This document shows positions 1 through 64,000 of a stretch of DNA of 64,000 nucleotides, in pieces (position 1 is the stretch's first letter; each line of letters begins with the position of its first letter). Position numbers and translations under genes: made by a program. The notes under the pieces are model-generated. The model was not told the origin of the DNA, did no database searches, and saw only the letters and a program-made list of their open reading frames with translations. The stretch is from Methanomassiliicoccaceae archaeon. GTDB taxonomy: Archaea; Thermoplasmatota; Thermoplasmata; Methanomassiliicoccales; Methanomassiliicoccaceae. The stretch covers positions 896,001-960,000 of the forward strand of contig JAXGZN010000001.1 of assembly GCA_040776945.1 (NCBI GenBank), read 5' to 3'.

Positions 1-481
1 GCTGGTCAGTGAACTTTGTGTGGTTCAGCGCGGACGCCACAGTGTCATCGTTCACATTACTGAACTTAGCTCCCATGTCCAGAAGCAGCGTGTAGTTGTC
101 ACTGCTGGGATCGGCCATCGCTTCTGCGATCCACTGGTTCGCAAGTGAGTTCGCTTTCAGGAAGGCCTTGACGACGTCAGGGTTGTTCTGGGCGAACGAA
201 TTGCTGGCAATGATCACGCAGCAAGGATGGTCTGGCCAGATCTCATTGGACCAGTACAGCACATGTGCGTTCCCGGACATGATGGCCTGTGAGCAGTATG
301 GTTCCCAGGCCACTCCCCCCGCGATGCTGCCTTGAGCGATGCCGTCGGCCTGCAATCTAGGAGCGACGGTCGTGAACTTTACCGTCTTTTCCGTTGAAGA
401 CGGCATCATCGACCACGCTAGGACCGCGACCACAACGACAGCGACCACTGCAACAGCGGCGATAATGTGATTTCTCTTCAT
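1..481 (-). CDS. ABC transporter substrate-binding protein, NrtA/SsuA/CmpA (NMT1-like) family; 3' end outside the window
   Basis: Absent from the ORF track because it runs off the edge. Manual translation from ATG 481 (SD AGGTG upstream): MKRNHIIAAVAVVAVVVVAVLAW (membrane anchor)...GGVAWEPY...EIWPDHPCCVI, the WEP and WPxHPCC motifs of this family. Confidence 0.85.
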   Translation of the reverse strand, partial: MKRNHIIAAVAVVAVVVVAVLAWSMMPSSTEKTVKFTTVAPRLQADGIAQGSIAGGVAWEPYCSQAIMSGNAHVLYWSNEIWPDHPCCVIIASNSFAQNNPDVVKAFLKANSLANQWIAEAMADPSSDNYTLLLDMGAKFSNVNDDTVASALNHTKFTDQ

Positions 482-667
482 CAGAGCACCTACTACGCCT
501 ACCGCAGTGATGATATAAATGAATTATGGATAGTTAGGTATATTCTAACCCAATTGTATAAGTTATTACGCTCGATTATACTTATGGCATCACATGAGCT
601 GAGCGCGCCTTTTACCAGTGTTTCCGATCGAACCTTATCAAAATCATTCGCTAAAATAACTAAACAA

Positions 668-686
668 AAAAAGCTATTAGCTTTTT
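668..686. promoter_or_regulatory. Perfect 19-bp palindrome AAAAAGCTA-T-TAGCTTTTT, candidate operator
   Basis: Read directly; lies 22 bp upstream of the HTH regulator start, in an AT-rich divergent promoter region. Confidence 0.55.
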
Positions 687-708
687 CAACAATTGGCGCG
701 AGACGCCC

Positions 709-1170
709 ATGTTCGAGCTTAACGTCGAGAGCAATACCCCCCTCACGCCGCTGAAGGACGTGAACGACATAGCGCTGCAGTTCCTCACCCATATCGGATA
801 TCTGCCCAAGGGCTACAATCCCAAGACCAATGTGATCGATACCCTGGACAGCGTTCCGTACCGCCTGTTCATGGAGTGCTTCATGCGCAACATGAAGAGG
901 GCATGGGTGGTGGACGAGCTGGCCGCCCACCTTGATACCACGAAGCCGACCATCTACCGGCACTTGAACAAGCTAAAGGCCATCGACATCCTGGAAGAGG
1001 TCGAGGCAGAGCGGGATGGCGTGATGAAGAAAGGCTATCGCATCCGCTACGGTGACCTGAGGAAGGCGTGGAGCTTCACCGAGGCCAATGTCGAGATGGC
1101 CATGCAGAACTACCGCCTGACGGTGGAACACTTCCAGAAGCTGATCGAAGAGGAGACGAGATGGCAATGA
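709..1170 (+). CDS. Winged-helix (ArsR/TrmB-like) transcriptional regulator
   Basis: HTH VDELAAHLDTTKPTIYRHLNKLKAIDILEEV followed by a wing (KKGYRIR). Confidence 0.8.
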   Translation: MFELNVESNTPLTPLKDVNDIALQFLTHIGYLPKGYNPKTNVIDTLDSVPYRLFMECFMRNMKRAWVVDELAAHLDTTKPTIYRHLNKLKAIDILEEVEAERDGVMKKGYRIRYGDLRKAWSFTEANVEMAMQNYRLTVEHFQKLIEEETRWQ

Positions 1171-1445
1171 AGGAGATCGAAGAGCTGATTACCATCGGCT
1201 CGAGATACAGGATAGCCAGCATCTACACCAAGGACAGGCCGATGATGTCGATCGGGGAGTTCCGAGGCTACGCTGCGTTCTCCAACGAGACCGCGCTCGT
1301 GCTGAAGCTGGATGGCTCGGAAGGGCAGGAAGAAGGACAGATACGGTTCCTGCCGTACCATGCTATCGTCTCCATAGACGTTCTGGAACTGGCCCCGAAG
1401 AAGAAGCAGGAGCAGAAGGACGATAACCGGGTCTATTACCGGTAG
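1161..1445 (+). CDS. Small beta-rich hypothetical protein (possible Sm/SH3-like barrel) with a charged linker and C-terminal VYYR
   Basis: SD GAGGAG before ATG 1161 (alternative ATG 1167); overlaps the upstream stop. The ORF-track extension to 1068 lies inside the HTH gene. Confidence 0.75.
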   Translation: MAMKEIEELITIGSRYRIASIYTKDRPMMSIGEFRGYAAFSNETALVLKLDGSEGQEEGQIRFLPYHAIVSIDVLELAPKKKQEQKDDNRVYYR

Positions 1446-1459
1446 TTCAAGGGTGACGT

Positions 1460-3001
1460 TTGAGCTACCACGAGGACCTCGTCCGCTTGATGCTGGACGG
1501 GGAGGTCAAGGACAAGGACGCCCTCCAGCGGGCCAAGATCGAGCTATGCCGCAGGTATGGTTTGGTCAAGGTGCCGCCGAACTCGGAGACCCTGGCCATG
1601 GTCGCCCCTGGAGATCTGGCCAAGGTAAAGGAGATCTTGCGGCGGAAGCCCGTGCGCACATTGTCCGGCGTCGCGGTGGTCGCGGTGATGACCTCACCGG
1701 CTCCATGTCCCCATGGAAAGTGCATCTTCTGTCCAGGAGGAGTAGAGAACGATTCCCCCCAATCATACACGGGCAAGGAGCCGGCGGCGCGCCGGGGGGC
1801 GTCCTTCGGCTTCGACCCGTATGAGCAGGTCAGGGGTCGCATCGAGCAGCTGGAGGCCATCGGCCACGGGACGGACAAGATAGACCTGATAATCATGGGC
1901 GGCACCTTCACCTCCCGTCCGATGGAGTACCAGACGAGCTTCGTGCAGCGCTGCTTCGATGCCATGAACCAATCCTCGTCCATCACGCTGGAGGACGCTC
2001 AGGCCAGGAACGAGAGCGCCCCGCACCGATGTGTCGGTATGACCGTGGAGACCCGGCCGGACATGATGGCCAATGAACAGGTAGCCACGGCCATGGGTCT
2101 GGGCATGACCAGGGTGGAGATGGGGGTACAGGTCCTGGACGATGAGATATTACGGGCCGTGAACCGGGGCCACGGGCTGCAGGAGGTGATCGACGCCACC
2201 GCGGTCGCGAAGCGCGCCGGGCTCAAGGTGTGCTATCATCTCATGCCTGGCCTTCCCGGCTCCTCTCCGACGAAGGACCTGGACAGCTTCCGCAGGGTGT
2301 TCGAGGACCCCGACTTCCGGCCGGACATGCTGAAGTTGTACCCCACGTTGGTGGTCAAGGGCACGAAACTGTACGAGATGTGGCAGCACGGGGAATATAG
2401 GCCGTACACCACCGAGGAGGCCGTTGGGCTCATGGCCGAGATGAAGGAACTTGTCCCGCCATGGGCCCGCATCCAGAGGATACAAAGGGACATCCCGGTG
2501 CCGCTTATCGAGGCGGGAGTGGACAAAGGCCATCTTCGGGATATGATCAAGGAGAGGATGCGCGCCCGGGGACGCGAGTGCCGATGCATCCGTTGCCGGG
2601 AGGTCGGCCTCAAGGGAGTGAGGACGTACGATCCCGACGACGTCGAGCTGAAGGAAGAGACCTACCAGGCGTCGGGAGGGACCGAGCGCTTCATATCCTT
2701 CGAGCTGCCGGGGGAAGATGCCTTGATAGGCTATGCCCGTCTCCGGACGGGCGACGGTCCCGAGGCGATCCTTCGCGAGCTGAAGGTCTTCGGTCGCATG
2801 GTCCCTCTCCGCCGGCAGGACGGGGGCTTCCAGCACCGCGGTTTCGGGAAGGAGCTGGTGGCCCGGGCGGAGGACATCGCCACAGGAGAGGGGTGCGCCG
2901 CCATAAGGATCACCAGCGGGGTGGGGGTCCGAGAGTACTACCGCTCGCTCGGGTACGCTCGCGACGGTGTGTACATGTCCAAGTCACTTGGCCGCCCATA
3001 G
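1460..3001 (+). CDS. elp3: Elp3 tRNA U34 carboxymethyltransferase (radical SAM + KAT domains)
   Basis: RTLSGVAVVAVM, CPHGKCIFCPGG, PQSYTG, MGGTF, RIQRDIP, RELKVFG, QHRGFGKEL, SGVGVREYYR; TTG start after SD GGGTGA. Confidence 0.96.
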   Translation: MSYHEDLVRLMLDGEVKDKDALQRAKIELCRRYGLVKVPPNSETLAMVAPGDLAKVKEILRRKPVRTLSGVAVVAVMTSPAPCPHGKCIFCPGGVENDSPQSYTGKEPAARRGASFGFDPYEQVRGRIEQLEAIGHGTDKIDLIIMGGTFTSRPMEYQTSFVQRCFDAMNQSSSITLEDAQARNESAPHRCVGMTVETRPDMMANEQVATAMGLGMTRVEMGVQVLDDEILRAVNRGHGLQEVIDATAVAKRAGLKVCYHLMPGLPGSSPTKDLDSFRRVFEDPDFRPDMLKLYPTLVVKGTKLYEMWQHGEYRPYTTEEAVGLMAEMKELVPPWARIQRIQRDIPVPLIEAGVDKGHLRDMIKERMRARGRECRCIRCREVGLKGVRTYDPDDVELKEETYQASGGTERFISFELPGEDALIGYARLRTGDGPEAILRELKVFGRMVPLRRQDGGFQHRGFGKELVARAEDIATGEGCAAIRITSGVGVREYYRSLGYARDGVYMSKSLGRP

Positions 3002-3009
3002 GTGGCAGC

Positions 3010-3348
3010 CTATCTGCCATGACATGCTGCCTTCCATTCACTTTCGTCCTCCTCGTGTCCTACGCGGCGGCCAATGGACAATGGTCGCCGACAGGCCGCC
3101 TCTCGTGATAATGGATATGCCCGGCCTTCATGTTCCTCTTCAGGCGCTTCACGGTGCCGTTGACGCCGAGGGCCTCGATGAGCTTGGTGAACGCCCTTCC
3201 CCGAACCATTGTCCAGCCTGATGCTGGGCAAGGCAGATCGTCCACTCTCACCATCCCCGGGCCGCGTTACGCCAGCACTCATGCATCCTGCATTGTTCCA
3301 TGCTTGAGCGGCCATCGTTCCGGCGGCCTGCGCAGGAAGCATCCTCAC
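3010..3348 (-). pseudogene. Probable frameshifted remnant of a DUF3795-like Cys-rich protein
   Basis: Fragments in two frames (WNNAGCMSAG; LPCP...RGRAFTKLIEALGVNGTVKRLKRNMKAGHIHYHERRPVGDH; EEDESEWKAACHGR) resemble, from recall, the pattern FPC...RIRAF...LERNEKAGIVYH...GDYD...EEEI...HG; most cysteines are lost. Confidence 0.4.
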
Positions 3349-3513
3349 CGTACGTAAAAGAAGACCGGCCGCCTTACGCTGGTATGCAAGGCCTGTCCCC
3401 TCCCGTTCTGAGTGCCCGCAGGACGAGATCGTACCTCATACGCTCGATCATCCCTAGCGGTGCTCTCGTTCTCTAGCGTCCAGGACCTTTGCTGGATGAG
3501 GATGGAGGCGATG

Positions 3514-3527
3514 AAAAAAAATCTAAA
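3514..3527 (-). terminator. Oligo(U) terminator of the PRC-barrel gene
   Basis: Minus strand reads TTTTAGATTTTTTTT about 40 bp after the stop codon. Confidence 0.55.
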
Positions 3528-3562
3528 ATGGATCGTGACGGGGCGGATGCCCCGGAAGGATT

Positions 3563-3808
3563 TCAAGCGTTGGAGACCGACATCACGACGACATCGCGCA
3601 CCGCGCGCATCTCGCTGAACGGCAGGACCAGGCGGCCTTGGGCGTCGGTCTTGTACAGCCGGGTCTCTACTTCCTCGGCCGGGACCACCAGAACGTTCTG
3701 TATGTCTCCGGAGGCGGTGTTCACCAAGAAGTTCTCGATCATCCCAAGGATCTGCCCGTCGTTGGTCATGACGGTCTTTCCCTTCAGTTCAGTAATGAAT
3801 TTTCTCAT
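3563..3808 (-). CDS. PRC-barrel domain protein
   Basis: LKGKTVMTNDGQILGMIENF...TASGDI...LPFSEMRAVRDVVV; SD GGAGGGTG. Confidence 0.9.
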   Translation of the reverse strand: MRKFITELKGKTVMTNDGQILGMIENFLVNTASGDIQNVLVVPAEEVETRLYKTDAQGRLVLPFSEMRAVRDVVVMSVSNA

Positions 3809-4048
3809 CCCAGCACCCTCCTATGAACATTGGTTCAGACTGGTGGAGGCAACAGGTTGAGAATATTTTAAATTATCGCGTTCCACTTTATTTTTCGCCA
3901 GCATCGGTCGGGGCCCCGCGGCTATCGGCCATGCCTCCGAGCCTCGCCGCCCGGTCCTGGCGGCCCCGCGGTTCCCAGAGCATCGAAGCGGAAGGCAAGT
4001 GTTTTTAAACGGATCAGATGTTCCATCGCCACAACGGGTTGGTCCGGT

Positions 4049-4654
4049 TTGCTAGGCCGTGAAAAATGGTCTGTACAGGAGAACGGTAGCGCGTTCGTGA
4101 ACATCCTAGGCGATTACCGGTTCATGAGCGAAGGCCACTATGGGAGCGTTGAGGCGGAGATCGCTGGAGTTAAGGTGTACCCCACGATCAAAGAGTCCCT
4201 GGACGCTTACATAGTGCCGCTGTGCATGGAGCGCGCGGAGAGGGCGGGCATACCTGTGCCCGAGCATTATATCTCGAACGACATCTTCGAGCCGCCCTGC
4301 ATAGTCTATCCCATCAACCCGTTCATGAAGCGGCATAGCGTCGTCTACAAGTCGGGACACGTCAAGCGCATCGCCAAGTCGATGACCCGGAACTTCAAGT
4401 ACGCCATATGCGTCCAGAAGATATCGGAGAACGTGGCCATACGCGAATACAAGTGCGTCATGGGCCACACCACCCGTGATGAGGTGCAGGACATCGCGGC
4501 CAAGGTCTGGGACCTCTTTCATCTTCCGATCTGCACCATCAGGGTCATCGAGAACGGCAAGGTCATGCTCAGCGCGATCGAGCCCTGTCCCCTGCAGGAG
4601 CTCGGGTCCAGGGAGCTGAAGCTCCTGAGGAAGGCGAACGAATGGCAGATATAG
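4049..4654 (+). CDS. RimK-like ATP-grasp N-terminal (RLAN) domain protein
   Basis: GDYRFMSEGHYGSVEAE...VYPT matches the RLAN motif (Y-x-Y-x-S-x-G-Y-Y-x-S-x-x-A-E); overlaps the downstream ligase by 13 bp. Start uncertain. Confidence 0.75.
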   Translation: MLGREKWSVQENGSAFVNILGDYRFMSEGHYGSVEAEIAGVKVYPTIKESLDAYIVPLCMERAERAGIPVPEHYISNDIFEPPCIVYPINPFMKRHSVVYKSGHVKRIAKSMTRNFKYAICVQKISENVAIREYKCVMGHTTRDEVQDIAAKVWDLFHLPICTIRVIENGKVMLSAIEPCPLQELGSRELKLLRKANEWQI

Positions 4655-5520
4655 CCTGCTTCGTCGAGCGCTATACCGTCTCCCGGGCCGAGGAGCTTAC
4701 CGCCCTGGTGAACTTCAAGCTCGCCGCCCATGAACTGGGGCATCGCCTGGAGTACGTCTTCCGCAAGGACATCGGGAAAATAACGGACTATGATGCGCTG
4801 TTCATCCGCTCCCTGACCGATCCGCTGAACGCCGCGTACGTCGCTGCCCGGACCGCGGAGCTGCATGGCATGAAGGTCATCGATGACCCTGACTCCATCA
4901 TCATCTGCTGCGACAAGATCAACATGTATATGCACCTGATGCGCGCCCGCGTCCCCATTCCAGATACCAGGTTCATCGGGAAGAGCGAGCTAGACAGGCA
5001 GGCCATGGTCCAGCTCTTCGAGGAGCTTGGCCCCGCCCTGATCCTGAAGGCGCCGCACACCTCGTTCTCCATGCACGTGGACAAGGTAGGTTCGGTCCTC
5101 GAGTTCCAGGAGGTGGCCAGGAGGTATTTCCGGCGGGCGGACGAGATCGTCGTCCAGAGGTTCGTCCCCTCCCGGTTCGACTGGAGGGTGACCACGCTCA
5201 ACGGCGAGGTGCTGTTCGTCTGCAAGTACATCATGCCCGGCAGCTCGTGGAAGATACAGCGCAACGATAACGGGCACATCGTCTGGGCGAAGATCGAGGC
5301 CGTCGACCCGGCAACGGTCGACCCTCGACTACTGGAGATCGGGCTGGATGCGGCCAATGCCATCGGCAAGGGGTTGTACGGAGTCGACATCAAAGAGATC
5401 GATGGCGAGTATGTAGTGATCGAGGTGAACGACAACCCCAACATCGATGCCGGCGGTGAGGACGCGTGCTGCCCCAAGGTATACGAGCGCATTATAAGGT
5501 ACCTAGCCGACGAACAGTGA
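4642..5520 (+). CDS. RimK-family ATP-grasp peptide/amide ligase
   Basis: DALFIR, VIDDPDSIIICCDKI, LILKAP.SFS, FDWRV, GLYGVDIKE, IEVNDNPNID. Confidence 0.9.
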   Translation: MADIACFVERYTVSRAEELTALVNFKLAAHELGHRLEYVFRKDIGKITDYDALFIRSLTDPLNAAYVAARTAELHGMKVIDDPDSIIICCDKINMYMHLMRARVPIPDTRFIGKSELDRQAMVQLFEELGPALILKAPHTSFSMHVDKVGSVLEFQEVARRYFRRADEIVVQRFVPSRFDWRVTTLNGEVLFVCKYIMPGSSWKIQRNDNGHIVWAKIEAVDPATVDPRLLEIGLDAANAIGKGLYGVDIKEIDGEYVVIEVNDNPNIDAGGEDACCPKVYERIIRYLADEQ

Positions 5521-5649
5521 TATTGTCCGGAGGCGGCCTCCGAAGGGAAATTGTCCTCCCGGGACGTTCACCTTCTTAATGGCGTCGGTCCCCGGCCGTC
5601 AAACTGGTCGGTCAGCAGGGCATGGAGCGGCTGGCGAACGCTCGACGCA

Positions 5650-7848
5650 TCACCGGTACACGCCGGGGTCTTTCCACCGCGGGACGATATGGTCCCTGGA
5701 GCGAGAGAACTCCTCGTACCACTTCATGACGTCCTTGCCGCAGGATGGCCTGACGATCTTGAGAGCGGCCTCGAAGTGCCTCATGAGGACCCTGTCAGCT
5801 TCCTTGGACTCCCGCATGGCCATCATCCCGGCCTCGCGGCACAATGCCTCCAGGTCGGCGCCGACGTAGCCGTCGGTCCTAGAGACCACGGCCTCCATAT
5901 CCACCCCGTCCAGCGGCATGTCCTTGGTATTGATGGCTATGATGCTCCTTCTGGCCGCTGCGTCCGGGGCCGGGACCAAGGCCATGCGGTCGAACCGTCC
6001 GGGGCGCAGTAGCGCAGGGTCCACAATGTCCGGGCGGTTGGTAGCGGCCATCACCGTCACGTTCCCAAGGCTCTCGAACCCATCCATTGAGGTCAGGAGC
6101 TGGTTGACGACCCGCTCGGTGACGTTCGAGTCGTTGGCCATCCCCCGGCGGGGAGCGATGGCATCGATCTCATCAAGGAACACGATGGACGGTGCCACCT
6201 GCTTTGCCTTCTTGAAGATCTGCCGGATGGCCTTCTCCGATTCCCCGACCCACTTGGACATTATCTCCGGTCCCTTGACGTTGATGAAGTTGACCCCGCA
6301 CTCGTTGGCCACCGCTCTTGCGAGCAGCGTCTTTCCGGTTCCAGGAGGGCCGTAAAGCAGGACGCCCCTCCCCGGCCTGATCCCCAGGCGGGTGAACGCG
6401 GCGGGGTCCTGCAGCGGCAGCTCGATCATCTCCTTCAGCAGCCTCTTGGTCTCCTCCAGCCCGCCCACGTCGCTCCATGAGACGTTCGGTATCTCCACCG
6501 CCACCTCGCGCATTGCGGAAGGCTCGACCTCCCTAAGGGCATCCCTGAAGTCGTCCTGAGTGACCCGCATGCGCTCGAGCACAGCGGGGGGGACCGGTTT
6601 ATCGAGGTCGAACTCCGGGACATGGCGTCGCAGGCACTTCATGGCCGCCTCCCTGGCCAGAGAGGCCAGGTCCGCGCCTACGTAACCGTGGGTGACGCCC
6701 GCGAGCATGTCCAGGTCCACGTCCTCGGCCAGGGGCATGCCCCTGGTGTGGATCTGCATGATCTCCTTGCGGCCCTTGAGCGTGGGGACCCCGATCTCGA
6801 TCTCACGGTCGAACCTCCCCGGCCGGCGGAGCGCCGGGTCGATGGCATCCTCGCGGTTGGTCGCGCCGATCACTATGACCTGCCCTCTTCCGCCCAGTCC
6901 GTCCATGAGGGTGAGCATCTGCGCGACCACGCGGCGCTCCGTCTCGCCGCTGACCTCCTCGCGCTTGGGAGCGATGGAGTCGATCTCGTCGATGAATACG
7001 ATGGAGGGGGCGGTTTTCTCCGCCTCCTCGAACTTCTCGCGCAGCTTCTCCTCGCTCTGCCCATAATATTTCGACATGATCTCCGGGCCCTGGATCGAGT
7101 AGAAGTTCGCTCCCGACTCGCTCGCCACGGCCTTCGCGATGAGCGTCTTTCCAGTCCCCGGCGGGCCGTACAGCAGGACGCCCTTGGGGGCGTCGATGCC
7201 CAGCCTGTCGAACAGCTCGGGATGCTTCAGGGGCAGTTCTATGATCTCCCTCACCCGCTTGAGCTCGTCCTCCAGCCCGCCCACGTCATCGTAGGTGACA
7301 GCGGTGCTGGTCACCTCCGCGGCGTCCATCGGTTCCGTCTTCACCACGAGCTCGGTGTGCCCTCCGACGACAACGACGCCTCCGGGCTGGGTGCTGATGA
7401 CGATGAACGGGAGGAAGCCTCCCATGAGGGCGATGTTGGGTATGATCATCGCATCCCCCTTGACCAGCGGGCGGTTGGTGAGCCCCTTCTTGAATAGCTC
7501 CTCCACGCCCGGTCCGAAGCGCACTCTCTTACCTGGCGGGATCTTCGGCGCGACGACGACCTTCGCCGCCGGCTGGGTATCGGCCTTGACCACGGTGACC
7601 TTCTCTCCGATGCTCACGCCGGCGTTCGAGCGGATCATGCCGTCGATGGAGATGACCCCCCGGCCCTCGTCCTCGTTGGATGCCCTGAACACCTTGGCCG
7701 CGGTCTTTCGCTTGCCGACTATCTCAATGAAGTCGCCCATATCCACGTTGAGCTCCTTCCTCGTCTGCGTATCGATCCTCGCCCTTCCCAAGCCCACTTC
7801 GGACTGATGCTGGGCGCTCTCAACCTTGAGGACCACGGAGTCCGCCAT
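5650..7848 (-). CDS. cdc48: CDC48/VAT AAA+ ATPase (N domain + two AAA modules), ends PGVYR
   Basis: Two GPPGTGKT Walker A motifs, FIDEID/FLDEID Walker B, two RPGRFD arginine fingers. Start set at ATG 7848 ([17 protein letters not shown]). Confidence 0.96.
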
Positions 7849-7954
7849 TCTACCCTCTATGCGGCCAAAGCGAAAGGACGATAATAAGGCTACTATCCGA
7901 GACTCAGATGAAAGGAGCGAAAGACATTTGCTCCAATCCGCCGTTGGGGTATTC

Positions 7955-8827
7955 ATGGAGTTGGCCCCGAGATGCATCCCCTGCCTGCTGGGACGCGTTC
8001 TCTTCGAGGTGGAGATGTGCGACCCGAGCAAGAGCGCTGCGGCCATGCGCGATTGCATGAAGATTTTGAAGGAAGGATATGTCCCAGGAGCGAACTCCGC
8101 CGAGGTGGCCACCCGGGTCCACGATCGTGCGTATGATCTCCTGGGCTGCGATGACCCATACCATGCTCTTAAGGTCAGGAGCCAGGAGGTTGCCGCGGAA
8201 CTGCTCCCGCGTGCCCAGTTCCTCATCGAATCGTCCCCCGACCGTCTCCGGGCAGCGATGCTGGCAGCTATCGCGGGGAACGTTATGGACTTCGGCATCG
8301 CCGGGTTAAAGGACCCTAACGAGCTCCTTCACCAGTTCGATGCCATCGTGCGCCAGGGCCTGGACGTTGACGATCTCATGAGGGTGCGCGAGCTAATCAT
8401 TGGCGCCTCCAAGGTCCTTTACCTCATGGACAACTGCGGAGAGGATGTGCTGGACGCCCTCCTTGTCCGTGAGATCAAGGCCCTGGGCCCGAAGGTGGTG
8501 GGGGTCGTGAAGGGAAGGCCCGTGCTCACGGACGTCACCATGGAGGACGCCAAGCGCTCGGGGACCATCGACGAGTTCGACGAGGTCATCACCACCGGGA
8601 TGTTCGCCGTGGGCATCGATGTGCATCGCATGGGGGACCGGCTACGCCGTGAGATGGAAGGCGCCGACCTAATAATCTCCAAGGGCATGGCGAACTTCGA
8701 GTCGCTGTCCGATGCTCCATACCGGCCAATAGCGTTCGTCATGAAGGCCAAGTGCCTCCCGGTGGCCGAAGCGGTGAGGGCCAAGGAAGGCGATAATGTC
8801 GTTCGGCTCCTAGAACGGAAATGCTAG
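7955..8827 (+). CDS. DUF89/ARMT1-like damage-control phosphatase
   Basis: N-terminal CIPC, DPY...[34 protein letters not shown]; start ATG 7955. Confidence 0.9.
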
Positions 8828-8973
8828 CGGAGACTGGCGGACATCCTATCGGGCCTGAGAGGCAGGGCAACATTTATTATTAGGTCACCTTCCAGTCACA
8901 CCAGCATGTTGGGGCCGAAGGTAAGGGAGAGCGGCGAGAGGAAAGAAATGCTCGTTCCGAGGGCGGTGATGGA

Positions 8974-10050
8974 ATGAGCGGCAGCATCAGCGCGGTCATA
9001 CTGGCCGGCGGAGAGGGCACCAGGCTGCGCCCTCTTACCAACACAAGGCCCAAGCCCCTGCTACCCATCCTCGGCAGGCCATGCGTCGAGTACGTGATCC
9101 GCTCGCTGGCGGACGCTGACGTGGACCGGGCGTACCTTACCTGCGGTTACCGCTCCCAGGACATGGTTGACCAGCTCGGGGACGGGAGGCAGTTCGGCCT
9201 GGACATGCGCTTCGCCTTCGAGGAGTGCCCGGCCGGCACCGCCGGAGCGGTCAAGCTGCTGGAGGAGGAGCTGGACGGCACCGTCGTGGTCGTCAGCGGG
9301 GATGTCCTGGCGGACGTGGACATACGCTCCCTGGTGGCCATGCATCGCCGCAAGGGCGCCCTGGCGACGATGGCGCTGACCACCGTGGACCGGCCGGAGG
9401 AGTTCGGCATCGTGGGCCTGGACGACGATGGCCGTATATTCCGCTTCAAGGAGAAGCCCAGGACCGAGGAGGTGTTCTCCAACCTTATCAACGCCGGCAT
9501 ATACGTCCTTGAGAAGAGGGCGCTGGGCGATATCCCTGCTGGAGAGAAATATGATTTCTCCAAACAGCTGTACCCCAAGCTCTTGGAGCGCGGCGAGCCG
9601 CTATACGGCATGCCCCTCTCGGGGCTTTGGAAGGACATTGGGAGGCCGCGCGACCTTCTGGACGCGAACCTTAGGATGGCCGAGAGGAAAGGGATGCAGA
9701 TCAGCGTTCCTGGGGCCGTATGCTCCGGCAGGATAGTCGCGTCATCGTTCCACGCCCTGGGCTGCGATATAGCCGGTCCGGCCTTCATCGGCGAGGGCGC
9801 GGTCATAGGGCCCCGCGCCCGGCTGTCCAGCTGCGCCGTTGGCGATCGCACGGAGGTCGGCGCCAGCGCTCTTATAGACGACTCGTTCGTAATGGACGGC
9901 TGTTCGCTGGGCGATGGCAGCGTCGTCCGCGGCAGCTTGGTGGGCAGAGGATGCCGCATCGGGAGGGGCGTCCAGGTGATCAGCTCGGTGCTCGGGGACG
10001 GCATCGTCCTGGAGGGAGAGCAGAGGGTGGAGGGGCGCACCATCGAATGA
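8974..10050 (+). CDS. Sugar-1-phosphate nucleotidyltransferase (mannose-1-P guanylyltransferase-like) with left-handed beta-helix
   Basis: LAGGEGTRLRPLT..RPKPL, GTAGA, SGDV, FKEKP, INAGIY, WKDIG and C-terminal hexapeptide repeats. Confidence 0.9.
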   Translation: MSGSISAVILAGGEGTRLRPLTNTRPKPLLPILGRPCVEYVIRSLADADVDRAYLTCGYRSQDMVDQLGDGRQFGLDMRFAFEECPAGTAGAVKLLEEELDGTVVVVSGDVLADVDIRSLVAMHRRKGALATMALTTVDRPEEFGIVGLDDDGRIFRFKEKPRTEEVFSNLINAGIYVLEKRALGDIPAGEKYDFSKQLYPKLLERGEPLYGMPLSGLWKDIGRPRDLLDANLRMAERKGMQISVPGAVCSGRIVASSFHALGCDIAGPAFIGEGAVIGPRARLSSCAVGDRTEVGASALIDDSFVMDGCSLGDGSVVRGSLVGRGCRIGRGVQVISSVLGDGIVLEGEQRVEGRTIE

Positions 10051-10223
10051 TGCGGCCAATAAGGCCTGCCCCCTGCGGGATATGGCCGGCGTGGGCCGAT
10101 CGCCCAATGGTGTGATCGGTTCTCGACGTCATGGCGCTGCCCGCCGAAACGTCCTCATGCCCGCTTTCCCTGGAAGAGCCTCGCCCGCACATAATTGAAA
10201 TAGGTTGAGCCAGATAGCGGCGC

Positions 10224-11135
10224 GTGAAGGCACCCCTGGGCATAAGCGAGCTATATCTCATCCTCTCCGGGGTGCTGTGGGGCACCTCGTTCTCGGCGAT
10301 AAAGATCGCCCTGAACGAGGAGGCTGACCCGGTGCTCATCGCTCTCCTGAGGTTCATCGTGGCCACAGCCATCATCCTGCCCGTGGCGTTCTGGGCCAAG
10401 AGGCTGGACCTCAAGATGCTAATCTATCCGCCGATAGTGGTCAACGCCTTCCTAAACGCGTTGAGCTTCGCCATCCAGAACGCTGGCATGGCCTCCACCT
10501 CCGCGACGAACTCGGTCCTCCTGGTCAACACCAACGTGGGCCTGGTCGCCATCTTGGCCGCGATCTTCCTGGCCGAGGCGATAACGCCTCGCATCGTGGC
10601 CGGCATATTCATCGGCCTGCTGGGAGTGCTGTTCATCTCCACCGGGGGGGACCTGTCGGCAATATACAGCGGCACCTTCTGGGGCAACGTGCTGGTACTG
10701 ACGGCAGGCTGGGTATGGGCGTTCTATATCGTCCTCCAGAAGAAGATACTGGGCCGCAAGACCGATGTGCTGATGGTCACCGCGGCCATAATGGCGGACA
10801 CAATGCTCTTCCTTATCCCTATGACCCTGCTGTTCACCACCAACTACTCTATACCAGGGACAGGATGGGTCGCGGTGATATACATCGGCCTGGTGTGCAC
10901 CTTCGCTGCGAACCTGCTGTACAATGCTGGGCTTAAGGGCGTAAAGGCCAGCGTGTCCTCCGTGATCCTCCTCATCGAGGTGGTCTCCGGCATGTTCTTC
11001 GCAGTTCTCTTCTTGAGGGAGATCCCCACCGCGGTCACGGCGGCAGGGGGTGCCCTGATACTGATATCGATCCTCATTATCTCGTTCTCCAACGGGAGGA
11101 ATGGGAAGACCGAGGCAGGCACCTCTAGGACCTGA
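10224..11135 (+). CDS. DMT/EamA family transporter
   Basis: LWGTSF..IK, LRF motif, two repeats of about five hydrophobic helices, FL.E motifs. Confidence 0.9.
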   Translation: MKAPLGISELYLILSGVLWGTSFSAIKIALNEEADPVLIALLRFIVATAIILPVAFWAKRLDLKMLIYPPIVVNAFLNALSFAIQNAGMASTSATNSVLLVNTNVGLVAILAAIFLAEAITPRIVAGIFIGLLGVLFISTGGDLSAIYSGTFWGNVLVLTAGWVWAFYIVLQKKILGRKTDVLMVTAAIMADTMLFLIPMTLLFTTNYSIPGTGWVAVIYIGLVCTFAANLLYNAGLKGVKASVSSVILLIEVVSGMFFAVLFLREIPTAVTAAGGALILISILIISFSNGRNGKTEAGTSRT

Positions 11136-11520
11136 ACCTTTCCAGGACCTCCTTGGCCCGTTCGGGCTCATTGACCGTCAGAGCTATCTCCTCCACACTA
11201 GAGCCGCGGTGCCCCAGTATGTAAAGGGATTCGATGTTTATGCCCGCCTTGGACAGGTGCTTGGCCACCTTGGCAAGCTCTCCCGGTCGGTCCGAAAGAG
11301 CGACGACCTCGACCTCTCTCTCCACGAACTCCAGCTTGGCCGCCTTCAGAGCGCTTCGGGCGCTCGCCTCATCGTCGGTGACCACTCGGACCATCGGCCT
11401 GGACGATCCAAGGTCGGTCGATATCCCGCGGATGTTGACCGAGTTCCTCGACAGTACCTCGGCGATCCACGCTATATCTCCGGGCTTGTTCTGGACATAG
11501 ACCTCGAACTCTTGCGTCAT
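11125..11520 (-). CDS. Tandem ACT-domain protein
   Basis: NKPGDIA...NSVNI and DRPGELA...AGINIESLY. Confidence 0.9.
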   Translation of the reverse strand: MTQEFEVYVQNKPGDIAWIAEVLSRNSVNIRGISTDLGSSRPMVRVVTDDEASARSALKAAKLEFVEREVEVVALSDRPGELAKVAKHLSKAGINIESLYILGHRGSSVEEIALTVNEPERAKEVLERFRS

Positions 11521-11623
11521 CGTTCCTTTAATTGTTCGGGGGCGCTATTAAACTACGTCATGATAAAGGGATGAGTATGGGGGTTCCCTCAGGTTTCTGC
11601 GAAAATCGCCACCTCAAGGCGGC

Positions 11624-12637
11624 TCATGCCGGGTAGGCCGGGACACATACCACCTTGAACCCGCCATACGCGTCATTATTGGAAATAAGGCCGCAGCACA
11701 CGTAGCCGCTGCCAGCGAGCGGAAGGACCATGCTTCCGCTGAGGTCGGCACGCGTCTCGGGCAAGACCTCGAACCGCATGTTGCCCGACCACCACGGGAC
11801 GTTCAGGAGGACGATCCTAATGATGTCCCAGGCCAGGACCTCCTCTCCGGTGGCCAAGGGAGGAGGCAGCATATCGCCGGCGACCAGAAGGAGCGAACCA
11901 TTACCAAGGGCGATGACACCGGCCGTGGCCAAGGGCTCGCCTCGGTCGAACTCGTACCCTATGGACCTGCCGCCTTCCGCCTCCAGGTCGCCAAGACGGA
12001 ACAGCGAGGACGGCGCAACATATCTCAGCCCAAGAGCTTTGGCCATGGGCGTGGCGCTCACCCCCGCTCCACCGTCGTATTCCGCCTCCATGAAGTCGAT
12101 GCTCATCGTAGCGTTAGGCCGCCCGGAATCGGTCGAGGAGCGCACAAAGGGCACCGAGCCTGCACCGATGCCGACCCACAGCCCCCCACTCTTCACCCAT
12201 TCCAACGCCGGGTAGCTGTAGTAGTCGGGCAGGTATGCCCCTGGCCCCACCACCAAGGTTGCCTGGGGGTCGGAGAACACATCGGGCAGGCCGTCGGTGC
12301 CGATCACGGTGGCCTGGACGCTGCTGCCATATAAAGGCAGCTCGTTGTTGAAGTGGTCGGCCATGCGCTGCAGGCTCACCTTCACCCTGAAGTCCAGTCC
12401 TTCGTTGATGAGCACGTGAACAGGGCCCTGGTGGACCCTGCTTACTTCTAGGGCCACGGATGTCAAGTTCCTCATGTATCGGCCCCCGGCCACGCTATAT
12501 TCCATCGTCGCTTCGCCATCCTTCACCCCGATGGTGATGTCCATGCCGTCATTGACAGAGCGAGGGACGAAGACCATGCTGGACACGGCAAGGTAGGCCA
12601 CAGCAAGGGCCAGGGCCACCGCCAGCTTATTCCGCAC
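11624..12637 (-). CDS. Membrane-anchored extracytoplasmic hypothetical protein, coupled to the GT87-like gene
   Basis: Single N-terminal hydrophobic helix; WVKSGGLWVGIG resembles class-I glutamine-amidotransferase-like folds; GTG start overlaps the upstream stop by 11 bp. Confidence 0.7.
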   Translation of the reverse strand: MRNKLAVALALAVAYLAVSSMVFVPRSVNDGMDITIGVKDGEATMEYSVAGGRYMRNLTSVALEVSRVHQGPVHVLINEGLDFRVKVSLQRMADHFNNELPLYGSSVQATVIGTDGLPDVFSDPQATLVVGPGAYLPDYYSYPALEWVKSGGLWVGIGAGSVPFVRSSTDSGRPNATMSIDFMEAEYDGGAGVSATPMAKALGLRYVAPSSLFRLGDLEAEGGRSIGYEFDRGEPLATAGVIALGNGSLLLVAGDMLPPPLATGEEVLAWDIIRIVLLNVPWWSGNMRFEVLPETRADLSGSMVLPLAGSGYVCCGLISNNDAYGGFKVVCVPAYPA

Positions 12638-14048
12638 GGCCCCGCCTCCTTAACCGTTCCTGCAGCCGATATAACGGGTCGAAGCTCTGAGGGAGCAAGG
12701 CGGTGACCATGGCCGCCACCCCCATGAGCGTGGGCACGATCCTGCTTCCCTCGGAGCCCAGGCCGCTGGGGCTCAAGTAATATTCGACGACCGCCCGATC
12801 GATCGTCCCTATCGGGACCGCTCCAGTGAAAGCGGCCAGCGGATAGAAGAAGGCGAGGTAGGACTGGAGGCCGAGCCAGAATACCACTCCAGCGATGGAC
12901 ATCAAGGCCATCTTAAGCTCGAACCGGCCCTCGTAAATCGAGCAGAGGAGCACGAACGGCAGCGCCCATAGAATATAATGGGCGTGGGTGATGGACTGGA
13001 ACAGCAATAAAATGGTGAACACGGTCATGGAGCCGAACAGCAACCGTCTATCGTTCGATTCCTTGGAGCCCTTGAGCATCGCAAAGACGTAGATGAGGAT
13101 GAGGAACAGTATGGCGATGAGCAGGTAGTTCGATACAACCGTTACCCCGGAGACAGCGGAGTCGGGGAGCCTTCCACCGCCGAGCAGCGCGTTGACATTG
13201 CGCATCAGCCCCCACACGTTGACGCCCCCCATATCGGTAGTGCCCATCCTGCCGGTGAGGAAGACCATGATGGACGGATCAGCGGCGATCGTGATCAGGA
13301 TGCTGGAGACCCCTAGGGACCCCCCTGCGACGTAGCCCCCCAGGTTCCTCAGGTTGGGCAATATGCGGGTCGAGTTCCGCCATTCGGCGACCGCCAATCC
13401 GAACAGGTATGCGAAGTAGAACAGTCCGAGGTACATGGGGAACAGCTTGAACGCCACCCCCAGGCCGATGGCGAGACCTGCGCTGAAGAACTTCGCCTTG
13501 AGCATCGAGTACAGCGAGAGAACTGAGAACAGCACTGCCAGCACATCGAAATTGCCGTAAATGCTGGAGATGAAGATCACCAGCGGGTTCAAGAACCAAA
13601 GGATGAACACCCTTCGGGCAGTACCGGCATCCCTGACCATGGCGACAAATCGGTACAGGACCACGCCAGTTAGGTAATCCGCCAGTATCAATGGTGTCTT
13701 GAACGCCAGATTGAATGCTGGGTGAGTGACCACGGGATTTACCATTCCGGTGACCTGGCCGACGTAGACGAGGGAGGGCTGAAAGGAGGCCCACAATGAT
13801 GGGTCGACGAACAGTGAGAGGAGCCATGCAAAGGGAAGTGCTATGAAGACGAAGCCAGGAGGGTAGGAGTATGCCATGTGCCCGTAGGGCCCCAGTCCAG
13901 CCAAGGTATCCACCACTCCCTGGTAGAACGGGTACGTATCGTAGGTCCAGGATGTCCAGGGGGACATCGCCAATCGTATCCCAAATCCGATGATGACGAC
14001 CCATGCCAGTCGGCGGTCGGGGAATAGGGCGCCGAGGATATCCGCCAT
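12627..14048 (-). CDS. GT-C fold membrane glycosyltransferase, GT87/PIG-M-like
   Basis: Polytopic; first-loop acidic WTYD, YSYPP, FKTPLILAD, LWFLNPLVIFISSIYGNFD, AFKLFP and Y-x-L-W motifs. Confidence 0.8.
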   Translation of the reverse strand: MADILGALFPDRRLAWVVIIGFGIRLAMSPWTSWTYDTYPFYQGVVDTLAGLGPYGHMAYSYPPGFVFIALPFAWLLSLFVDPSLWASFQPSLVYVGQVTGMVNPVVTHPAFNLAFKTPLILADYLTGVVLYRFVAMVRDAGTARRVFILWFLNPLVIFISSIYGNFDVLAVLFSVLSLYSMLKAKFFSAGLAIGLGVAFKLFPMYLGLFYFAYLFGLAVAEWRNSTRILPNLRNLGGYVAGGSLGVSSILITIAADPSIMVFLTGRMGTTDMGGVNVWGLMRNVNALLGGGRLPDSAVSGVTVVSNYLLIAILFLILIYVFAMLKGSKESNDRRLLFGSMTVFTILLLFQSITHAHYILWALPFVLLCSIYEGRFELKMALMSIAGVVFWLGLQSYLAFFYPLAAFTGAVPIGTIDRAVVEYYLSPSGLGSEGSRIVPTLMGVAAMVTALLPQSFDPLYRLQERLRRRGRAE

Positions 14049-14142
14049 TCGGCCCCTCGTGTTGATGCTAGACAGGTGAAGACCGTCCTTTCCCCCTCAA
14101 CTGCCCGAAGGATAGATATATGAAACGGTTCCCGGCCGTCCC

Positions 14143-14970
14143 TCAGGTCAGAACGATGATGACGCCCAACAGCGCCACCAAGGTGAGGAGGGCCACCTGA
14201 CCGGAGCGGTTGAGGAACACGCGATCAGCGACGTAGGCCGCTCCCTTACCTAGCGTGCCGCACTGTCTCAAGATAGATGTTATGATGGTCGGAGAAAGTT
14301 TCGATGCCCCGCTGGCACGGTCCCCGAACAAATAGGGGATCTCCCTCACTGAGGTGCTTCGGGGAGCGAACTTGAGGAGGTCGAACAGCACCTTGAACCC
14401 CCTCCTCTCGAACTCGCCGCCATGCGTAGATGCGATCTCCTGGCACTCGCCAGTCCTCGCCCCGAAGAGGCCGCTCATGATGTCCCCCGGGTGAGGTCGG
14501 CGATGAGCGCGCAAATAGGTGTGGGCCAGGAACTGGGCCGCATCCGAGGAGAGACGTCTTCTCCAGTTCAGGGCCTCCTTGTGCTGCCTCCTTCCTACGA
14601 CCATATCAGCTCCACCCTCAAGGGCGGACATGATGTCTGCTAGGACCTCAGGAGGGTGCTGGAAGTCGGCATCCATCACTATGAAGTACGGTGTAGTGAC
14701 ACGGCCGATGCCTTCCATCACCGCCGCAGTAAGCCCGCGGTCCTCTGGGGCCCTGACAAAGAGACGGACAGCACGTTCCCGGGCCGCGATCGAGGAGACG
14801 ACGTCGATCGTCCCGTCCCGGGAATTGTCGTCCATGACCAATACTTGGATTCCAGGATAAAGTGCGAGAAGGCGCGCTATCATTCTTTCTATGTTGCAGA
14901 CCTCGTCGTAGGTCGGGATGATCACCGAGAAAAGGGAGTTTTGGGCTGGCCGTGCAACCAACGGAACCAC
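14143..14970 (-). CDS. GT2 polyprenol/dolichol-phosphate-mannose synthase-like enzyme with C-terminal TM helix
   Basis: IIPTYDE, MDDNSRDGT, RGLTAAVMEG, MDADFQHPPE, DIMSGLF, GFKVL, F.DR..G.SKL. Confidence 0.88.
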   Translation of the reverse strand: MVPLVARPAQNSLFSVIIPTYDEVCNIERMIARLLALYPGIQVLVMDDNSRDGTIDVVSSIAARERAVRLFVRAPEDRGLTAAVMEGIGRVTTPYFIVMDADFQHPPEVLADIMSALEGGADMVVGRRQHKEALNWRRRLSSDAAQFLAHTYLRAHRRPHPGDIMSGLFGARTGECQEIASTHGGEFERRGFKVLFDLLKFAPRSTSVREIPYLFGDRASGASKLSPTIITSILRQCGTLGKGAAYVADRVFLNRSGQVALLTLVALLGVIIVLT

Positions 14971-15207
14971 CTTCCTGACCTTTACAGATTGTCGTTATAT
15001 ATCCTTTTCCATAATTTTCGGGGACATTTTTCTCACTGGCCCATACTGCTGGCGCTTCTATCTCTATTCGTTCGTACTGAATGATTGTCTCGCAATGGAG
15101 ATAATACTATCTCATTTGATAATCATTTGAGTGGGATCGGAATCGAACCAGGTCGGTCGGGAAGCATTATCTATGGCGCATACTTTGCAAGGCTCCAGGT
15201 GGTACGT

Positions 15208-16278
15208 GTGCGGGTCGCGGTCCTGTGCCGGAAGCTCGATGGGAAGCCTACAAACGGTTTCGAACGGTACTCACACAATCTGGTCTCCGGCCTGAGGGAA
15301 GGGGGCTTGCCCCCCTTGCTCCCGAACCAGGAGGCCGCTCTAGCTGTAAGGCCGTCGGGGTCCCTGATCAGCCCTCCGTTCTATGACATCCTGTTCCCCT
15401 TATGGCAGCTCGTAAGGGGACGCATGAGGGCGGACATATATCACGCGGTGACCGACTCCCAAGCCATCATATTTCCATGGCTGAAGGGGAAGAAGGTGGT
15501 AACTATGCACCATGTGGACAAGACCCCTCCAGACTCGATACCCGAGGCGGTCTTCCGGGCTTTTTATCATCTAGGCACCAAGATGGCCCTGCGTCAGGCC
15601 GACAGGCTGATCTGCATATCCTCTCAGACCAAGAAGGAGGTCATGGAATCGTACAAGGTTCCCGAGGACAAGATAGTCCTGGTCTCTCAAGCGATCCCCG
15701 GGTCCTTTCGACCAATGCCCGAGGTGCCCAAGGAAGGGACCGTAGGTTATATAGGGGCGTTGAAGAAAAGAAAGAACGTCGAGCTTCTTGTCCACGCCTT
15801 TGCCATATATTCAAGGAGGCCGGGAGCTGCCCCGCTAAGGCTGAACATCTATGGAGGTGGAACCGACCTTCCTTATCTAAAGGCCCTCGCATCGGAACTG
15901 GGTGTGTCAGACATCGTGGACTTTAGAGGTCCGATCGAGGAAGAGCTTCTCGTCAAGACCTATAACTCGTTCTCGCTCTTCGTCCTGCCGAGCCTACAAG
16001 AGGGGTTCGGGTTCCCGATAATAGAGGCCCAGGCCTGCGGCGTACCGGTACTCACGTTGAGAGGCGCCCTTATCCCGGAGGAGGTGGCCAGGTTCACCAT
16101 CAAGTGTTCTGACGAAGAGGACATGGCCGAGCAGATGGACAGGCTGATGAAGGACAAAGGGCTTCGAGAAAGAACAATATCGGACGGCATAAGGCACGCG
16201 GCCGAGTTCTCGATAGAGGAGATGGGCCTGCGGACCAGGTCAGTATACGAATCGCTCTATGGCCAAGGGAGGTCCTGA
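15208..16278 (+). CDS. GT4 glycosyltransferase
   Basis: GTG 15208 after SD AGGTGG (MRVAVLC); YIGAL..RKNV, FVLPSLQEGFGFPIIEAQACGVPV (EX7E). Confidence 0.9.
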   Translation: MRVAVLCRKLDGKPTNGFERYSHNLVSGLREGGLPPLLPNQEAALAVRPSGSLISPPFYDILFPLWQLVRGRMRADIYHAVTDSQAIIFPWLKGKKVVTMHHVDKTPPDSIPEAVFRAFYHLGTKMALRQADRLICISSQTKKEVMESYKVPEDKIVLVSQAIPGSFRPMPEVPKEGTVGYIGALKKRKNVELLVHAFAIYSRRPGAAPLRLNIYGGGTDLPYLKALASELGVSDIVDFRGPIEEELLVKTYNSFSLFVLPSLQEGFGFPIIEAQACGVPVLTLRGALIPEEVARFTIKCSDEEDMAEQMDRLMKDKGLRERTISDGIRHAAEFSIEEMGLRTRSVYESLYGQGRS

Positions 16279-17159
16279 TCGGACGTCGCAGCGATGATGT
16301 TCGAAGGCCGGCCTTTGAGAGGTCGGGACGCATAGGCCCTGTGGCGGTTATAGATGTCAACGGTCTCCAAGTAGATGCTCTTCACCGACCGGAAACCTAT
16401 GCGGCCTCCCAAGGGGCGGCTGAAATCAAGCTCGATAGGCGCTTCAACGATCTTGAACCCATCAGCATCGGCGTTGACCAACAGCTCGAGGTCAAAGGCG
16501 TAGCGGTTGACCTTGCTCTTGGAGATCTCCCTATCGATGACCTCGCGCTTCACCAGCTTGAACCCAGGTTGGGTGTCAGTTAGCCGCAAACCGAACAGGG
16601 TCCTGACCATTATATGATACCCAAAGCTCAACAGCTTCCTCTTAAGGGGGTAGAACACCTTGGACTCTGGATGCCTCTTGGAACCTATCACCATGTCCGC
16701 CCCGGTGCTTTCCATGACGCTGATGAACGTCGAGGCATGTCGAGGATGTATCTCGAGGTCCGCGTCCATGAACATGATAAGGTCGCCTCTGGCCCTCAAG
16801 GCCCCAACCCTCAGAGCGTTCCCCTTGCCTACGTTCTTGCTGTAGGTGACAGGAACGATCTCGGGGTGAGCGACCGCCAGCTTCATCAGCTCAGTTGAGG
16901 TATGATCGCTGGACCCATCGTTCACCGCGATTATCTCGAACGGGCGATTAAGTTCGGAGAGGGTGGTCACACACTCCTCCAGATTCTTGTATATGCGCTC
17001 TCCTTCGTTATAGCAAGGAACTATGACCGACAGAAAGTTGCGATATCGGCGGCGGTCCCTTGCGATGGGCACGTGCATAGCGTTGGATGGAACTGCAAGA
17101 AAAATCTTCTGTTCCGTTGAAATGGCGTCATGTTCCATTATCATATATGAAACGTCCAT
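16257..17159 (-). CDS. GT2 dolichyl-phosphate hexose synthase-like glycosyltransferase
   Basis: VIVPCYNE, VNDGSSDHT, NVGKGNAL, FMDADL, GSKRHPES, DTQPGFK, YAFDLELL. Start uncertain. Confidence 0.88.
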   Translation of the reverse strand: MDVSYMIMEHDAISTEQKIFLAVPSNAMHVPIARDRRRYRNFLSVIVPCYNEGERIYKNLEECVTTLSELNRPFEIIAVNDGSSDHTSTELMKLAVAHPEIVPVTYSKNVGKGNALRVGALRARGDLIMFMDADLEIHPRHASTFISVMESTGADMVIGSKRHPESKVFYPLKRKLLSFGYHIMVRTLFGLRLTDTQPGFKLVKREVIDREISKSKVNRYAFDLELLVNADADGFKIVEAPIELDFSRPLGGRIGFRSVKSIYLETVDIYNRHRAYASRPLKGRPSNIIAATSDQDLPWP

Positions 17160-17253
17160 CGAATTGTCCGATTTTAGATACCTATAGGTTTAATGACTTA
17201 AAGTTTATGTCTACCATTATAAATCAATGATTTCATTAAGAAGACGCTCCCTC

Positions 17254-18318
17254 TCATCGGAGCACCTTTTCGAACTCAGCAGCACTGGCATCCCAATCAA
17301 ATCTCCTTGACCACTTCAATGCGTTCTCGCTCAGCTCCGTCCTGAGGCGTCCATCGCATATCAATCGCTCCATCTCCCTTGCCATGGCGAGGGGGGCGGT
17401 CCCTGATAGAAGGCCATTGTGGCCGTTCTGTATGGAGTCCCTGAGCCCGGGAATGTCGTAGCCCACGGCAGGTGTTCCGACGGCGTTGGAGTCGGTCACA
17501 ACCTGCCCCCAACCTTCTCGGATACCCGGCACAGCGATGATCCACGACCTTGCCACGATCGCGTCCTTTGACGCCTTATCAAGGTATCCAGTGAACTCGA
17601 CGTCCGGATAGGCCTTTACCAGGTCGTTCCTGAGCTCACCATCGCCTATCACCGTCAGGCGCAGGTCAGGGTATCTCTGCTTCAGCAGTCGATATGCCTT
17701 TAACGCCTCCTCTGGCCTCTTCGTGCTCTTCAGGCGCCCGACCACCACCACGGAGGGATGTGCGGTCTTATCTGGCACCCGTTCCAGGACCTTCGTATTG
17801 ATACCGTTCGGCACGACCCGGACGTCTCTGAACCCAAGCGCGAGGAGGTCCTTCCTTGTCGATTCGGACACCGTCACCGTTAGGACATCACGATATCTCC
17901 TCAACCAACGGTCCTCAAGGAAGCGGTTCCCGACCCAGGCCAATGGGTATGGAAGCTCGTAGAACCAGAACTCCCGGGCAAGCTGGTGGATCAGGGCCAC
18001 CAGGCGCTCTCCCCGGTCCACGCAGCGTGGCATCATGAAAGGGACCGTGTTGATCTCATCAATGATCACGTCCCATCTCTCTTTCGAACCTTTGTAGAAG
18101 GCCCTGGCCTTGCGATACACACTGAACCGGTCACCATCCCGTACCACTCGGACGCCCTCGATGACCTCTTCTGGCAGGCATCCGGGGAAGGCGCTCGAAA
18201 AAACAGTGACCTCATGTCCTCTTTGGTGCAGTCTGCTCATTATCTGCTGAGTGTACCACTCTGCCCCACCGCCTGCTGGATTGCGTATATCGCGCCAATT
18301 GAAGCACAGAACCCTGAT
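17254..18318 (-). CDS. GT4 glycosyltransferase, probable non-canonical ATC start
   Basis: Frame is open 26 codons upstream of ATG 18240 and encodes the family N-terminus IRVLCFNWRDIRNPAGGGAE; REGWGQVVTDSNAVGTP...PGLRDS in the C-terminal domain. Confidence 0.88.
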   Translation of the reverse strand: MRVLCFNWRDIRNPAGGGAEWYTQQIMSRLHQRGHEVTVFSSAFPGCLPEEVIEGVRVVRDGDRFSVYRKARAFYKGSKERWDVIIDEINTVPFMMPRCVDRGERLVALIHQLAREFWFYELPYPLAWVGNRFLEDRWLRRYRDVLTVTVSESTRKDLLALGFRDVRVVPNGINTKVLERVPDKTAHPSVVVVGRLKSTKRPEEALKAYRLLKQRYPDLRLTVIGDGELRNDLVKAYPDVEFTGYLDKASKDAIVARSWIIAVPGIREGWGQVVTDSNAVGTPAVGYDIPGLRDSIQNGHNGLLSGTAPLAMAREMERLICDGRLRTELSENALKWSRRFDWDASAAEFEKVLR

Positions 18319-18552
18319 GAGCGCCCACCTTCGGGTCGGATTGGATTATGCACTATATGGTTTTCGGTCGCCCGGAGCTGTTCGTTAGACTTACCGGCCG
18401 TCATAGATCTCCTGAAGGTCCGTTCTCCATCTGCGGCCGGGGCCGCGGTGAGATATGATGCCATATTCGCCGCGCGGTCCTGCCCTTAAGTTGATATATG
18501 CCTACGCCAGTGGTCTCCTCTCGGAGGAACCGTCGCCAGGAGAGGTAATGCA

Positions 18553-19740
18553 TTGATCACGGTGATTGCATTAGGTCCTGTCGAGAGGAACTCCAACGGC
18601 TACAGCATCCGCATAGGCCACCTCATAGATGCTCTTCTCCGGCATGACAAGGTCACGCTGATGGAGTTCCATATAACCGAGCCCCGAGGGCCCGTGGAGA
18701 CCAAATATGCCCGGATCGAGTACGATGCGGTCTATCGGAGCCGCGGCGCGGGCGATATGCTATTCAGACTGCTCACCTTCAACCCGTTGGCCCAGATGAA
18801 GATGCAGATCATGACCCTCAAAGGCATCTGGGCCAACCGGGCGCTTATCCGTTCCAGTGACATGGTCTTCATCGAGGGAGCGCTCTTCCCCTTCGCCATC
18901 CTGATGTCCAAGTTCCTTGGCAAGAGGGTCGTCATGGACACCCATTGTGTCAACCTCAAGCTGGGCAGCGACTTCAAGGACCACAACCGCACCGCCTATG
19001 TCATGAGGTGCCTGACCTGGGGACCATTGGAGTACTTTGCCTACCGGCTCAGCGACAATATTATCTTCGTGTCGGACAACGAGGTCAGCTTCTCTGAGAG
19101 GACATTCCGCATGCCTAGGGACAAAGCCACGGTCATCCCGAACGTACTGGACATACCACCCCTTGAGGTCACCCCTGAAGAGATGGACGGGTTCAGGGAG
19201 AGGTATGGGCTGAAGGACAAGGTCGTCGCAACCTTCCTGGGCGACCTGACCTCTGTGCAGAACAAGGACTGCGTGGACCTCATCCTTGGCGAACTGGCCT
19301 CGGACCTGGAAAGGAGCAGGGAGGAACTGAGGTTCTTGATAGTGGGGAAAGGCGCGGAAGCATTCGACAACATCCCCAGCAATGTTGTTTTCACCGGCTA
19401 CCTCGATAAGATCGATCCCGCCATAGCGGTCACCGATGTGTTCGTGGCGCCCATGAGGGTCGGGGCCGGTACCAAGACCAAGGTATTGCTGTTCATGGGC
19501 TACCGGAAGCCCATTATGACGACCGAAGTAGGGATCGAGGGCATAGAGGTCCGAGGACGCGAGGACGTCATGGTGATCGGGGTCGAGGATTTTCCCAATG
19601 CTCTGAGGTCCTTCCAGCCCCGACCGAAGAGAGATGAGTCGATCTGCCCCATCAGCGGCGCAGGGTACTCGCCCGAAGTTATGAGCTCCAAGGTGGACGA
19701 GCTCTTGGAACGCATCTACCGGGAAGCGGGGAGCGCCTGA
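18553..19740 (+). CDS. GT4 glycosyltransferase
   Basis: TTG after SD GAGGT; NGYSIR, VIPN, APMRVGAGTKTKVL, TTEVGIEGI. Confidence 0.85.
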   Translation: MITVIALGPVERNSNGYSIRIGHLIDALLRHDKVTLMEFHITEPRGPVETKYARIEYDAVYRSRGAGDMLFRLLTFNPLAQMKMQIMTLKGIWANRALIRSSDMVFIEGALFPFAILMSKFLGKRVVMDTHCVNLKLGSDFKDHNRTAYVMRCLTWGPLEYFAYRLSDNIIFVSDNEVSFSERTFRMPRDKATVIPNVLDIPPLEVTPEEMDGFRERYGLKDKVVATFLGDLTSVQNKDCVDLILGELASDLERSREELRFLIVGKGAEAFDNIPSNVVFTGYLDKIDPAIAVTDVFVAPMRVGAGTKTKVLLFMGYRKPIMTTEVGIEGIEVRGREDVMVIGVEDFPNALRSFQPRPKRDESICPISGAGYSPEVMSSKVDELLERIYREAGSA

Positions 19741-19745
19741 TCGCC

Positions 19746-22700
19746 ATGGCTTGGATCCAGACGGTCATTAAAAGCGAGAGGGCGCAGGTTCTTGCCGCTG
19801 CCGTCATGCTATCTCTGGCGCTCACCGCGATAGTGTTCTCCGCCTTCCTGACGAGATCGGGGGTGGCAAATGAGGGAGATCTCACATGGGCCTATTTCAA
19901 AGAACCTGGATTGACCGGCCTTTACCGTGAAAGCAGCCAGCTCGGTCTTCTACCGAACCAGATGATCATCTATTCATGGATGTTCTATCTTCCTTTGGAC
20001 CCGGCCATAATGGAACGCATTCTCTTCATGGGCACCTTCTTATTGATGGGGACCATCTGTTACTACGTCAGCTTCATGCTGTTACGGCACGAAGGTGCGG
20101 AGAGGCGCCTGGCCCATATCATATCTGGGGCGGCTACGACAGCATACGTCTTCTGCCCGATGAACCTGTACCATATCACCGCCCTTTTCCTGCTGATCGG
20201 TTATGCCCTGCTGCCGGCCCTTATCTACGTGGCCTTAAGGTTCGCTTGGTCCAGGCGTTCTAGGAAGGACATCCTGCTCTATGGCGCGCTCACCGGAGCG
20301 GTCCTGGCAGCATCGTCCGGAGATCCCCGATGGCCGATCTGGGGTCTGCTCGTGCTCGTTCTCCTGATGTTCATCATGGCGGCGATGGACCGCTTCAAGG
20401 GACTGCCTAGGGCAGCGGGATATCTGACCGTGGCCGTGGCCAGCTTCACAGCCCTGAGCGCTTTCTGGTTCCTTCCCACATTGCTCGTTCCAGATCATGC
20501 CACCCTGCTCGCCCGCCCCAACCTATCCGTGCCCTTCTTCTATGCCCTCAACAAGTATTCCATAATATCCAACGCCCTGATATTCCAAGCCGACTTCTGG
20601 GAGCCGACCAGATCGCTGTTCTTATTGAGGGACCCGGTCCTGAACTTCCTGTTCCATATCTCGCAGTGGGCGCTGCCCGCGTTGGCAGCCCTGTCCATCC
20701 TGTTCTACAGGCAGAACCGGCAGGTGGTCCCTCTAATGGCGATATCAGCGGTCATCATCGTCATCGCCACTGCTCCCATGTCCCCGTTCCAGTTCATCAG
20801 AGATGGGTATCAGGGCTTCGTGTTCGATCTCCCCTTCGGGATCGCTTTCCGCACAGCGTACAAATGGCTCGCATTGCTGACGTTCCCATTGGTTATGCTG
20901 GCGGCCTACTCTATACTGGGGCTCTCAAAGGGAATGGAGCTCTATCGCTCTTCCCATCAGTGGAGAGGAGCGAGCATCCGCATGATCTCCAAATATGCCT
21001 CGATCGTTCTGGTGGCGATACTGGCCGCCTCGAGCCTGTTCGCGACCTGGCCCATGCTCGCTGGGAACTTCGGGGGGCTGATATCTCCGACCGACCTTAG
21101 CGGCGACTATCGAGAGGCGTACGATCTGATACAGGCCGATATTGGTGGGGACAGCTCTTTCAAGATACTCTATCTTCCAAGCAACCCGTACACAGGGTTT
21201 TCGGCCCCCGGTCTGACGGACTCCCCATACCTGCACTATATCATGACCCTGCTCGAACGAGGGAACCTCACCCATATGGGTCACCACCTCGCCCCTCTGG
21301 GAGCAAGGTATGTGATGATTGACAAGACCGCTTACACAAATAAAGCTCTAGAGAACGCCCTTAGGAACCAGACCGACCTGCCCATCAAGTACGAGGGGGA
21401 GCAGCTGCTGGTATTTGAAAATGAGCAAGTCAGCAGCTTGTTCAGGTTCTCCGATCCGGCGGTCAACTTTGACGGCATCGACAGCGGCGCCAGCCGGATC
21501 GCATGGGAGGACTGGATTCAGACGGATCAAGCCCTCATGGGTCTGAGCGAGGTGTTCGATAGAACGCCCTATGTGATCATGGGCCCAGGATACCCATACG
21601 ACCTGATGTCGGCGGACTCGACGATAAGCTCCCCCTACCTTTACGTGCCCTACTGCAATGATGATGCCTGGCAGTTCCAAACCATCTACGCCCCTTCGGC
21701 TGTGGGAACGCACATCACCGGTTCCTATGAGTGGATCGGCCTGCTTGGCTCTTTGGGCCTGGAGAACTGGAACCTTGACTTTGGCATGGGCATCGCGTTC
21801 GTCGACAAGAACCTGACCATCCCCAAGGACATGCCCTTGCCCGACAGTGCCTTGGTCGAGGACTTTGATCTCTCCGATCGAGGGGCCGTGCAGGAATTTG
21901 TGGGGAACAACTATCCAGAGCAGTTCGATGCTAAACAGGTGCTCAGTTGGGATGGCGACAGCATGCGGGTGAAGCTGTTGAACTCGACCCCTGGATGGAA
22001 GACCGTGCGCAGTCCAATGGTAGAGGTGAGCTACGGCCAAACGTATATCGTCACGACCGAGATCCGGTCCCACAGCGGGTTCGATATTCATTTCAAGATC
22101 GCAGAGCACGACCAGGATGGGAACATCACTTCGGTAAGGTCGTACTACGGCCTGGGGAGCGGCGAGATCGACCGCACCCCCGTCCGTCTCAGCTACAAGG
22201 CTAACAATACTGATGTAAAATACATCAGTCTACAGATCTGGCACGGGTCGGACACCACCATGCCGTTGCCGAACACATTCTGGGTCAACCACGTCTCATT
22301 CTACAACGCCACCGAGCTTCTGAGACCCCCTCAGCTTGACGGGAAGGTCAAGGTGGGCGATAGTGGACGATATCGTATGTACGTGCGTACCCTGGACAGC
22401 CCATTGGGCGGCAACATGACCTTGACCGTTGACGGGACCACGCACATCATTGAGACCAGGAGCGATGACACCACGATGAGCTGGACCTTCCTAGGCACGC
22501 TCGATCTCGCTGCGGGGGAGCATGGGGTCACGGTCCGCAACATCGATGGGACGAACGCGGTGAACATAATCTCTTTGATCGGCGAGGACGAGTATGCCGA
22601 GAGACTATCTCATTATAGCTCTCAGCTGGAGGACAAGGCCTTGGTCTATGTGCTGAAAGTGCCGGCAGAGAGCGTTAGCATCGCCCTCAATGACGATCCG

Positions 22701-23330
22701 TTCCTCGGCCCCACTGACCAGTACCTCGTGGCCAAAAAGGAGATCGAGGTCCACCGCGCAGGCCATTACCGCATCTATGCGAACTCCTCGACCTCGTCCT
22801 CGCTGTACATCGACGGCGTGCTCAACGGTGAGATGGACGGAGCGGACAGGTATTTGTCCGTCGATCTTGGAACTGGCAGGCACAGGATCGCATTATTCTC
22901 AACAGGTCCGTCATATGTTGCAGGGGAGATCATCATGTTCTCCGCCAATGCTGGCAGTGACATTGCCAGCCTAGACGGTTTCTCTGAGGTCGGCGAGCAG
23001 ACCATGGATGTCACCAGGAAGGGCACGTCGACCTATTATCTGGACGTGGCCGTCGGAAGGTCAACGCTCCTGGTGTTCTCTCATGCCTTCGATAGCGGAT
23101 GGACGCTCACCTCGGGCAGCACATCGATCTACTCCGTTCCAGTGAATACTGCGGAGAACGGGTTCATGATCGGCATCGACGGCAACGCCAGCCTGATCAT
23201 TACCTACTCTCCCGATCGCCTCTACGTTCTTGGGGGGGCGATATCCCTGGCCTCAGCAGCGATCATGTCCGTCCCTGCGCTGATGTGCTTCGTATGGAGA
23301 AAACGCTCGAACGGACCGTACCGCCTATGA
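19746..23330 (+). CDS. Large GT-C-type membrane protein (YfhO/AftD-like) with carbohydrate-binding-like modules, paralog 1
   Basis: ~440-aa polytopic N-terminus (EGDL, FWFLP, AFRTAYKW), FKILYLP, GARYVMI, beta-sandwich modules, C-terminal FDSGW...NGF...Y-x-P plus TM helix. Confidence 0.7.
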   Translation: MAWIQTVIKSERAQVLAAAVMLSLALTAIVFSAFLTRSGVANEGDLTWAYFKEPGLTGLYRESSQLGLLPNQMIIYSWMFYLPLDPAIMERILFMGTFLLMGTICYYVSFMLLRHEGAERRLAHIISGAATTAYVFCPMNLYHITALFLLIGYALLPALIYVALRFAWSRRSRKDILLYGALTGAVLAASSGDPRWPIWGLLVLVLLMFIMAAMDRFKGLPRAAGYLTVAVASFTALSAFWFLPTLLVPDHATLLARPNLSVPFFYALNKYSIISNALIFQADFWEPTRSLFLLRDPVLNFLFHISQWALPALAALSILFYRQNRQVVPLMAISAVIIVIATAPMSPFQFIRDGYQGFVFDLPFGIAFRTAYKWLALLTFPLVMLAAYSILGLSKGMELYRSSHQWRGASIRMISKYASIVLVAILAASSLFATWPMLAGNFGGLISPTDLSGDYREAYDLIQADIGGDSSFKILYLPSNPYTGFSAPGLTDSPYLHYIMTLLERGNLTHMGHHLAPLGARYVMIDKTAYTNKALENALRNQTDLPIKYEGEQLLVFENEQVSSLFRFSDPAVNFDGIDSGASRIAWEDWIQTDQALMGLSEVFDRTPYVIMGPGYPYDLMSADSTISSPYLYVPYCNDDAWQFQTIYAPSAVGTHITGSYEWIGLLGSLGLENWNLDFGMGIAFVDKNLTIPKDMPLPDSALVEDFDLSDRGAVQEFVGNNYPEQFDAKQVLSWDGDSMRVKLLNSTPGWKTVRSPMVEVSYGQTYIVTTEIRSHSGFDIHFKIAEHDQDGNITSVRSYYGLGSGEIDRTPVRLSYKANNTDVKYISLQIWHGSDTTMPLPNTFWVNHVSFYNATELLRPPQLDGKVKVGDSGRYRMYVRTLDSPLGGNMTLTVDGTTHIIETRSDDTTMSWTFLGTLDLAAGEHGVTVRNIDGTNAVNIISLIGEDEYAERLSHYSSQLEDKALVYVLKVPAESVSIALNDDPFLGPTDQYLVAKKEIEVHRAGHYRIYANSSTSSSLYIDGVLNGEMDGADRYLSVDLGTGRHRIALFSTGPSYVAGEIIMFSANAGSDIASLDGFSEVGEQTMDVTRKGTSTYYLDVAVGRSTLLVFSHAFDSGWTLTSGSTSIYSVPVNTAENGFMIGIDGNASLIITYSPDRLYVLGGAISLASAAIMSVPALMCFVWRKRSNGPYRL

Positions 23331-23369
23331 CCATGGAAGGGACAATGAGAATGGTGGCCGGTATCTGCA

Positions 23370-26300
23370 TCACGTCCTCAATTTCCTTAGCCTCCGGCCA
23401 TGCACGGTCAGCGCGGTCACCAGTACGACTGTCCCCACGATGGAGAGCCCTCCGCTAGCATAAAGCCAGGCCTGAGGCCTGTACTCGACCGTGACACTCG
23501 CGTTCCCAGGGACGTTCAGGACGAAGCCGTTCAAGAATCCCCAGGTCGGCACAGAGGCGATATCCCATTCGTGCATCCGGGCGGTCCATCTCTCATCATA
23601 CACCGTACCAGTGATAAGGAGGACGACGCCGTCCCCCCGCAGGTCGGCGGTTCGGGTGGTCGCGTCCGGAATGCCATAGGAGACGGCCTCTGCGGCGGAC
23701 CGGTCGCCGTTGAACAACGTGTCCAGGGAACTCGCGTTGCCAGAGAAGAACCAGATCGAGTCGATTACTGCTTCCGATGGTCCTTTGTTCTTTACTGATA
23801 CAGAGTGCGTGCCGTTTGTGAGGGGCATAGGTCCGAGGTAGGACATCTCGGGGAACATGCCGTTCACTTGCGTCGCAACCCCATCGATGACGATCTCCAG
23901 TTCTCCGGCCGCTGCTATACCTATGCGATAATCGCCTGTGCTCAGGATGTTCAAGGTCCCTGCTATAGCATTTCCACCAGAGACGACGACTCCCTGTCCC
24001 TGACCATAGCTCCCGGCGCTGGCGATCACCATCTGATCGTTCACGGCGGTCATGGATTCCTCAGCTTCCATCAGATACACGACTTCCGATCTCGACAGGC
24101 GGTCATTGGCGTCATCGACCGATCTCTCCCATTGAGAACGCTCTGTCACGAGGACGATGTTGACCGCATTGAAGCCTCCCTCATTAATAAAGGAGATCGC
24201 ATGCTCTCCGGGGCCTAGGTTCACCGGCCCCACGGTATCCCACACGAACCCATTGACCTCGGACAGAGAATCTAGGGAAATGAGCTCATCGTCGTCCAGG
24301 ACCAGTTTCATCGGTCCGCCCCGGATGTTCTGCAGGTAACGCACCGATATGTAATAACTGCCGGCATCGGGGACGTTGACCCTTGTTCCAAGTTCAGAGC
24401 CAGGCTCAGTTCCGTTCACCCATGTCAGCACCAGACCTTGGCCGTAGTCAAAGTACCAGCCGGAGATGCCCATCTCCTCAAGGTACGCCCTCCACGTGCC
24501 GTGCAGGGGGTCCAGCGTAGATGCTTTCGACCATCTGCCGGCTGGATCATGGTGGTCCGTGCTGGAATAGGGGGCCACCACGATGCCTTTCCGGTCAAGA
24601 AGGACAAGGTCCTCTTGACCTGCCCCGGATATGAGTAGCTTCCCGCCTATCAGGCCCAGACCGGGGGCCTCCTGCGGGAACAGCACCCCGGCGCTGGTCA
24701 TGTTGAAACCCTCGATACAAGCCAGAGAACGGAGGGATGAAAGCCCGCCGATGACGGATATGATATTGTCGGTGGCGTAGACCAGCTTGACGTCCTCGAT
24801 GACCTCGTATACCTTCAGGGCCCCATCCTGCCGTACCAAGGCCATGTCCTTCTGCCAGGAAAGAGAGGATTCCATGGCGTCTATCAGCGAATGCAGCTCA
24901 GGAACGTCCTCTCGGACGATGAGGTACTTGATTCCTGCGGTCGCCAGGAGCTTGCCGAAATGGTCGGTGCGGTTCTCTGCCAAGGTTTGACTGAGGAAGG
25001 ACCGGTAATATGCTCCATATACCGTCGTCCCCCCTATGTCCGGTTTCCCCGAATACATGTTCTCAATGTTGGAGACCATGTTGCTCGTCCAATTGGTGGA
25101 TGTCCCTAGCGTATTGGGCAGCCATAGAACGTTGAAATCACCGTCCAGGCCCGCAAGCCAGTCATTGGTGCTGTAGTACTCGCCAGGGACCTCCATCGGA
25201 ACATAGATGCCGTTCATATGGCCGTTCACGCTGGGAACGGCAAAGACCATGAACCCGGAGAGCAGGATGATGCACGTCAGGAACATGGCCGCCGTCTTGT
25301 TCCGGCCATCTGACCATCCACCGAACTTCAACCTGGACCTGCTGTTCAGCTCTAGCAGGGTCACCATGATGAGCAGGCAATAGGTCAGCCACATGGGCCC
25401 GGCCCATTTGTCCGGGTCCCGCAGCAACCACCCTATCTGTCTTGAAAGGGGAGCATCGAAGGTCAGCCATGAATATGCCCCTCCCAGGCCCCAGTTGGTA
25501 CCCATCGAAAGAACGAAGAATATCAAGGCCATTGCCGTCAGGGACAACGTCAGGCGGTCGCGGCGGAACAGGAGGGCGCTGAACGCCATGACCGGAACGA
25601 TGTAGCTCGCGACGCCCCATGCGACCCCCAGTTCACCCTGAAGCGCCATGTCGGTCCGCGGCCACCAATATCCTATCCCTCGGAAGGCGTTGAGCGGGCC
25701 GGAGCTGGCGCTCAACATGTTCACAACCTCCACCGTGAGAACGGCGGGCGGTCCCGACACCCCTTCAAGGAGCGAGGCGATGTACGGCGCTATCCAATAC
25801 ATGCTGGTGACAAGGAACGTGGTCAGCAGTATCAGGAAGGAGCGGAGAAGGCCAATCCGTTGGGGCCACCTAGCCCTCAATGGGTTCTGATAGATGAGCG
25901 CCCCCAGCACCAGCATGAACAGGAAGATCGTATAATGGGCCGAAGTCGAGGCCACCGTCCACAGGAACCCGGTGAGAGCCAGGGTCTTGACGTCGTGGTC
26001 CTCCAGCCCCTTCATCGCTCCTACTAGGATCAGAGGCGCCAAGGCATACCCGGTCCATAGGAAGAAATGCTCGATGCGGTTCATCGACCACGGGCTCAGC
26101 ATGTAGATCACGGAGACGGTGAAGGCGGCCACACAGACGGCGCGTTCGCTGGTCCGGGGAAATTTCCTCCGACCGATCCAGAAGGAGACCAAGTAAGAGG
26201 ATAGGCCGGCCATTAGCAGAGTCCCCAGGACCATCATCTTTATGAACGCCTCGGTGGCCAGGCCCAGGGCGATGGCAAGGCTCACCGGGACGCCGAAACC

Positions 26301-26549
26301 GAGCAGCCGATCGGCCTTGTCGGTGTTGGTATAGTGCCCAAAAGGGGTCCACATCGGATAAAGCTCGAAGCGGTCCATCTCGCGAGGGGTGTTAAAATCC
26401 CCATACATGATGGTGCCTGGGGTCAACAAGATGTTCGCGCCCACCGCCATCACCAGAAGCGCCACGGCCAGTGCCCCAGCTATCAGGCACTTGTTCCTGA
26501 CGACCGATGATCTCGTCCGTTCCACGAGCTCCATGGGCATGCCGGACAT
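23370..26549 (-). CDS. Large GT-C-type membrane protein (YfhO/AftD-like), paralog 2
   Basis: YGDFNTP, YWIAP, LRDPDKW, VPGEY, FNVLWLP, GIKYLIV, CBM-like modules, YDERW...LNGF...YRPQ plus TM helix. Confidence 0.72.
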   Translation of the reverse strand: MSGMPMELVERTRSSVVRNKCLIAGALAVALLVMAVGANILLTPGTIMYGDFNTPREMDRFELYPMWTPFGHYTNTDKADRLLGFGVPVSLAIALGLATEAFIKMMVLGTLLMAGLSSYLVSFWIGRRKFPRTSERAVCVAAFTVSVIYMLSPWSMNRIEHFFLWTGYALAPLILVGAMKGLEDHDVKTLALTGFLWTVASTSAHYTIFLFMLVLGALIYQNPLRARWPQRIGLLRSFLILLTTFLVTSMYWIAPYIASLLEGVSGPPAVLTVEVVNMLSASSGPLNAFRGIGYWWPRTDMALQGELGVAWGVASYIVPVMAFSALLFRRDRLTLSLTAMALIFFVLSMGTNWGLGGAYSWLTFDAPLSRQIGWLLRDPDKWAGPMWLTYCLLIMVTLLELNSRSRLKFGGWSDGRNKTAAMFLTCIILLSGFMVFAVPSVNGHMNGIYVPMEVPGEYYSTNDWLAGLDGDFNVLWLPNTLGTSTNWTSNMVSNIENMYSGKPDIGGTTVYGAYYRSFLSQTLAENRTDHFGKLLATAGIKYLIVREDVPELHSLIDAMESSLSWQKDMALVRQDGALKVYEVIEDVKLVYATDNIISVIGGLSSLRSLACIEGFNMTSAGVLFPQEAPGLGLIGGKLLISGAGQEDLVLLDRKGIVVAPYSSTDHHDPAGRWSKASTLDPLHGTWRAYLEEMGISGWYFDYGQGLVLTWVNGTEPGSELGTRVNVPDAGSYYISVRYLQNIRGGPMKLVLDDDELISLDSLSEVNGFVWDTVGPVNLGPGEHAISFINEGGFNAVNIVLVTERSQWERSVDDANDRLSRSEVVYLMEAEESMTAVNDQMVIASAGSYGQGQGVVVSGGNAIAGTLNILSTGDYRIGIAAAGELEIVIDGVATQVNGMFPEMSYLGPMPLTNGTHSVSVKNKGPSEAVIDSIWFFSGNASSLDTLFNGDRSAAEAVSYGIPDATTRTADLRGDGVVLLITGTVYDERWTARMHEWDIASVPTWGFLNGFVLNVPGNASVTVEYRPQAWLYASGGLSIVGTVVLVTALTVHGRRLRKLRT

Positions 26550-26645
26550 TTTTGGGACCTTCCTGATATGGCGGGGAGGTTCATTTAAACACTACTAATC
26601 GTGCGCGTCCGAGAGGAAGCGCCTATCTATGGAGGTTCCAGCGAT

Positions 26646-27461
26646 TCACTTTTGCCGACCTATCAGATAGCCGAGCTTGTAGGGAACCCCCTTCATCACC
26701 AGGAGGAGATTGGCCTTCAGCGAGATGAGGGGCATGCTCCGGTCAAACTTGCGGAACCTCTCCTTCTTTCCCACCAGTTCGCTGTAGCAGGCCGTCTCGT
26801 GCATGTACCGCACGTCCTTTCCATACTTGAAGTTCTTCCGCCACAGCTCGCTTAGGCGCTTGGGCTCGTGATGCCAAACCGTGTCCTTGACCAGTCCTAC
26901 ACGGTTGGAGAACTTGGAGGCCTCATAGAAGATAATGGCGTCCTCATAGGCATGCACCATCGGCATGCACTCCGGCCGTATGTTGTCAAAGGCCTTCCCC
27001 AGGAGCTCGCTCTTGTAGAACCGAGGGCACATGACCCCTGTTATGGAGTCGATGTACGACCCTACGTTCCTGTGCAGCAGCACTCGGTCGGCATCGTAGA
27101 GCCTCTCTATGAAGGTCTTGGGCTGGAGAGACCTCTCTTCCAGACACAGCATGTCATGATCGCCGCTCATTTGGAGGCAGCGCTCGAGAGTAGTGCGCTC
27201 CAGTACCTGGTCCGAATCCAGGATGAGATGGTAATCGCCCGGATTGTGCCTGAACCCTTCCATGCGCGCACCCAGGACCTTCCCCCTGTAGCTGATTATT
27301 TCGTCGGTGTACTCCTTGGCTATGTCAAGCGTCCCATCGGTAGAGAAACTGTCGACAATGGTTATTTGGAAATCCTTGAAGGTCTGCTCCCGGACAGACT
27401 CCAGCGTCAACCGCAGCGTATTAGCTGAATTGAGTGTGGGGATAGTGATGCAGACCTTCAT
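26646..27461 (-). CDS. GT2 glycosyltransferase
   Basis: ITIPTLNS, IVDSFSTDGT, AR..G, ILDSDQ. Confidence 0.88.
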   Translation of the reverse strand: MKVCITIPTLNSANTLRLTLESVREQTFKDFQITIVDSFSTDGTLDIAKEYTDEIISYRGKVLGARMEGFRHNPGDYHLILDSDQVLERTTLERCLQMSGDHDMLCLEERSLQPKTFIERLYDADRVLLHRNVGSYIDSITGVMCPRFYKSELLGKAFDNIRPECMPMVHAYEDAIIFYEASKFSNRVGLVKDTVWHHEPKRLSELWRKNFKYGKDVRYMHETACYSELVGKKERFRKFDRSMPLISLKANLLLVMKGVPYKLGYLIGRQK

Positions 27462-27712
27462 ATCCTCGCTCTTCGGTGCGAAGGCCTACTATATTTATAG
27501 AGTTATCTCAGCGGTGATGGCTACCAGCCTGATATAGAAAGTACGGCCTGCTGGAGGAGCTTCTTGGCCGTTCAGGGAGGACGCACATCTCGAGAACGGT
27601 CGAACGCGCCCGTCCCTCTGACCTCCCTCTCTAGGAGGCCGCCCATAGGGCCGAGGGTCTGCCAGCACCAGAATAACAAATCTTTATTATCGCTCGCCCT
27701 TCTCCCAGCATT

Positions 27713-30700
27713 ATGGGACGCCGCGCCTCAGTTGCCCGATTCCTAGCTCGCGTGGGGGGTACAGACCGGCGTTGGCATCTCCGAATCCTGCTGCTGCTTT
27801 CCGTTCTCACGGCGGTCGTGTTCATAGGTTACATCAACGGCCCGCTACCCACGGGCACCGACTCCGAAGGGCTGGTGATGACCGCGGAGATGGGGCTCAG
27901 GACCGGAGGGCTTTTTTCCAGCTGGGAGCCTTACTCGGCGATGGGCTTCCAGAACGATCCGCTCCCTTTGCCCGGTGCCATTTTCCTGGTATTTTCATGG
28001 CTTGGTGTACCGACCTACGACGTGTGCAAGCTGATAATGGCCTGCTCGTTCTGGCTGGCGGGGGCCTTAATGTACATATGTGCACACAGGATCTCCAAGA
28101 GCGTTCTGGGTGGCGCCTGTGCAGCGATCGTGTTCGCCTTCAACCAGGTGTTCCTCTCGCAGATCATGGAAGGTCATTACTTCTTTGCGATAGGGTATGC
28201 CCTTCTGCCAGCAATATTTCTACTGATGTACCTGTCCGTGGTAGAAGGGAACGAGCGTGCGACGGTCTTGCTGCCGGCGGCCTTCCTCGTCTACGGCGGG
28301 AGCGTCGCTCCCCACATGGTGCTGATACTCGCCATGTTCGTGATGGTCTTTACAGGGCTTTACTTCGCCTTGGACAGGAGGGCGCTGCACCGCCTCGCAT
28401 ATCCTGTCATCGGCCTCATCATCCTGGTCCTCCCCTCTGCCCTGGCCCGGTTCTCATACGGAACGAGCATCTACAACGCCTCCTATCGCCTGAGCGAGAC
28501 CCATATCTGGAGCAATACTGGCCTAGTGAACGCTCTGGCCGCCCGATCGACCGAGAACTCGCACCTCCGAGGAGCAGCGGTCCAAGGCTGGTTCCCTGTG
28601 GAGGGCCTAGGATATGCCATGGAGATCCTGGCCCTGCTCATCCCTCTACTTGCTTTTATTTCGCTTTACTATAAGAGCGACAGGTCCTTGAAGATCGCTC
28701 TCGCCGGGACAGCGCTGGTCATGCTGTTCTTTGCCATGGGGCCGAACCAATGGTTGTCGGGCCTGTTCGTATGGATGTTCAGGAACCTGCCCCTGTTGGA
28801 CAGCATCAGGGTATTCTCCAGGTTCGGCATGTTCCTGGGTCTCATCTACGCGATCTTGATGGCCATGCTGATCGCGGACCTAAAAGGCCGGTCCGTCGCC
28901 TTCCGCATACCGCGATGTCTGAAGATGAGCATCGGCAGGGCGGACAAGGCTGTCGCCATAGCCTCCATGGCGGTCATGCTGACCGCCTCATCAACGATGT
29001 TCGTCCAGGGCCCCAGCTCGTTCTCGTTGCCTGCATCGTACTCGGAGCCGTTCGAGGCAATATCGGCCATCGAAGGAGACTACCGCATACTGACCCTGCC
29101 ATACGGCACGGTGTACTATGAGGCCTGGTACCCCAGACTGGACGGGTACCCTGCCACCTTGACCGACGACCCAGGGACCTACAGCCAGTACTATACTGGA
29201 AAGGAGCTCGCCTACGGCGACCATGCCGAAGAGTACTGGACCGTATGGGGTTCCGCGATCTCCGGCAGGACCTATGGGTATCGGACTCTGCCATCCATCT
29301 TCGGCGACGTCTCCAGCGTCAAGTACGTGGTGAAGCAGGTCCACGCCGATGCGACAACCGCAGAGAGGTTCCACAACATGGATGGCATGCACGTCTACCA
29401 GGAGTTCCCGAAAAATTCCTCAATTCTCGAGAACGTCCATTATATGGACCGGGTTCACACGGCGGGGGCCCTCGTCCTGACCACGGGCGGCAGAGCAGAT
29501 ATGTTGACCTCTCTAGCAGTGGGTGCGGTGAACTTAAGGAGCGAGGATCTCGCATTGCTCGGCCAGATTGACGACGAGGCCACCAGACAATCTCTGTGGT
29601 CCGCTGCGAGCAGGGTGATAGTCCATGGGGGCGACCTGCTCGCGCTTCTTGCCGAAAATGGCCTCTGGGGCCCCGATCAACTGATAAGAGTGGATAAGTT
29701 CGCCGACCATACCTATGACGACAGCGACATGCACTGGATATCCTCTGACATGTGCATATTGAGCGGCACCGCGCTGCACCCCAGCGCGTTCACCCAGGGC
29801 GAAAACGAGCTCCGAGTGCCGTTTGACGTGACCGGCGGAACCTATGACGTCTATGTTCGGGCGAGGGCCGGGCCCGGCTCTGGCAACCTGACGGTGGCCG
29901 TCGAAGGCAACGAACCGATGCATGTGGATACCGACTCCCCGTTTCCAATGGAGAGGTGGTCCAAGGTTGGCACCTATGGCCTCGATGCTCCAAGAGCTAG
30001 CATCCTTCTCTCGAACGATGGCACCGGGTGGAGCAGCGTGGACGATATCCTGGTGGTCGAGAAGGGAGAGGTAGAGAGGAAGATATCTGAACTGTCCAGC
30101 ACCCTGTCGGCCAAATCGATCGCCCTCATCTATGGGCCAAAGGACCTTGCCCCATCATCCTATTGGGAGATATTGGAGGGCAAGGAGGGGAACGGATTGT
30201 TCTATAGCTCATCCTCCCCGGACCCTCATATAATCTTGAACCCCACCATCCCGGTGGGGGGCAACTGGACCATCACCCTGAGGCAGATCGAAGGCATGAC
30301 CTCCGCTGGCAATCCTTATATCGTGATCGATGGGGAGGAGATCGACGGCATTGATACGGGGAACGGCACGTTCGCCTTCAAGGCCATGATGGCCGAGGGC
30401 CCCAGATCGATAGAGGTCCATACGAGAAGCGCCTACTCGTTAGTGCTCGAAGGCTCCCATGAAGTGAACTATGGCGCATCATCAGATGTCCATGCGTCTT
30501 ACGTAAGGACCAGTCCCTGGCAGTACATAGTGATCGTGAACGCGAGCGAACCGACATTCCTGAAACTGTCCGAGAACTTCAACCCAAACTGGATGGTGCA
30601 TGGCGGAGATGGCAAGGTCTTCCACTACCGCTCTTCATCTCAGATCAATGGGTTCTATATCAGCGAGGCGGGCAACTACACGTTAACAATAACCTTCGAA

Positions 30701-30823
30701 TGGCAAGAGAGATATCAGATAAACCAACTGACGCACCTCGGGGCAACGGCCGGGGCGACGATCGCATTGGCTCTCTTTGTCCTACGGGGCCGCCGGAAGA
30801 GAGCAACGGGAGCACAGCAATAA
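27713..30823 (+). CDS. Large GT-C-type membrane protein (YfhO/AftD/PTPS-related-like), paralog 3
   Basis: PTGTD, WEPYSAMG, EGHY, IRVFSRF, LPASY, DYRILTLP, SVKYVV, CBM-like modules, ENFNPNW...INGF plus TM helix. Confidence 0.72.
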   Translation: MGRRASVARFLARVGGTDRRWHLRILLLLSVLTAVVFIGYINGPLPTGTDSEGLVMTAEMGLRTGGLFSSWEPYSAMGFQNDPLPLPGAIFLVFSWLGVPTYDVCKLIMACSFWLAGALMYICAHRISKSVLGGACAAIVFAFNQVFLSQIMEGHYFFAIGYALLPAIFLLMYLSVVEGNERATVLLPAAFLVYGGSVAPHMVLILAMFVMVFTGLYFALDRRALHRLAYPVIGLIILVLPSALARFSYGTSIYNASYRLSETHIWSNTGLVNALAARSTENSHLRGAAVQGWFPVEGLGYAMEILALLIPLLAFISLYYKSDRSLKIALAGTALVMLFFAMGPNQWLSGLFVWMFRNLPLLDSIRVFSRFGMFLGLIYAILMAMLIADLKGRSVAFRIPRCLKMSIGRADKAVAIASMAVMLTASSTMFVQGPSSFSLPASYSEPFEAISAIEGDYRILTLPYGTVYYEAWYPRLDGYPATLTDDPGTYSQYYTGKELAYGDHAEEYWTVWGSAISGRTYGYRTLPSIFGDVSSVKYVVKQVHADATTAERFHNMDGMHVYQEFPKNSSILENVHYMDRVHTAGALVLTTGGRADMLTSLAVGAVNLRSEDLALLGQIDDEATRQSLWSAASRVIVHGGDLLALLAENGLWGPDQLIRVDKFADHTYDDSDMHWISSDMCILSGTALHPSAFTQGENELRVPFDVTGGTYDVYVRARAGPGSGNLTVAVEGNEPMHVDTDSPFPMERWSKVGTYGLDAPRASILLSNDGTGWSSVDDILVVEKGEVERKISELSSTLSAKSIALIYGPKDLAPSSYWEILEGKEGNGLFYSSSSPDPHIILNPTIPVGGNWTITLRQIEGMTSAGNPYIVIDGEEIDGIDTGNGTFAFKAMMAEGPRSIEVHTRSAYSLVLEGSHEVNYGASSDVHASYVRTSPWQYIVIVNASEPTFLKLSENFNPNWMVHGGDGKVFHYRSSSQINGFYISEAGNYTLTITFEWQERYQINQLTHLGATAGATIALALFVLRGRRKRATGAQQ

Positions 30824-30846
30824 TATGTAGGTGCACGGAGCTGACA

Positions 30847-31737
30847 ATGAGGATGCCTGCCGTATCGATCGGGGTGTGCGCCTACAACGAGATGAGGAAC
30901 ATCACCAGATGCCTGGGCTCGATAGTCCCGCAAAAGCTTCATGGTTATGAGCTTGCAGAGGTCATCGTGGTGTCCAGCGGCAGCACCGATGGTACCGATG
31001 CGGTCGTGAGAGACTATGCCGAGAGCGAGCCCCTTGTCCGCCTGGTCCCGCAGCCCAGGCGCGAGGGCAAGAACTCCGCAGTGAACCTCTTCATGTCACA
31101 GGCAGTAGGGGACATCCTGGTCCTGGTGAACGCTGACAACGTGCTCGCCGAGGGCGCGCTGCAGAAGCTCCTTGAACCGTTCAACGATCCCCAGGTCGGG
31201 ATCGTCGGGGGACGCCCTGTGCCGGTGAACCCCCGGGATACCGTCCCGGGGTTCGCGGTGAACATGCTGTGGGACATGCACCACCGCCTCTCGCTACTCC
31301 ACCCCAAAATAGGCGAGCTCATCGCCTTCCGCAACATACGCGTGCAGCTCCCCACCGACCTGCAGTCGGACGAGGACATCATCCGGATGGAGGTGGAGAA
31401 GCTTGGCCTCCGTTCTGCGTATTCGCCCGAGGCCATCGTCCAGAACAAGGGGCCGGCGACGGTCAAGGACTTCATCAAGCAGCGCACCAGGGTAAACATA
31501 GGCGAGGGATATATGCACAGGAAGTTCAGCTACGACATCCCGACCCAAGACCTCCGGCTCCTGTTCCCAGCACTGCTTGACCTCCTCAAGGACGGCGCCT
31601 CCTCGCCCCACCTGATGGCCGCCGCGGTTCTCATGGAGGCCTTTTGCCGCGCCTATGCAAGGCTGTACGTCGCTCTGGACAAGGGGGACAAGATGATGTG
31701 GAGCCCCGTCGACTCGACGAAGAACCTGAGCAATTGA
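30847..31737 (+). CDS. GT2 glycosyltransferase (cellulose-synthase-superfamily-like)
   Basis: ATG 30847 after SD GGAG; VCAYNE, SGSTDGT, GKNSAVN, NADN, GELIAFR, SDED, KQRTR. Confidence 0.85.
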   Translation: MRMPAVSIGVCAYNEMRNITRCLGSIVPQKLHGYELAEVIVVSSGSTDGTDAVVRDYAESEPLVRLVPQPRREGKNSAVNLFMSQAVGDILVLVNADNVLAEGALQKLLEPFNDPQVGIVGGRPVPVNPRDTVPGFAVNMLWDMHHRLSLLHPKIGELIAFRNIRVQLPTDLQSDEDIIRMEVEKLGLRSAYSPEAIVQNKGPATVKDFIKQRTRVNIGEGYMHRKFSYDIPTQDLRLLFPALLDLLKDGASSPHLMAAAVLMEAFCRAYARLYVALDKGDKMMWSPVDSTKNLSN

Positions 31738-31754
31738 TCCTCAGGAACTTTAGG

Positions 31755-32795
31755 TCAATCCTCTCCCAGGACCGCCCGCACCGCCTTGTTGAAGTCCACG
31801 TCCTCTGTGACCTGGATGCACTTGCATCCCGCCTTCCTGCCCATCGCCACGTCGTTCTCACTGTCGCCTATGACGTACGATGACCGAAGGTCGATCCCAA
31901 GGTCGCGGACGGCCCTCTCCAGCATTCCCGTGGCAGGCTTGCGGCACCCGCAGCCCTCATCCGGCCTGTGCGGGCAGAAATATATCGCGTCCAACCTCGC
32001 TCCCTCATCTTGGAGGTCCATCCTGAGCTTATCATGGATGCGTTCCAACGTCTCAGCGTCAAAGTAGCCGCGACCGATTCCCGACTGATTGGTCACCAGG
32101 ACCGTTAGGTATCCGGCCTCGTTGAGCTTTCGGATCGATCCTCCAACGCCTGGGAACAGCCTCAGATCCTCCGGTCGGGAGCAGTACGGAACGTCCTGGG
32201 CGATAGTATCGTCCCGATCGATGAACACCGCCTTCCGGCCGAACAAGGCCTTCTCCACCAGCCCGCAGATTATGTGCCCGGCGCACATGTAGGCCTCCTG
32301 GATGCGCGGTGTGGCGGTGGACGGCACGATGAGCGGGTGGTCGGTAAGGTCCTTGATGCTTCCGCCTGGGCCGGAGAAGGACACCGTAACCAGTCCGAGC
32401 TCCCTCGCACGCTCAAGCGCCAGCACGACGTTCCTCGAGTTACCCGAGGTGCTCAGGCCAACGGCGACATCGCCCGGCCTTGCGCACGCTTCAAGCTGGC
32501 GCGCGAACACCTGATCGTACCCGTAATCGTTCCCTACGCCGGTGATGGACGGCAGCGACGACAGCGCCAACCCATTGAGCGCCGGCCGGTCCATCAGGTA
32601 CCGTCCGGCCAGCTCGGCGGCCAGATGTGAGGCGTCAGCGGCGCTACCTCCGTTGCCGAAGAAGATGACCTTCCCGCCCCTCCTCAGCGATGCGACCATG
32701 GCATCGGCGATGGCCTCTATCCGCTCAGGGTCAATGGCCGCGATTATCGATGCGGATTCCCTAAGCTCGCTCTCAATGAGAAGGGCCATCGTCAT
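31755..32795 (-). CDS. gmhA-gmhB: Fused phosphoheptose isomerase (GmhA) and heptose-1,7-bisphosphate phosphatase (GmhB)
   Basis: SIS domain GNGGSAADASH..AE, NDYG, STSGNS, RIQE...GH; HAD domain FIDRDDT, TNQSGI.RG, CPH.P...C.CRKP, IGD...D. Confidence 0.93.
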   Translation of the reverse strand: MTMALLIESELRESASIIAAIDPERIEAIADAMVASLRRGGKVIFFGNGGSAADASHLAAELAGRYLMDRPALNGLALSSLPSITGVGNDYGYDQVFARQLEACARPGDVAVGLSTSGNSRNVVLALERARELGLVTVSFSGPGGSIKDLTDHPLIVPSTATPRIQEAYMCAGHIICGLVEKALFGRKAVFIDRDDTIAQDVPYCSRPEDLRLFPGVGGSIRKLNEAGYLTVLVTNQSGIGRGYFDAETLERIHDKLRMDLQDEGARLDAIYFCPHRPDEGCGCRKPATGMLERAVRDLGIDLRSSYVIGDSENDVAMGRKAGCKCIQVTEDVDFNKAVRAVLGED

Positions 32796-33816
32796 ACCTC
32801 CAGGTCTGCAGCCCGTACTTGTCGAAGTTGTAAGTGGCGATGTCCACCCCTAGCTTCGTCAGCTCGTTGGCCACCCTGTGCTTGCGGTCATACTCGCAAA
32901 TGAAGAACATGAAGCCTCCGCCGCCCGCTCCCGAGATCTTCCCCCCGATGGCCCCGCTGGCCAGCGCCGCATCGTATATCTGGTCGATGCGCTCGTTGGA
33001 TATCTTCGATGTGAACTTCTTCTTGCTCTCCCAGGACTCGTTGAGCAGCTCTCCGAGATGACGGATCTCGCCCCGAAGCAAGGCATCCTTCATCTCCCTC
33101 GCCAGCCGCTTTGTGCGCTCCAGCGCATCCAGCACCTGCTCGTCCCGTTGAAGATATCCCCGTGTCTGGCTCTGGATGATGTTCGATGAGTCCCTTGTCT
33201 TGCCAGTATTGCCTAGGAGGAGCTGATAGTGAAGCTCGTTGAGGATGTCGCTCTTGATCCTAAGCGGCGTAACGATGGTATCGCTGGCCCTGAACTCCAT
33301 GAAGTTGAAGCCCCCGAAAACCGAGGCGTACTGGTCCTGCTTCCCTCCAGCGAGGCCCAGTTCCTTCCTCTCCAGCACATATGCCAGATTGGCGATGTCA
33401 TAGGGTGACATAGGCTCATTGAGCCACTCGACCATCGCTCCAATGATGGACACGATGACCGTGGACGACGAGCCCAGCCCGGACCCCGGAGGGGCATCGC
33501 AATGGAGGAACATGTCGAAGCCACGGTCAACCTCGAAGTGGTTCAGCACCGCCTTGATGAGATCGAGGTTCCCGTCATAGCCGAACATATCACCATTCGC
33601 CGTCCACTGCTCGACAACGCCATAATCCAGCGAACGGATGGTTATCTCGTTGTCCTTGCGGGGAGAGATGGTGCAATAGGCGAACCGGTCGATCGTCGAG
33701 TTTAGGACCGCGCCGCCCTGCTCGTCGCAATACGGAGGTACGTCGGTCCCACCCCCGGCAAAGCTGATGCGCAACGGCGCCTTGCTCCTTATCAGCTGCT
33801 TCCTCTCTCCCATCAT
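32773..33816 (-). CDS. hddA: D-glycero-alpha-D-manno-heptose-7-phosphate kinase (GHMP kinase)
   Basis: APLRISFAGGGTD, PPGSGLGSSS, GGKQDQY...FGGFNFMEF, GGKISGAGGGGF; start ATG 33816/33813 after SD GAAGGTG. Confidence 0.9.
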   Translation of the reverse strand: MMGERKQLIRSKAPLRISFAGGGTDVPPYCDEQGGAVLNSTIDRFAYCTISPRKDNEITIRSLDYGVVEQWTANGDMFGYDGNLDLIKAVLNHFEVDRGFDMFLHCDAPPGSGLGSSSTVIVSIIGAMVEWLNEPMSPYDIANLAYVLERKELGLAGGKQDQYASVFGGFNFMEFRASDTIVTPLRIKSDILNELHYQLLLGNTGKTRDSSNIIQSQTRGYLQRDEQVLDALERTKRLAREMKDALLRGEIRHLGELLNESWESKKKFTSKISNERIDQIYDAALASGAIGGKISGAGGGGFMFFICEYDRKHRVANELTKLGVDIATYNFDKYGLQTWRYDDGPSH

Positions 33817-34058
33817 CGCACCTTCATTATGGAGCGAGGATTTATAACCGACTTGTTCAGGAACGATGTGGGCCAATGCCGCCCATCTGACCATCGGTCC
33901 GGGAGCTCCGCGATCCACGCTAAGGCCGAACGCTGAACCTCCAGGCATCGAGGGGCGGCACTCTCATCGCCCAGCCCGGGTGCAAGCGTCCTCCTGGCGT
34001 TCATTGAAAGGGCCGTGGCAAGGATACTTGTTTATCGTGGCAAACGTATCGGCCGCCT

Positions 34059-34895
34059 ATGCCGGGATCGACAGGCCACTCCGGCCCTTCGAAAAAAAGG
34101 CTCGATAGAAAGCATCTGATGTACATGGGGGTCGCCCTTGTGGTCATGGCGGCCCTCGCCGTTGCTGTTCTAGGAGGTCTTTTGGGCGGTCAAAGCGAAG
34201 GACCGAACGCCCTTGAGAGGATCAAAGGCCGGGGGACCATCATCGTCGGCATCAACGTTCCCTGGGAGCCTTTCGAGACCTATAATGCGACCACCAAGCA
34301 GTACGAAGGGTTCGATATCGATGTCGTGTCCAAGGTCGCCCAAATAATGGGAGTGGACGTCGAGTTCAGATCGATGGATTTCGATGCCCTCCTTGGAGCG
34401 GTCGAGACCGGCCAGGTCGATCTGGCCATATCCTCGATGGCCATTAGGCCTGACCTTGCCGAACGAGTGGCCTTCTCCACCCCCTATTATATCACGGACC
34501 AAGCCATTATCGTCCGCGAAGACAGCACCATAATGGGCCCTGACGATCTTAACGGGACCATCGTCGCCGCGCGGCATGACACCACGGGTTACTATTGGAT
34601 CAAGGACAATCTAAACGCCACAAGCATTGCCTATGATACGGTTCTTGCTGCCGTGCTAGCTGTGGAGATGGAACAGAGCGGCGTTCGCTCCGCTATCTTG
34701 GACTCAGCGCTGGCTAGCAGGTACGCCAGCAATTCAAGCTATCACCTGAAGGTCGCATCCACAATTCCCACGAACGAGAGGTTCGGCATCGCCTGTCCAA
34801 AGGGGGAGGAGAAGCTTCTCTCGGCCATCGATGACGCTATCAGTTCCATGAAGGCCGATGGCAGTCTGGAGGCCATGCTCGACAGGTGGGCATGA
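34059..34895 (+). CDS. Polar amino-acid ABC transporter substrate-binding protein (family 3)
   Basis: TM anchor, PWEPFE, GFDID, DFDALL.AV..GQVD, FSTPYY. Confidence 0.9.
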   Translation: MPGSTGHSGPSKKRLDRKHLMYMGVALVVMAALAVAVLGGLLGGQSEGPNALERIKGRGTIIVGINVPWEPFETYNATTKQYEGFDIDVVSKVAQIMGVDVEFRSMDFDALLGAVETGQVDLAISSMAIRPDLAERVAFSTPYYITDQAIIVREDSTIMGPDDLNGTIVAARHDTTGYYWIKDNLNATSIAYDTVLAAVLAVEMEQSGVRSAILDSALASRYASNSSYHLKVASTIPTNERFGIACPKGEEKLLSAIDDAISSMKADGSLEAMLDRWA

Positions 34896-35294
34896 GGGAC
34901 GATGTCCATCGGCTTAATCCAGACCAATCGAAACGGGCCGCTGGGACAAGGGATCGAGCATTCCAGGGCAAGCTTCGCCCTCGCAGGGACACTGCCCTAC
35001 GCCTGCATCTAAGTCGTTCCAAGCTGAGCTAGCGCCCAAGGACCATCTCACATCCTCCCTCTTGCCGCAAGTTCAAATCCAGCACATGTCAGATGATAAA
35101 ACGACAGTATCTTACCTCCCTCATAACTATCAGGTTTCGAAGGATGGTCCAGGATATCGATCTATGGTAAAATATTCATTCAAATATCTGAAATAAATTT
35201 TATCATTACGAAATACACATCGCACGCTTTTTGTCTAATATCGGACCCAGATGCCTATGTATGTTTATTTAGTGGTAAGCGTATCGCAGAAAAC

Positions 35295-36182
35295 ATGTCG
35301 GATTCTGCGGGAGGAACGGCTCCCTCACCACTGAAGAAGAAAGGCAATAAAACGATCTTGATAGCCGCCGCAGCAGCGATAATAATCATCGCCCTGGTCG
35401 CTGTGGTCGTGGTCGGAGGCTTTTTGCAGGCCAAGGAGCAGACAGCCCTGGAGAAGATCAAGTCCCAAGGAAAGATCATAATGGCCACTGAGGCGACCTT
35501 CATACCCTTCGAATCCTATGATCCAACCAATGACACGTACATAGGGTTCGACATAGACCTGGCCAAGCGCATTACCGAGAACGTATCTGCCGAACTTGGT
35601 GTGCCTATAGCCTTAGAGATACGTGATGTGGCCTTCAATACCATCCCCGCCAGCTTGAACAACAAGCAGATTGATATGAGCCTATCTGGCATGACCATCA
35701 CTGACGAGAGGAACAAATCGGTCATGTTCAGCACGCCCTACTACATGGCCGAGGCCGGCTTCGGCATGCTTGTCAAATCGAGCGACGACTCCCTAGACTC
35801 CCCTGACAAGATAGCCACCGCCAGCTCCATAGTCGTCAACACCGGCACCACCTCTGAGATATGGGTGCAGAAGGAGCTTGTAGACAAGGGCCTCTTTTCT
35901 GCGAGCAAGGTCAAGAGCCTGCCGACCATCGCCGGATGCGTCCAAGACGTTCAGATCGGGCAGTCTCAGGTGTTCATCATCGACAAGCCGACCGCTGAGA
36001 CCTACGCAAGCGAGTCAAACGGCGATCTAAAGGTGTCCGGTGTCATCCCCAGCTACGAGCCGTACGGTGTAGCCCTTAACAAGGAAGCAACCGACCTGAA
36101 AGAGATAATCGACAGGGTGATCACCACCATGATCGAGAACGGAGAGATGGAAGCGCTCAGGGAAAAGTGGGGATTGAACTGA
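35295..36182 (+). CDS. Polar amino-acid ABC transporter substrate-binding protein (family 3)
   Basis: TM anchor, ATFIPFE, GFDIDL, SGMTITDER, FSTPYY, EPYGVA, KW. Confidence 0.92.
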   Translation: MSDSAGGTAPSPLKKKGNKTILIAAAAAIIIIALVAVVVVGGFLQAKEQTALEKIKSQGKIIMATEATFIPFESYDPTNDTYIGFDIDLAKRITENVSAELGVPIALEIRDVAFNTIPASLNNKQIDMSLSGMTITDERNKSVMFSTPYYMAEAGFGMLVKSSDDSLDSPDKIATASSIVVNTGTTSEIWVQKELVDKGLFSASKVKSLPTIAGCVQDVQIGQSQVFIIDKPTAETYASESNGDLKVSGVIPSYEPYGVALNKEATDLKEIIDRVITTMIENGEMEALREKWGLN

Positions 36183-36200
36183 GCATCGCTCTCCAAACCA

Positions 36201-36214
36201 CTTCTTACTTTTTT
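36201..36214 (+). terminator. Intra-operon U-rich terminator/attenuator after the binding-protein gene
   Basis: CTTCTTACTTTTTT between the SBP stop and the permease start. Confidence 0.4.
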
Positions 36215-36228
36215 ATCATAGGGCAGGA

Positions 36229-36993
36229 TTGAAAATGGAATTCAAAGAACAGGCAACCAAACATAAGAACACGCTGAGCAAGATCGGACTGGTCATTACC
36301 ATAATAATCACTTTTGTGGTGATGCTAGATCAACCAGTCAACTCTGATTACATCGGCAGATGGATACCAGCCATCGGCAAGACGATACTGATCAGCGTGA
36401 TAGCCATCGTGATGGGCTTTGGCATCGGCGTGGTGATCGGCCTGGGCCGGATCTCCCGCAACTTCCTTATCAATGGCATCGCAACGGTCTATGTCGAGAT
36501 ACTTCGGGGCGTGCCCCTCCTTATTCAGATATTTTTCATGTACTTCGCTCTCGCTATCTATGTACCTAGCATAAACGATCCCGCCATCGCCGCGACGTTG
36601 GCTTTGGGGCTGAACAGTGGCGCATACCAGGCCGAGATAATCAGAGGTGGGATCCAATCCATTCCCCGCGGACAGATGGAAGCCGCCCGGTCCTCAGGGA
36701 TGTCCTACTTCCAGGCAATGCGTCACGTTATCCTGCCTCAGGGATTCAGACTGGTCATTCCGCCAATGACCAATGAATACGTGACCGTAATTAAGGACTC
36801 CTCGCTCGCGTACGCCATAGGTGCGATGGAGATCACTTGGCTTAGCACGAAGATCATTACCATCGACTTCGACCCTCTGACCACCTACCTGTTCGTGGCC
36901 CTGATCTACTTCACCCTCACCACCTTCACCTCGAACATCATGAGAGTGGTGGAGCGCAAGTTCAGCATACCTGGTTATATGGGAGTTGAGTGA
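36229..36993 (+). CDS. Amino-acid ABC transporter permease (HisM/GlnP family)
   Basis: [34 protein letters not shown]...G (EAA loop), IKDSSL. Confidence 0.95.
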
Positions 36994-37760
36994 AAATGAC
37001 CACGCCATTGATTGAAATGAGCGGCATCTACAAGAGCTTCGGCGGGAACCAGGTCCTAAAGGGCATATCCATGAAGGTCATGCCGGGAGAGGTTGTGGCT
37101 ATCATTGGCCCCTCCGGCAGCGGGAAGAGCACCCTTCTTAGGTGCGTCAACCGTCTGAACGAGCCAGACGCTGGGGAGATATTGTTCGATGGGCACAGCA
37201 TCATCGGCAAGAATATCGATATCGATCTGGTGCGTTCTCAGATGACCATGGTGTTCCAGAGCTTCAACCTCTTCATGCATCTGACCGCTCGGAAGAACAT
37301 ATCTCTCCCCTTAAGAGAGGTCAAAAAGCTGAGCAAGGAGGAGGCCGACCGGTTGGCATTGGAGGCGCTGGACAAGGTCGGGCTGAACGATAAGGCCGAC
37401 GCCTATCCAGGAGAGCTTTCAGGTGGCCAGCAGCAACGCGTGGCCATCGCCCGGGCCTTCGCCATGCATCCCAAGGTGCTGCTGTTCGACGAGCCGACCT
37501 CAGCACTCGACCCGGAGCTCATCGGAGAGGTTCTGGAGGTCATGAAGAAGTTGGCGTACATGGGCATGACCATGGTCGTGGTCACGCATGAGATGGGCTT
37601 CGCCAGGGACGTCGCGGACCGGGTGATCTTCATGGACAACGGCATCGTTCTCGAGGAGGGAGACCCCAAGGTGATCTTCAGCAGCCCCAAGAACGAGCGC
37701 ACCCGTCAATTCCTTAAGCGTGTGCTCCAGGCGGAGCAGGTCCCTCCTCCGCCTCAATAG
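36990..37760 (+). CDS. Amino-acid ABC transporter ATP-binding protein (GlnQ family)
   Basis: [50 protein letters not shown]. Confidence 0.96.
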
Positions 37761-37823
37761 CCACGACCTCTCCTTTTTATAAAATGGAGTGCTAAAGCAT
37801 TGTGATTTCGGCGCGGGGTCACG

Positions 37824-38765
37824 ATGGTTGGTCAGGACAAGGTATGGTTCGACGGCAAACTGGTCGGGATGAAGGACGCTCGTGTCTCTCCTCTCGCCTA
37901 TGGTCTGCATTATGGATGGGGCGTCTTCGAGGGCCTACGGGCCTATGACACCAAGCACGGCAGAGCCGTGTTCCGCCTCAGAGACCATATGGTAAGGTTC
38001 CTGGACTCGGCCAGGTTCATGCAGCTGGAGGTCAGCTACACGGTCGACGAGCTCTGCGAGGCGGTGAAGGAAGTATGCAGGGCCAACGGACCACAGGCCG
38101 ACTATATCCGCCCATTAGCGTATCACGGCGAGAGCGGAGGGCTCGGACTGGGGGTCGTGAAGGTGCCGACGAACGTCGTGATAATGACGATCCATATGGG
38201 CGCATACATTCGGGGGGATGAGCCGGGAGCATCTCTAATAACCTCGTCCTGGGAACGGCCCTCGAACCTCGCCACCTCTCTCACCGCTAAGATCTGCGGG
38301 AACTACATCAGCTCGATCATCGCAAAGAGGGAGGCGATGCGGCAAGGCGCGGACGAGGCGCTGATGCTGAACCACAACGGATCGGTCGCGGAGGCCTCTG
38401 CTGAGAACCTGTTCATGGTCCGTCATGGAAAGATCATCACCCCAGGCCTTTCGGACGGCATCCTCGAAGGCATAACCAGAGATACGGTCATTGAACTGGC
38501 CAGAGAGCGCGGGTACGAGGTGGTGGAGAGAAGCATCACCAGGGGCGAGCTGCTTATCGCAGATGAGGTCTTCCTAACCGGCACGGCGGCCGAGCTTCAC
38601 CCAGTGCGCTCGATCGATGGAATATCCATCGGTAAGGACGTTCCGGGCCCGATCACCGCTGAGCTGAGGGACCTCTATGGAAGGGTCACCAGGGGCGAGG
38701 TCAAGGAGCACCTGGAATGGGTGGACCTCATTGACGCGAAACCAGTCAGGCGCAGGAAGAGATGA
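37824..38765 (+). CDS. ilvE: Branched-chain amino-acid aminotransferase (class IV PLP)
   Basis: LHYG.GVFEG.RAY, YIRP, AKICGNY, E.S.ENLF, ILEGITR, EVFLTGTAAE. Confidence 0.93.
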   Translation: MVGQDKVWFDGKLVGMKDARVSPLAYGLHYGWGVFEGLRAYDTKHGRAVFRLRDHMVRFLDSARFMQLEVSYTVDELCEAVKEVCRANGPQADYIRPLAYHGESGGLGLGVVKVPTNVVIMTIHMGAYIRGDEPGASLITSSWERPSNLATSLTAKICGNYISSIIAKREAMRQGADEALMLNHNGSVAEASAENLFMVRHGKIITPGLSDGILEGITRDTVIELARERGYEVVERSITRGELLIADEVFLTGTAAELHPVRSIDGISIGKDVPGPITAELRDLYGRVTRGEVKEHLEWVDLIDAKPVRRRKR

Positions 38766-39066
38766 CGGCCAGGTCCGTTCCTCACGCCCCCATGGGTACA
38801 TTCACGTGGTCCCGAGCCGTCCCCGTCAAGATCCGATCATATTAGAGGTATCGAGAGGCCCTCAGCACCGATCCCGGTCCCGGCACGATCCGCCGGCACT
38901 TTCTTGCAAGGAAGAACGGAACAATATCGGCCATGCATGCCATCGTCCTTAGGGAGGGGACCGAACGTGGGATCTCCGCATCCAATCCTACGATCGAGGT
39001 CATTTGCCCTGATGCTCCGCGAATTGTAATATACCCTCCTAGCGATTTTCGCCGCAGGGAAACCAA

Positions 39067-39570
39067 ATGTCCAAGACGACCGAGAACCTCAAGGAGGCCT
39101 TCGCAGGGGAATCCCAGGCCAACCGCAAGTACCTGGCCTTCGCCCAGAAAGCCCAGCAGGACGGATATGAACAAGTGGCCAAGCTCTTCCGGGCCGCCGC
39201 GGAGGCGGAGACCATCCACGCGCACGCGCACCTAAGGGTGCTGAAGGGAGTTAAGACGACGGAGGAGAACCTCAGGGAGGCGATCAGCGGGGAGAACTAC
39301 GAGCACACCTCCATGTATCCTGGGTTCATAGAAGAGGCCCAGAGAGAGGGCAACAAGGACGCGGTGCGCTCCTTCACCTTCGCCAACGAGGTAGAGAAGG
39401 TCCACGAGGAGCTGTACAAGGCCGCGCTCCGCGCCATAGCTGGAAAAAAGGACCTCCCGGCCAAGAAGCTCTACATATGTCCGGTATGTGGCAACATAGA
39501 GGAGGACCAGCCCCCGGAGAGGTGCGCCGTCTGCGGAGCGCCGGGGAGATCGTTCCGCGAGGCGATCTAA
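39067..39570 (+). CDS. rbr: Rubrerythrin
   Basis: NLKEAFAGESQANRKY, AETIHA, GENYE..MYP, EKVH, CPVCG...CAVCG. Confidence 0.95.
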   Translation: MSKTTENLKEAFAGESQANRKYLAFAQKAQQDGYEQVAKLFRAAAEAETIHAHAHLRVLKGVKTTEENLREAISGENYEHTSMYPGFIEEAQREGNKDAVRSFTFANEVEKVHEELYKAALRAIAGKKDLPAKKLYICPVCGNIEEDQPPERCAVCGAPGRSFREAI

Positions 39571-39630
39571 GGTACAAAGGCCCTTGTCGGGCCAATTTCT
39601 TATCCTTCTACTTCTCTTCAGGCATCACAC

Positions 39631-40545
39631 ATGTACGAGATCAGGTTCCACGGACGGGGTGGGCAGGGGGCGGTCATGGCCGCGCAGACCCTCGCCGACG
39701 CGGCCGTCCGCATCGGCTTCCAGGCGCAGGCGTTCCCCTATTTCGGGGCGGAGAGGAGGGGGGCGCCGGTCGAGGCCTATGCGCGCATCGACAACAAGAA
39801 GATCCGAACCAAGAGCCAGGTGTACGAACCGCACCTCGTCGTGATCATGGACGCCTCCCTGATGGACATTGTGAACGCGACGGCGGGCCTGCGGCCCGGC
39901 GGCAAGGCGGTCATGAACACGGTCCAGAGGCCAGAGGAGGCGGACCTAGGGGCCGGGGTGGACGCAGAGCTCGGAACGGTCGACGCCTTGTCCATCTCCC
40001 TGGAGATGCTCAAGATGCCGGTGGTGAACACCGCCATGCTGGGAGCGGTGGCCAAGGTGTGGGACGTGGTCCCGCTGGACGCCATAATGGAGGCGATAGA
40101 GGACCGCTTCGGGAGCAAGCTGGGCCGTAGGGCCGGGATGCTCAATGCGGAGGCGGCCAAGAGGGCGTTCGAGGACACCGTTGTAGGCCGGGCCTCTGGC
40201 CGGCGAGAGCATGCTGAGCATAGGAGATGGCTTCCGGCATGGGACGAGATGCCCATCGGAGCGTCCCTTAGAAGAACGGCACAGGCCGAGGAGGAGGTAG
40301 GGCCGGCGACCACCTGGCAGCACCATACAGGGCGATGGAAGTGGTCCACTCCCCTGTACAAGAAAGAGAAATGCATTAAGTGCCTAAGATGCTGGTGGTC
40401 GTGCCCGGACGCCGCGATCGTACGCCTTGACGATGATCATATGCGCTGGGAACTGGACTACTGCAAGGGATGCGGTATTTGCGCGGACATCTGTCCAGTA
40501 AACGCGATCGACATGATGGAGGGGGCTCGGGACACATGGCAGTGA
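39631..40545 (+). CDS. 2-oxoacid (pyruvate/ketoisovalerate):ferredoxin oxidoreductase gamma subunit fused to the delta (2x[4Fe-4S]) subunit
   Basis: EIRFHGRGGQGA, FGAERRGAPV, NTAMLGA; then TG.W, CIKCLRCWWSCPD, YCKGCGICADICP. Confidence 0.93.
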   Translation: MYEIRFHGRGGQGAVMAAQTLADAAVRIGFQAQAFPYFGAERRGAPVEAYARIDNKKIRTKSQVYEPHLVVIMDASLMDIVNATAGLRPGGKAVMNTVQRPEEADLGAGVDAELGTVDALSISLEMLKMPVVNTAMLGAVAKVWDVVPLDAIMEAIEDRFGSKLGRRAGMLNAEAAKRAFEDTVVGRASGRREHAEHRRWLPAWDEMPIGASLRRTAQAEEEVGPATTWQHHTGRWKWSTPLYKKEKCIKCLRCWWSCPDAAIVRLDDDHMRWELDYCKGCGICADICPVNAIDMMEGARDTWQ

Positions 40546-41711
40546 AGGCCATAACAGGAGACCAGGCGGTAGCCTACGGCGCTATGCTGGCGCGGGCAGA
40601 GGTGGTGCCTGGGTTCCCCATCACCCCGCAGACGATCATAATCGAGCAGATCACCGAGTTCATCAACGATGGGATCATGGACGCCGATTTCATACCGGCA
40701 GAGAGCGAACACTCGGTGATGTCCGTTGCCGTGGGCGCCTCGGCCGGAGGCGTTCGCACCTTCACCGCGACCTCCTCTCAGGGGCTGGCGCTGATGTACG
40801 AGATGCTGTTCGCGGCCGCGCCCATCCGGCTGCCGGTGGTCATGGCGGTGGCCAACCGCAGTGTGGGTGGGGCGTCCGGCATATGGACGGAGCACAACGA
40901 TTCCGTGCCAGTGAGGGAGAGCGGCTGGCTGCAGGTGTACGTTGAGGATTGCCAGGAGGCGCTGGACATGACCATACAGGCGTTCCGCATCGCCGAGGAC
41001 CGGCGGGTGATGCTCCCGATCATGGTCTGCCTGGACGGGTTCATATTGTCGCATGTGGTGGAGGGCGTGGACATCCCCGAGCAGGAGGTCGTCGACCGCT
41101 TTCTTCCGAAGCTCGCGCCCCTGAACACCTTGGACCCTTATGACCCGGTGATGATGAACCCCATAACGCCGCCGGAGTTCGCCACCGAGATGAGGTACCA
41201 GCAGGACCGGGCCATGGAGGCCGCGCGGACCGTGATCGGAGAGGCCGATGAGGAGTTCGCCACCCTCACCGGGAGGAGGTACGGGGGGCTTTTCGAATGC
41301 TACCGCATGGAGGACGCCGAATACGCAATGATGGGCCTGGGCACCTGGACGGGACTGGCCCGCGAGGCGGTGGACCAACTGCGCTCCGAGGGCAAAAGGG
41401 CCGGCCTGATCAAGCTGCGCTGCATGCGGCCGTTCCCCGGGCAGGAGCTGAGGCAGGCGACGCTCAACCTGAAGGCCCTGGGCACCTTTGACCGCTCCGC
41501 CGCGTTCAACGGCAGCGGCCCCGTGTTCACCGAGACCAGGAACGCGCTGTACGGCAGCGGGATCAGCGTTACTGACCATATCGCCGGCATCGGAGGCCGG
41601 GACATAACCGTTGGACTGGTGCGCGGCATGTACAATATCGTGGAGCGGAGCGCGATGGGCGAGAAGGTCAGGGACTGCACCTGGCATGCGCTCAGGAGTG
41701 AGATGGCATGA
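40536..41711 (+). CDS. porA: 2-oxoacid:ferredoxin oxidoreductase alpha subunit
   Basis: FPITPQT, ESEHS, TATSSQGL, ANR, DGFILSH, RPFP; start ATG 40536. Substrate specificity not determined. Confidence 0.92.
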   Translation: MAVKAITGDQAVAYGAMLARAEVVPGFPITPQTIIIEQITEFINDGIMDADFIPAESEHSVMSVAVGASAGGVRTFTATSSQGLALMYEMLFAAAPIRLPVVMAVANRSVGGASGIWTEHNDSVPVRESGWLQVYVEDCQEALDMTIQAFRIAEDRRVMLPIMVCLDGFILSHVVEGVDIPEQEVVDRFLPKLAPLNTLDPYDPVMMNPITPPEFATEMRYQQDRAMEAARTVIGEADEEFATLTGRRYGGLFECYRMEDAEYAMMGLGTWTGLAREAVDQLRSEGKRAGLIKLRCMRPFPGQELRQATLNLKALGTFDRSAAFNGSGPVFTETRNALYGSGISVTDHIAGIGGRDITVGLVRGMYNIVERSAMGEKVRDCTWHALRSEMA

Positions 41712-42673
41712 ACAGGATGCGGAGCATGAAGGATGTCCCCCGGGAGGACATGCTGATACATGGGCATGGGGCCTGCCCGGGATGCGGGTATGCCGCGACC
41801 GCCAAGAACATAGCCAAGATGCTCGGCCCGAACACCGTGGTGTATGTGCCCGCGTCCTGTCTGGTGGTCTTCGGGGCGATCTATCCATACTCCTCGTGGA
41901 AGATACCGTACCTGTACACGGCCTTCGAGAACACCGGCGCGGTCACCTCGGGCATCAAGGCCGCGCTGCGGCGCAGGCACATCGACGCCACGGTGGTGGG
42001 CATGGCGGGGGACGGAGGAACATTCGACATCGGTCTGCAGGCGCTCTCGGGAGCGGCGGAGCGGAACGAGGACATAATCTACGTATGCTTGGACAACGAG
42101 GCGTACATGAACACCGGGATCCAAAGGAGCAGCGCCACGCCCTTCGGGGCGTGGACCACCACGACTCCGGTGGGCCTTGAGGTCAAGGGCAACCGTCGCT
42201 TCAAAAAGGACATCGCCCGCATCGTGGCCGACCACGACGTGCCATATGTTGCAACTCTATCGGTCGCTCACTTCACCGACTTCGTGCGCAAGGTGCAGAA
42301 GGCGAAGGAGACCCGGGGCTTCCGCTTCCTTCATTGCCTAACGCCCTGCATCCCGGGATGGAGGATAGAACCGTCCATAGGGGTCAGCATAAACCGGCTG
42401 GCGGTCGATACCGGCATGTGGACGCTGTATGAGGTGGAGAACGGCGTCCCCAAGGTCACCTACAGGCCGAAGACCATGGTCCCGGTGACAGAGTACCTGA
42501 AGCTCCAAGGGCGTTTCAGGCACATAAGCGAGGCCGACGCGCGCGAGCTCCAGGCATGGCTGTGCGAGAAATGGAGGGTGCACTACGGAGAGGATGCTCC
42601 GGTCCCGCCCTGCGTCCTGCCGCCCCAGGAAGATGTCCTGGGGCACGACGGCGACACGCTGTACGGCATATGA
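41708..42673 (+). CDS. porB: 2-oxoacid:ferredoxin oxidoreductase beta subunit (TPP-binding)
   Basis: GHGACPGCG, AFEN, GDGGTFDIGLQALSG, DNEAYMNTGIQRS, PC..GW, YLKLQGRFRH. Confidence 0.93.
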   Translation: MNRMRSMKDVPREDMLIHGHGACPGCGYAATAKNIAKMLGPNTVVYVPASCLVVFGAIYPYSSWKIPYLYTAFENTGAVTSGIKAALRRRHIDATVVGMAGDGGTFDIGLQALSGAAERNEDIIYVCLDNEAYMNTGIQRSSATPFGAWTTTTPVGLEVKGNRRFKKDIARIVADHDVPYVATLSVAHFTDFVRKVQKAKETRGFRFLHCLTPCIPGWRIEPSIGVSINRLAVDTGMWTLYEVENGVPKVTYRPKTMVPVTEYLKLQGRFRHISEADARELQAWLCEKWRVHYGEDAPVPPCVLPPQEDVLGHDGDTLYGI

Positions 42674-42721
42674 GACGCGGAGGGCAAGTTCTAATACCCT
42701 CGCAGCCGGTCCAGGCCCATC

Positions 42722-43510
42722 ATGCCCTTCGCGCTCGGCATGCCCGCGCTCATCGAGATGCCCGACCTGCCCGACCTGGTTGACCTGTGCCAGGAGCTGG
42801 AGCTATCGTTCATCGAGCTGAACATGAACATGCCGGAGAACTGCCCGGAATGGCTCGATCCCACGGACCTCAGGGACGTGACCTCGAGCACAGGCATCGA
42901 GTTCACTCTCCACTCGCCGGACGAGCTGGACCTAGGCTCGCTGCACCCCACGGTGCGGGCGGGGCACCTGGACCGCATGCGAGAGGCGCTGGGATGGTGC
43001 GCCCAGGCCGGAGTGCGCGCGATGAACGTGCACATCAGCCCGGGGATCTATTTCACGCTGCCCGACCGCAGGGTATGGATATACGAGCGGTACGTGGACG
43101 AGTTCACCTCCAATCTGTGGGCGGCATACCGAGACATCCTTCCCCTGGCCGCCGCGTCCGGCGTGGACATCTGCACCGAGAACGTGAACAACTTCGACCT
43201 GCCGTTCATCGCCCAGGCCATCGAGGAGCTGTGCTTCCTCGAGCACTTTCATTTGACTTGGGACGTTGGGCACGATGCACGGAGCGGGTTCAGGGAGCGC
43301 GAGGTGATGATGCGCCACGAGGACCGTGTGCGCCACATGCACCTCCACGATTACAACGGCAGGAGCGACCACCAAGTGCCGGGGACCGGACTGATCGATA
43401 TCCCGGCCATGCTGGACTTCGCCCGCAGGAAGGACATCCGCGTGCTCGTGGAAGTGAAGGACGAGCGCTCGCTTCGCAAGTCAGTAAGAGCGGTGCGGAG
43501 CTTGCTGTGA
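42722..43510 (+). CDS. Sugar phosphate isomerase/epimerase (AP-endonuclease-2 TIM barrel) family protein
   Basis: TLHSP, NVH, CTEN, TWDVGH, HMHLHD..G.SDH..PG.G.ID, VEVK metal-ligand pattern. Confidence 0.85.
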   Translation: MPFALGMPALIEMPDLPDLVDLCQELELSFIELNMNMPENCPEWLDPTDLRDVTSSTGIEFTLHSPDELDLGSLHPTVRAGHLDRMREALGWCAQAGVRAMNVHISPGIYFTLPDRRVWIYERYVDEFTSNLWAAYRDILPLAAASGVDICTENVNNFDLPFIAQAIEELCFLEHFHLTWDVGHDARSGFREREVMMRHEDRVRHMHLHDYNGRSDHQVPGTGLIDIPAMLDFARRKDIRVLVEVKDERSLRKSVRAVRSLL

Positions 43511-43569
43511 TCGGGGGGGGGGCCAGCATCGGCCGGGGATGCCGTCGAGGAACGGGGCGGACGCGCTCG

Positions 43570-43583
43570 CAAGTGATATATAT
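43570..43583 (+). promoter_or_regulatory. BRE/TATA promoter of the rpl7ae operon
   Basis: CAAGTGATATATAT about 85 bp upstream of the rpl7ae ATG. Confidence 0.6.
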
Positions 43584-43618
43584 GGCCACCTCTTTGGTCC
43601 CCTTCGCATTCACGTTTA

Positions 43619-43660
43619 ACCGATGAATGATGAGGATGTGGAACATCCGAATGAGGTGAA
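43619..43660 (+). promoter_or_regulatory. Kink-turn in the rpl7ae 5' UTR overlapping the SD sequence
   Basis: ACC-GAU-GA...GGAUGU(GGA)ACAUCC...U-GA-GGU: C-helix ACC/GGU, 3-nt bulge, tandem G.A/A.G pairs; the GAGGUGA SD forms the 3' strand. Confidence 0.75.
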
Positions 43661-43663
43661 ACA

Positions 43664-44035
43664 ATGGCAAAAGCAATGTTCGTTCGTTTCGAGATGCCAA
43701 AGGAGCTATCGGACAAGGCCTACGAGATCGTCGAGGCCGCCCGTGACACCGGAAAGATCCGCAAAGGGACCAATGAGGTCACCAAGCTGGTCGAGCGGGG
43801 AGACGCGGTCATGGTCGTCATGGCCGAGGACGTTCAGCCGCCTGAGATACTCGCCCACATGCCCTTCCTTTGCGAGGAGCGCAACGTGGTTTACGCCTAT
43901 GTGCCGTCCAAGGCCGAGCTGGGACACGCAGTGGGCATGGAGAAGCCGACCGCTTCGGTCGCCATCCTGGACGCTGGAAAGGCAAAGCCCCTGCTGGACG
44001 GGTTCGCCGAGCAGGTCAAGAAGCTGAAGCAGTGA
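43664..44035 (+). CDS. rpl7ae: 50S ribosomal protein L7Ae
   Basis: [31 protein letters not shown]. Confidence 0.97.
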
Positions 44036-44051
44036 GCGCGGAGGGAATGAC

Positions 44052-44267
44052 ATGGCTGACGACGAGAGCAGCATACCTTCAGAGGTGGTGGAGATCATCG
44101 GTCGCACTGGCATGACCGGAGAGGCCACCCAGGTCAAGGTGCGTGTGCTCGAGGGCCGCGACAAGGGTCGCATCATCACCCGCAATATCATGGGCCCCGT
44201 GCGCATGGGAGACATACTGATGCTTAGGGAGACCTCGAGAGAGGCCCGCAAGCTTTCCTTGAGGTGA
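44052..44267 (+). CDS. rps28e: 30S ribosomal protein S28e
   Basis: [37 protein letters not shown]. Confidence 0.97.
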
Positions 44268-44272
44268 TCCTG

Positions 44273-44587
44273 ATGGTCGAGAGAAGGGTCTGCTCCTTCT
44301 GTGGAGCGGAGATGGAACCAGGCACTGGCAAGTTGTACGTCAAGAAGGACGGCACCGTTCTGACGTTCGACACCAACAAGTGTTACAAGAACATGATCGA
44401 GCTGGGCAGGATACCGAGGACCACGACCTGGACCCGCGCCGCCAAGAGGGAGAAGGAGATCGCCCTTGCCGCTGCCGCGACCAAGGCGGCCCCCGCCGAG
44501 CCGGTCGATGAGAAGATCAAGAAGACGACCGCCAGCAAGGCCCGCAAGCGCAGGGCCCCGGCTCCGAAGAAGAAGCTGTCGGAGTGA
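44273..44587 (+). CDS. rpl24e: 50S ribosomal protein L24e with Ala/Lys-rich C-terminal extension
   Basis: CSFCG..MEPGTG.LYV.KDG, KC.KN, R.PR...WT; ATG 44273 after SD GAGGTGA. Confidence 0.95.
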
Positions 44588-45045
44588 GCGACATGATGGA
44601 GCGCACCTTCGTCATGCTGAAGCCTGATGCGGTCCAGCGCGGCCTCATGGGCGAGATCCTGGGACGCATAGAGGCCAAGGGCCATCGCCCGCTGGCCATC
44701 AAGTTCATGCGCATCCCCAAGGAACTGGCGGAGCGCCATTACGCCGAGCACAAGGGCAAGCCGTTCTTCAATGGCCTTATCGAGTACATGACCTCCGGTC
44801 CGGTGCTCGTGATGGTCTGGGAGGGCGAGAACGCCATCGCCTCTATGAGGGCGATGATGGGCGCGACAAATCCCCAGAACGCGGCCATGGGCACGATCCG
44901 CGGCGACCTTGCGCAGCAGACCGGACGGAACCTGATCCACGGCTCCGACGGTCCGGAATCGGCCAAGCGGGAGATCGAGCTGTTCTTCAACGACTACGAG
45001 ATCCTCAGCTGGAAGCGCACCTCGGACCCCTGGTTCCTGGAGTAG
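44584..45045 (+). CDS. ndk: Nucleoside diphosphate kinase
   Basis: [39 protein letters not shown]. Confidence 0.97.
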
Positions 45046-45055
45046 GCGGATCAAA

Positions 45056-45082
45056 GGGCCTCGGCCCGCCAACATATTTTTT
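45056..45082 (+). terminator. Hairpin plus U-tract terminator after ndk
   Basis: GGGCC-TC-GGCCC followed by TTTTTT. Confidence 0.6.
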
Positions 45083-45374
45083 CTATCATCACCGGCGACC
45101 GTGAGGCTGGTTCGCCGCATGAAGCTCGCGGGCGTAGCCGGCCCTCCGCTCCGGACAAGATCTGGCCCTGGAACGGTCCCCGGCCCGGAGGGTTCGACCA
45201 TCATGGTTATCTATCCCTTCCCCCCTTCCCAGACCCGCTCGGGGCATGGTCTTATGGTATCGGCAGGGCGAAGAGAAGCGGGGTCCGGGGCGGCGGGCGG
45301 TCTGAACACGTTGAGCGGGATGAACGCGAGCGCCGCATTGGCATCGCCCAGGACGCTCTGAGGGAGGGCCGAAG

Positions 45375-47123
45375 ATGACGACCAGGCAGCCGATCGTCAG
45401 TGTCCTCGGCCACGTGGACCACGGGAAGACCTCATTGCTCGACCGCGTTCGCGGATCGGCCGTGGTGCAGCGGGAGGCCGGCCTCATCACGCAGCACATC
45501 GGCGCGACGGAGGTCCCGATCGAGCATATCTACAAGGTCTGCCGGCCGCTCATCGGGAACAAGAGGTTCAACGTTCCCGGGCTCCTGTTCATCGATACCC
45601 CCGGCCATCAATCGTTCACCTCGCTGCGCGCCAGGGGCGGTGCGCTCGCCGACCTTGCGGTGCTGGTCATCGACATCAACGAGGGCCTGAAGCCGCAGAC
45701 CATCGAGTCCATTCAGATCCTTAAGAGGTTCAAGACACCGTTCATCATCGCCATGAACAAGATCGACCTCATCGACGGCTGGGAGACCAAGGAGAACGCG
45801 CCGTTCGTTCTGAACTATAGGGACCAGACGGACGAGGCCAAGGCCAATCTTGACGATAGGATGTACAAGATCATCGGCGACCTGTACGAACGCGGCTACT
45901 CCGCCGACAGATATGACCGCATCGAGGATTTCACCAAAGCGATCGCCATCGTGCCCATGTCGGCGCGCAACGGTGAAGGCCTTCCGGACCTGCTGCTGGT
46001 TCTGATCGGCCTGGCGCAGAGGTTCTTGGAGCAGCGGCTGAAGGCCGAAGAGGGACCGGCGCAGGGAACGATCATCGAGATCAAAGAGGAGAAGGGCCTG
46101 GGCCCTACGCTGGACGTGATCATCTTCGCCGGCACGCTGCACAAGGGCGACACGGTCATCCTGGGGACCAAGGGCAGGCCTATAACCACAAAGGTCAAGG
46201 CGATCCTCAAGCCCCGGCCGCTGGACGAGATACGCGATCCCAAGGACCGCTTCGAGTCGGTGAAGGAGGTATCAGCCGCCATCGGCGTGAAGCTGATGTG
46301 CCAGAACATCGACGGCGTGGTGGCCGGCGGACCACTGAGGGTGGCGACCGGCAACGTCGGCGCGGCCATGGACCAAGTGGTCAATGAGACCAAGGTCAGC
46401 ATAGAGACCACTGAGGCGGGCGTCTACATCAAGGCCGACGCCATCGGCTCGCTGGAGGCGCTGGCGTTCGAGTGCAAGGCCTTTGAGATACCGATCCGCA
46501 AGTATGACACCGGCGCGATCTCGCGCAAGGACATCATCGACACCGCTGCCTACGGAGAGCCGTACCACCGGGTAATACTCGGTTTCAACGTGGACCTGCT
46601 GCCGGAGGCGAAGGAAGCGCTTCCCAACTATCCGCTCAAGGTCTTCACCAACGACGTGGTGTACCGCTTGATCGAGGACTACCTCAAGTGGGTGGAGGAG
46701 GAGAAGCGCCGCATGGACATCGAGAAGCGGGCGGAGTTCGCCTTCCCCGGTAAGGTCAAGCTGCTCCCCAATTGTGTGTTCCGCGCGTCCAAGCCCGCCA
46801 TCGTCGGCGTTCGAGTCCTAGCCGGCCGCATCCGGCCGGGGCAGACCCTGCTGAGCACCGAGGGCGCGGACATCGGCAAGATACGCTCCATCCGCTCTGG
46901 CGAGGAGACGGTTAAGGAGGCCATCCAGGGGCAGGAGGTGGCTGTGGCCATCGAGGGGCCGACGGTCGGCAGGCAGATCGACGTGGAGGACATCCTCTAC
47001 GTGGACCTGAGGGAGACCATGGTCAAGGAGATGGCCAAGATGGACCTCAATCCCGACGACCGCATGGTGCTGGAGGAGACCCTCGAGGTCAAGCGCAAGG
47101 TGGACAAGTTCTGGGGAATGTGA
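45375..47123 (+). CDS. infB: Translation initiation factor aIF5B (IF-2)
   Basis: [41 protein letters not shown]; no intein visible. Confidence 0.97.
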   Translation: MTTRQPIVSVLGHVDHGKTSLLDRVRGSAVVQREAGLITQHIGATEVPIEHIYKVCRPLIGNKRFNVPGLLFIDTPGHQSFTSLRARGGALADLAVLVIDINEGLKPQTIESIQILKRFKTPFIIAMNKIDLIDGWETKENAPFVLNYRDQTDEAKANLDDRMYKIIGDLYERGYSADRYDRIEDFTKAIAIVPMSARNGEGLPDLLLVLIGLAQRFLEQRLKAEEGPAQGTIIEIKEEKGLGPTLDVIIFAGTLHKGDTVILGTKGRPITTKVKAILKPRPLDEIRDPKDRFESVKEVSAAIGVKLMCQNIDGVVAGGPLRVATGNVGAAMDQVVNETKVSIETTEAGVYIKADAIGSLEALAFECKAFEIPIRKYDTGAISRKDIIDTAAYGEPYHRVILGFNVDLLPEAKEALPNYPLKVFTNDVVYRLIEDYLKWVEEEKRRMDIEKRAEFAFPGKVKLLPNCVFRASKPAIVGVRVLAGRIRPGQTLLSTEGADIGKIRSIRSGEETVKEAIQGQEVAVAIEGPTVGRQIDVEDILYVDLRETMVKEMAKMDLNPDDRMVLEETLEVKRKVDKFWGM

Positions 47124-47291
47124 GCTTCCTCGATCCGCCAAATGATCAGCATCATCTAGGCATCGCTGTTCGATGCTTACGACAAGAACCTGTTTTCTCA
47201 TTCTATACAATCCAGATGTCCGATTTAACGCCCTTAACAATCGTATAGTTGAAATAACCGGAACGGTTTCCGGACCTAGCTCGAGGTAAAG

Positions 47292-48338
47292 ATGATGCAC
47301 GCATCCCGGAGCCAAGGCCCGCTCAGAACTGTCGCAAGCAAGACCCCCGTGCCCTTGGCCGGCCTTATGCTCGGCCTGTCGTCAACCGGGAACATGGTGC
47401 CCGAGTACCGCTGGTTCTTCGGCCTCTTCGCCTTCGCCATCCTGGCCATACTGGTCGTCAAGTTCACCATTGACACCAAGACCTTGAGGGAGGACTTCAA
47501 GAACCCGGCCATCGCCGGCATCGCTTGCACCATGACCATGGCCACATCGGTCCTCTCCACCTATCTCAAGCCTTACTCGAACGAGGCCGCGCTCGGCATG
47601 TGGGTCGCATCCATGGTCGTTCACCTGGGCTTCATGTTCCACTTCACCCGATCGTTCATCGTTAGGTTCGACCTCAAAAAGTGCCTGCCCTGCTACTTCG
47701 TCGTGTACGTCGGCTTCGCGGTCAACGCCTTCATCGCCCCGGTGTACGGCCACATGATGTTCGGCCAGGCCCTGTTCTGGTTCGGGTTGGCGTCGCTGGC
47801 CCTCCTGCTTCCTCCCCTGCTCTACCGCGCAATGGTGGTCAAAGGCATCCCGGAGGCCCTGGTCCCCACCCTCATGATCTTCGCCGCTCCGACCAACGTC
47901 TGCCTCAACGCCTACCTCAAGGCCTTCGAGCATCCTGAGCCGCTCATGGTCTGGTCGCTCCTTGGTCTTGCGATCGTCCTGTACGCTGGATGCCTGGCAT
48001 ACCTGCCCCGCATCCTTCTACTGAAGAAGTTCCTCCCCGCCTACTCGTCCCTGACCTTCCCTCTGGCCATCAGCGGGATCGCCACCGGGGCCGCTTACCA
48101 ATATTTCCTGGAGGCGGGCAGCGACCTGGTCATCCTGCACCAGCTGGCCTGGTTCCAGGCCGTGCTGTGCGTAACCTTCGTGATCCACGTCCTGGTCAGG
48201 TACATCCATCACTACCTGTGGAGGCCCTGGTCCGACGCGAGGGCACAGGCTCCCCTGCCGGGCATGGAGCGGAACGAGCTGATGCTGCATGGAGCGGTAG
48301 GTCCCCGGAAGGGCCAGGACGCGCCCCCTTTGAAATAA
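47292..48338 (+). CDS. TDT (tellurite-resistance/dicarboxylate, SLAC1-like) family transporter
   Basis: About ten TM helices; PVPLAGLMLGL...GN, P.YFVVYVG, IFAAP, YSSLTFPLAIS. Confidence 0.85.
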   Translation: MMHASRSQGPLRTVASKTPVPLAGLMLGLSSTGNMVPEYRWFFGLFAFAILAILVVKFTIDTKTLREDFKNPAIAGIACTMTMATSVLSTYLKPYSNEAALGMWVASMVVHLGFMFHFTRSFIVRFDLKKCLPCYFVVYVGFAVNAFIAPVYGHMMFGQALFWFGLASLALLLPPLLYRAMVVKGIPEALVPTLMIFAAPTNVCLNAYLKAFEHPEPLMVWSLLGLAIVLYAGCLAYLPRILLLKKFLPAYSSLTFPLAISGIATGAAYQYFLEAGSDLVILHQLAWFQAVLCVTFVIHVLVRYIHHYLWRPWSDARAQAPLPGMERNELMLHGAVGPRKGQDAPPLK

Positions 48339-48381
48339 GCTGACCTCGATACACCGTTCAAAATGTCCCGGGGATGAGAGC

Positions 48382-49353
48382 ATGACCGCCGGCATCGAAC
48401 TGATCGAGAAGGGAAGGAAGGGCAGAGGCCTCGACAGGGACGAGGCCCTGGCGCTGTTGAAAGGGACCAAGCCGAGGTCGAAAGAGATGTATCAGGCCAT
48501 GCAGGCCGCCGATCAGGTCTCCCGGCGGCAGTTCGGCAACATCGGCGGAGCGCTCGCGCAGGTCGGCGTGAACTGGGGGCCCTGCCCGGCGAACTGCGGC
48601 TTCTGCGCCTTCGCTGAGAGCAGCGGCGTGGTCAAAGAACCATTCCAGCTCAGTGTCGATGAGATATCCGATCTCTCCAAGGGCCTGATGGCCGAGGGGG
48701 CGACCGGACTGTCGATCATGACCACCGCAGATTATCCTTTCAGCTCGGTCCTGGAGATCGGGAGGGCGGTGCGCAAGGCCGCGGGCAAGGGCTTCGCGCT
48801 CGTCGCCAACATAGGCGATATCAGCAGCCGGCAGGCAGCCGAGCTGGGAGAGGCCGGTTTCGCCGGCATATATCATTGCGTTCGCTTGGGGGAGGGCAGG
48901 GACACCGGGCTCGATCCCATGAAGCGCAAGGCCACCATAAGGGCGGCCAAGGACGTCGGCCTCATGGTCTTCTCCTGCATCGAGCCCATCGGGCCGGAAC
49001 ACTCCCCGGAGGAACTGATCGATCTGACGTACGAGCACCTGGAACTGGGAGCGGACGCCCTGGCCACAATGCGACGGTTCGCTGTCCCAGGCACCCCGCT
49101 GGCCGCCAAGGGCACGATCACCGAGGCCGAGCTGGCCCGGATCTCGTCGATCATCAGGCTCGCGTGCGGAGCGGAGATAATATCCTTCGGCAACCACGAG
49201 GCCAGCACGCTACCCCTCATCAGCGGGGCGAACACCATCACCGCGGAGCTGTGGTCGAACCCACGAAAAGGGGAGCTGGAGCGGGTCGCGGGAGCCTCGG
49301 TGGCTGAGGCAAGGCGTAAGCTGTGGGAGGCGGGATGGTCGCTTCTGGCTTGA
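48382..49353 (+). CDS. Radical SAM protein, biotin-synthase-like TIM barrel, function unknown
   Basis: CPANCGFC (CX3CX2C), YHCVRLGEG.DT, EPIGPEH, PGTP, GAN...AE...NPR. Confidence 0.85.
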   Translation: MTAGIELIEKGRKGRGLDRDEALALLKGTKPRSKEMYQAMQAADQVSRRQFGNIGGALAQVGVNWGPCPANCGFCAFAESSGVVKEPFQLSVDEISDLSKGLMAEGATGLSIMTTADYPFSSVLEIGRAVRKAAGKGFALVANIGDISSRQAAELGEAGFAGIYHCVRLGEGRDTGLDPMKRKATIRAAKDVGLMVFSCIEPIGPEHSPEELIDLTYEHLELGADALATMRRFAVPGTPLAAKGTITEAELARISSIIRLACGAEIISFGNHEASTLPLISGANTITAELWSNPRKGELERVAGASVAEARRKLWEAGWSLLA

Positions 49354-49503
49354 GAAAGGAGATCCTCCTGTCAGCGAAATATCTCCTCCCTCCGTGAACG
49401 AGGTCTGTCCCAGAGGATGTGCCAGGGCATGTAAGGGAGGGGGGCTGTGCATTAAGATCCCTTTATAATGGTGCGGTGATATGGGCCAAAGCCCTGTGGG
49501 ACC

Positions 49504-50064
49504 ATGGACCTGCTCACCCTGTTACTCATCGCCTTCGGCCTGGCCATGGACGCGTTCGCAGTGTCCATCGCCAAGGGCATGACCGCCGTACGCGACCGGA
49601 GGAGGACGGCGACCATGCTCTCCCTGCTCTTCGGCGGGTTCCAGGCCCTCATGCCGGTCCTAGGCTACCTGGCGGGCATCGGGCTCGAAGGGTTCATCCG
49701 CGACATCGATCACTGGATCGCGTTCGGGCTGCTCGCATTCATCGGGGGAAAGATGATCCACGACTCCCGGAAGGAGGGGAACGTCGAGGACGGGGCGGTC
49801 ACGCTGTACGCCGGGATCGTTCTGGCCTTGGCCACGAGCATCGACGCCCTAATGGTCGGCCTAAGCTTCGCGTTCTTGGAGATGCCCATCCTAGCGCCTG
49901 CGGCCATCATAGGGGCGGTCACGTTCATCCTATGCTTTCTGGGCTTCGGGTTCGGCAGTCGCCTGGGAAAGGTCTTTGGAACCAGGGTGAGGGCAGTCGG
50001 AGGCACCGTCCTCATCCTGATAGGCGTGCGGATCTTGATCGAGCATCTGTTCTTTCAGGCCTAG
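49504..50064 (+). CDS. mntP: Manganese efflux pump MntP
   Basis: GLAMDAFAVS, FGGFQALMP, DHWIAFGLL..IGGKMI, ATSIDAL.VG. Confidence 0.93.
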   Translation: MDLLTLLLIAFGLAMDAFAVSIAKGMTAVRDRRRTATMLSLLFGGFQALMPVLGYLAGIGLEGFIRDIDHWIAFGLLAFIGGKMIHDSRKEGNVEDGAVTLYAGIVLALATSIDALMVGLSFAFLEMPILAPAAIIGAVTFILCFLGFGFGSRLGKVFGTRVRAVGGTVLILIGVRILIEHLFFQA

Positions 50065-50201
50065 CCTCCCCATCGGCCGTTCAGGCGGCGAGCGATGGGC
50101 TGTGGGACACGGAGGGAGTTACCGCGGCCGCTGGAGCGGGCCTCTAGAGGCGCCCGATGTCTGGTCCATGGGCCGTTCGGGCCCTTAAATGCACCTTGGG
50201 A

Positions 50202-50759
50202 TCAAACCAATTGGGTCAGTCCCGCCTCCAGCCTCACCCTGTTCAGGTCGATGATCTCGCTCCTCTCGAGCAGCGATATCGCCGCCCTATTGCCCAATAT
50301 CTCAACCGCAATTATCTTCTGGGGGCGCTTCAGGTCGACCTTTCCTTTCTGTATCCGATCGGTCAAGGTCAGAACCAGGTCCTCAGAATGTCGCGGATTA
50401 TGCCGCTTGTGCAAATGCATCATCCAGCTCTCATGTTCTCCGATGCCTTCGGCGGCCTCGTTCACCGCGTCGATCATATCCTCGTCGTTGGCGTCCACCC
50501 AAAAGTCTACCGGCACCCAGTGATAGGTGTGGGACAGCATCTCAGGATGCTCCTTGAGCTCAGCTCTGATCGTCCCCACAACTTCCTTGGCGTTCCCGGC
50601 CACCTTGACGCAGAACACACCGTTCACGCTCGACCGGCGGACATCCTCCACCGCCCAGCCCATCTCATCGATCCGTTCTCGCACCTCCTTTTCGGCCAAC
50701 CCTGCCCGGTTGGGTTGGAACGTCACGAGCAGATTGTAGTGTCCCGTCTCAACCACCAC
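50202..50759 (-). CDS. Stand-alone THUMP-domain protein
   Basis: YNLLVTF, PVDFWV, ESW...KR, GKVDLKRPQKIIAVEILG; GTG start ~50759 (the ORF-track extension to 51020 looks non-coding). Confidence 0.8.
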   Translation of the reverse strand: MVVETGHYNLLVTFQPNRAGLAEKEVRERIDEMGWAVEDVRRSSVNGVFCVKVAGNAKEVVGTIRAELKEHPEMLSHTYHWVPVDFWVDANDEDMIDAVNEAAEGIGEHESWMMHLHKRHNPRHSEDLVLTLTDRIQKGKVDLKRPQKIIAVEILGNRAAISLLERSEIIDLNRVRLEAGLTQLV

Positions 50760-51294
50760 ATATACTACGGCAGCAGATCGATATTGATGCTTTTGGTCTC
50801 GCCATCGTTCCCGGACTAACTGATGCGACCGAGGCCGTGTTAGGTTCTTAGACGAGGAGGCAGCCAAGATAGCAAAGGGGGCTAGGAACGCCCAACGGTC
50901 CTCCCGGCCCACCATCGAGAGGTCATCGAAGCTCGACGCCTGAAGCTGGGACAACCACCATGGCCAATTCGGCGGAGAGAAGGGATGGCAAGCACCACCC
51001 AGATGATCCCGGTCGGACATCTAGGAACGTCCAGAGGGCGAAAGGGCGCGTCTCGGACCCTGACCGGGTCTTGGGAGAGGAGACCGCCCCTCCCATTTTA
51101 AGCGCTCATGATGCGGGGAGGGAGCGCTCGTGAGGACCGGGGCCGAGTGTCGCGACCTTCCGGCTTGGCCTCAGGGCCTTGCTCCAACAGGTCACGTTAT
51201 CCGCAGGTCTCCGCATTTCGACGCTTGACGAACAGCTTCTTCGTGGGACAGCAACCTTATTAATCGATGAAGGGGATGCTACCGGCGGGTAGGC

Positions 51295-52416
51295 TTGAAG
51301 AAGGGAAGGCTGATAGGCGCAGGCATAGTAGCGGTCCTTATCATTTTGGCCACGGTGACCGCCTCCCTCTACCTTCCAGGAGGCCGGGACCTGCCTCCTG
51401 CACAGGGAGGGTCCCCGGACGGCAATATCTCTGACAATGATACTAAGGCAACCAGCGCAGGGACCATCCGGCAGGTGATGACCCTCCGCACCGACCTGAG
51501 CGGCAGCTCGTTGGTCGCCGATCGCCCGTTCTTCCTTCAGCTCAGGGACTCAATTGGTCCAGAAGCTAAAAGCAATGTAAGCGCCACGGAGATGCTGACC
51601 ATCAGCGGGATCGGGCCCAAGGAGGTCGAGGCCAGCACATATGAGCCAGGGAGGCCGCTGACCTCCTGGCACCCCATCGATGTCCCGGACGGGTCCGGGG
51701 GGTTGCTGGTCCGATCCGGAAAAATCCATTTCGAGATCGATGATGAAGCGACCGTGCTCATCATGGTGATCATCAGGGCCCCCGGCACATATGAGGTGAG
51801 CGTTAGCGCAAGCGAGGCGATCACCGGAGCAAGCCTTGCCCCTCCTGTGAAGATGAACGTCACCATAGAGGGCTCCGTTCCGTACCTGTTCGAACGCCCG
51901 GCACTTGACGAGGAGTTCTCCGGGAAATGGTCGATATATGTGTTTAACAGCACCTCTACGACGTTCAATATCGGTGCTCGCACCACAGCTCTCTGGAAGG
52001 ACACCGAGAGCTATCCGGCGAGATATGGTTGGACCATCGCCGTTATCAATCCGGACCATATGACCTCCGACATCGATCTGGCGAAGTACAACACTGGAGA
52101 TCCGACACTGGACCCCGCGGACCTGGTCAACACCTCGGTCGATTCGACCTGGAGCTGGGGGGTGGGAAGCCCTCTGCATGTGGTCTGGGACCCCGCGAAC
52201 GGTGTCAGGCTGGAAGGCAGCGCGGTGACCACTCCAACGACCAAGGAGCTTACCCAGGGCGGCACCCGGGCCGCTTGGGCAGATGGCACCTGGGAACCAT
52301 CTGGGAGCGGGGAACTGACCTTTCACCAGGTCGGACACTACATCTTCCTCATCACCCTGACCAAGGACGACAGGGCGGTGTCGGAGCCCCTGATACTCGA
52401 GAGCATAGTGTCCTAG
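51295..52416 (+). CDS. Membrane-anchored/secreted Thr/Ser-rich hypothetical protein
   Basis: Basic N-terminus plus hydrophobic helix, then beta-rich segments (PGTYEVSVSA, VGHYIFLITL). Confidence 0.7.
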   Translation: MKKGRLIGAGIVAVLIILATVTASLYLPGGRDLPPAQGGSPDGNISDNDTKATSAGTIRQVMTLRTDLSGSSLVADRPFFLQLRDSIGPEAKSNVSATEMLTISGIGPKEVEASTYEPGRPLTSWHPIDVPDGSGGLLVRSGKIHFEIDDEATVLIMVIIRAPGTYEVSVSASEAITGASLAPPVKMNVTIEGSVPYLFERPALDEEFSGKWSIYVFNSTSTTFNIGARTTALWKDTESYPARYGWTIAVINPDHMTSDIDLAKYNTGDPTLDPADLVNTSVDSTWSWGVGSPLHVVWDPANGVRLEGSAVTTPTTKELTQGGTRAAWADGTWEPSGSGELTFHQVGHYIFLITLTKDDRAVSEPLILESIVS

Positions 52417-52568
52417 AGGTCTGTCTATGACCGGCCGCGCAACTGTATCAACTGTCTAATTTGATAGAAAAACCAGTCCTCAACAGGCGTTCGGAACGGC
52501 GTTCCTGGGGCTAAATTTCTATATAATATCGCAATTAAGTTAAACACTTCAGAGCACAGGTGTCAAAG

Positions 52569-53726
52569 ATGGTGACGACCGAGAACATAGGTCTCAGGGG
52601 AATAGTTGCCGCCACCACCCATATCAGCATGGTCGACGGGGAGGAGGGCAAGCTGGCATATCGCGGTTATGATATTGAGGACCTCGCCACCAATTCCACC
52701 TTCGAAGAGGTGGCCTACCTGCTCATACACGGTTCATTGCCCACTGCGGACCAGCTGTCGGCCTTCTCCCAGGACCTGGTCGCCCACCGGCGGCTCCCCA
52801 GCGCCTTCATCGCCTCTCTGGACATGCTGCCGTTGAACACCCCCCCAATGGCCATCCTGCAGTCCGGCGTCTCCTTGCTGGCAGGATATGATCCGGACAT
52901 CTACGACGAATCGATGGAGGCGAATCAGAGAAAGGCCATCCGGGCCATCGCGCTCATGCCCACAATCATCGCGGCGTGGAAGCGCCTGAAGAACAACCAG
53001 GGGCCGGTCGAGCCAGACGACTCTCTGCCCCTTGCCGCGAACTTCCTCTACATGATCAGGGGCCGCAGGCCGGCCGAGGAGGCCGCCCGGTTCATGGACG
53101 TTTCAATGATACTGCATGCCGAGCACACCTTCAACGCATCCACCTTCACATCACGCGTCGTTGCGTCCACTGGTGCGGACATGTACGCCTCGCTGGCAGC
53201 GGGGATAGGGGCTCTGTCGGGCCCGCTGCACGGCGGGGCCAACGCCCAGGTCATGAGGAACCTGCTCGATACCAAGGACCCTGAGCTGGTGGAATCATGG
53301 GTGGAGGACCAGTTCAAGCGCGGGAAGAAGGTCTCAGGCATGGGGCACGCGGTCTACAAGACCATAGACCCACGTGCCAGGATACTCCAGAGCATGGCGC
53401 GTTCGGTGGTCAAGGACCATCCTGAGTACCGATGGTACGAGATGACCGAGAGGATGGCCTTGGCCACCCAGGACCTGCTAATGCGGAGGAAGGGCAAGCA
53501 CATCTACCCCAACGTAGACCTGTACAGCGCTTCCGTCTATCATGCCATGGGCATTCACCATGAGTTCTTCCCTGCCGTTTTCGCCATGTCCCGCTCCGCC
53601 GGATGGTGTGCTCACATCCTTGAGGAAAAGTTCCCCTCCCCTCCGGTGAGGCCAGCCCTGTATCGTCCGGAGAGCACCTATGTAGGTCCGTCGAACCGCA
53701 GATACGTGCCTATCGGAGAAAGATGA
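52569..53726 (+). CDS. Citrate (Si)-synthase / 2-methylcitrate synthase family
   Basis: L.YRGY, FEEVAYLL, HAEH..NASTF, GPLHGGAN, GMGHAVY..DPRA, PNVD; ATG 52569 after SD AGGTG; TATA ~52520. Confidence 0.94.
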   Translation: MVTTENIGLRGIVAATTHISMVDGEEGKLAYRGYDIEDLATNSTFEEVAYLLIHGSLPTADQLSAFSQDLVAHRRLPSAFIASLDMLPLNTPPMAILQSGVSLLAGYDPDIYDESMEANQRKAIRAIALMPTIIAAWKRLKNNQGPVEPDDSLPLAANFLYMIRGRRPAEEAARFMDVSMILHAEHTFNASTFTSRVVASTGADMYASLAAGIGALSGPLHGGANAQVMRNLLDTKDPELVESWVEDQFKRGKKVSGMGHAVYKTIDPRARILQSMARSVVKDHPEYRWYEMTERMALATQDLLMRRKGKHIYPNVDLYSASVYHAMGIHHEFFPAVFAMSRSAGWCAHILEEKFPSPPVRPALYRPESTYVGPSNRRYVPIGER

Positions 53727-53760
53727 GGCACGATCATAAGGGCGTGGAGGACGAGCGCTC

Positions 53761-54120
53761 CTACCTGCCCCACAGACCAGCGCGGAAGCGTTCGACCTGC
53801 CATGCCAGCCATTCTTCGCCGCCATCGGTCCTCTCCACCGTCACGGCGATATCGTGGAGGCCCTGCTCCCGAAGCCACCTCTTCACGTTCTGAGAGGTCA
53901 TCATCCTCTGGACCTTGGGGAACATCCTAGCCCACTGTCGGGCCTCCTTAGGTCCACGAACGCCCTCTCTGGCGGCGTTCTCCCTCCAGAGCTCGTACAG
54001 GTCAACGTTGTTGGCGATGGCCGTCCGGAGGTTGATGCACTGAGGTCCGGAGTATCTTTCAAGGTAGTCGCATAGGATCCCGGACACAAAGCTCTCGCTT
54101 ATGCTGTTGAAAAAACCCAT
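53761..54120 (-). CDS. Small hypothetical protein
   Basis: ATG 54120 after strong SD GGAGGT; 119 aa, helical, Trp-rich. Confidence 0.7.
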   Translation of the reverse strand: MGFFNSISESFVSGILCDYLERYSGPQCINLRTAIANNVDLYELWRENAAREGVRGPKEARQWARMFPKVQRMMTSQNVKRWLREQGLHDIAVTVERTDGGEEWLAWQVERFRAGLWGR

Positions 54121-54357
54121 CTTGTCAACCTCCACGCCGTCCCTTTCTTGCCCGTTCATCCCCGCGCAGGGGGATGGCGCTGACGCTCATGTGGTGCGGG
54201 CTAAGACGGCCCGGTTCATAACAATGCCGTGATCGAAATCATAGGCGATAACAGCTTGTCCGGACGGCCGCCGGATGCTCAATGGCCTTTGTTCGATCCC
54301 CCGGCGTCCTGCCCCCAGGTATTTTACCGAGGCGAACCATCACCACCAGTGAGCGAA

Positions 54358-56130
54358 ATGACGGAGATGGTTTGGGACCTGTCGGTACTGGTGAAGAGCA
54401 CGGACCCGGAGCGGATCAAGGAGGAGCTAGGAGAGATGGTCGCCGACCACGCCAGGTTCGCAGAGGCCCACCGGGGCAAGGTGGAAGGCTACGACGCTGA
54501 ACAGCTCGCCGGGATGTTGAGGGCGAAGGACGAGATGTTCCTCAGGCATGAAGGAGCGATGACCTATTGCTCCCTGGCATTCTCCGCTGACCAAAGCGAT
54601 CCTACGGCCAGCTCTTTGAACGACGCCAGCTCCCGCGCGGCAACCGAGGCCGATCAGCTCACAGCGTTCCTTCCAGTGGAGATGGGCCGCCTGCTGGCCG
54701 CCCGACCCGAACTGGTATCGCATCCTGCGTTGAACGATCATCGCCATTACCTTGAGCGGTACCAGCGCATCGCCCCCCATCTCCTGACGGAGGCAGAGGA
54801 GAAGGTGGTCGCCGCCAAGGACCTCACTGGCGTGTCCGCATGGTCAAAGCTGCAGAGCAAGTGGCTTAGTTCCCGCCAGTTCCGTCTTGAGGTGAAGGGA
54901 GAGGAGAAGGTGCTGACCATCGGCGAGATGGTCCCCTATGTCTATGATCAGGAACGCTCGACCAGGAAGGCCGCCTACATGGCCATGGGGACCACTCTGG
55001 GGGTGGACCGGCTTCTGTGGGCGGACGCTCTGACCGCCATATGGAAAGACCACTTGCAGATGTGCCGCCTGCGCTCATATCCTAGCCCCCTGACCTCTAG
55101 CCTCATCGCCAACGATGTGGACGAGAGGACGATCACCACGCTCATGGAGGTCGTAAGGAAGAACGCCTCGGTCTGCCAGCGCTACCTCGGCCTTAAGGCC
55201 CGGCTGCTCGGCCTGGAGAGGCTTGGTAATTGGGACCTCCGAGCCCCCCTTCCCGGAAGCACGGACCTAAAGCGCAGCTGGGAGGAGGCGAGGGAGCTGA
55301 TGGTCTCTGTCTACTCGGACCTGGATGGCCAGATAGGCGGCTGGGTGCGGGACATGTTCGAGAGCCGCCGCCTGGACGGGGAGGTGAGAAAGGGCAAGCG
55401 GACCGGCGCGTTCTGTGATACCTGGGTCAACGGGCGCTCCGCATTCATACTTTCCAGCTACAACTGCCAGCTCAACGACGTGTACACCTTGGCCCACGAG
55501 CTGGGCCATGCCGTGCACGCTTACCTGTACACGAGGGAGCAGAACCCCAGCAACTGCGCCGTCAGCCTTTGCGTGGCAGAGTGCGGCAGCATGTTCGGAG
55601 AACTGCTGCTCACGGAGCGCCTGATGTCCGAGGCATCATCGGACAGCGAGAGGCGCGCGCTTCTGGTGAAGGTCATGAACGGCTTTGTGCAGACGGTATA
55701 CCAGGAGGGGTTCCGGTACTTCTTCGAGATGGACCTGGCGCGGGCGATCGGGGAGGGAAGGTACCTGGACGCCGATGCCATAGCTGACCTGTGGATGAAG
55801 GCCCAGCGCTCTCTGTACGGGGACATAGAGTACCTTCCGGAAACGCGATGGGACTGGGCCCGGTTCCCCCACCACTATTTCGCCGGGATCCGTTTCTACG
55901 AGTACCCTTACGTGTTCGCCCAGTTGTTCGTGTTCGCCCTGTTCCGTCTCTACCGAGAGCAGGGCGCGGCGTTCGTCCCCCGCTTAAAGGCGCTGCTGTC
56001 GGCTGGCTCCAGTCGCTCCCCGGCTGAGCTGGCATCGGAGATGGGGTTCGATATCAGGGAGGAAACGTTCTGGCAGAAGGGCATCGACCAGGCCGAGGAG
56101 TACCTGGCGGAGCTGGAGCGGCTGCGGTAG
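54358..56130 (+). CDS. pepF: Oligoendopeptidase F (M3B metallopeptidase)
   Basis: WDLS.L, GK..GAFC, TLAHELGH..H (HExxH), AE..S.F.E, FY.YPY.F. Confidence 0.92.
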   Translation: MTEMVWDLSVLVKSTDPERIKEELGEMVADHARFAEAHRGKVEGYDAEQLAGMLRAKDEMFLRHEGAMTYCSLAFSADQSDPTASSLNDASSRAATEADQLTAFLPVEMGRLLAARPELVSHPALNDHRHYLERYQRIAPHLLTEAEEKVVAAKDLTGVSAWSKLQSKWLSSRQFRLEVKGEEKVLTIGEMVPYVYDQERSTRKAAYMAMGTTLGVDRLLWADALTAIWKDHLQMCRLRSYPSPLTSSLIANDVDERTITTLMEVVRKNASVCQRYLGLKARLLGLERLGNWDLRAPLPGSTDLKRSWEEARELMVSVYSDLDGQIGGWVRDMFESRRLDGEVRKGKRTGAFCDTWVNGRSAFILSSYNCQLNDVYTLAHELGHAVHAYLYTREQNPSNCAVSLCVAECGSMFGELLLTERLMSEASSDSERRALLVKVMNGFVQTVYQEGFRYFFEMDLARAIGEGRYLDADAIADLWMKAQRSLYGDIEYLPETRWDWARFPHHYFAGIRFYEYPYVFAQLFVFALFRLYREQGAAFVPRLKALLSAGSSRSPAELASEMGFDIREETFWQKGIDQAEEYLAELERLR

Positions 56131-56392
56131 CGTCGCAGAGCCTGCAGCATAGGTCAAGCATGCAAACCACGTTATGAAAGGCCGGCCCCGACCCCATCGA
56201 AGTGCCTCAGACCATCCAGGAGAAGCTCTCTCGGATACATCTGGTCCGCTAAGGCAGCTCCCATCGAGCGCTGAACGCCGATCATGCCGACGGCCTGCCG
56301 GAGGTCCGGAAGTGTGATGATGAGGGCCAGGACCCCGTATAGGGGCCGTTGGCCATCTCCATCGCACCGATGCCGTACCGTCCGGGACCAGA

Positions 56393-57262
56393 TCACATTC
56401 CGGAGGCCGGGCCCTCGACGAACGTGCCGGCCTCGATCTCCTCGAACGCCTGCCTGAGCTCGGCATCGGTGTTCATCACCACCGGTCCTCTCCAGGCCAT
56501 TGGCTCGCGGACAGGCTCCCCCGACACCAGGAGGAAGCGGACCCCTTGGTCGGACGCCCTCACGCGAACGACGTCCCCGTCCCCGAGGACGACCAGGTTC
56601 TCCGGCCCGGCAGCGCTCGCATCACCGAAGGAGCCCACTCCCTGGAACACATACGCGAATGCTGACCGTTTCCGGGGCACCCCATGCTCGAACCGCCCTC
56701 CAGGCTCCATTCGGACGTCCAGGTACTCGATCGGGACCACCAGGTCCTTCACCGGCCCCACCGCTCCGTTGAAGGAGCCGGCGATCACCTTGACCTCGAC
56801 ATCGTTTGAGGGCTTGGTGACCGGTATTGCCTCTCGTCCAATGTTCTGGTACCGGGGCGGCATCATCTTGCTCCTACTGGGCAGGTTGATCCAAAGCTGA
56901 AAGCCCTGCACGCCGTCATCGCCGCGGGGCATCTCCTCGTGGACAATGCCTCTGCCGGCGGTCATCCACTGCACCTCGCCCGGACCGGTGGTCCCTTGAT
57001 TGCCCATGCTGTCACGATGCTCAGTGGAACCCTTGACCATATAGGTGACCGTCTCCATTCCCCTGTGCGGGTGGAAGGGAAACCCTGCTCGGTAATCGGC
57101 CGGGTCATCGGAGTGAAAATCATCTAGCATCAAGAAGGGGTCCAGGTCCGGCAGCTCCTTGGCGTGGAACGCCCTCACCAGGTTGACCCCGGCACCTTCC
57201 ACCGTAGGCCTTGCCCGGCGGACCATGCGTACTGTTCTCACGTTCTCGGTCATTTCGCGCAT
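56393..57262 (-). CDS. Pirin family protein
   Basis: DPFLMLD, FP.HPHRGMETVTY, HRDSMGN, QWMTAG.GIVHEE, GFQLWINLP, GPVVMNT. Confidence 0.95.
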   Translation of the reverse strand: MREMTENVRTVRMVRRARPTVEGAGVNLVRAFHAKELPDLDPFLMLDDFHSDDPADYRAGFPFHPHRGMETVTYMVKGSTEHRDSMGNQGTTGPGEVQWMTAGRGIVHEEMPRGDDGVQGFQLWINLPSRSKMMPPRYQNIGREAIPVTKPSNDVEVKVIAGSFNGAVGPVKDLVVPIEYLDVRMEPGGRFEHGVPRKRSAFAYVFQGVGSFGDASAAGPENLVVLGDGDVVRVRASDQGVRFLLVSGEPVREPMAWRGPVVMNTDAELRQAFEEIEAGTFVEGPASGM

Positions 57263-57343
57263 AGAGCTTGGAGGTCAAGAGGTTGTACAAAGAACTAAGC
57301 GAGAAAGGATGGCCCGGCCCCGATGGTCGGACGCCTCATCACC

Positions 57344-57796
57344 TCACTCGAAGGGCCATATCAGTCTGGTCAGCAGCTTCTCTGGAGGCACCTCCTCGGG
57401 GCTGTTGAGGTACTCCTCCCACATGAAGTCCGCCGGCCTCTTTCCGTTGGCCTTCATCCACTCCATGATGACGTTGTAAGAGCCCATAAGCTTGTCGTAG
57501 GCTCCCTCGTGCACGAGAGTGGCGGCCTTGACCGATGGGAGCTGGAACGGATGGACCCTTCCCTTTGAGACGCCTTCTCCGACGATCGGGAAGCCGATCT
57601 CCATATCGATCTCATCGTCCGACCATGAATGGTAGTACGCAAAGGGCGGCCCAACGCAGCGCACGTCTCTCTCAAGCAGCGGCATGAGCTCTTGGAACAT
57701 ACCTTTCATGGCCTGCGATATATCCCGCGTCCTGACCTTCTCCCTGATGGCGACGGCCATCTGGGGCATAGTGGTGACGACCTTAACATTGCCCAT
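57344..57796 (-). CDS. GyrI-like small-molecule-binding domain protein
   Basis: GPPFAYYH, MEIGFPI, H.G.YD.L...Y, WEEYLNSP, T.LIWP; start ATG 57796. Confidence 0.9.
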   Translation of the reverse strand: MGNVKVVTTMPQMAVAIREKVRTRDISQAMKGMFQELMPLLERDVRCVGPPFAYYHSWSDDEIDMEIGFPIVGEGVSKGRVHPFQLPSVKAATLVHEGAYDKLMGSYNVIMEWMKANGKRPADFMWEEYLNSPEEVPPEKLLTRLIWPFE

Positions 57797-57824
57797 GTGA
57801 TCGGTCTCATATACGCTTCGTCTA

Positions 57825-58097
57825 ATGAAATCATTTGGGAGAGGTGACCGAAACCCTGAACCGGACAAGCGGCCATTAAGATCGCGCTGGGAGACCGACC
57901 TGAACGAAACGATGATGGATGAAACAGCGAGGTGTTGCAGGGCCTGTACAGGCATAAGAAGGGCCGTTCCCCCTCACATGTTCCGCCATGCCAAGCTGAA
58001 CGGCCACGTTGATCGGGACATTGGCCCCTGATGGGTAAAGTGTCCGCCGTACAGACGCACATACGGCCCCTTGCCCCTTAGGAGCATTCCGAGATGA
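57825..58097 (+). pseudogene. Decayed tyrosine recombinase/integrase C-terminal fragment
   Basis: One frame reads ...GIRRAVPPHMFRHAKL...IGP*WVKCPPYRRTYGPL: HxxRH box, then (G>stop)W and a Tyr at catalytic spacing. Confidence 0.6.
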
Positions 58098-58098
58098 A

Positions 58099-58138
58099 GA
58101 AGGAGCGGCGAGATCGGACGGGGCCCGCCCGCTCCTTC
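58099..58138. repeat. 10-bp inverted repeat (hairpin) right after the integrase remnant
   Basis: GAAGGAGCGG (58099-58108) ... CCGCTCCTTC (58129-58138). Confidence 0.5.
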
Positions 58139-58462
58139 ACCCTAGCGGGACCGACCCTTTCATCGGCCTCAGGGCCGGGGACGGGGAGCCTTCGGCGAGG
58201 GCCCGTCATGGGCAGGTGCCAGGACCGGTCAGCTGGAGCGGCGGGAGACGGACGGGCCGCTCCGACCGGTCTGCTCTAAGGGAAGGTAGGCAGGGCGACC
58301 CATGTCCGAGACCCATGCTCAACGGATCAGAACGACATCCTCTCAGAACAGCATCGACCGATCTAACGAACGGTCTCTGGCAGGCCGACTTGGGACAAAT
58401 CGCGCTGTGAAAAGTTATTTATTCTAAGCTACATTAAGCCGTTTACCTAAAAAGGTGTTTAG

Positions 58463-58858
58463 ATGGTAGAGTTCAAGGCTGTCATTAATGATGTGAAGAC
58501 CGGAAAGTCGTACCAGGTCGCGGTCGCCGGGCATCACGCTAACTCCCTTATCGGCAAGAAGATCGGGGATGTCGTGGACGGCATCTTCGTGAGCCTTCCC
58601 GGATACAAGCTGACCATCGCTGGCGGGAGCGACAGGGACGGCGTTCCCATGCGCGCTGACCTCCCCGGCGTAAGGCGAAAGAACATCCTCCTTTCCAAGA
58701 GCATCGGCTTCACTTCCAATGAGCAGGGATTGAGGCGGCGCAAGCTGGTCCGCGGGAACACAGTTTCCACGGACACCACCCAGATCAACATGGTCATTTC
58801 CTCAGTAGGATCCAAATCGGTCGAGGACCTTCTTCCCAAGAAAGAGGAGAAGAAATGA
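58463..58858 (+). CDS. rps6e: 30S ribosomal protein S6e
   Basis: [37 protein letters not shown]. Confidence 0.97.
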
Positions 58859-60078
58859 AGGTCGGCCGGCAGCCTGAGGTCAATATCGGGATGATCGGTC
58901 ACGTGGACCACGGCAAGACGACCTTGACCAGGGCGTTGAGCGAGGAATGGACCGACCGGCACTCCGAGGAGATCAAGAGAGGCATCTCCATACGACTCGG
59001 CTACGCCGACACCGCTTTCTACCGCTGCCCAAAGTGCGACAAGTACACTACCAGGGACCACTGCCCGGAGTGCGGGGAGCAGGCCGAGTTCCTGAGGGCC
59101 ATATCCTTCGTGGACGCTCCGGGCCACGAGACGCTGATGGCGACCATGCTCTCCGGTGCGGCCATGATGCAGGGCGCTCTCCTGTTGGTCGCGGCCAACG
59201 AACACTGCCCGCAGCCGCAGACCAAGGAGCATCTTATGGCCTTGTCCATTATCGGCGTGGACAGGATCATCATCGTTCAGAACAAGATAGACATCGTGAC
59301 CAAGGAAGAGGCTTTGGAGAACTACCGCGAGATCAAACGCTTCGTCAAGGGGACCATTGCCGAGAACGCTCCCATCATACCTGTCTCAGCCCACCACGAC
59401 GTCAACATCGACAAGCTCATAGAGGCCATCGAGAAGTATATACCGACCCCCCGTCCAGATAAGGACAAGCCCCCCATGATGTACGTGGCAAGGTCCTTCG
59501 ACATCAACATCCCCGGCTCCTCGCCAGACTTCTTGAAAGGAGGGGTACTGGGAGGTTCGCTCACCCAAGGCGTGCTAAGGGTCGGAGACGAGATCGAGGT
59601 GCTTCCCGGCCGAAAGGTCGAGATCAGCGGCAAGACCTCTTGGGAGAGGATCACCACGACAGTTCATTCCCTGCACACAGGGAACACCACTCTGGAAGAG
59701 GCCAGCCCTGGTGGCCTTATAGCCATAGGCACCAAACTGGACCCCGCGCTGACCAAGTCGGACGGCCTGACCGGCCGAGTCGTGGGTAAGCCTGGAACGC
59801 TGCCTCCGGTGCTGCACAAGTTCATGATGACCACCCATCTCTTGGAGAGGGTGGTCGGGGCCGCCGAGGATCTGGTGGTCGACAACATCAAGACCAATGA
59901 GCCCCTGATGCTGAGCATCGGGACCGCGACGACCGTGGGCGTCGTGACCAGCGCCCGTGGGGACCAATCAGAGGTGGCGCTCAAGATACCAGTGTGCGCG
60001 CACGTGGGCCAGCGCGTTGCTATATCCAGGCGCATATCCGGCAAGTGGCGGCTCATCGGATACGGCATAATCCAGTAG
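58855..60078 (+). CDS. eif2g: Translation initiation factor aIF2 gamma subunit
   Basis: [29 protein letters not shown], zinc ribbon, DAPGHE, QNKID, RVAISRR...WRLIGYG. Confidence 0.97.
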
Positions 60079-60084
60079 GCGTCC

Positions 60085-60441
60085 ATGCCCCGCGTGGTAT
60101 TGGACACCAACGCTCTTCTCCTTCCGTTCGAGCGATCGATCAACATCGACGCTCAGCTCCGCTCCCTTTTAGGCGAATGTCAGGTTTTCGTGCCCGGGCC
60201 CATTGTGGGCGAGCTGAAACGCTCCACGAGCAAGCACGCCCCGGCTGCACTGCGGCTATTATCAAGGTACACCATCGAGGACACTAAGGCATCAGGGGAC
60301 AGAGCGGTCATCGAGCTCGCCGAGCGGCTGGACGCGTATGTGGTAACCAACGACCGCGCGCTAATAGGGAAGCTTCGGCAGAGAAGGATAAAAGTTATCG
60401 CGATGAGGGGAGGCAGCCACCTCGCCCTCGATGATGGTTAG
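60085..60441 (+). CDS. PIN-domain protein (Fcf1/Utp24-like)
   Basis: VVLDTNAL, V..EL, GD...., VVTND..L; usual position downstream of aIF2gamma. Confidence 0.9.
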   Translation: MPRVVLDTNALLLPFERSINIDAQLRSLLGECQVFVPGPIVGELKRSTSKHAPAALRLLSRYTIEDTKASGDRAVIELAERLDAYVVTNDRALIGKLRQRRIKVIAMRGGSHLALDDG

Positions 60442-61256
60442 ATAAGCGGACGGGGCGGGTCCTCAGGCGATGTGACATTGGGATGCTTGATCTGCTCCAG
60501 CCTGGTCTTCAGGAGGGACTCTCCCCACAGCGAGGCGGCATAGATCGGGACCTTATTGCCGACCTGGAACAATGCGCGCTGCTTGGCCTCGGCCCATACC
60601 GCGCTGGACGCGCAGGCGGTGACGATGTCGCAGGTGTTGAAGAACTCCTCCGCCTCCTCCTTAGTGCGGCCAGAAGTGTGCACCGCGAAAATGCCGACCC
60701 TCTGCCCGAACTCGTCCCTGATCCTCCTTGCGTCCGAGGCCTTCGCCACGCTCACGCCCACCCGTTTGAACCCTCGGACGAAGGCCAGCATGGTGCCGGC
60801 GAACTGGTCGATCCTTGCGCTCTTGGCATCGAGCACCATGTCCCGGCCGATGGCCTCGATGACCTCGGGTATGGGCGTGGTCTCCACGATGCCGGAAACC
60901 CTGCCGCCGATCCCCTGGATGACCTCCGGGTCCGATACCACGGCAGTGCCGGCGCCCTCGCACACCACCACCGCCGCGTCCAGCATGCCCTTGGAGACGG
61001 CCATGCCCAGCAGCTCGGACACTCCGAAGCTCAGGTAGTCCCTCATGCGCATCTTGCGGTGGGGAGTGCACATGCCGAAGTCCCGGATGCGGAACTCGAT
61101 GTTCTCCCTTACCGCCTCGGGAGTGATGATCTGGATGTTCCTGACCTTGGCGAAGAGGGGACAGTACTCTATCTCCGGCATACCCACCTCCACGACCTTT
61201 CCGTCCTTGATCACCACCCTGGTCCTACCCAGGGCTTCGATGACATGCCTGTCCAT
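60438..61256 (-). CDS. Methanogenesis marker protein 8 (DUF2099)
   Basis: DRHVIEALG, YCPLF, NIEFRI.DFGMCT, SFGVSE, VCEGAGT, QGIGGRVSG, DIVTACAS. Confidence 0.92.
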   Translation of the reverse strand: MDRHVIEALGRTRVVIKDGKVVEVGMPEIEYCPLFAKVRNIQIITPEAVRENIEFRIRDFGMCTPHRKMRMRDYLSFGVSELLGMAVSKGMLDAAVVVCEGAGTAVVSDPEVIQGIGGRVSGIVETTPIPEVIEAIGRDMVLDAKSARIDQFAGTMLAFVRGFKRVGVSVAKASDARRIRDEFGQRVGIFAVHTSGRTKEEAEEFFNTCDIVTACASSAVWAEAKQRALFQVGNKVPIYAASLWGESLLKTRLEQIKHPNVTSPEDPPRPLI

Positions 61257-61333
61257 GATGCTCCCTTCCGGTCGGTCCTGGCAGACGCGTCAAAGTATAA
61301 ATATGCTGTCCGGAATAGAACGTGTAAGAAATG

Positions 61334-61347
61334 CTGGTAGCTACCAG
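61334..61347. promoter_or_regulatory. Perfect 14-bp palindrome CTGGTAGCTACCAG, candidate RbkR operator
   Basis: Lies between a TATA-like AAAGTATAAATA (~61292-61303) and the ribK ATG at 61367. Confidence 0.5.
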
Positions 61348-61366
61348 TTCTCTAGGGAGCAGACCT

Positions 61367-62026
61367 ATGAACGAGAAGTTCGCCATAGCGTTGAAGCAGA
61401 TAGCCCTCCTGGGTGGGATCAACGACCATATCGCCATATCCTCAAGGGAGCTGGGGGACCGGCTGCGCATAAGCCAGCAATCAGCGTCCAAGCGCATCTT
61501 GGAGCTGCTGGAGGAAGGCTACATCCAGAGGGACCTGGGCGCGAGGAAGCAGCGCATCCGGATCACCAAGAAAGGCCTGGATGCGCTGCGGGCCGAGTAC
61601 CTAGAATATCAGAGGATATTCGAGCAGAGGGACCATCTGCTGATCCGGGGGGCCGTCTCCACCGGTATGGGCGAGGGGCAGTATTACGTCACCCAGCCTG
61701 GGTACCAGGAGCAGTTCAGGGACAAGCTGGGTTTTGTCCCCTTCGAGGGCACGCTGAACCTGAAGATGAGCCCACCCGACGTCGGCAAGCTGGACATCCT
61801 CAGGAAGAGCGAGGGCGTGGTGATCGACGGTTTCCAGCGCAATGGGCGGACGTTCGGCGACGTAAGGTGTTTCCCCGCCACCATCCAGAACATCGAGTGC
61901 GCCGTGATCCTGCCGTCCCGCTCGCATTACAGCGACATCATGGAGGTTCTCTGCAAGTACAACCTGCGGAGGACGCTGGGACTGGCGGACGGTGATATCG
62001 TGGAGATCCGCATCAGGGTAGAGTGA
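61367..62026 (+). CDS. ribK: CTP-dependent riboflavin kinase with N-terminal winged HTH (RbkR type)
   Basis: SSRELG..L.ISQQSASKR HTH; G.V.TG.GEG.YY, GF.PF.GTLN, P.RSHY, LR..LGL.DGD. Confidence 0.94.
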   Translation: MNEKFAIALKQIALLGGINDHIAISSRELGDRLRISQQSASKRILELLEEGYIQRDLGARKQRIRITKKGLDALRAEYLEYQRIFEQRDHLLIRGAVSTGMGEGQYYVTQPGYQEQFRDKLGFVPFEGTLNLKMSPPDVGKLDILRKSEGVVIDGFQRNGRTFGDVRCFPATIQNIECAVILPSRSHYSDIMEVLCKYNLRRTLGLADGDIVEIRIRVE

Positions 62027-62863
62027 TCAAAACCGCTTGCTCACGTGGTCCAGCACCGAGCGGAAGATCACCTGGCCATCCCCTCGTTCGTCCGGCCTGC
62101 CGCCCGTTCTCGTCCAATCGGGGTGCTGGTACCGGAACATCGCCCTCTCTGGATGAGGCATTAGGCCCATGACGTTGCCCTCTGGATTGCATATGCCCGC
62201 CAGATTGCTGACCGCTCCGTTGGGGCACCACGGGTAATCGCCATGATCCCCTTCCGGGGTCACATAGCGGAACACCACCTGGTCGTTGTCCTCCAGTCTC
62301 TGGACGAACTCTTGCTCGCGCTCGGCAGGGAAGCGGAGGTTCCCCTCGGCGTGGGCGCTGGGAAACATCACCACCTCTCCCCGGGGAAGGAGCGAGGTGA
62401 AAGCGCACCGCCCGTGGTTCTCATGCTTCAAGAAGGTGGGGCGGCACTCGAAGCGCCCTGACACGTTGGTGTACAGGGCGGCCTGTGGCTCCTCGCTCAT
62501 GACCTCGTCGAAGGAAGGGAGCACTCCCAGCTCCACTAGGATCTGGAAGCCGTTGCAGACACCGAGCACCGGGCGTCCGGAGGAGATGAAGTTCTCCAGA
62601 CCGGCCGCAAGATGGCTCTTTATGCGGGCGGCAAATATCGCCCCCGCTCGAACGTAGTCCCCGGCGGAGAAGCCTCCGGGGAGCATGAGCACATGGTAGT
62701 CGTCCAGGTCCCGCCGCAGCTCTTCCGGGCCTCTTCCGATCAGCTGCTTAAGGTGTACCTTCTCCGGCGAGGCCCCCAGGGTCTTGAAGGCCTCGTACGC
62801 CTCCTGCTCGCAGTTCGTCCCCTCAATGCGGAGAACACAGACCTTGATCTCATCGACATCCAT
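62027..62863 (-). CDS. purQ: Phosphoribosylformylglycinamidine synthase subunit PurQ
   Basis: EGTNCE.E, PGGFSAGDY, GVCNGFQIL, AHAEG, PNG, MPHPER. Confidence 0.96.
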   Translation of the reverse strand: MDVDEIKVCVLRIEGTNCEQEAYEAFKTLGASPEKVHLKQLIGRGPEELRRDLDDYHVLMLPGGFSAGDYVRAGAIFAARIKSHLAAGLENFISSGRPVLGVCNGFQILVELGVLPSFDEVMSEEPQAALYTNVSGRFECRPTFLKHENHGRCAFTSLLPRGEVVMFPSAHAEGNLRFPAEREQEFVQRLEDNDQVVFRYVTPEGDHGDYPWCPNGAVSNLAGICNPEGNVMGLMPHPERAMFRYQHPDWTRTGGRPDERGDGQVIFRSVLDHVSKRF

Positions 62864-62867
62864 AATA

Positions 62868-64000
62868 TCACCCCAGGAGCCGCCACAGCGGCTCGGACCA
62901 AGCCTTCCTCATAGCCGGGACCTTAAGGTCAACGATGGTCTTGCGGCCATCCTTGATGGTCATCCTGCCTCTCCCCACGATGCCGATCTGGATGGCATGT
63001 CCGCCGGCGATGGATTCGAACTCGCCGCGCCTCGCGACGTCCACCTCGACGATGAACCTCGAGGCGCTCTCCGAGAACAACTTCGCCTCTGCGGGCAGGT
63101 CTCCCATTCCTGAGAGGTCGCCCTCAAAGCCCAGGTCCCCGCCCAGGCACATCTCCGCCAGGGTGACCGCCAGGCCGCCGTCGGCACAGTCATGGCAGCT
63201 CCGTATTAGGCCCCTGGACATCGCTTCCAGGAGCATGTCGGAGCGGGCGGACAGCGCGGCGCTGTCGACCTCTGGCACGCGTCCGCCGCGCCCTCCATAG
63301 CGGCGGTAGAGCGCAGAGGCGCCCATCTCTTCCCGGGTCTCGCCGATGATGTATACAGGATCGCCCTCGACCTTGAGATCGGTGGTGACGCACCTGCGGA
63401 TATCGTCCACGATGCCTACTCCGAGCACCGTCGGGGTCGGCAGCGCCGGACCATTTGCTGTTTCATTGTAGAACGAGACGTTGCCGGACGGCACGGCGAG
63501 ATTCAGGTCCCTTGCCATCTCGCCTATCCCGCGCACAGCCTCCTTGAACTCGAACAGACGCTCGGGCTTCTCCGGGTTGCCGAAGTTCAGACAGTCGGTT
63601 AGCGCGTGCGGCCTGCCTCCGGCGGACACGATGTTGCGGCAAGCCTCGTCCACCGAATTGCGCCCGCCGTTGAACGGATCTAGCGCGGTGAACCACGGGT
63701 TGACGCCCACCGCGATGGCCAGACCGCGGAACGATCCAGGCAGCGGCTTGAGCACCGTAGCATCCGCGGGACCGCGGTATCCGGGCTTTCCCTGCAGAGG
63801 CTTGATGATGGTCGAAGCGCGCACCTCGTGATCGTACTGTGATATCACCCAGTCCTTGCACGCGATATTGGGGTCGGCGAGCGTGGATAGGACCACGGAG
63901 TTCAGTCCGTCCGGCAGTTGAGGTGCCCGATGCTCCTCCCTCGGGCCGCTGGAGGCCGCGATCGGCCGGCAGTACTCCGGCCCTCTCGTCAGGAACTCCA
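62868..64000 (-). CDS. purL: Phosphoribosylformylglycinamidine synthase subunit PurL (5' part outside the window)
   Basis: QYDHEV, TDCLNFGNPEKP, SGNVSFYNE, HD..DGGL, LFSE. Confidence 0.96.
   Translation of the reverse strand, partial: EFLTRGPEYCRPIAASSGPREEHRAPQLPDGLNSVVLSTLADPNIACKDWVISQYDHEVRASTIIKPLQGKPGYRGPADATVLKPLPGSFRGLAIAVGVNPWFTALDPFNGGRNSVDEACRNIVSAGGRPHALTDCLNFGNPEKPERLFEFKEAVRGIGEMARDLNLAVPSGNVSFYNETANGPALPTPTVLGVGIVDDIRRCVTTDLKVEGDPVYIIGETREEMGASALYRRYGGRGGRVPEVDSAALSARSDMLLEAMSRGLIRSCHDCADGGLAVTLAEMCLGGDLGFEGDLSGMGDLPAEAKLFSESASRFIVEVDVARRGEFESIAGGHAIQIGIVGRGRMTIKDGRKTIVDLKVPAMRKAWSEPLWRLLG

Follow-up and report, generated by a model that had tools for sequence, protein, structure and literature searches.

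Between positions 11624 and 33948 of the window (the whole 64,000-nucleotide stretch of DNA that was analysed), the open reading frame listing and the Pfam and NCBIfam scans place 14 contiguous genes. Seven of them encode glycosyltransferases (four GT2, three GT4) and four encode GT-C membrane enzymes; the remaining three encode a GmhA-GmhB fusion, an HddA-like kinase and an accessory protein. The contiguous 14-gene array that the original prediction had drawn at 11624–33816 is borne out, and its four GT2, three GT4, HddA, GmhA-GmhB and accessory genes are all recovered by the reading-frame listing and domain scans. The genes form seven apparent transcription units on alternating strands and may serve more than one glycan. 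As had been noticed beforehand for aglB and Wzx, the island lacks AglB, Wzx, GtrA and AglH-type genes; the genome contains an AglB/STT3 gene at C1:630481, about 265 kb away, and four Wzx-like genes, all outside the region. GtrA is absent from the whole genome, in which PF00953 (initiating phosphoglycosyltransferase) has no match either. The AT-richness remarked on earlier is real, yet mild: positions 14000–31000 have a GC content of 56.9%, the genome average being 59.7% (sd 2.3%), which places them at the 8th percentile of 20-kb windows.

On the left, the island is preceded by three genes on the forward strand. The first (8974–10050) encodes a sugar-1-phosphate nucleotidyltransferase with a left-handed beta-helix tail (PF00483, 177 bits). 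Its best NCBIfam match is mannose-1-phosphate guanylyltransferase (241 bits, cut-off 440) and it scores 92 bits with the HddC model (cut-off 300), which makes it a candidate for forming GDP-mannose and/or GDP-heptose. This conserved flank gene borders the island wherever the contig or fetched stretch extends far enough, in five of seven congeners and in genome G005. It is followed by a second conserved flank gene, for a ten-TM EamA/DMT transporter (10224–11135; PF00892, 134 bits; about ten hydrophobic segments), which is kept beside the island in relatives, has a 49%-identical paralog on contig C2 and could, speculatively, be a flippase. The third gene (11101–11574) encodes a conserved protein of 157 residues without a Pfam or NCBIfam match, of which orthologs with 40–64% identity occupy the same place in all seven congeners and in G005.

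The left end of the island is made up of three genes on the reverse strand, of which GT2a (14143–14970) appears to be the first in an operon. GT2a is a polyprenyl-phosphate glycosyltransferase of the Dol-P-Man-synthase type (PF00535, 100.7 bits) with a single carboxy-terminal transmembrane segment, located at residues 257–275 by the hydrophobic-segment scan. Its best solved relative is an archaeal Dol-P-Man synthase (PDB entry 5mlz, E = 2.4e-28, residues 11–245), followed by ArnC and GtrB. The second gene (12627–14048) encodes a PIG-M-like GT-C enzyme of 473 residues, related to PIG-M, GT87 and PIG-U, with a PF05007 score barely under the cut-off (23.0 against 23.4 bits). It matches GPI mannosyltransferase 1 in phmmer (E = 4.6e-4) and, as profile A5 against structures, with an E-value of 5e-14. 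Its homologs bear PF05007, PF09594 and PF06728, and an aspartate in the first loop, D37, is invariant; in these respects it resembles PIG-M/Gpi14 (GT50) and GT87 enzymes such as PimE. A crude scan gives about 12 hydrophobic segments, several of them overlapping. From these likenesses we infer a polyprenyl-phosphate-mannose-dependent glycosyltransferase working outside the membrane. We know of no GPI pathway in this lineage.

The third gene (11624–12637) overlaps the upstream PIG-M-like gene by 11 nucleotides and encodes the accessory protein, 337 residues long, with an amino-terminal transmembrane helix and an external domain. It belongs to no Pfam or NCBIfam family and has no detectable similarity to any family, the Atlas feature search included, in which the three nearest clusters are hypothetical proteins, 100% archaeal, with Thermoplasmatota as the commonest phylum. 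The accessory and PIG-M-like genes are found together in five of seven congeners and in G005. PIG-M pairs with PIG-X, and the accessory protein is predicted to be the corresponding single-pass partner of the PIG-M-like enzyme. The predicted complex has an ipSAE of 0.83, against 0.03 for the best of three controls; in the calibration, 116 of 157 solved complexes attain the same mark, as do 2 of 215 mismatched pairs, counts that are only rough because our own alignments were supplied to the complex prediction. Between runs, contacts agree to 91% or more, and the pLDDT of the accessory partner is no lower than 83. Because a solved PIG-M complex exists, the predicted pairing could partly be a memory of that structure. 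Unlike in the known PIG-M systems, the partner lacks detectable family similarity and has its transmembrane helix at the amino-terminus.

GT2b (16257–17159, reverse strand; PF00535, 102 bits) is a second GT2 of the polyprenyl-phosphate-glycosyltransferase type, with the Dol-P-Man synthase (E = 4e-15), ArnC (3.5e-14) and GtrB (4.4e-13) as solved relatives. Two lipid-phosphate-sugar synthases had been proposed, and 5mlz is indeed the best solved relative of both GT2a and GT2b. GT2b is co-oriented with GT4b (17254–18240, reverse strand; PF00534, 91 bits; PF13439, 57 bits), a cytoplasmic glycosyltransferase. GT4a (15085–16278, forward strand; PF00534, 97 bits; PF13439) is a cytoplasmic retaining-type glycosyltransferase, with MshA as its best NCBIfam match (90 against 462 bits). 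GT4c (18553–19740, forward strand; PF13692, 56 bits) lies directly 5' of BIG1194, separated by five nucleotides, and has orthologs of 67–74% identity in three genomes (G029, G075 and G081). The soluble-type GT2c (26646–27461, reverse strand; PF00535, 71 bits) is located upstream of BIG1059 and is devoid of a transmembrane segment. GT2d (30847–31737, forward strand), also soluble-type, matches PF00535 with 98 bits from residue 56 onwards; its reading frame opens at 30700, but translation probably starts at 30847 or 30853, where ATG codons are present 3' of the BIG1036 stop. By their domain matches, GT4a, GT4b, GT4c, GT2c and GT2d are five putative Leloir-type glycosyltransferases.

The other three GT-C enzymes are giants: BIG1194 (19746–23330, forward strand, 1194 residues), BIG1059 (23370–26549, reverse strand, 1059 residues) and BIG1036 (27713–30823, forward strand, 1036 residues). 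In BIG1194, about nine hydrophobic segments in residues 1–440 are followed by a beta-sandwich (CBM-like) external region and a carboxy-terminal transmembrane helix, and the other two have an equal architecture. BIG1059 is 23–25% identical to BIG1194 (E = 1e-24 for the amino-terminal and 3e-18 for the carboxy-terminal part), and BIG1036 is 21–24% identical to both. Judged by their sequences, the three are distant paralogs within a large family outside Pfam coverage; the Pfam scan gave nothing significant in any of them, with a sub-threshold CBM_35 match in BIG1059. When 32 family members were scanned, CBM_4_9, CBM_6, CBM_35, CBM_11 or BppA exceeded the Pfam cut-offs in eight, and PF11847 had one, sub-threshold, match.

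Profile, fold and feature searches agree in placing the giants in the GT-C family, beside mycobacterial AftD and YfhO. Profile A2, built from 88 sequences, matches the AftD structures 6w98 and 6wbx (E = 2e-9, profile positions 131–540 on chain residues 126–540); searched against 5.8 billion proteins, it also finds bacterial AftD bearing PF11847 (E between 1e-32 and 1e-21) and YfhO proteins carrying PF09586 (E between 1e-15 and 1e-11). The AlphaFold2 model of residues 1–700 of BIG1194 (pLDDT 85, pTM 0.88) has AftD (6w98_A) as its top Foldseek match (E = 4e-7) with a modest TM-score of 0.46, the best obtained, and each of the 31 listed matches at E of 0.014 or below is a GT-C enzyme or a complex including one. 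With the full-length model, AftD is again first (E = 4e-11), and the Atlas feature search returns the AftD amino-terminal GT-C cluster with a score of 0.97. Together with the PIG-M profile match, these results bear out the GT-C folds foreseen for the large proteins.

Like the giants, AftD (PF11847, GT-C_AftD; PDB entries 6W98, 6WBX and 6WBY) consists of an amino-terminal GT-C module and a large external region of CBM-type beta-sandwiches, and the first-loop aspartate and FRxxxK-type motif are conserved. In the first external loop, an acidic residue (D45 of BIG1194, D51 of BIG1059 and E59 of BIG1036) is kept in 92% of the 88 family members, and the arginine and lysine of the FRxxxK motif (R369 and K373 of BIG1194) in 97% and 80%; both line up with counterparts in AftD-type proteins, an Asp and the sequence FRTTNK. 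Residues D51, E274, R377 and K381 of BIG1059 and E59, R366 and R370 of BIG1036 occupy the conserved columns of the family. By residue count in the profile alignment, the motif lysine corresponds to K361 of AftD, described as essential in 10.1101/2019.12.22.885152. BIG1194 has a proline at an alignment position that is Glu or Asp in 68% of the family and that, by the same count, should equal AftD E251; the model has low confidence there. Several features differ from AftD: identity in structural alignments is 10–14%, PF11847 is undetected in the proteins of the window, the host is an archaeon and nothing indicates an arabinofuranose donor. The giants have one carboxy-terminal transmembrane helix, whereas the same source gives AftD 16 transmembrane helices and a bundle of four helices to which acyl carrier protein binds.

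The right end of the island is formed by two genes on the reverse strand. The first (31755–32795) encodes a fusion of SIS and HAD domains, a putative sedoheptulose-7-phosphate isomerase (GmhA; TIGR00441, 165.8 bits against 209, residues 33–181) and heptose-1,7-bisphosphate phosphatase (GmhB; NF006506, 162.8 bits against 178, residues 188–326), with HAD-IIIA models above their cut-offs. The second (32773–33816) encodes an HddA-like GHMP sugar kinase (NF049969, 332 bits against 600, residues 52–384), 82–87% identical in congeners; its reading frame runs to 33948, although the start is likely the ATG at 33816, where homology also begins and where the array had been predicted to end. By homology, the fusion protein and the kinase would lead to heptose-1-phosphate. 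Of the four activities of the GDP-D-glycero-alpha-D-manno-heptose pathway (GmhA, HddA, GmhB and HddC), three have their best matches here, side by side. Here, in contrast to that pathway, GmhA and GmhB are fused, the scores are below the equivalog cut-offs (as are all those with the HddA, GmhA, GmhB, Agl and DPMS-type NCBIfam models), and no gene of the genome attains the HddC cut-off, so that GDP-heptose would have to be made by a generic nucleotidyltransferase.

Across seven congeneric Methanomassiliicoccus genomes, the island is hypervariable while its flanks are conserved. The same left flank is present in all seven and the same right flank in all six with contigs extending there, while orthologs of all three giants are present in three of the seven and the PIG-M-like module in five; BIG1036 has orthologs or paralogs (29–63% identity) in all seven. 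The three congeners with all the giants add a CDP-3,6-dideoxyhexose module, in which RfbF, RfbG and RfbH all exceed the model cut-offs. This behaviour is surface-antigen-like.

The island thus appears to be a species-variable locus with which a methanogenic archaeon builds a sugar coat partly outside its cell membrane, by means of enzymes related to the assemblers of the mycobacterial cell wall and of eukaryotic GPI anchors. In its Methanomassiliicoccus-like host, it probably works on both membrane faces in surface-glycan biosynthesis, and the pathway probably combines cytoplasmic assembly with extracytoplasmic extension from lipid-phosphate-sugar donors. The neighbouring ManC-like nucleotidyltransferase would convert heptose to GDP-heptose, and the Leloir-type enzymes would build a lipid-linked primer on the cytoplasmic face, to be moved across by a flippase. 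GT2a and GT2b would each load dolichyl phosphate with one hexose, probably mannose in the case of GT2a. Outside, the PIG-M-like heterodimer, along with the three giants, would lengthen and branch the glycan from these lipid-phosphate donors, every giant making its own linkage and holding the chain with its CBM-like domains. The product would most likely be a membrane-anchored polysaccharide, a lipoglycan or glycocalyx. To our knowledge, no wall has been described for this lineage. Thermoplasmatales depend on lipoglycans and a glycocalyx, according to PMC12223506. Several paralogous GT-C enzymes fed by lipid-phosphate sugars also act in the one pathway to which AftD belongs. The lipoarabinomannan-like logic of the original prediction is a fair description, since the characterised proteins closest to those of the island (AftD, PIG-M/GT87-type mannosyltransferases and Dol-P-Man synthase) all take part in lipoglycan or GPI assembly. 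That the pathway is undescribed agrees with literature searches, which returned no account of this locus or of AftD-like enzymes in archaea. The accompanying lack of precedent was overstated: Haloferax AglD, a Dol-P-Man synthase, together with AglR and AglS shows synthase plus external transfer in an archaeon (PMC3871713).

Haloferax is also the direct archaeal precedent for a possible, less probable reading as agl-like protein glycosylation. A DPMS-type GT2 would start a Dol-P glycan as AglJ does, soluble enzymes would extend it, the distant AglB would transfer it, and the GT-C enzymes would add final external sugars from Dol-P-sugars, as AglD, AglR and AglS do. With AglB present in the genome and no AglH/WecA-type initiator, it is plausible that a DPMS-like GT2 starts the glycan on Dol-P, and the top NCBIfam match of GT2a is AglJ. 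The giants have YfhO-type relatives, a group that includes glycosylators of protein and teichoic acid. However, AglB is far away, and every Agl model is far below its cut-off (AglJ 55 against 325 bits, Agl16 36/575, AglG 27/440). The closest characterised GT-C relatives, AftD and PIG-M, work on lipid-anchored or polymeric glycans, the several CBM-like domains suggest a polysaccharide acceptor, and four GT-C enzymes are many for N-glycan trimming. A polyprenyl-phosphate GT2 adjoining a GT-C enzyme is likewise found in GtrB/GtrA/Gtr*, CsbB/GtcA/YfhO and ArnC/ArnEF/ArnT, three-component systems that diversify surface antigens among strains (PMC11127046 and PMC3871713). Unlike these, the island is without a GtrA flippase component, has four GT-C enzymes and two synthases where they have one each, and its GT-C enzymes are two to three times larger, with CBM-like domains.

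It is rather doubtful that the island is a mosaic of independent modules for different glycans (GT2a, PIG-M-like enzyme and accessory protein; GT4b-GT2b; three pairs of a Leloir enzyme and a giant; the heptose genes). Apart from the alternating transcription units, the modules separate in relatives: the stretches fetched for G054 and G069 contain giants and heptose genes, the PIG-M module not being found in them, and the G011 and G006 loci carry only GT2a and a single giant. In three congeners, however, all 14 genes are in the same order, with 46–88% protein identity, and modular glycan loci typically still yield one polymer.

The lipid-phosphate-heptose donor of the original prediction, for which a DPMS-type GT2 would use GDP-heptose and the GT-C enzymes would polymerise heptose externally, is not supported and is improbable. 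The heptose genes lie at the island edge in all six congeners in which the edge is visible, and in G043 and G065, of another family, a weaker HddA-like paralog and a giant are about 10 kb apart. Yet of 101 genomes in the order, 67 have HddA-like genes and 12 have giants. The G005 locus combines a giant with GT2a, GT2b and the PIG-M-like pair, flanked by the same nucleotidyltransferase, without heptose genes in the 35 kb fetched or an HddA-like match anywhere in that genome. Besides the missing HddC, the best relative of GT2a is a mannose-specific synthase, and the soluble GT2d, which adjoins GmhAB-HddA in all six congeners with contigs extending that far, is a simpler candidate heptosyltransferase. 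In the surface-glycan pathway favoured here, heptose would most likely come from cytoplasmic GDP-heptose.

Finally, that the giants are glycan-binding, anchoring or degrading envelope proteins retaining a GT-C-like membrane domain would fit the missing acidic residue of BIG1194 and the dominance of CBM-like beta-sandwiches in the external part, but is highly improbable, as all three keep the first-loop Asp/Glu and the FRxxxK motif, their structural neighbours among the listed Foldseek matches are all active transferases, and synthase-type GT2 genes lie near giants in distant loci. A GT2a or GT2b homolog is located within 10 kb of a giant in seven of ten distant loci of the phylum (a GT2b homolog in five, adjoined by a GT4b homolog in four); of the other three loci, two are contigs of 9 and 12.5 kb. 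Only about five loci in the island's own genome contain GT2 genes of the GT2a/GT2b kind.

The island is made up of 14 contiguous genes (window positions 11624–33948). This is the set returned by open reading frame listing and by Pfam and NCBIfam scans, so the inventory of the original prediction is correct; the end coordinate it gave, 33816, is the ATG at which homology begins. At the left end, the gene for a 337-residue accessory protein of no family (11624–12637, minus strand) is followed by that for a 473-residue multi-pass protein (12627–14048, minus strand) and by GT2a, GT4a, GT2b, GT4b and GT4c. Three giant membrane proteins of 1194 (BIG1194; 19746–23330, plus strand), 1059 (BIG1059; 23370–26549, minus strand) and 1036 residues (BIG1036; 27713–30823, plus strand) come next, with GT2c located between the second and the third. 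The island closes with GT2d, for which a start at 30847 is more likely, a SIS–HAD fusion with GmhA and GmhB as best matches, and a GHMP kinase with HddA as best match. GT2a and the genes for the 473-residue and accessory proteins share one orientation and look like an operon, and each giant is paired with one co-oriented Leloir-type glycosyltransferase (GT4c with BIG1194, GT2c with BIG1059 and GT2d with BIG1036). The genome is archaeal, 2.17 Mb in two contigs and 99.8% complete, and the window spans C1:896001–960000. The nearest named homologs of the window genes are from Methanomassiliicoccus and Methanomassiliicoccales metagenome-assembled genomes, and the island is surrounded by housekeeping genes of a typical archaeal kind (ELP3-like, CDC48, an aIF5B-type GTPase and pyruvate:ferredoxin oxidoreductase).

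As paralogs, the three giants are only distantly related: pairwise identity is 21–25% across most of their length. They share an architecture of about 9–12 hydrophobic segments in the first 440 or so residues, a beta-rich external region of 550–700 residues and a single carboxy-terminal transmembrane helix. Pfam and NCBIfam scans of the three return nothing significant, and BIG1194 on its own has no match at E ≤ 1 among PDB sequences with phmmer. The family to which they belong is large: an exhaustive profile search of 1.84 billion 50%-identity clusters yields 7254 representatives with E-values of 1e-3 or below, 1139 of which reach 1e-30. A profile of nine sequences matches AftD non-significantly (E 0.75); a profile of 88 sequences matches the mycobacterial AftD structures with an E-value of 2e-9, covering the membrane module together with the domain behind it. 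With the latter profile, PF11847-bearing bacterial proteins come up at E-values between 1e-32 and 1e-21, and YfhO proteins between 1e-15 and 1e-11.

The fold assignment is based on an AF2 model of BIG1194 residues 1–700 made from the 88-sequence alignment (pLDDT 85, pTM 0.88), preferred over a full-length model from nine sequences, which is of low quality in its membrane region (mean pLDDT 56). When the 1–700 model is compared with Foldseek, AftD is the top match (E 4e-7, TM-score 0.46) and there are 25 matches at E ≤ 0.001. Every one of the 31 matches listed at E ≤ 0.014 is a GT-C enzyme or a complex containing one, among them AftD, OST/STT3, ArnT, AftA, DPY19, AglB, ALG12, PglB, ALG9 and EmbC. 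The poorer full-length model also has AftD as its first match, over the whole length, and the Atlas feature search leads to an AftD amino-terminal GT-C cluster with a score of 0.97. Several independent lines, from profile, fold and feature searches, thus place the giant family next to AftD. A multi-pass amino-terminal module with the GT-C helix arrangement, as predicted for the large proteins from the start, is seen in the model of BIG1194 and extends to BIG1059 and BIG1036 by paralogy.

An acidic residue in the first extracytoplasmic loop is present in all three giants (Asp45, Asp51 and Glu59); the column is Asp in 92% of the 88 family members and aligns with the Asp of the PF11847-bearing proteins. 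A second motif, FRxxxK (Arg369 and Lys373 in BIG1194, conserved in 97% and 80% of the 88 members, respectively), aligns with the FRTTNK of AftD-type proteins. By residue count, the motif lysine in the profile-to-AftD alignment falls on the chain residue matching AftD Lys361, which is described as essential (10.1101/2019.12.22.885152). By the same kind of count, the column that should match the essential AftD Glu251 is occupied by Pro263 in BIG1194, where the model is of low confidence; it is Glu in 50 and Asp in 10 of the 88 members (68% acidic). As far as sequence goes, the conserved residues of the giants fit a transferase. The external regions appear to be carbohydrate-binding-module-like: CBM_35 matches lie below threshold in two giants (19.7 and 17.7 bits, with a cut-off of 28), there are weak profile matches (E 0.003–0.03) to chains of cellulase B, beta-agarase and MiXBM, which we take to be CBM6-type, and CBM matches exceed the Pfam cut-off in 8 of the 32 proteins of the 88-sequence alignment covered by the Pfam scan.

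The giants are nevertheless not AftD proper. PF11847 is unmatched in all three (E ≤ 0.01) and reaches 19 bits, below its 26-bit cut-off, in one of the 32 family members scanned. AftD has been described with 16 transmembrane helices and a carboxy-terminal four-helix bundle that binds acyl carrier protein (10.1101/2019.12.22.885152), whereas the giants end in a single helix, as judged from the hydropathy scan and DSSP analysis of the model. Identity in structural alignments with AftD is 10–14%.

The 473-residue protein is, on sequence grounds, a clan-level member of the PIG-M/GT50-like GT-C enzymes. Its PIG-M, ALG6 and GT87 matches are below threshold (PF05007 at 23.0 bits, with a cut-off of 23.4). 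It matches GPI mannosyltransferase 1 with an E-value of 4.6e-4 by phmmer and of 5e-14, over about 250 residues, with a 20-sequence profile, and its homologs are annotated with PF05007, PF09594 or PF06728. The accessory gene lies downstream with an 11-nucleotide overlap and accompanies it in five of seven congeners and in one related locus. The three nearest Atlas feature clusters of the accessory protein are 100% archaeal, with Thermoplasmatota as the commonest phylum, and carry no family name; a GATase1-like function was not assigned, the fold resemblances in the Atlas being weak (TM-score ≤ 0.53). The predicted complex of the two proteins scores 0.83 (0.03 for the best of three controls). 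In calibration, scores this high came from 116 of 157 solved complexes and 2 of 215 mismatched pairs, counts that apply only approximately because the alignments were made for this analysis. Contact agreement between runs is 91% or higher, and the pLDDT of the partner is at least 83. In the predicted complex, the transmembrane helix of the partner packs against the GT-C helices and its ectodomain is placed on the first external loop. The prediction supports binding of the accessory protein to the PIG-M-like enzyme, although memory of the solved PIG-M complex may contribute to it.

GT2a has the Pyrococcus Dol-P-Man synthase (DPMS) as its best solved relative (E 2.4e-28, over the whole catalytic domain), followed by ArnC and GtrB; GT2b matches the same families with E-values of 4e-15 to 4e-13, and for both proteins the top seven solved relatives are DPMS, ArnC and GtrB. 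The hydropathy scan detects one carboxy-terminal transmembrane segment in GT2a and, at the threshold used, none in GT2b; the NCBIfam equivalogs are far below their cut-offs for both. Only about five loci of the genome contain genes of this type, and a GT2a or GT2b homolog is found within 10 kb of a giant in seven of ten distant loci, two of the three misses being short contigs; this proximity is an indirect sign that the giants may draw on a lipid-phosphate-linked sugar donor. Candidate synthase and GT-C components of a three-component glycosylation system are present in the island; GtrA (PF04138) is without a match in the genome, as is the AglH/WecA family (PF00953). Other protein families must therefore serve in this archaeon to start lipid-linked glycans and to flip Dol-P-sugars. 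The EamA transporter gene beside the island is a speculative flippase candidate. The window contains no Wzx or MATE gene, as originally noted for Wzx in the island; four Wzx-like genes are located elsewhere in the genome.

In mycobacterial PIM/LM/LAM assembly and in three-component systems (PMC11127046), a cytoplasmic GT4/GT2 primer, a DPMS-type synthase and GT-C extension outside the membrane act together, and the parts of the island match the logic of both. By analogy, cytoplasmic GT4/GT2 steps would build a lipid-linked primer, a DPMS-type synthase would supply lipid-phosphate-sugar and the GT-C enzymes would extend the glycan outside the membrane. Our best guess for the product is a membrane-anchored polysaccharide, because each of the four GT-C proteins has as its nearest characterised relatives enzymes that act on lipid-anchored or polymeric glycans and because Thermoplasmatales have been reported to rely on lipoglycans and glycocalyx (PMC12223506). 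The leading alternative, which sequence alone cannot tell apart from this reading, is a protein glycan made in the agl manner. Haloferax AglJ and AglD (DPMS-type GT2), AglR and AglS are described as working in just such a fashion (PMC3871713), and the absence of an AglH-type initiator from the genome also favours this rival. The island itself does not match a characterised agl N-glycosylation cluster: the Agl models stay below their cut-offs (AglJ 55 of 325 bits, Agl16 36 of 575, AglG 27 of 440 and Dol-P-hexose transferase 31 of 375). The locus lacks aglB, as first proposed, the single STT3/AglB match of the genome (C1:630481–631749) being about 265 kb from the window. The open frame around that match runs for 2154 residues without interruption, far longer than a usual AglB.

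The heptose pathway is incomplete by the models used: GmhA, GmhB and HddA are best matches below their cut-offs and HddC is missing. Four nucleotidyltransferase paralogs in the genome score 83–109 bits against the HddC cut-off of 300, and the nearest candidate for this role is a ManC-like gene at 8974–10050. Of the 101 genomes examined from the order, 67 have HddA-like genes, far more than the 12 with the giant family. A weaker second HddA-like paralog (about 150 bits) is located about 10 kb from a giant-family gene in two genomes of another family of the order (G043:C2:158477–169806 and G065:C1:778275–789604). The lipid-phosphate-heptose donor originally put forward finds no support in the wide distribution of the HddA-like genes, in the affinities of GT2a or in the missing HddC. 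It would be simpler for a soluble glycosyltransferase to use GDP-heptose, and GT2d stays beside the heptose genes.

Among seven congeneric genomes the island is hypervariable between constant flanks, with CDC48, ARMT1, a nucleotidyltransferase, EamA and a 157-residue protein gene on the left, and GT2d, GmhAB, HddA, a solute-binding protein, an ABC transporter and an aminotransferase on the right. All 14 genes are in the same order in three congeners, with 46–88% protein identity; two others share the left half but carry other giants, and in two further ones the PIG-M-like module is missing from the stretch fetched. The three collinear congeners (G029, G075 and G081) carry an extra 6-kb module, absent from the window, between their GT4b and GT4c orthologs (L014:8092–13884 in G029). 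It contains an SDR epimerase/dehydratase, a 151-residue unknown protein, glucose-1-phosphate cytidylyltransferase, CDP-glucose 4,6-dehydratase, RfbH and a further GT2; RfbF, RfbG and RfbH are above cut-offs, and from its sequence the insert encodes an archaeal CDP-3,6-dideoxyhexose pathway. The giant family has a patchy distribution. Within the order it is present in 12 of the 101 genomes; across the phylum, a survey with a 40-row alignment that scored only two candidates per genome places it in 25 of 401 genomes, which represent 20 of the 161 genera. The original impression of AT-rich DNA is right in direction, with 56.9% GC in the island against 59.7% in the genome, but the deviation is only mild (8th percentile among 20-kb windows). 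A mobile-element origin was dropped because no tRNA was found in the window and no integrase-like family in the flanks scanned.

Methanomassiliicoccales are methanogens of guts, digesters and sediments. To our knowledge, their envelope chemistry is essentially undescribed and they have no known wall polymer; the island points to specific genes that may build their glycocalyx and to an assembly scheme that can be put to the test. Open-access papers and preprints yielded no description of the locus, of archaeal AftD-like enzymes or of heptose synthesis in the order, and nothing relevant on heptose pathways in archaea. What appears from sequence to be new is the combination, within one O-antigen-like variable island, of three adjacent paralogs from an archaeal branch of the AftD/YfhO clade that Pfam does not detect, a PIG-M-like enzyme with a predicted partner subunit of a new kind, and two putative lipid-phosphate-sugar synthases. 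The AftD/YfhO branch of GT-C is thereby widened to a large family missed by domain libraries. Since the variation of the island among congeners resembles that of O-antigen loci, the island may govern recognition by viruses, hosts or syntrophic partners. In a bolder version, which we regard as rather improbable as a whole, the main envelope polymer of Methanomassiliicoccus would be a LAM-like, heptose-bearing lipoglycan, built outside the membrane by three AftD-like polymerases and a heterodimer of the PIG-M-like and accessory proteins; the giants would represent a major unannotated GT-C clade outside Pfam (at least 1139 50%-identity clusters at E ≤ 1e-30), and the variation of the island would set the surface type.

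The stretch 11600–31599 is found, at 99% identity or more and in 28–30 of 30 bins, in RNA-library contigs of four metatranscriptome runs, which belong to four studies sharing one year and habitat; contigs can reveal neither transcription nor strand nor level, and these are not taken as a sign of expression. A contig coinciding with GT2b (16257–17159) has a word depth of 10–46, compared with about 4–11 for the remaining contigs listed from these four runs, a hint that GT2b is unevenly represented, although contig depth cannot rank genes. On the minus strand at 40458–41888, a 476-residue open frame of no family runs antisense to the gene for the alpha subunit of pyruvate:ferredoxin oxidoreductase and is probably a spurious frame of high-GC sequence. 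Two paralogous SBP_bac_3 solute-binding genes at 34059–36182 lie in the lowest-GC stretch of the window (50.7–53.4%); the first has merely 27–35% identity to anything in the related loci, and the second has congener orthologs at 47–88% identity.
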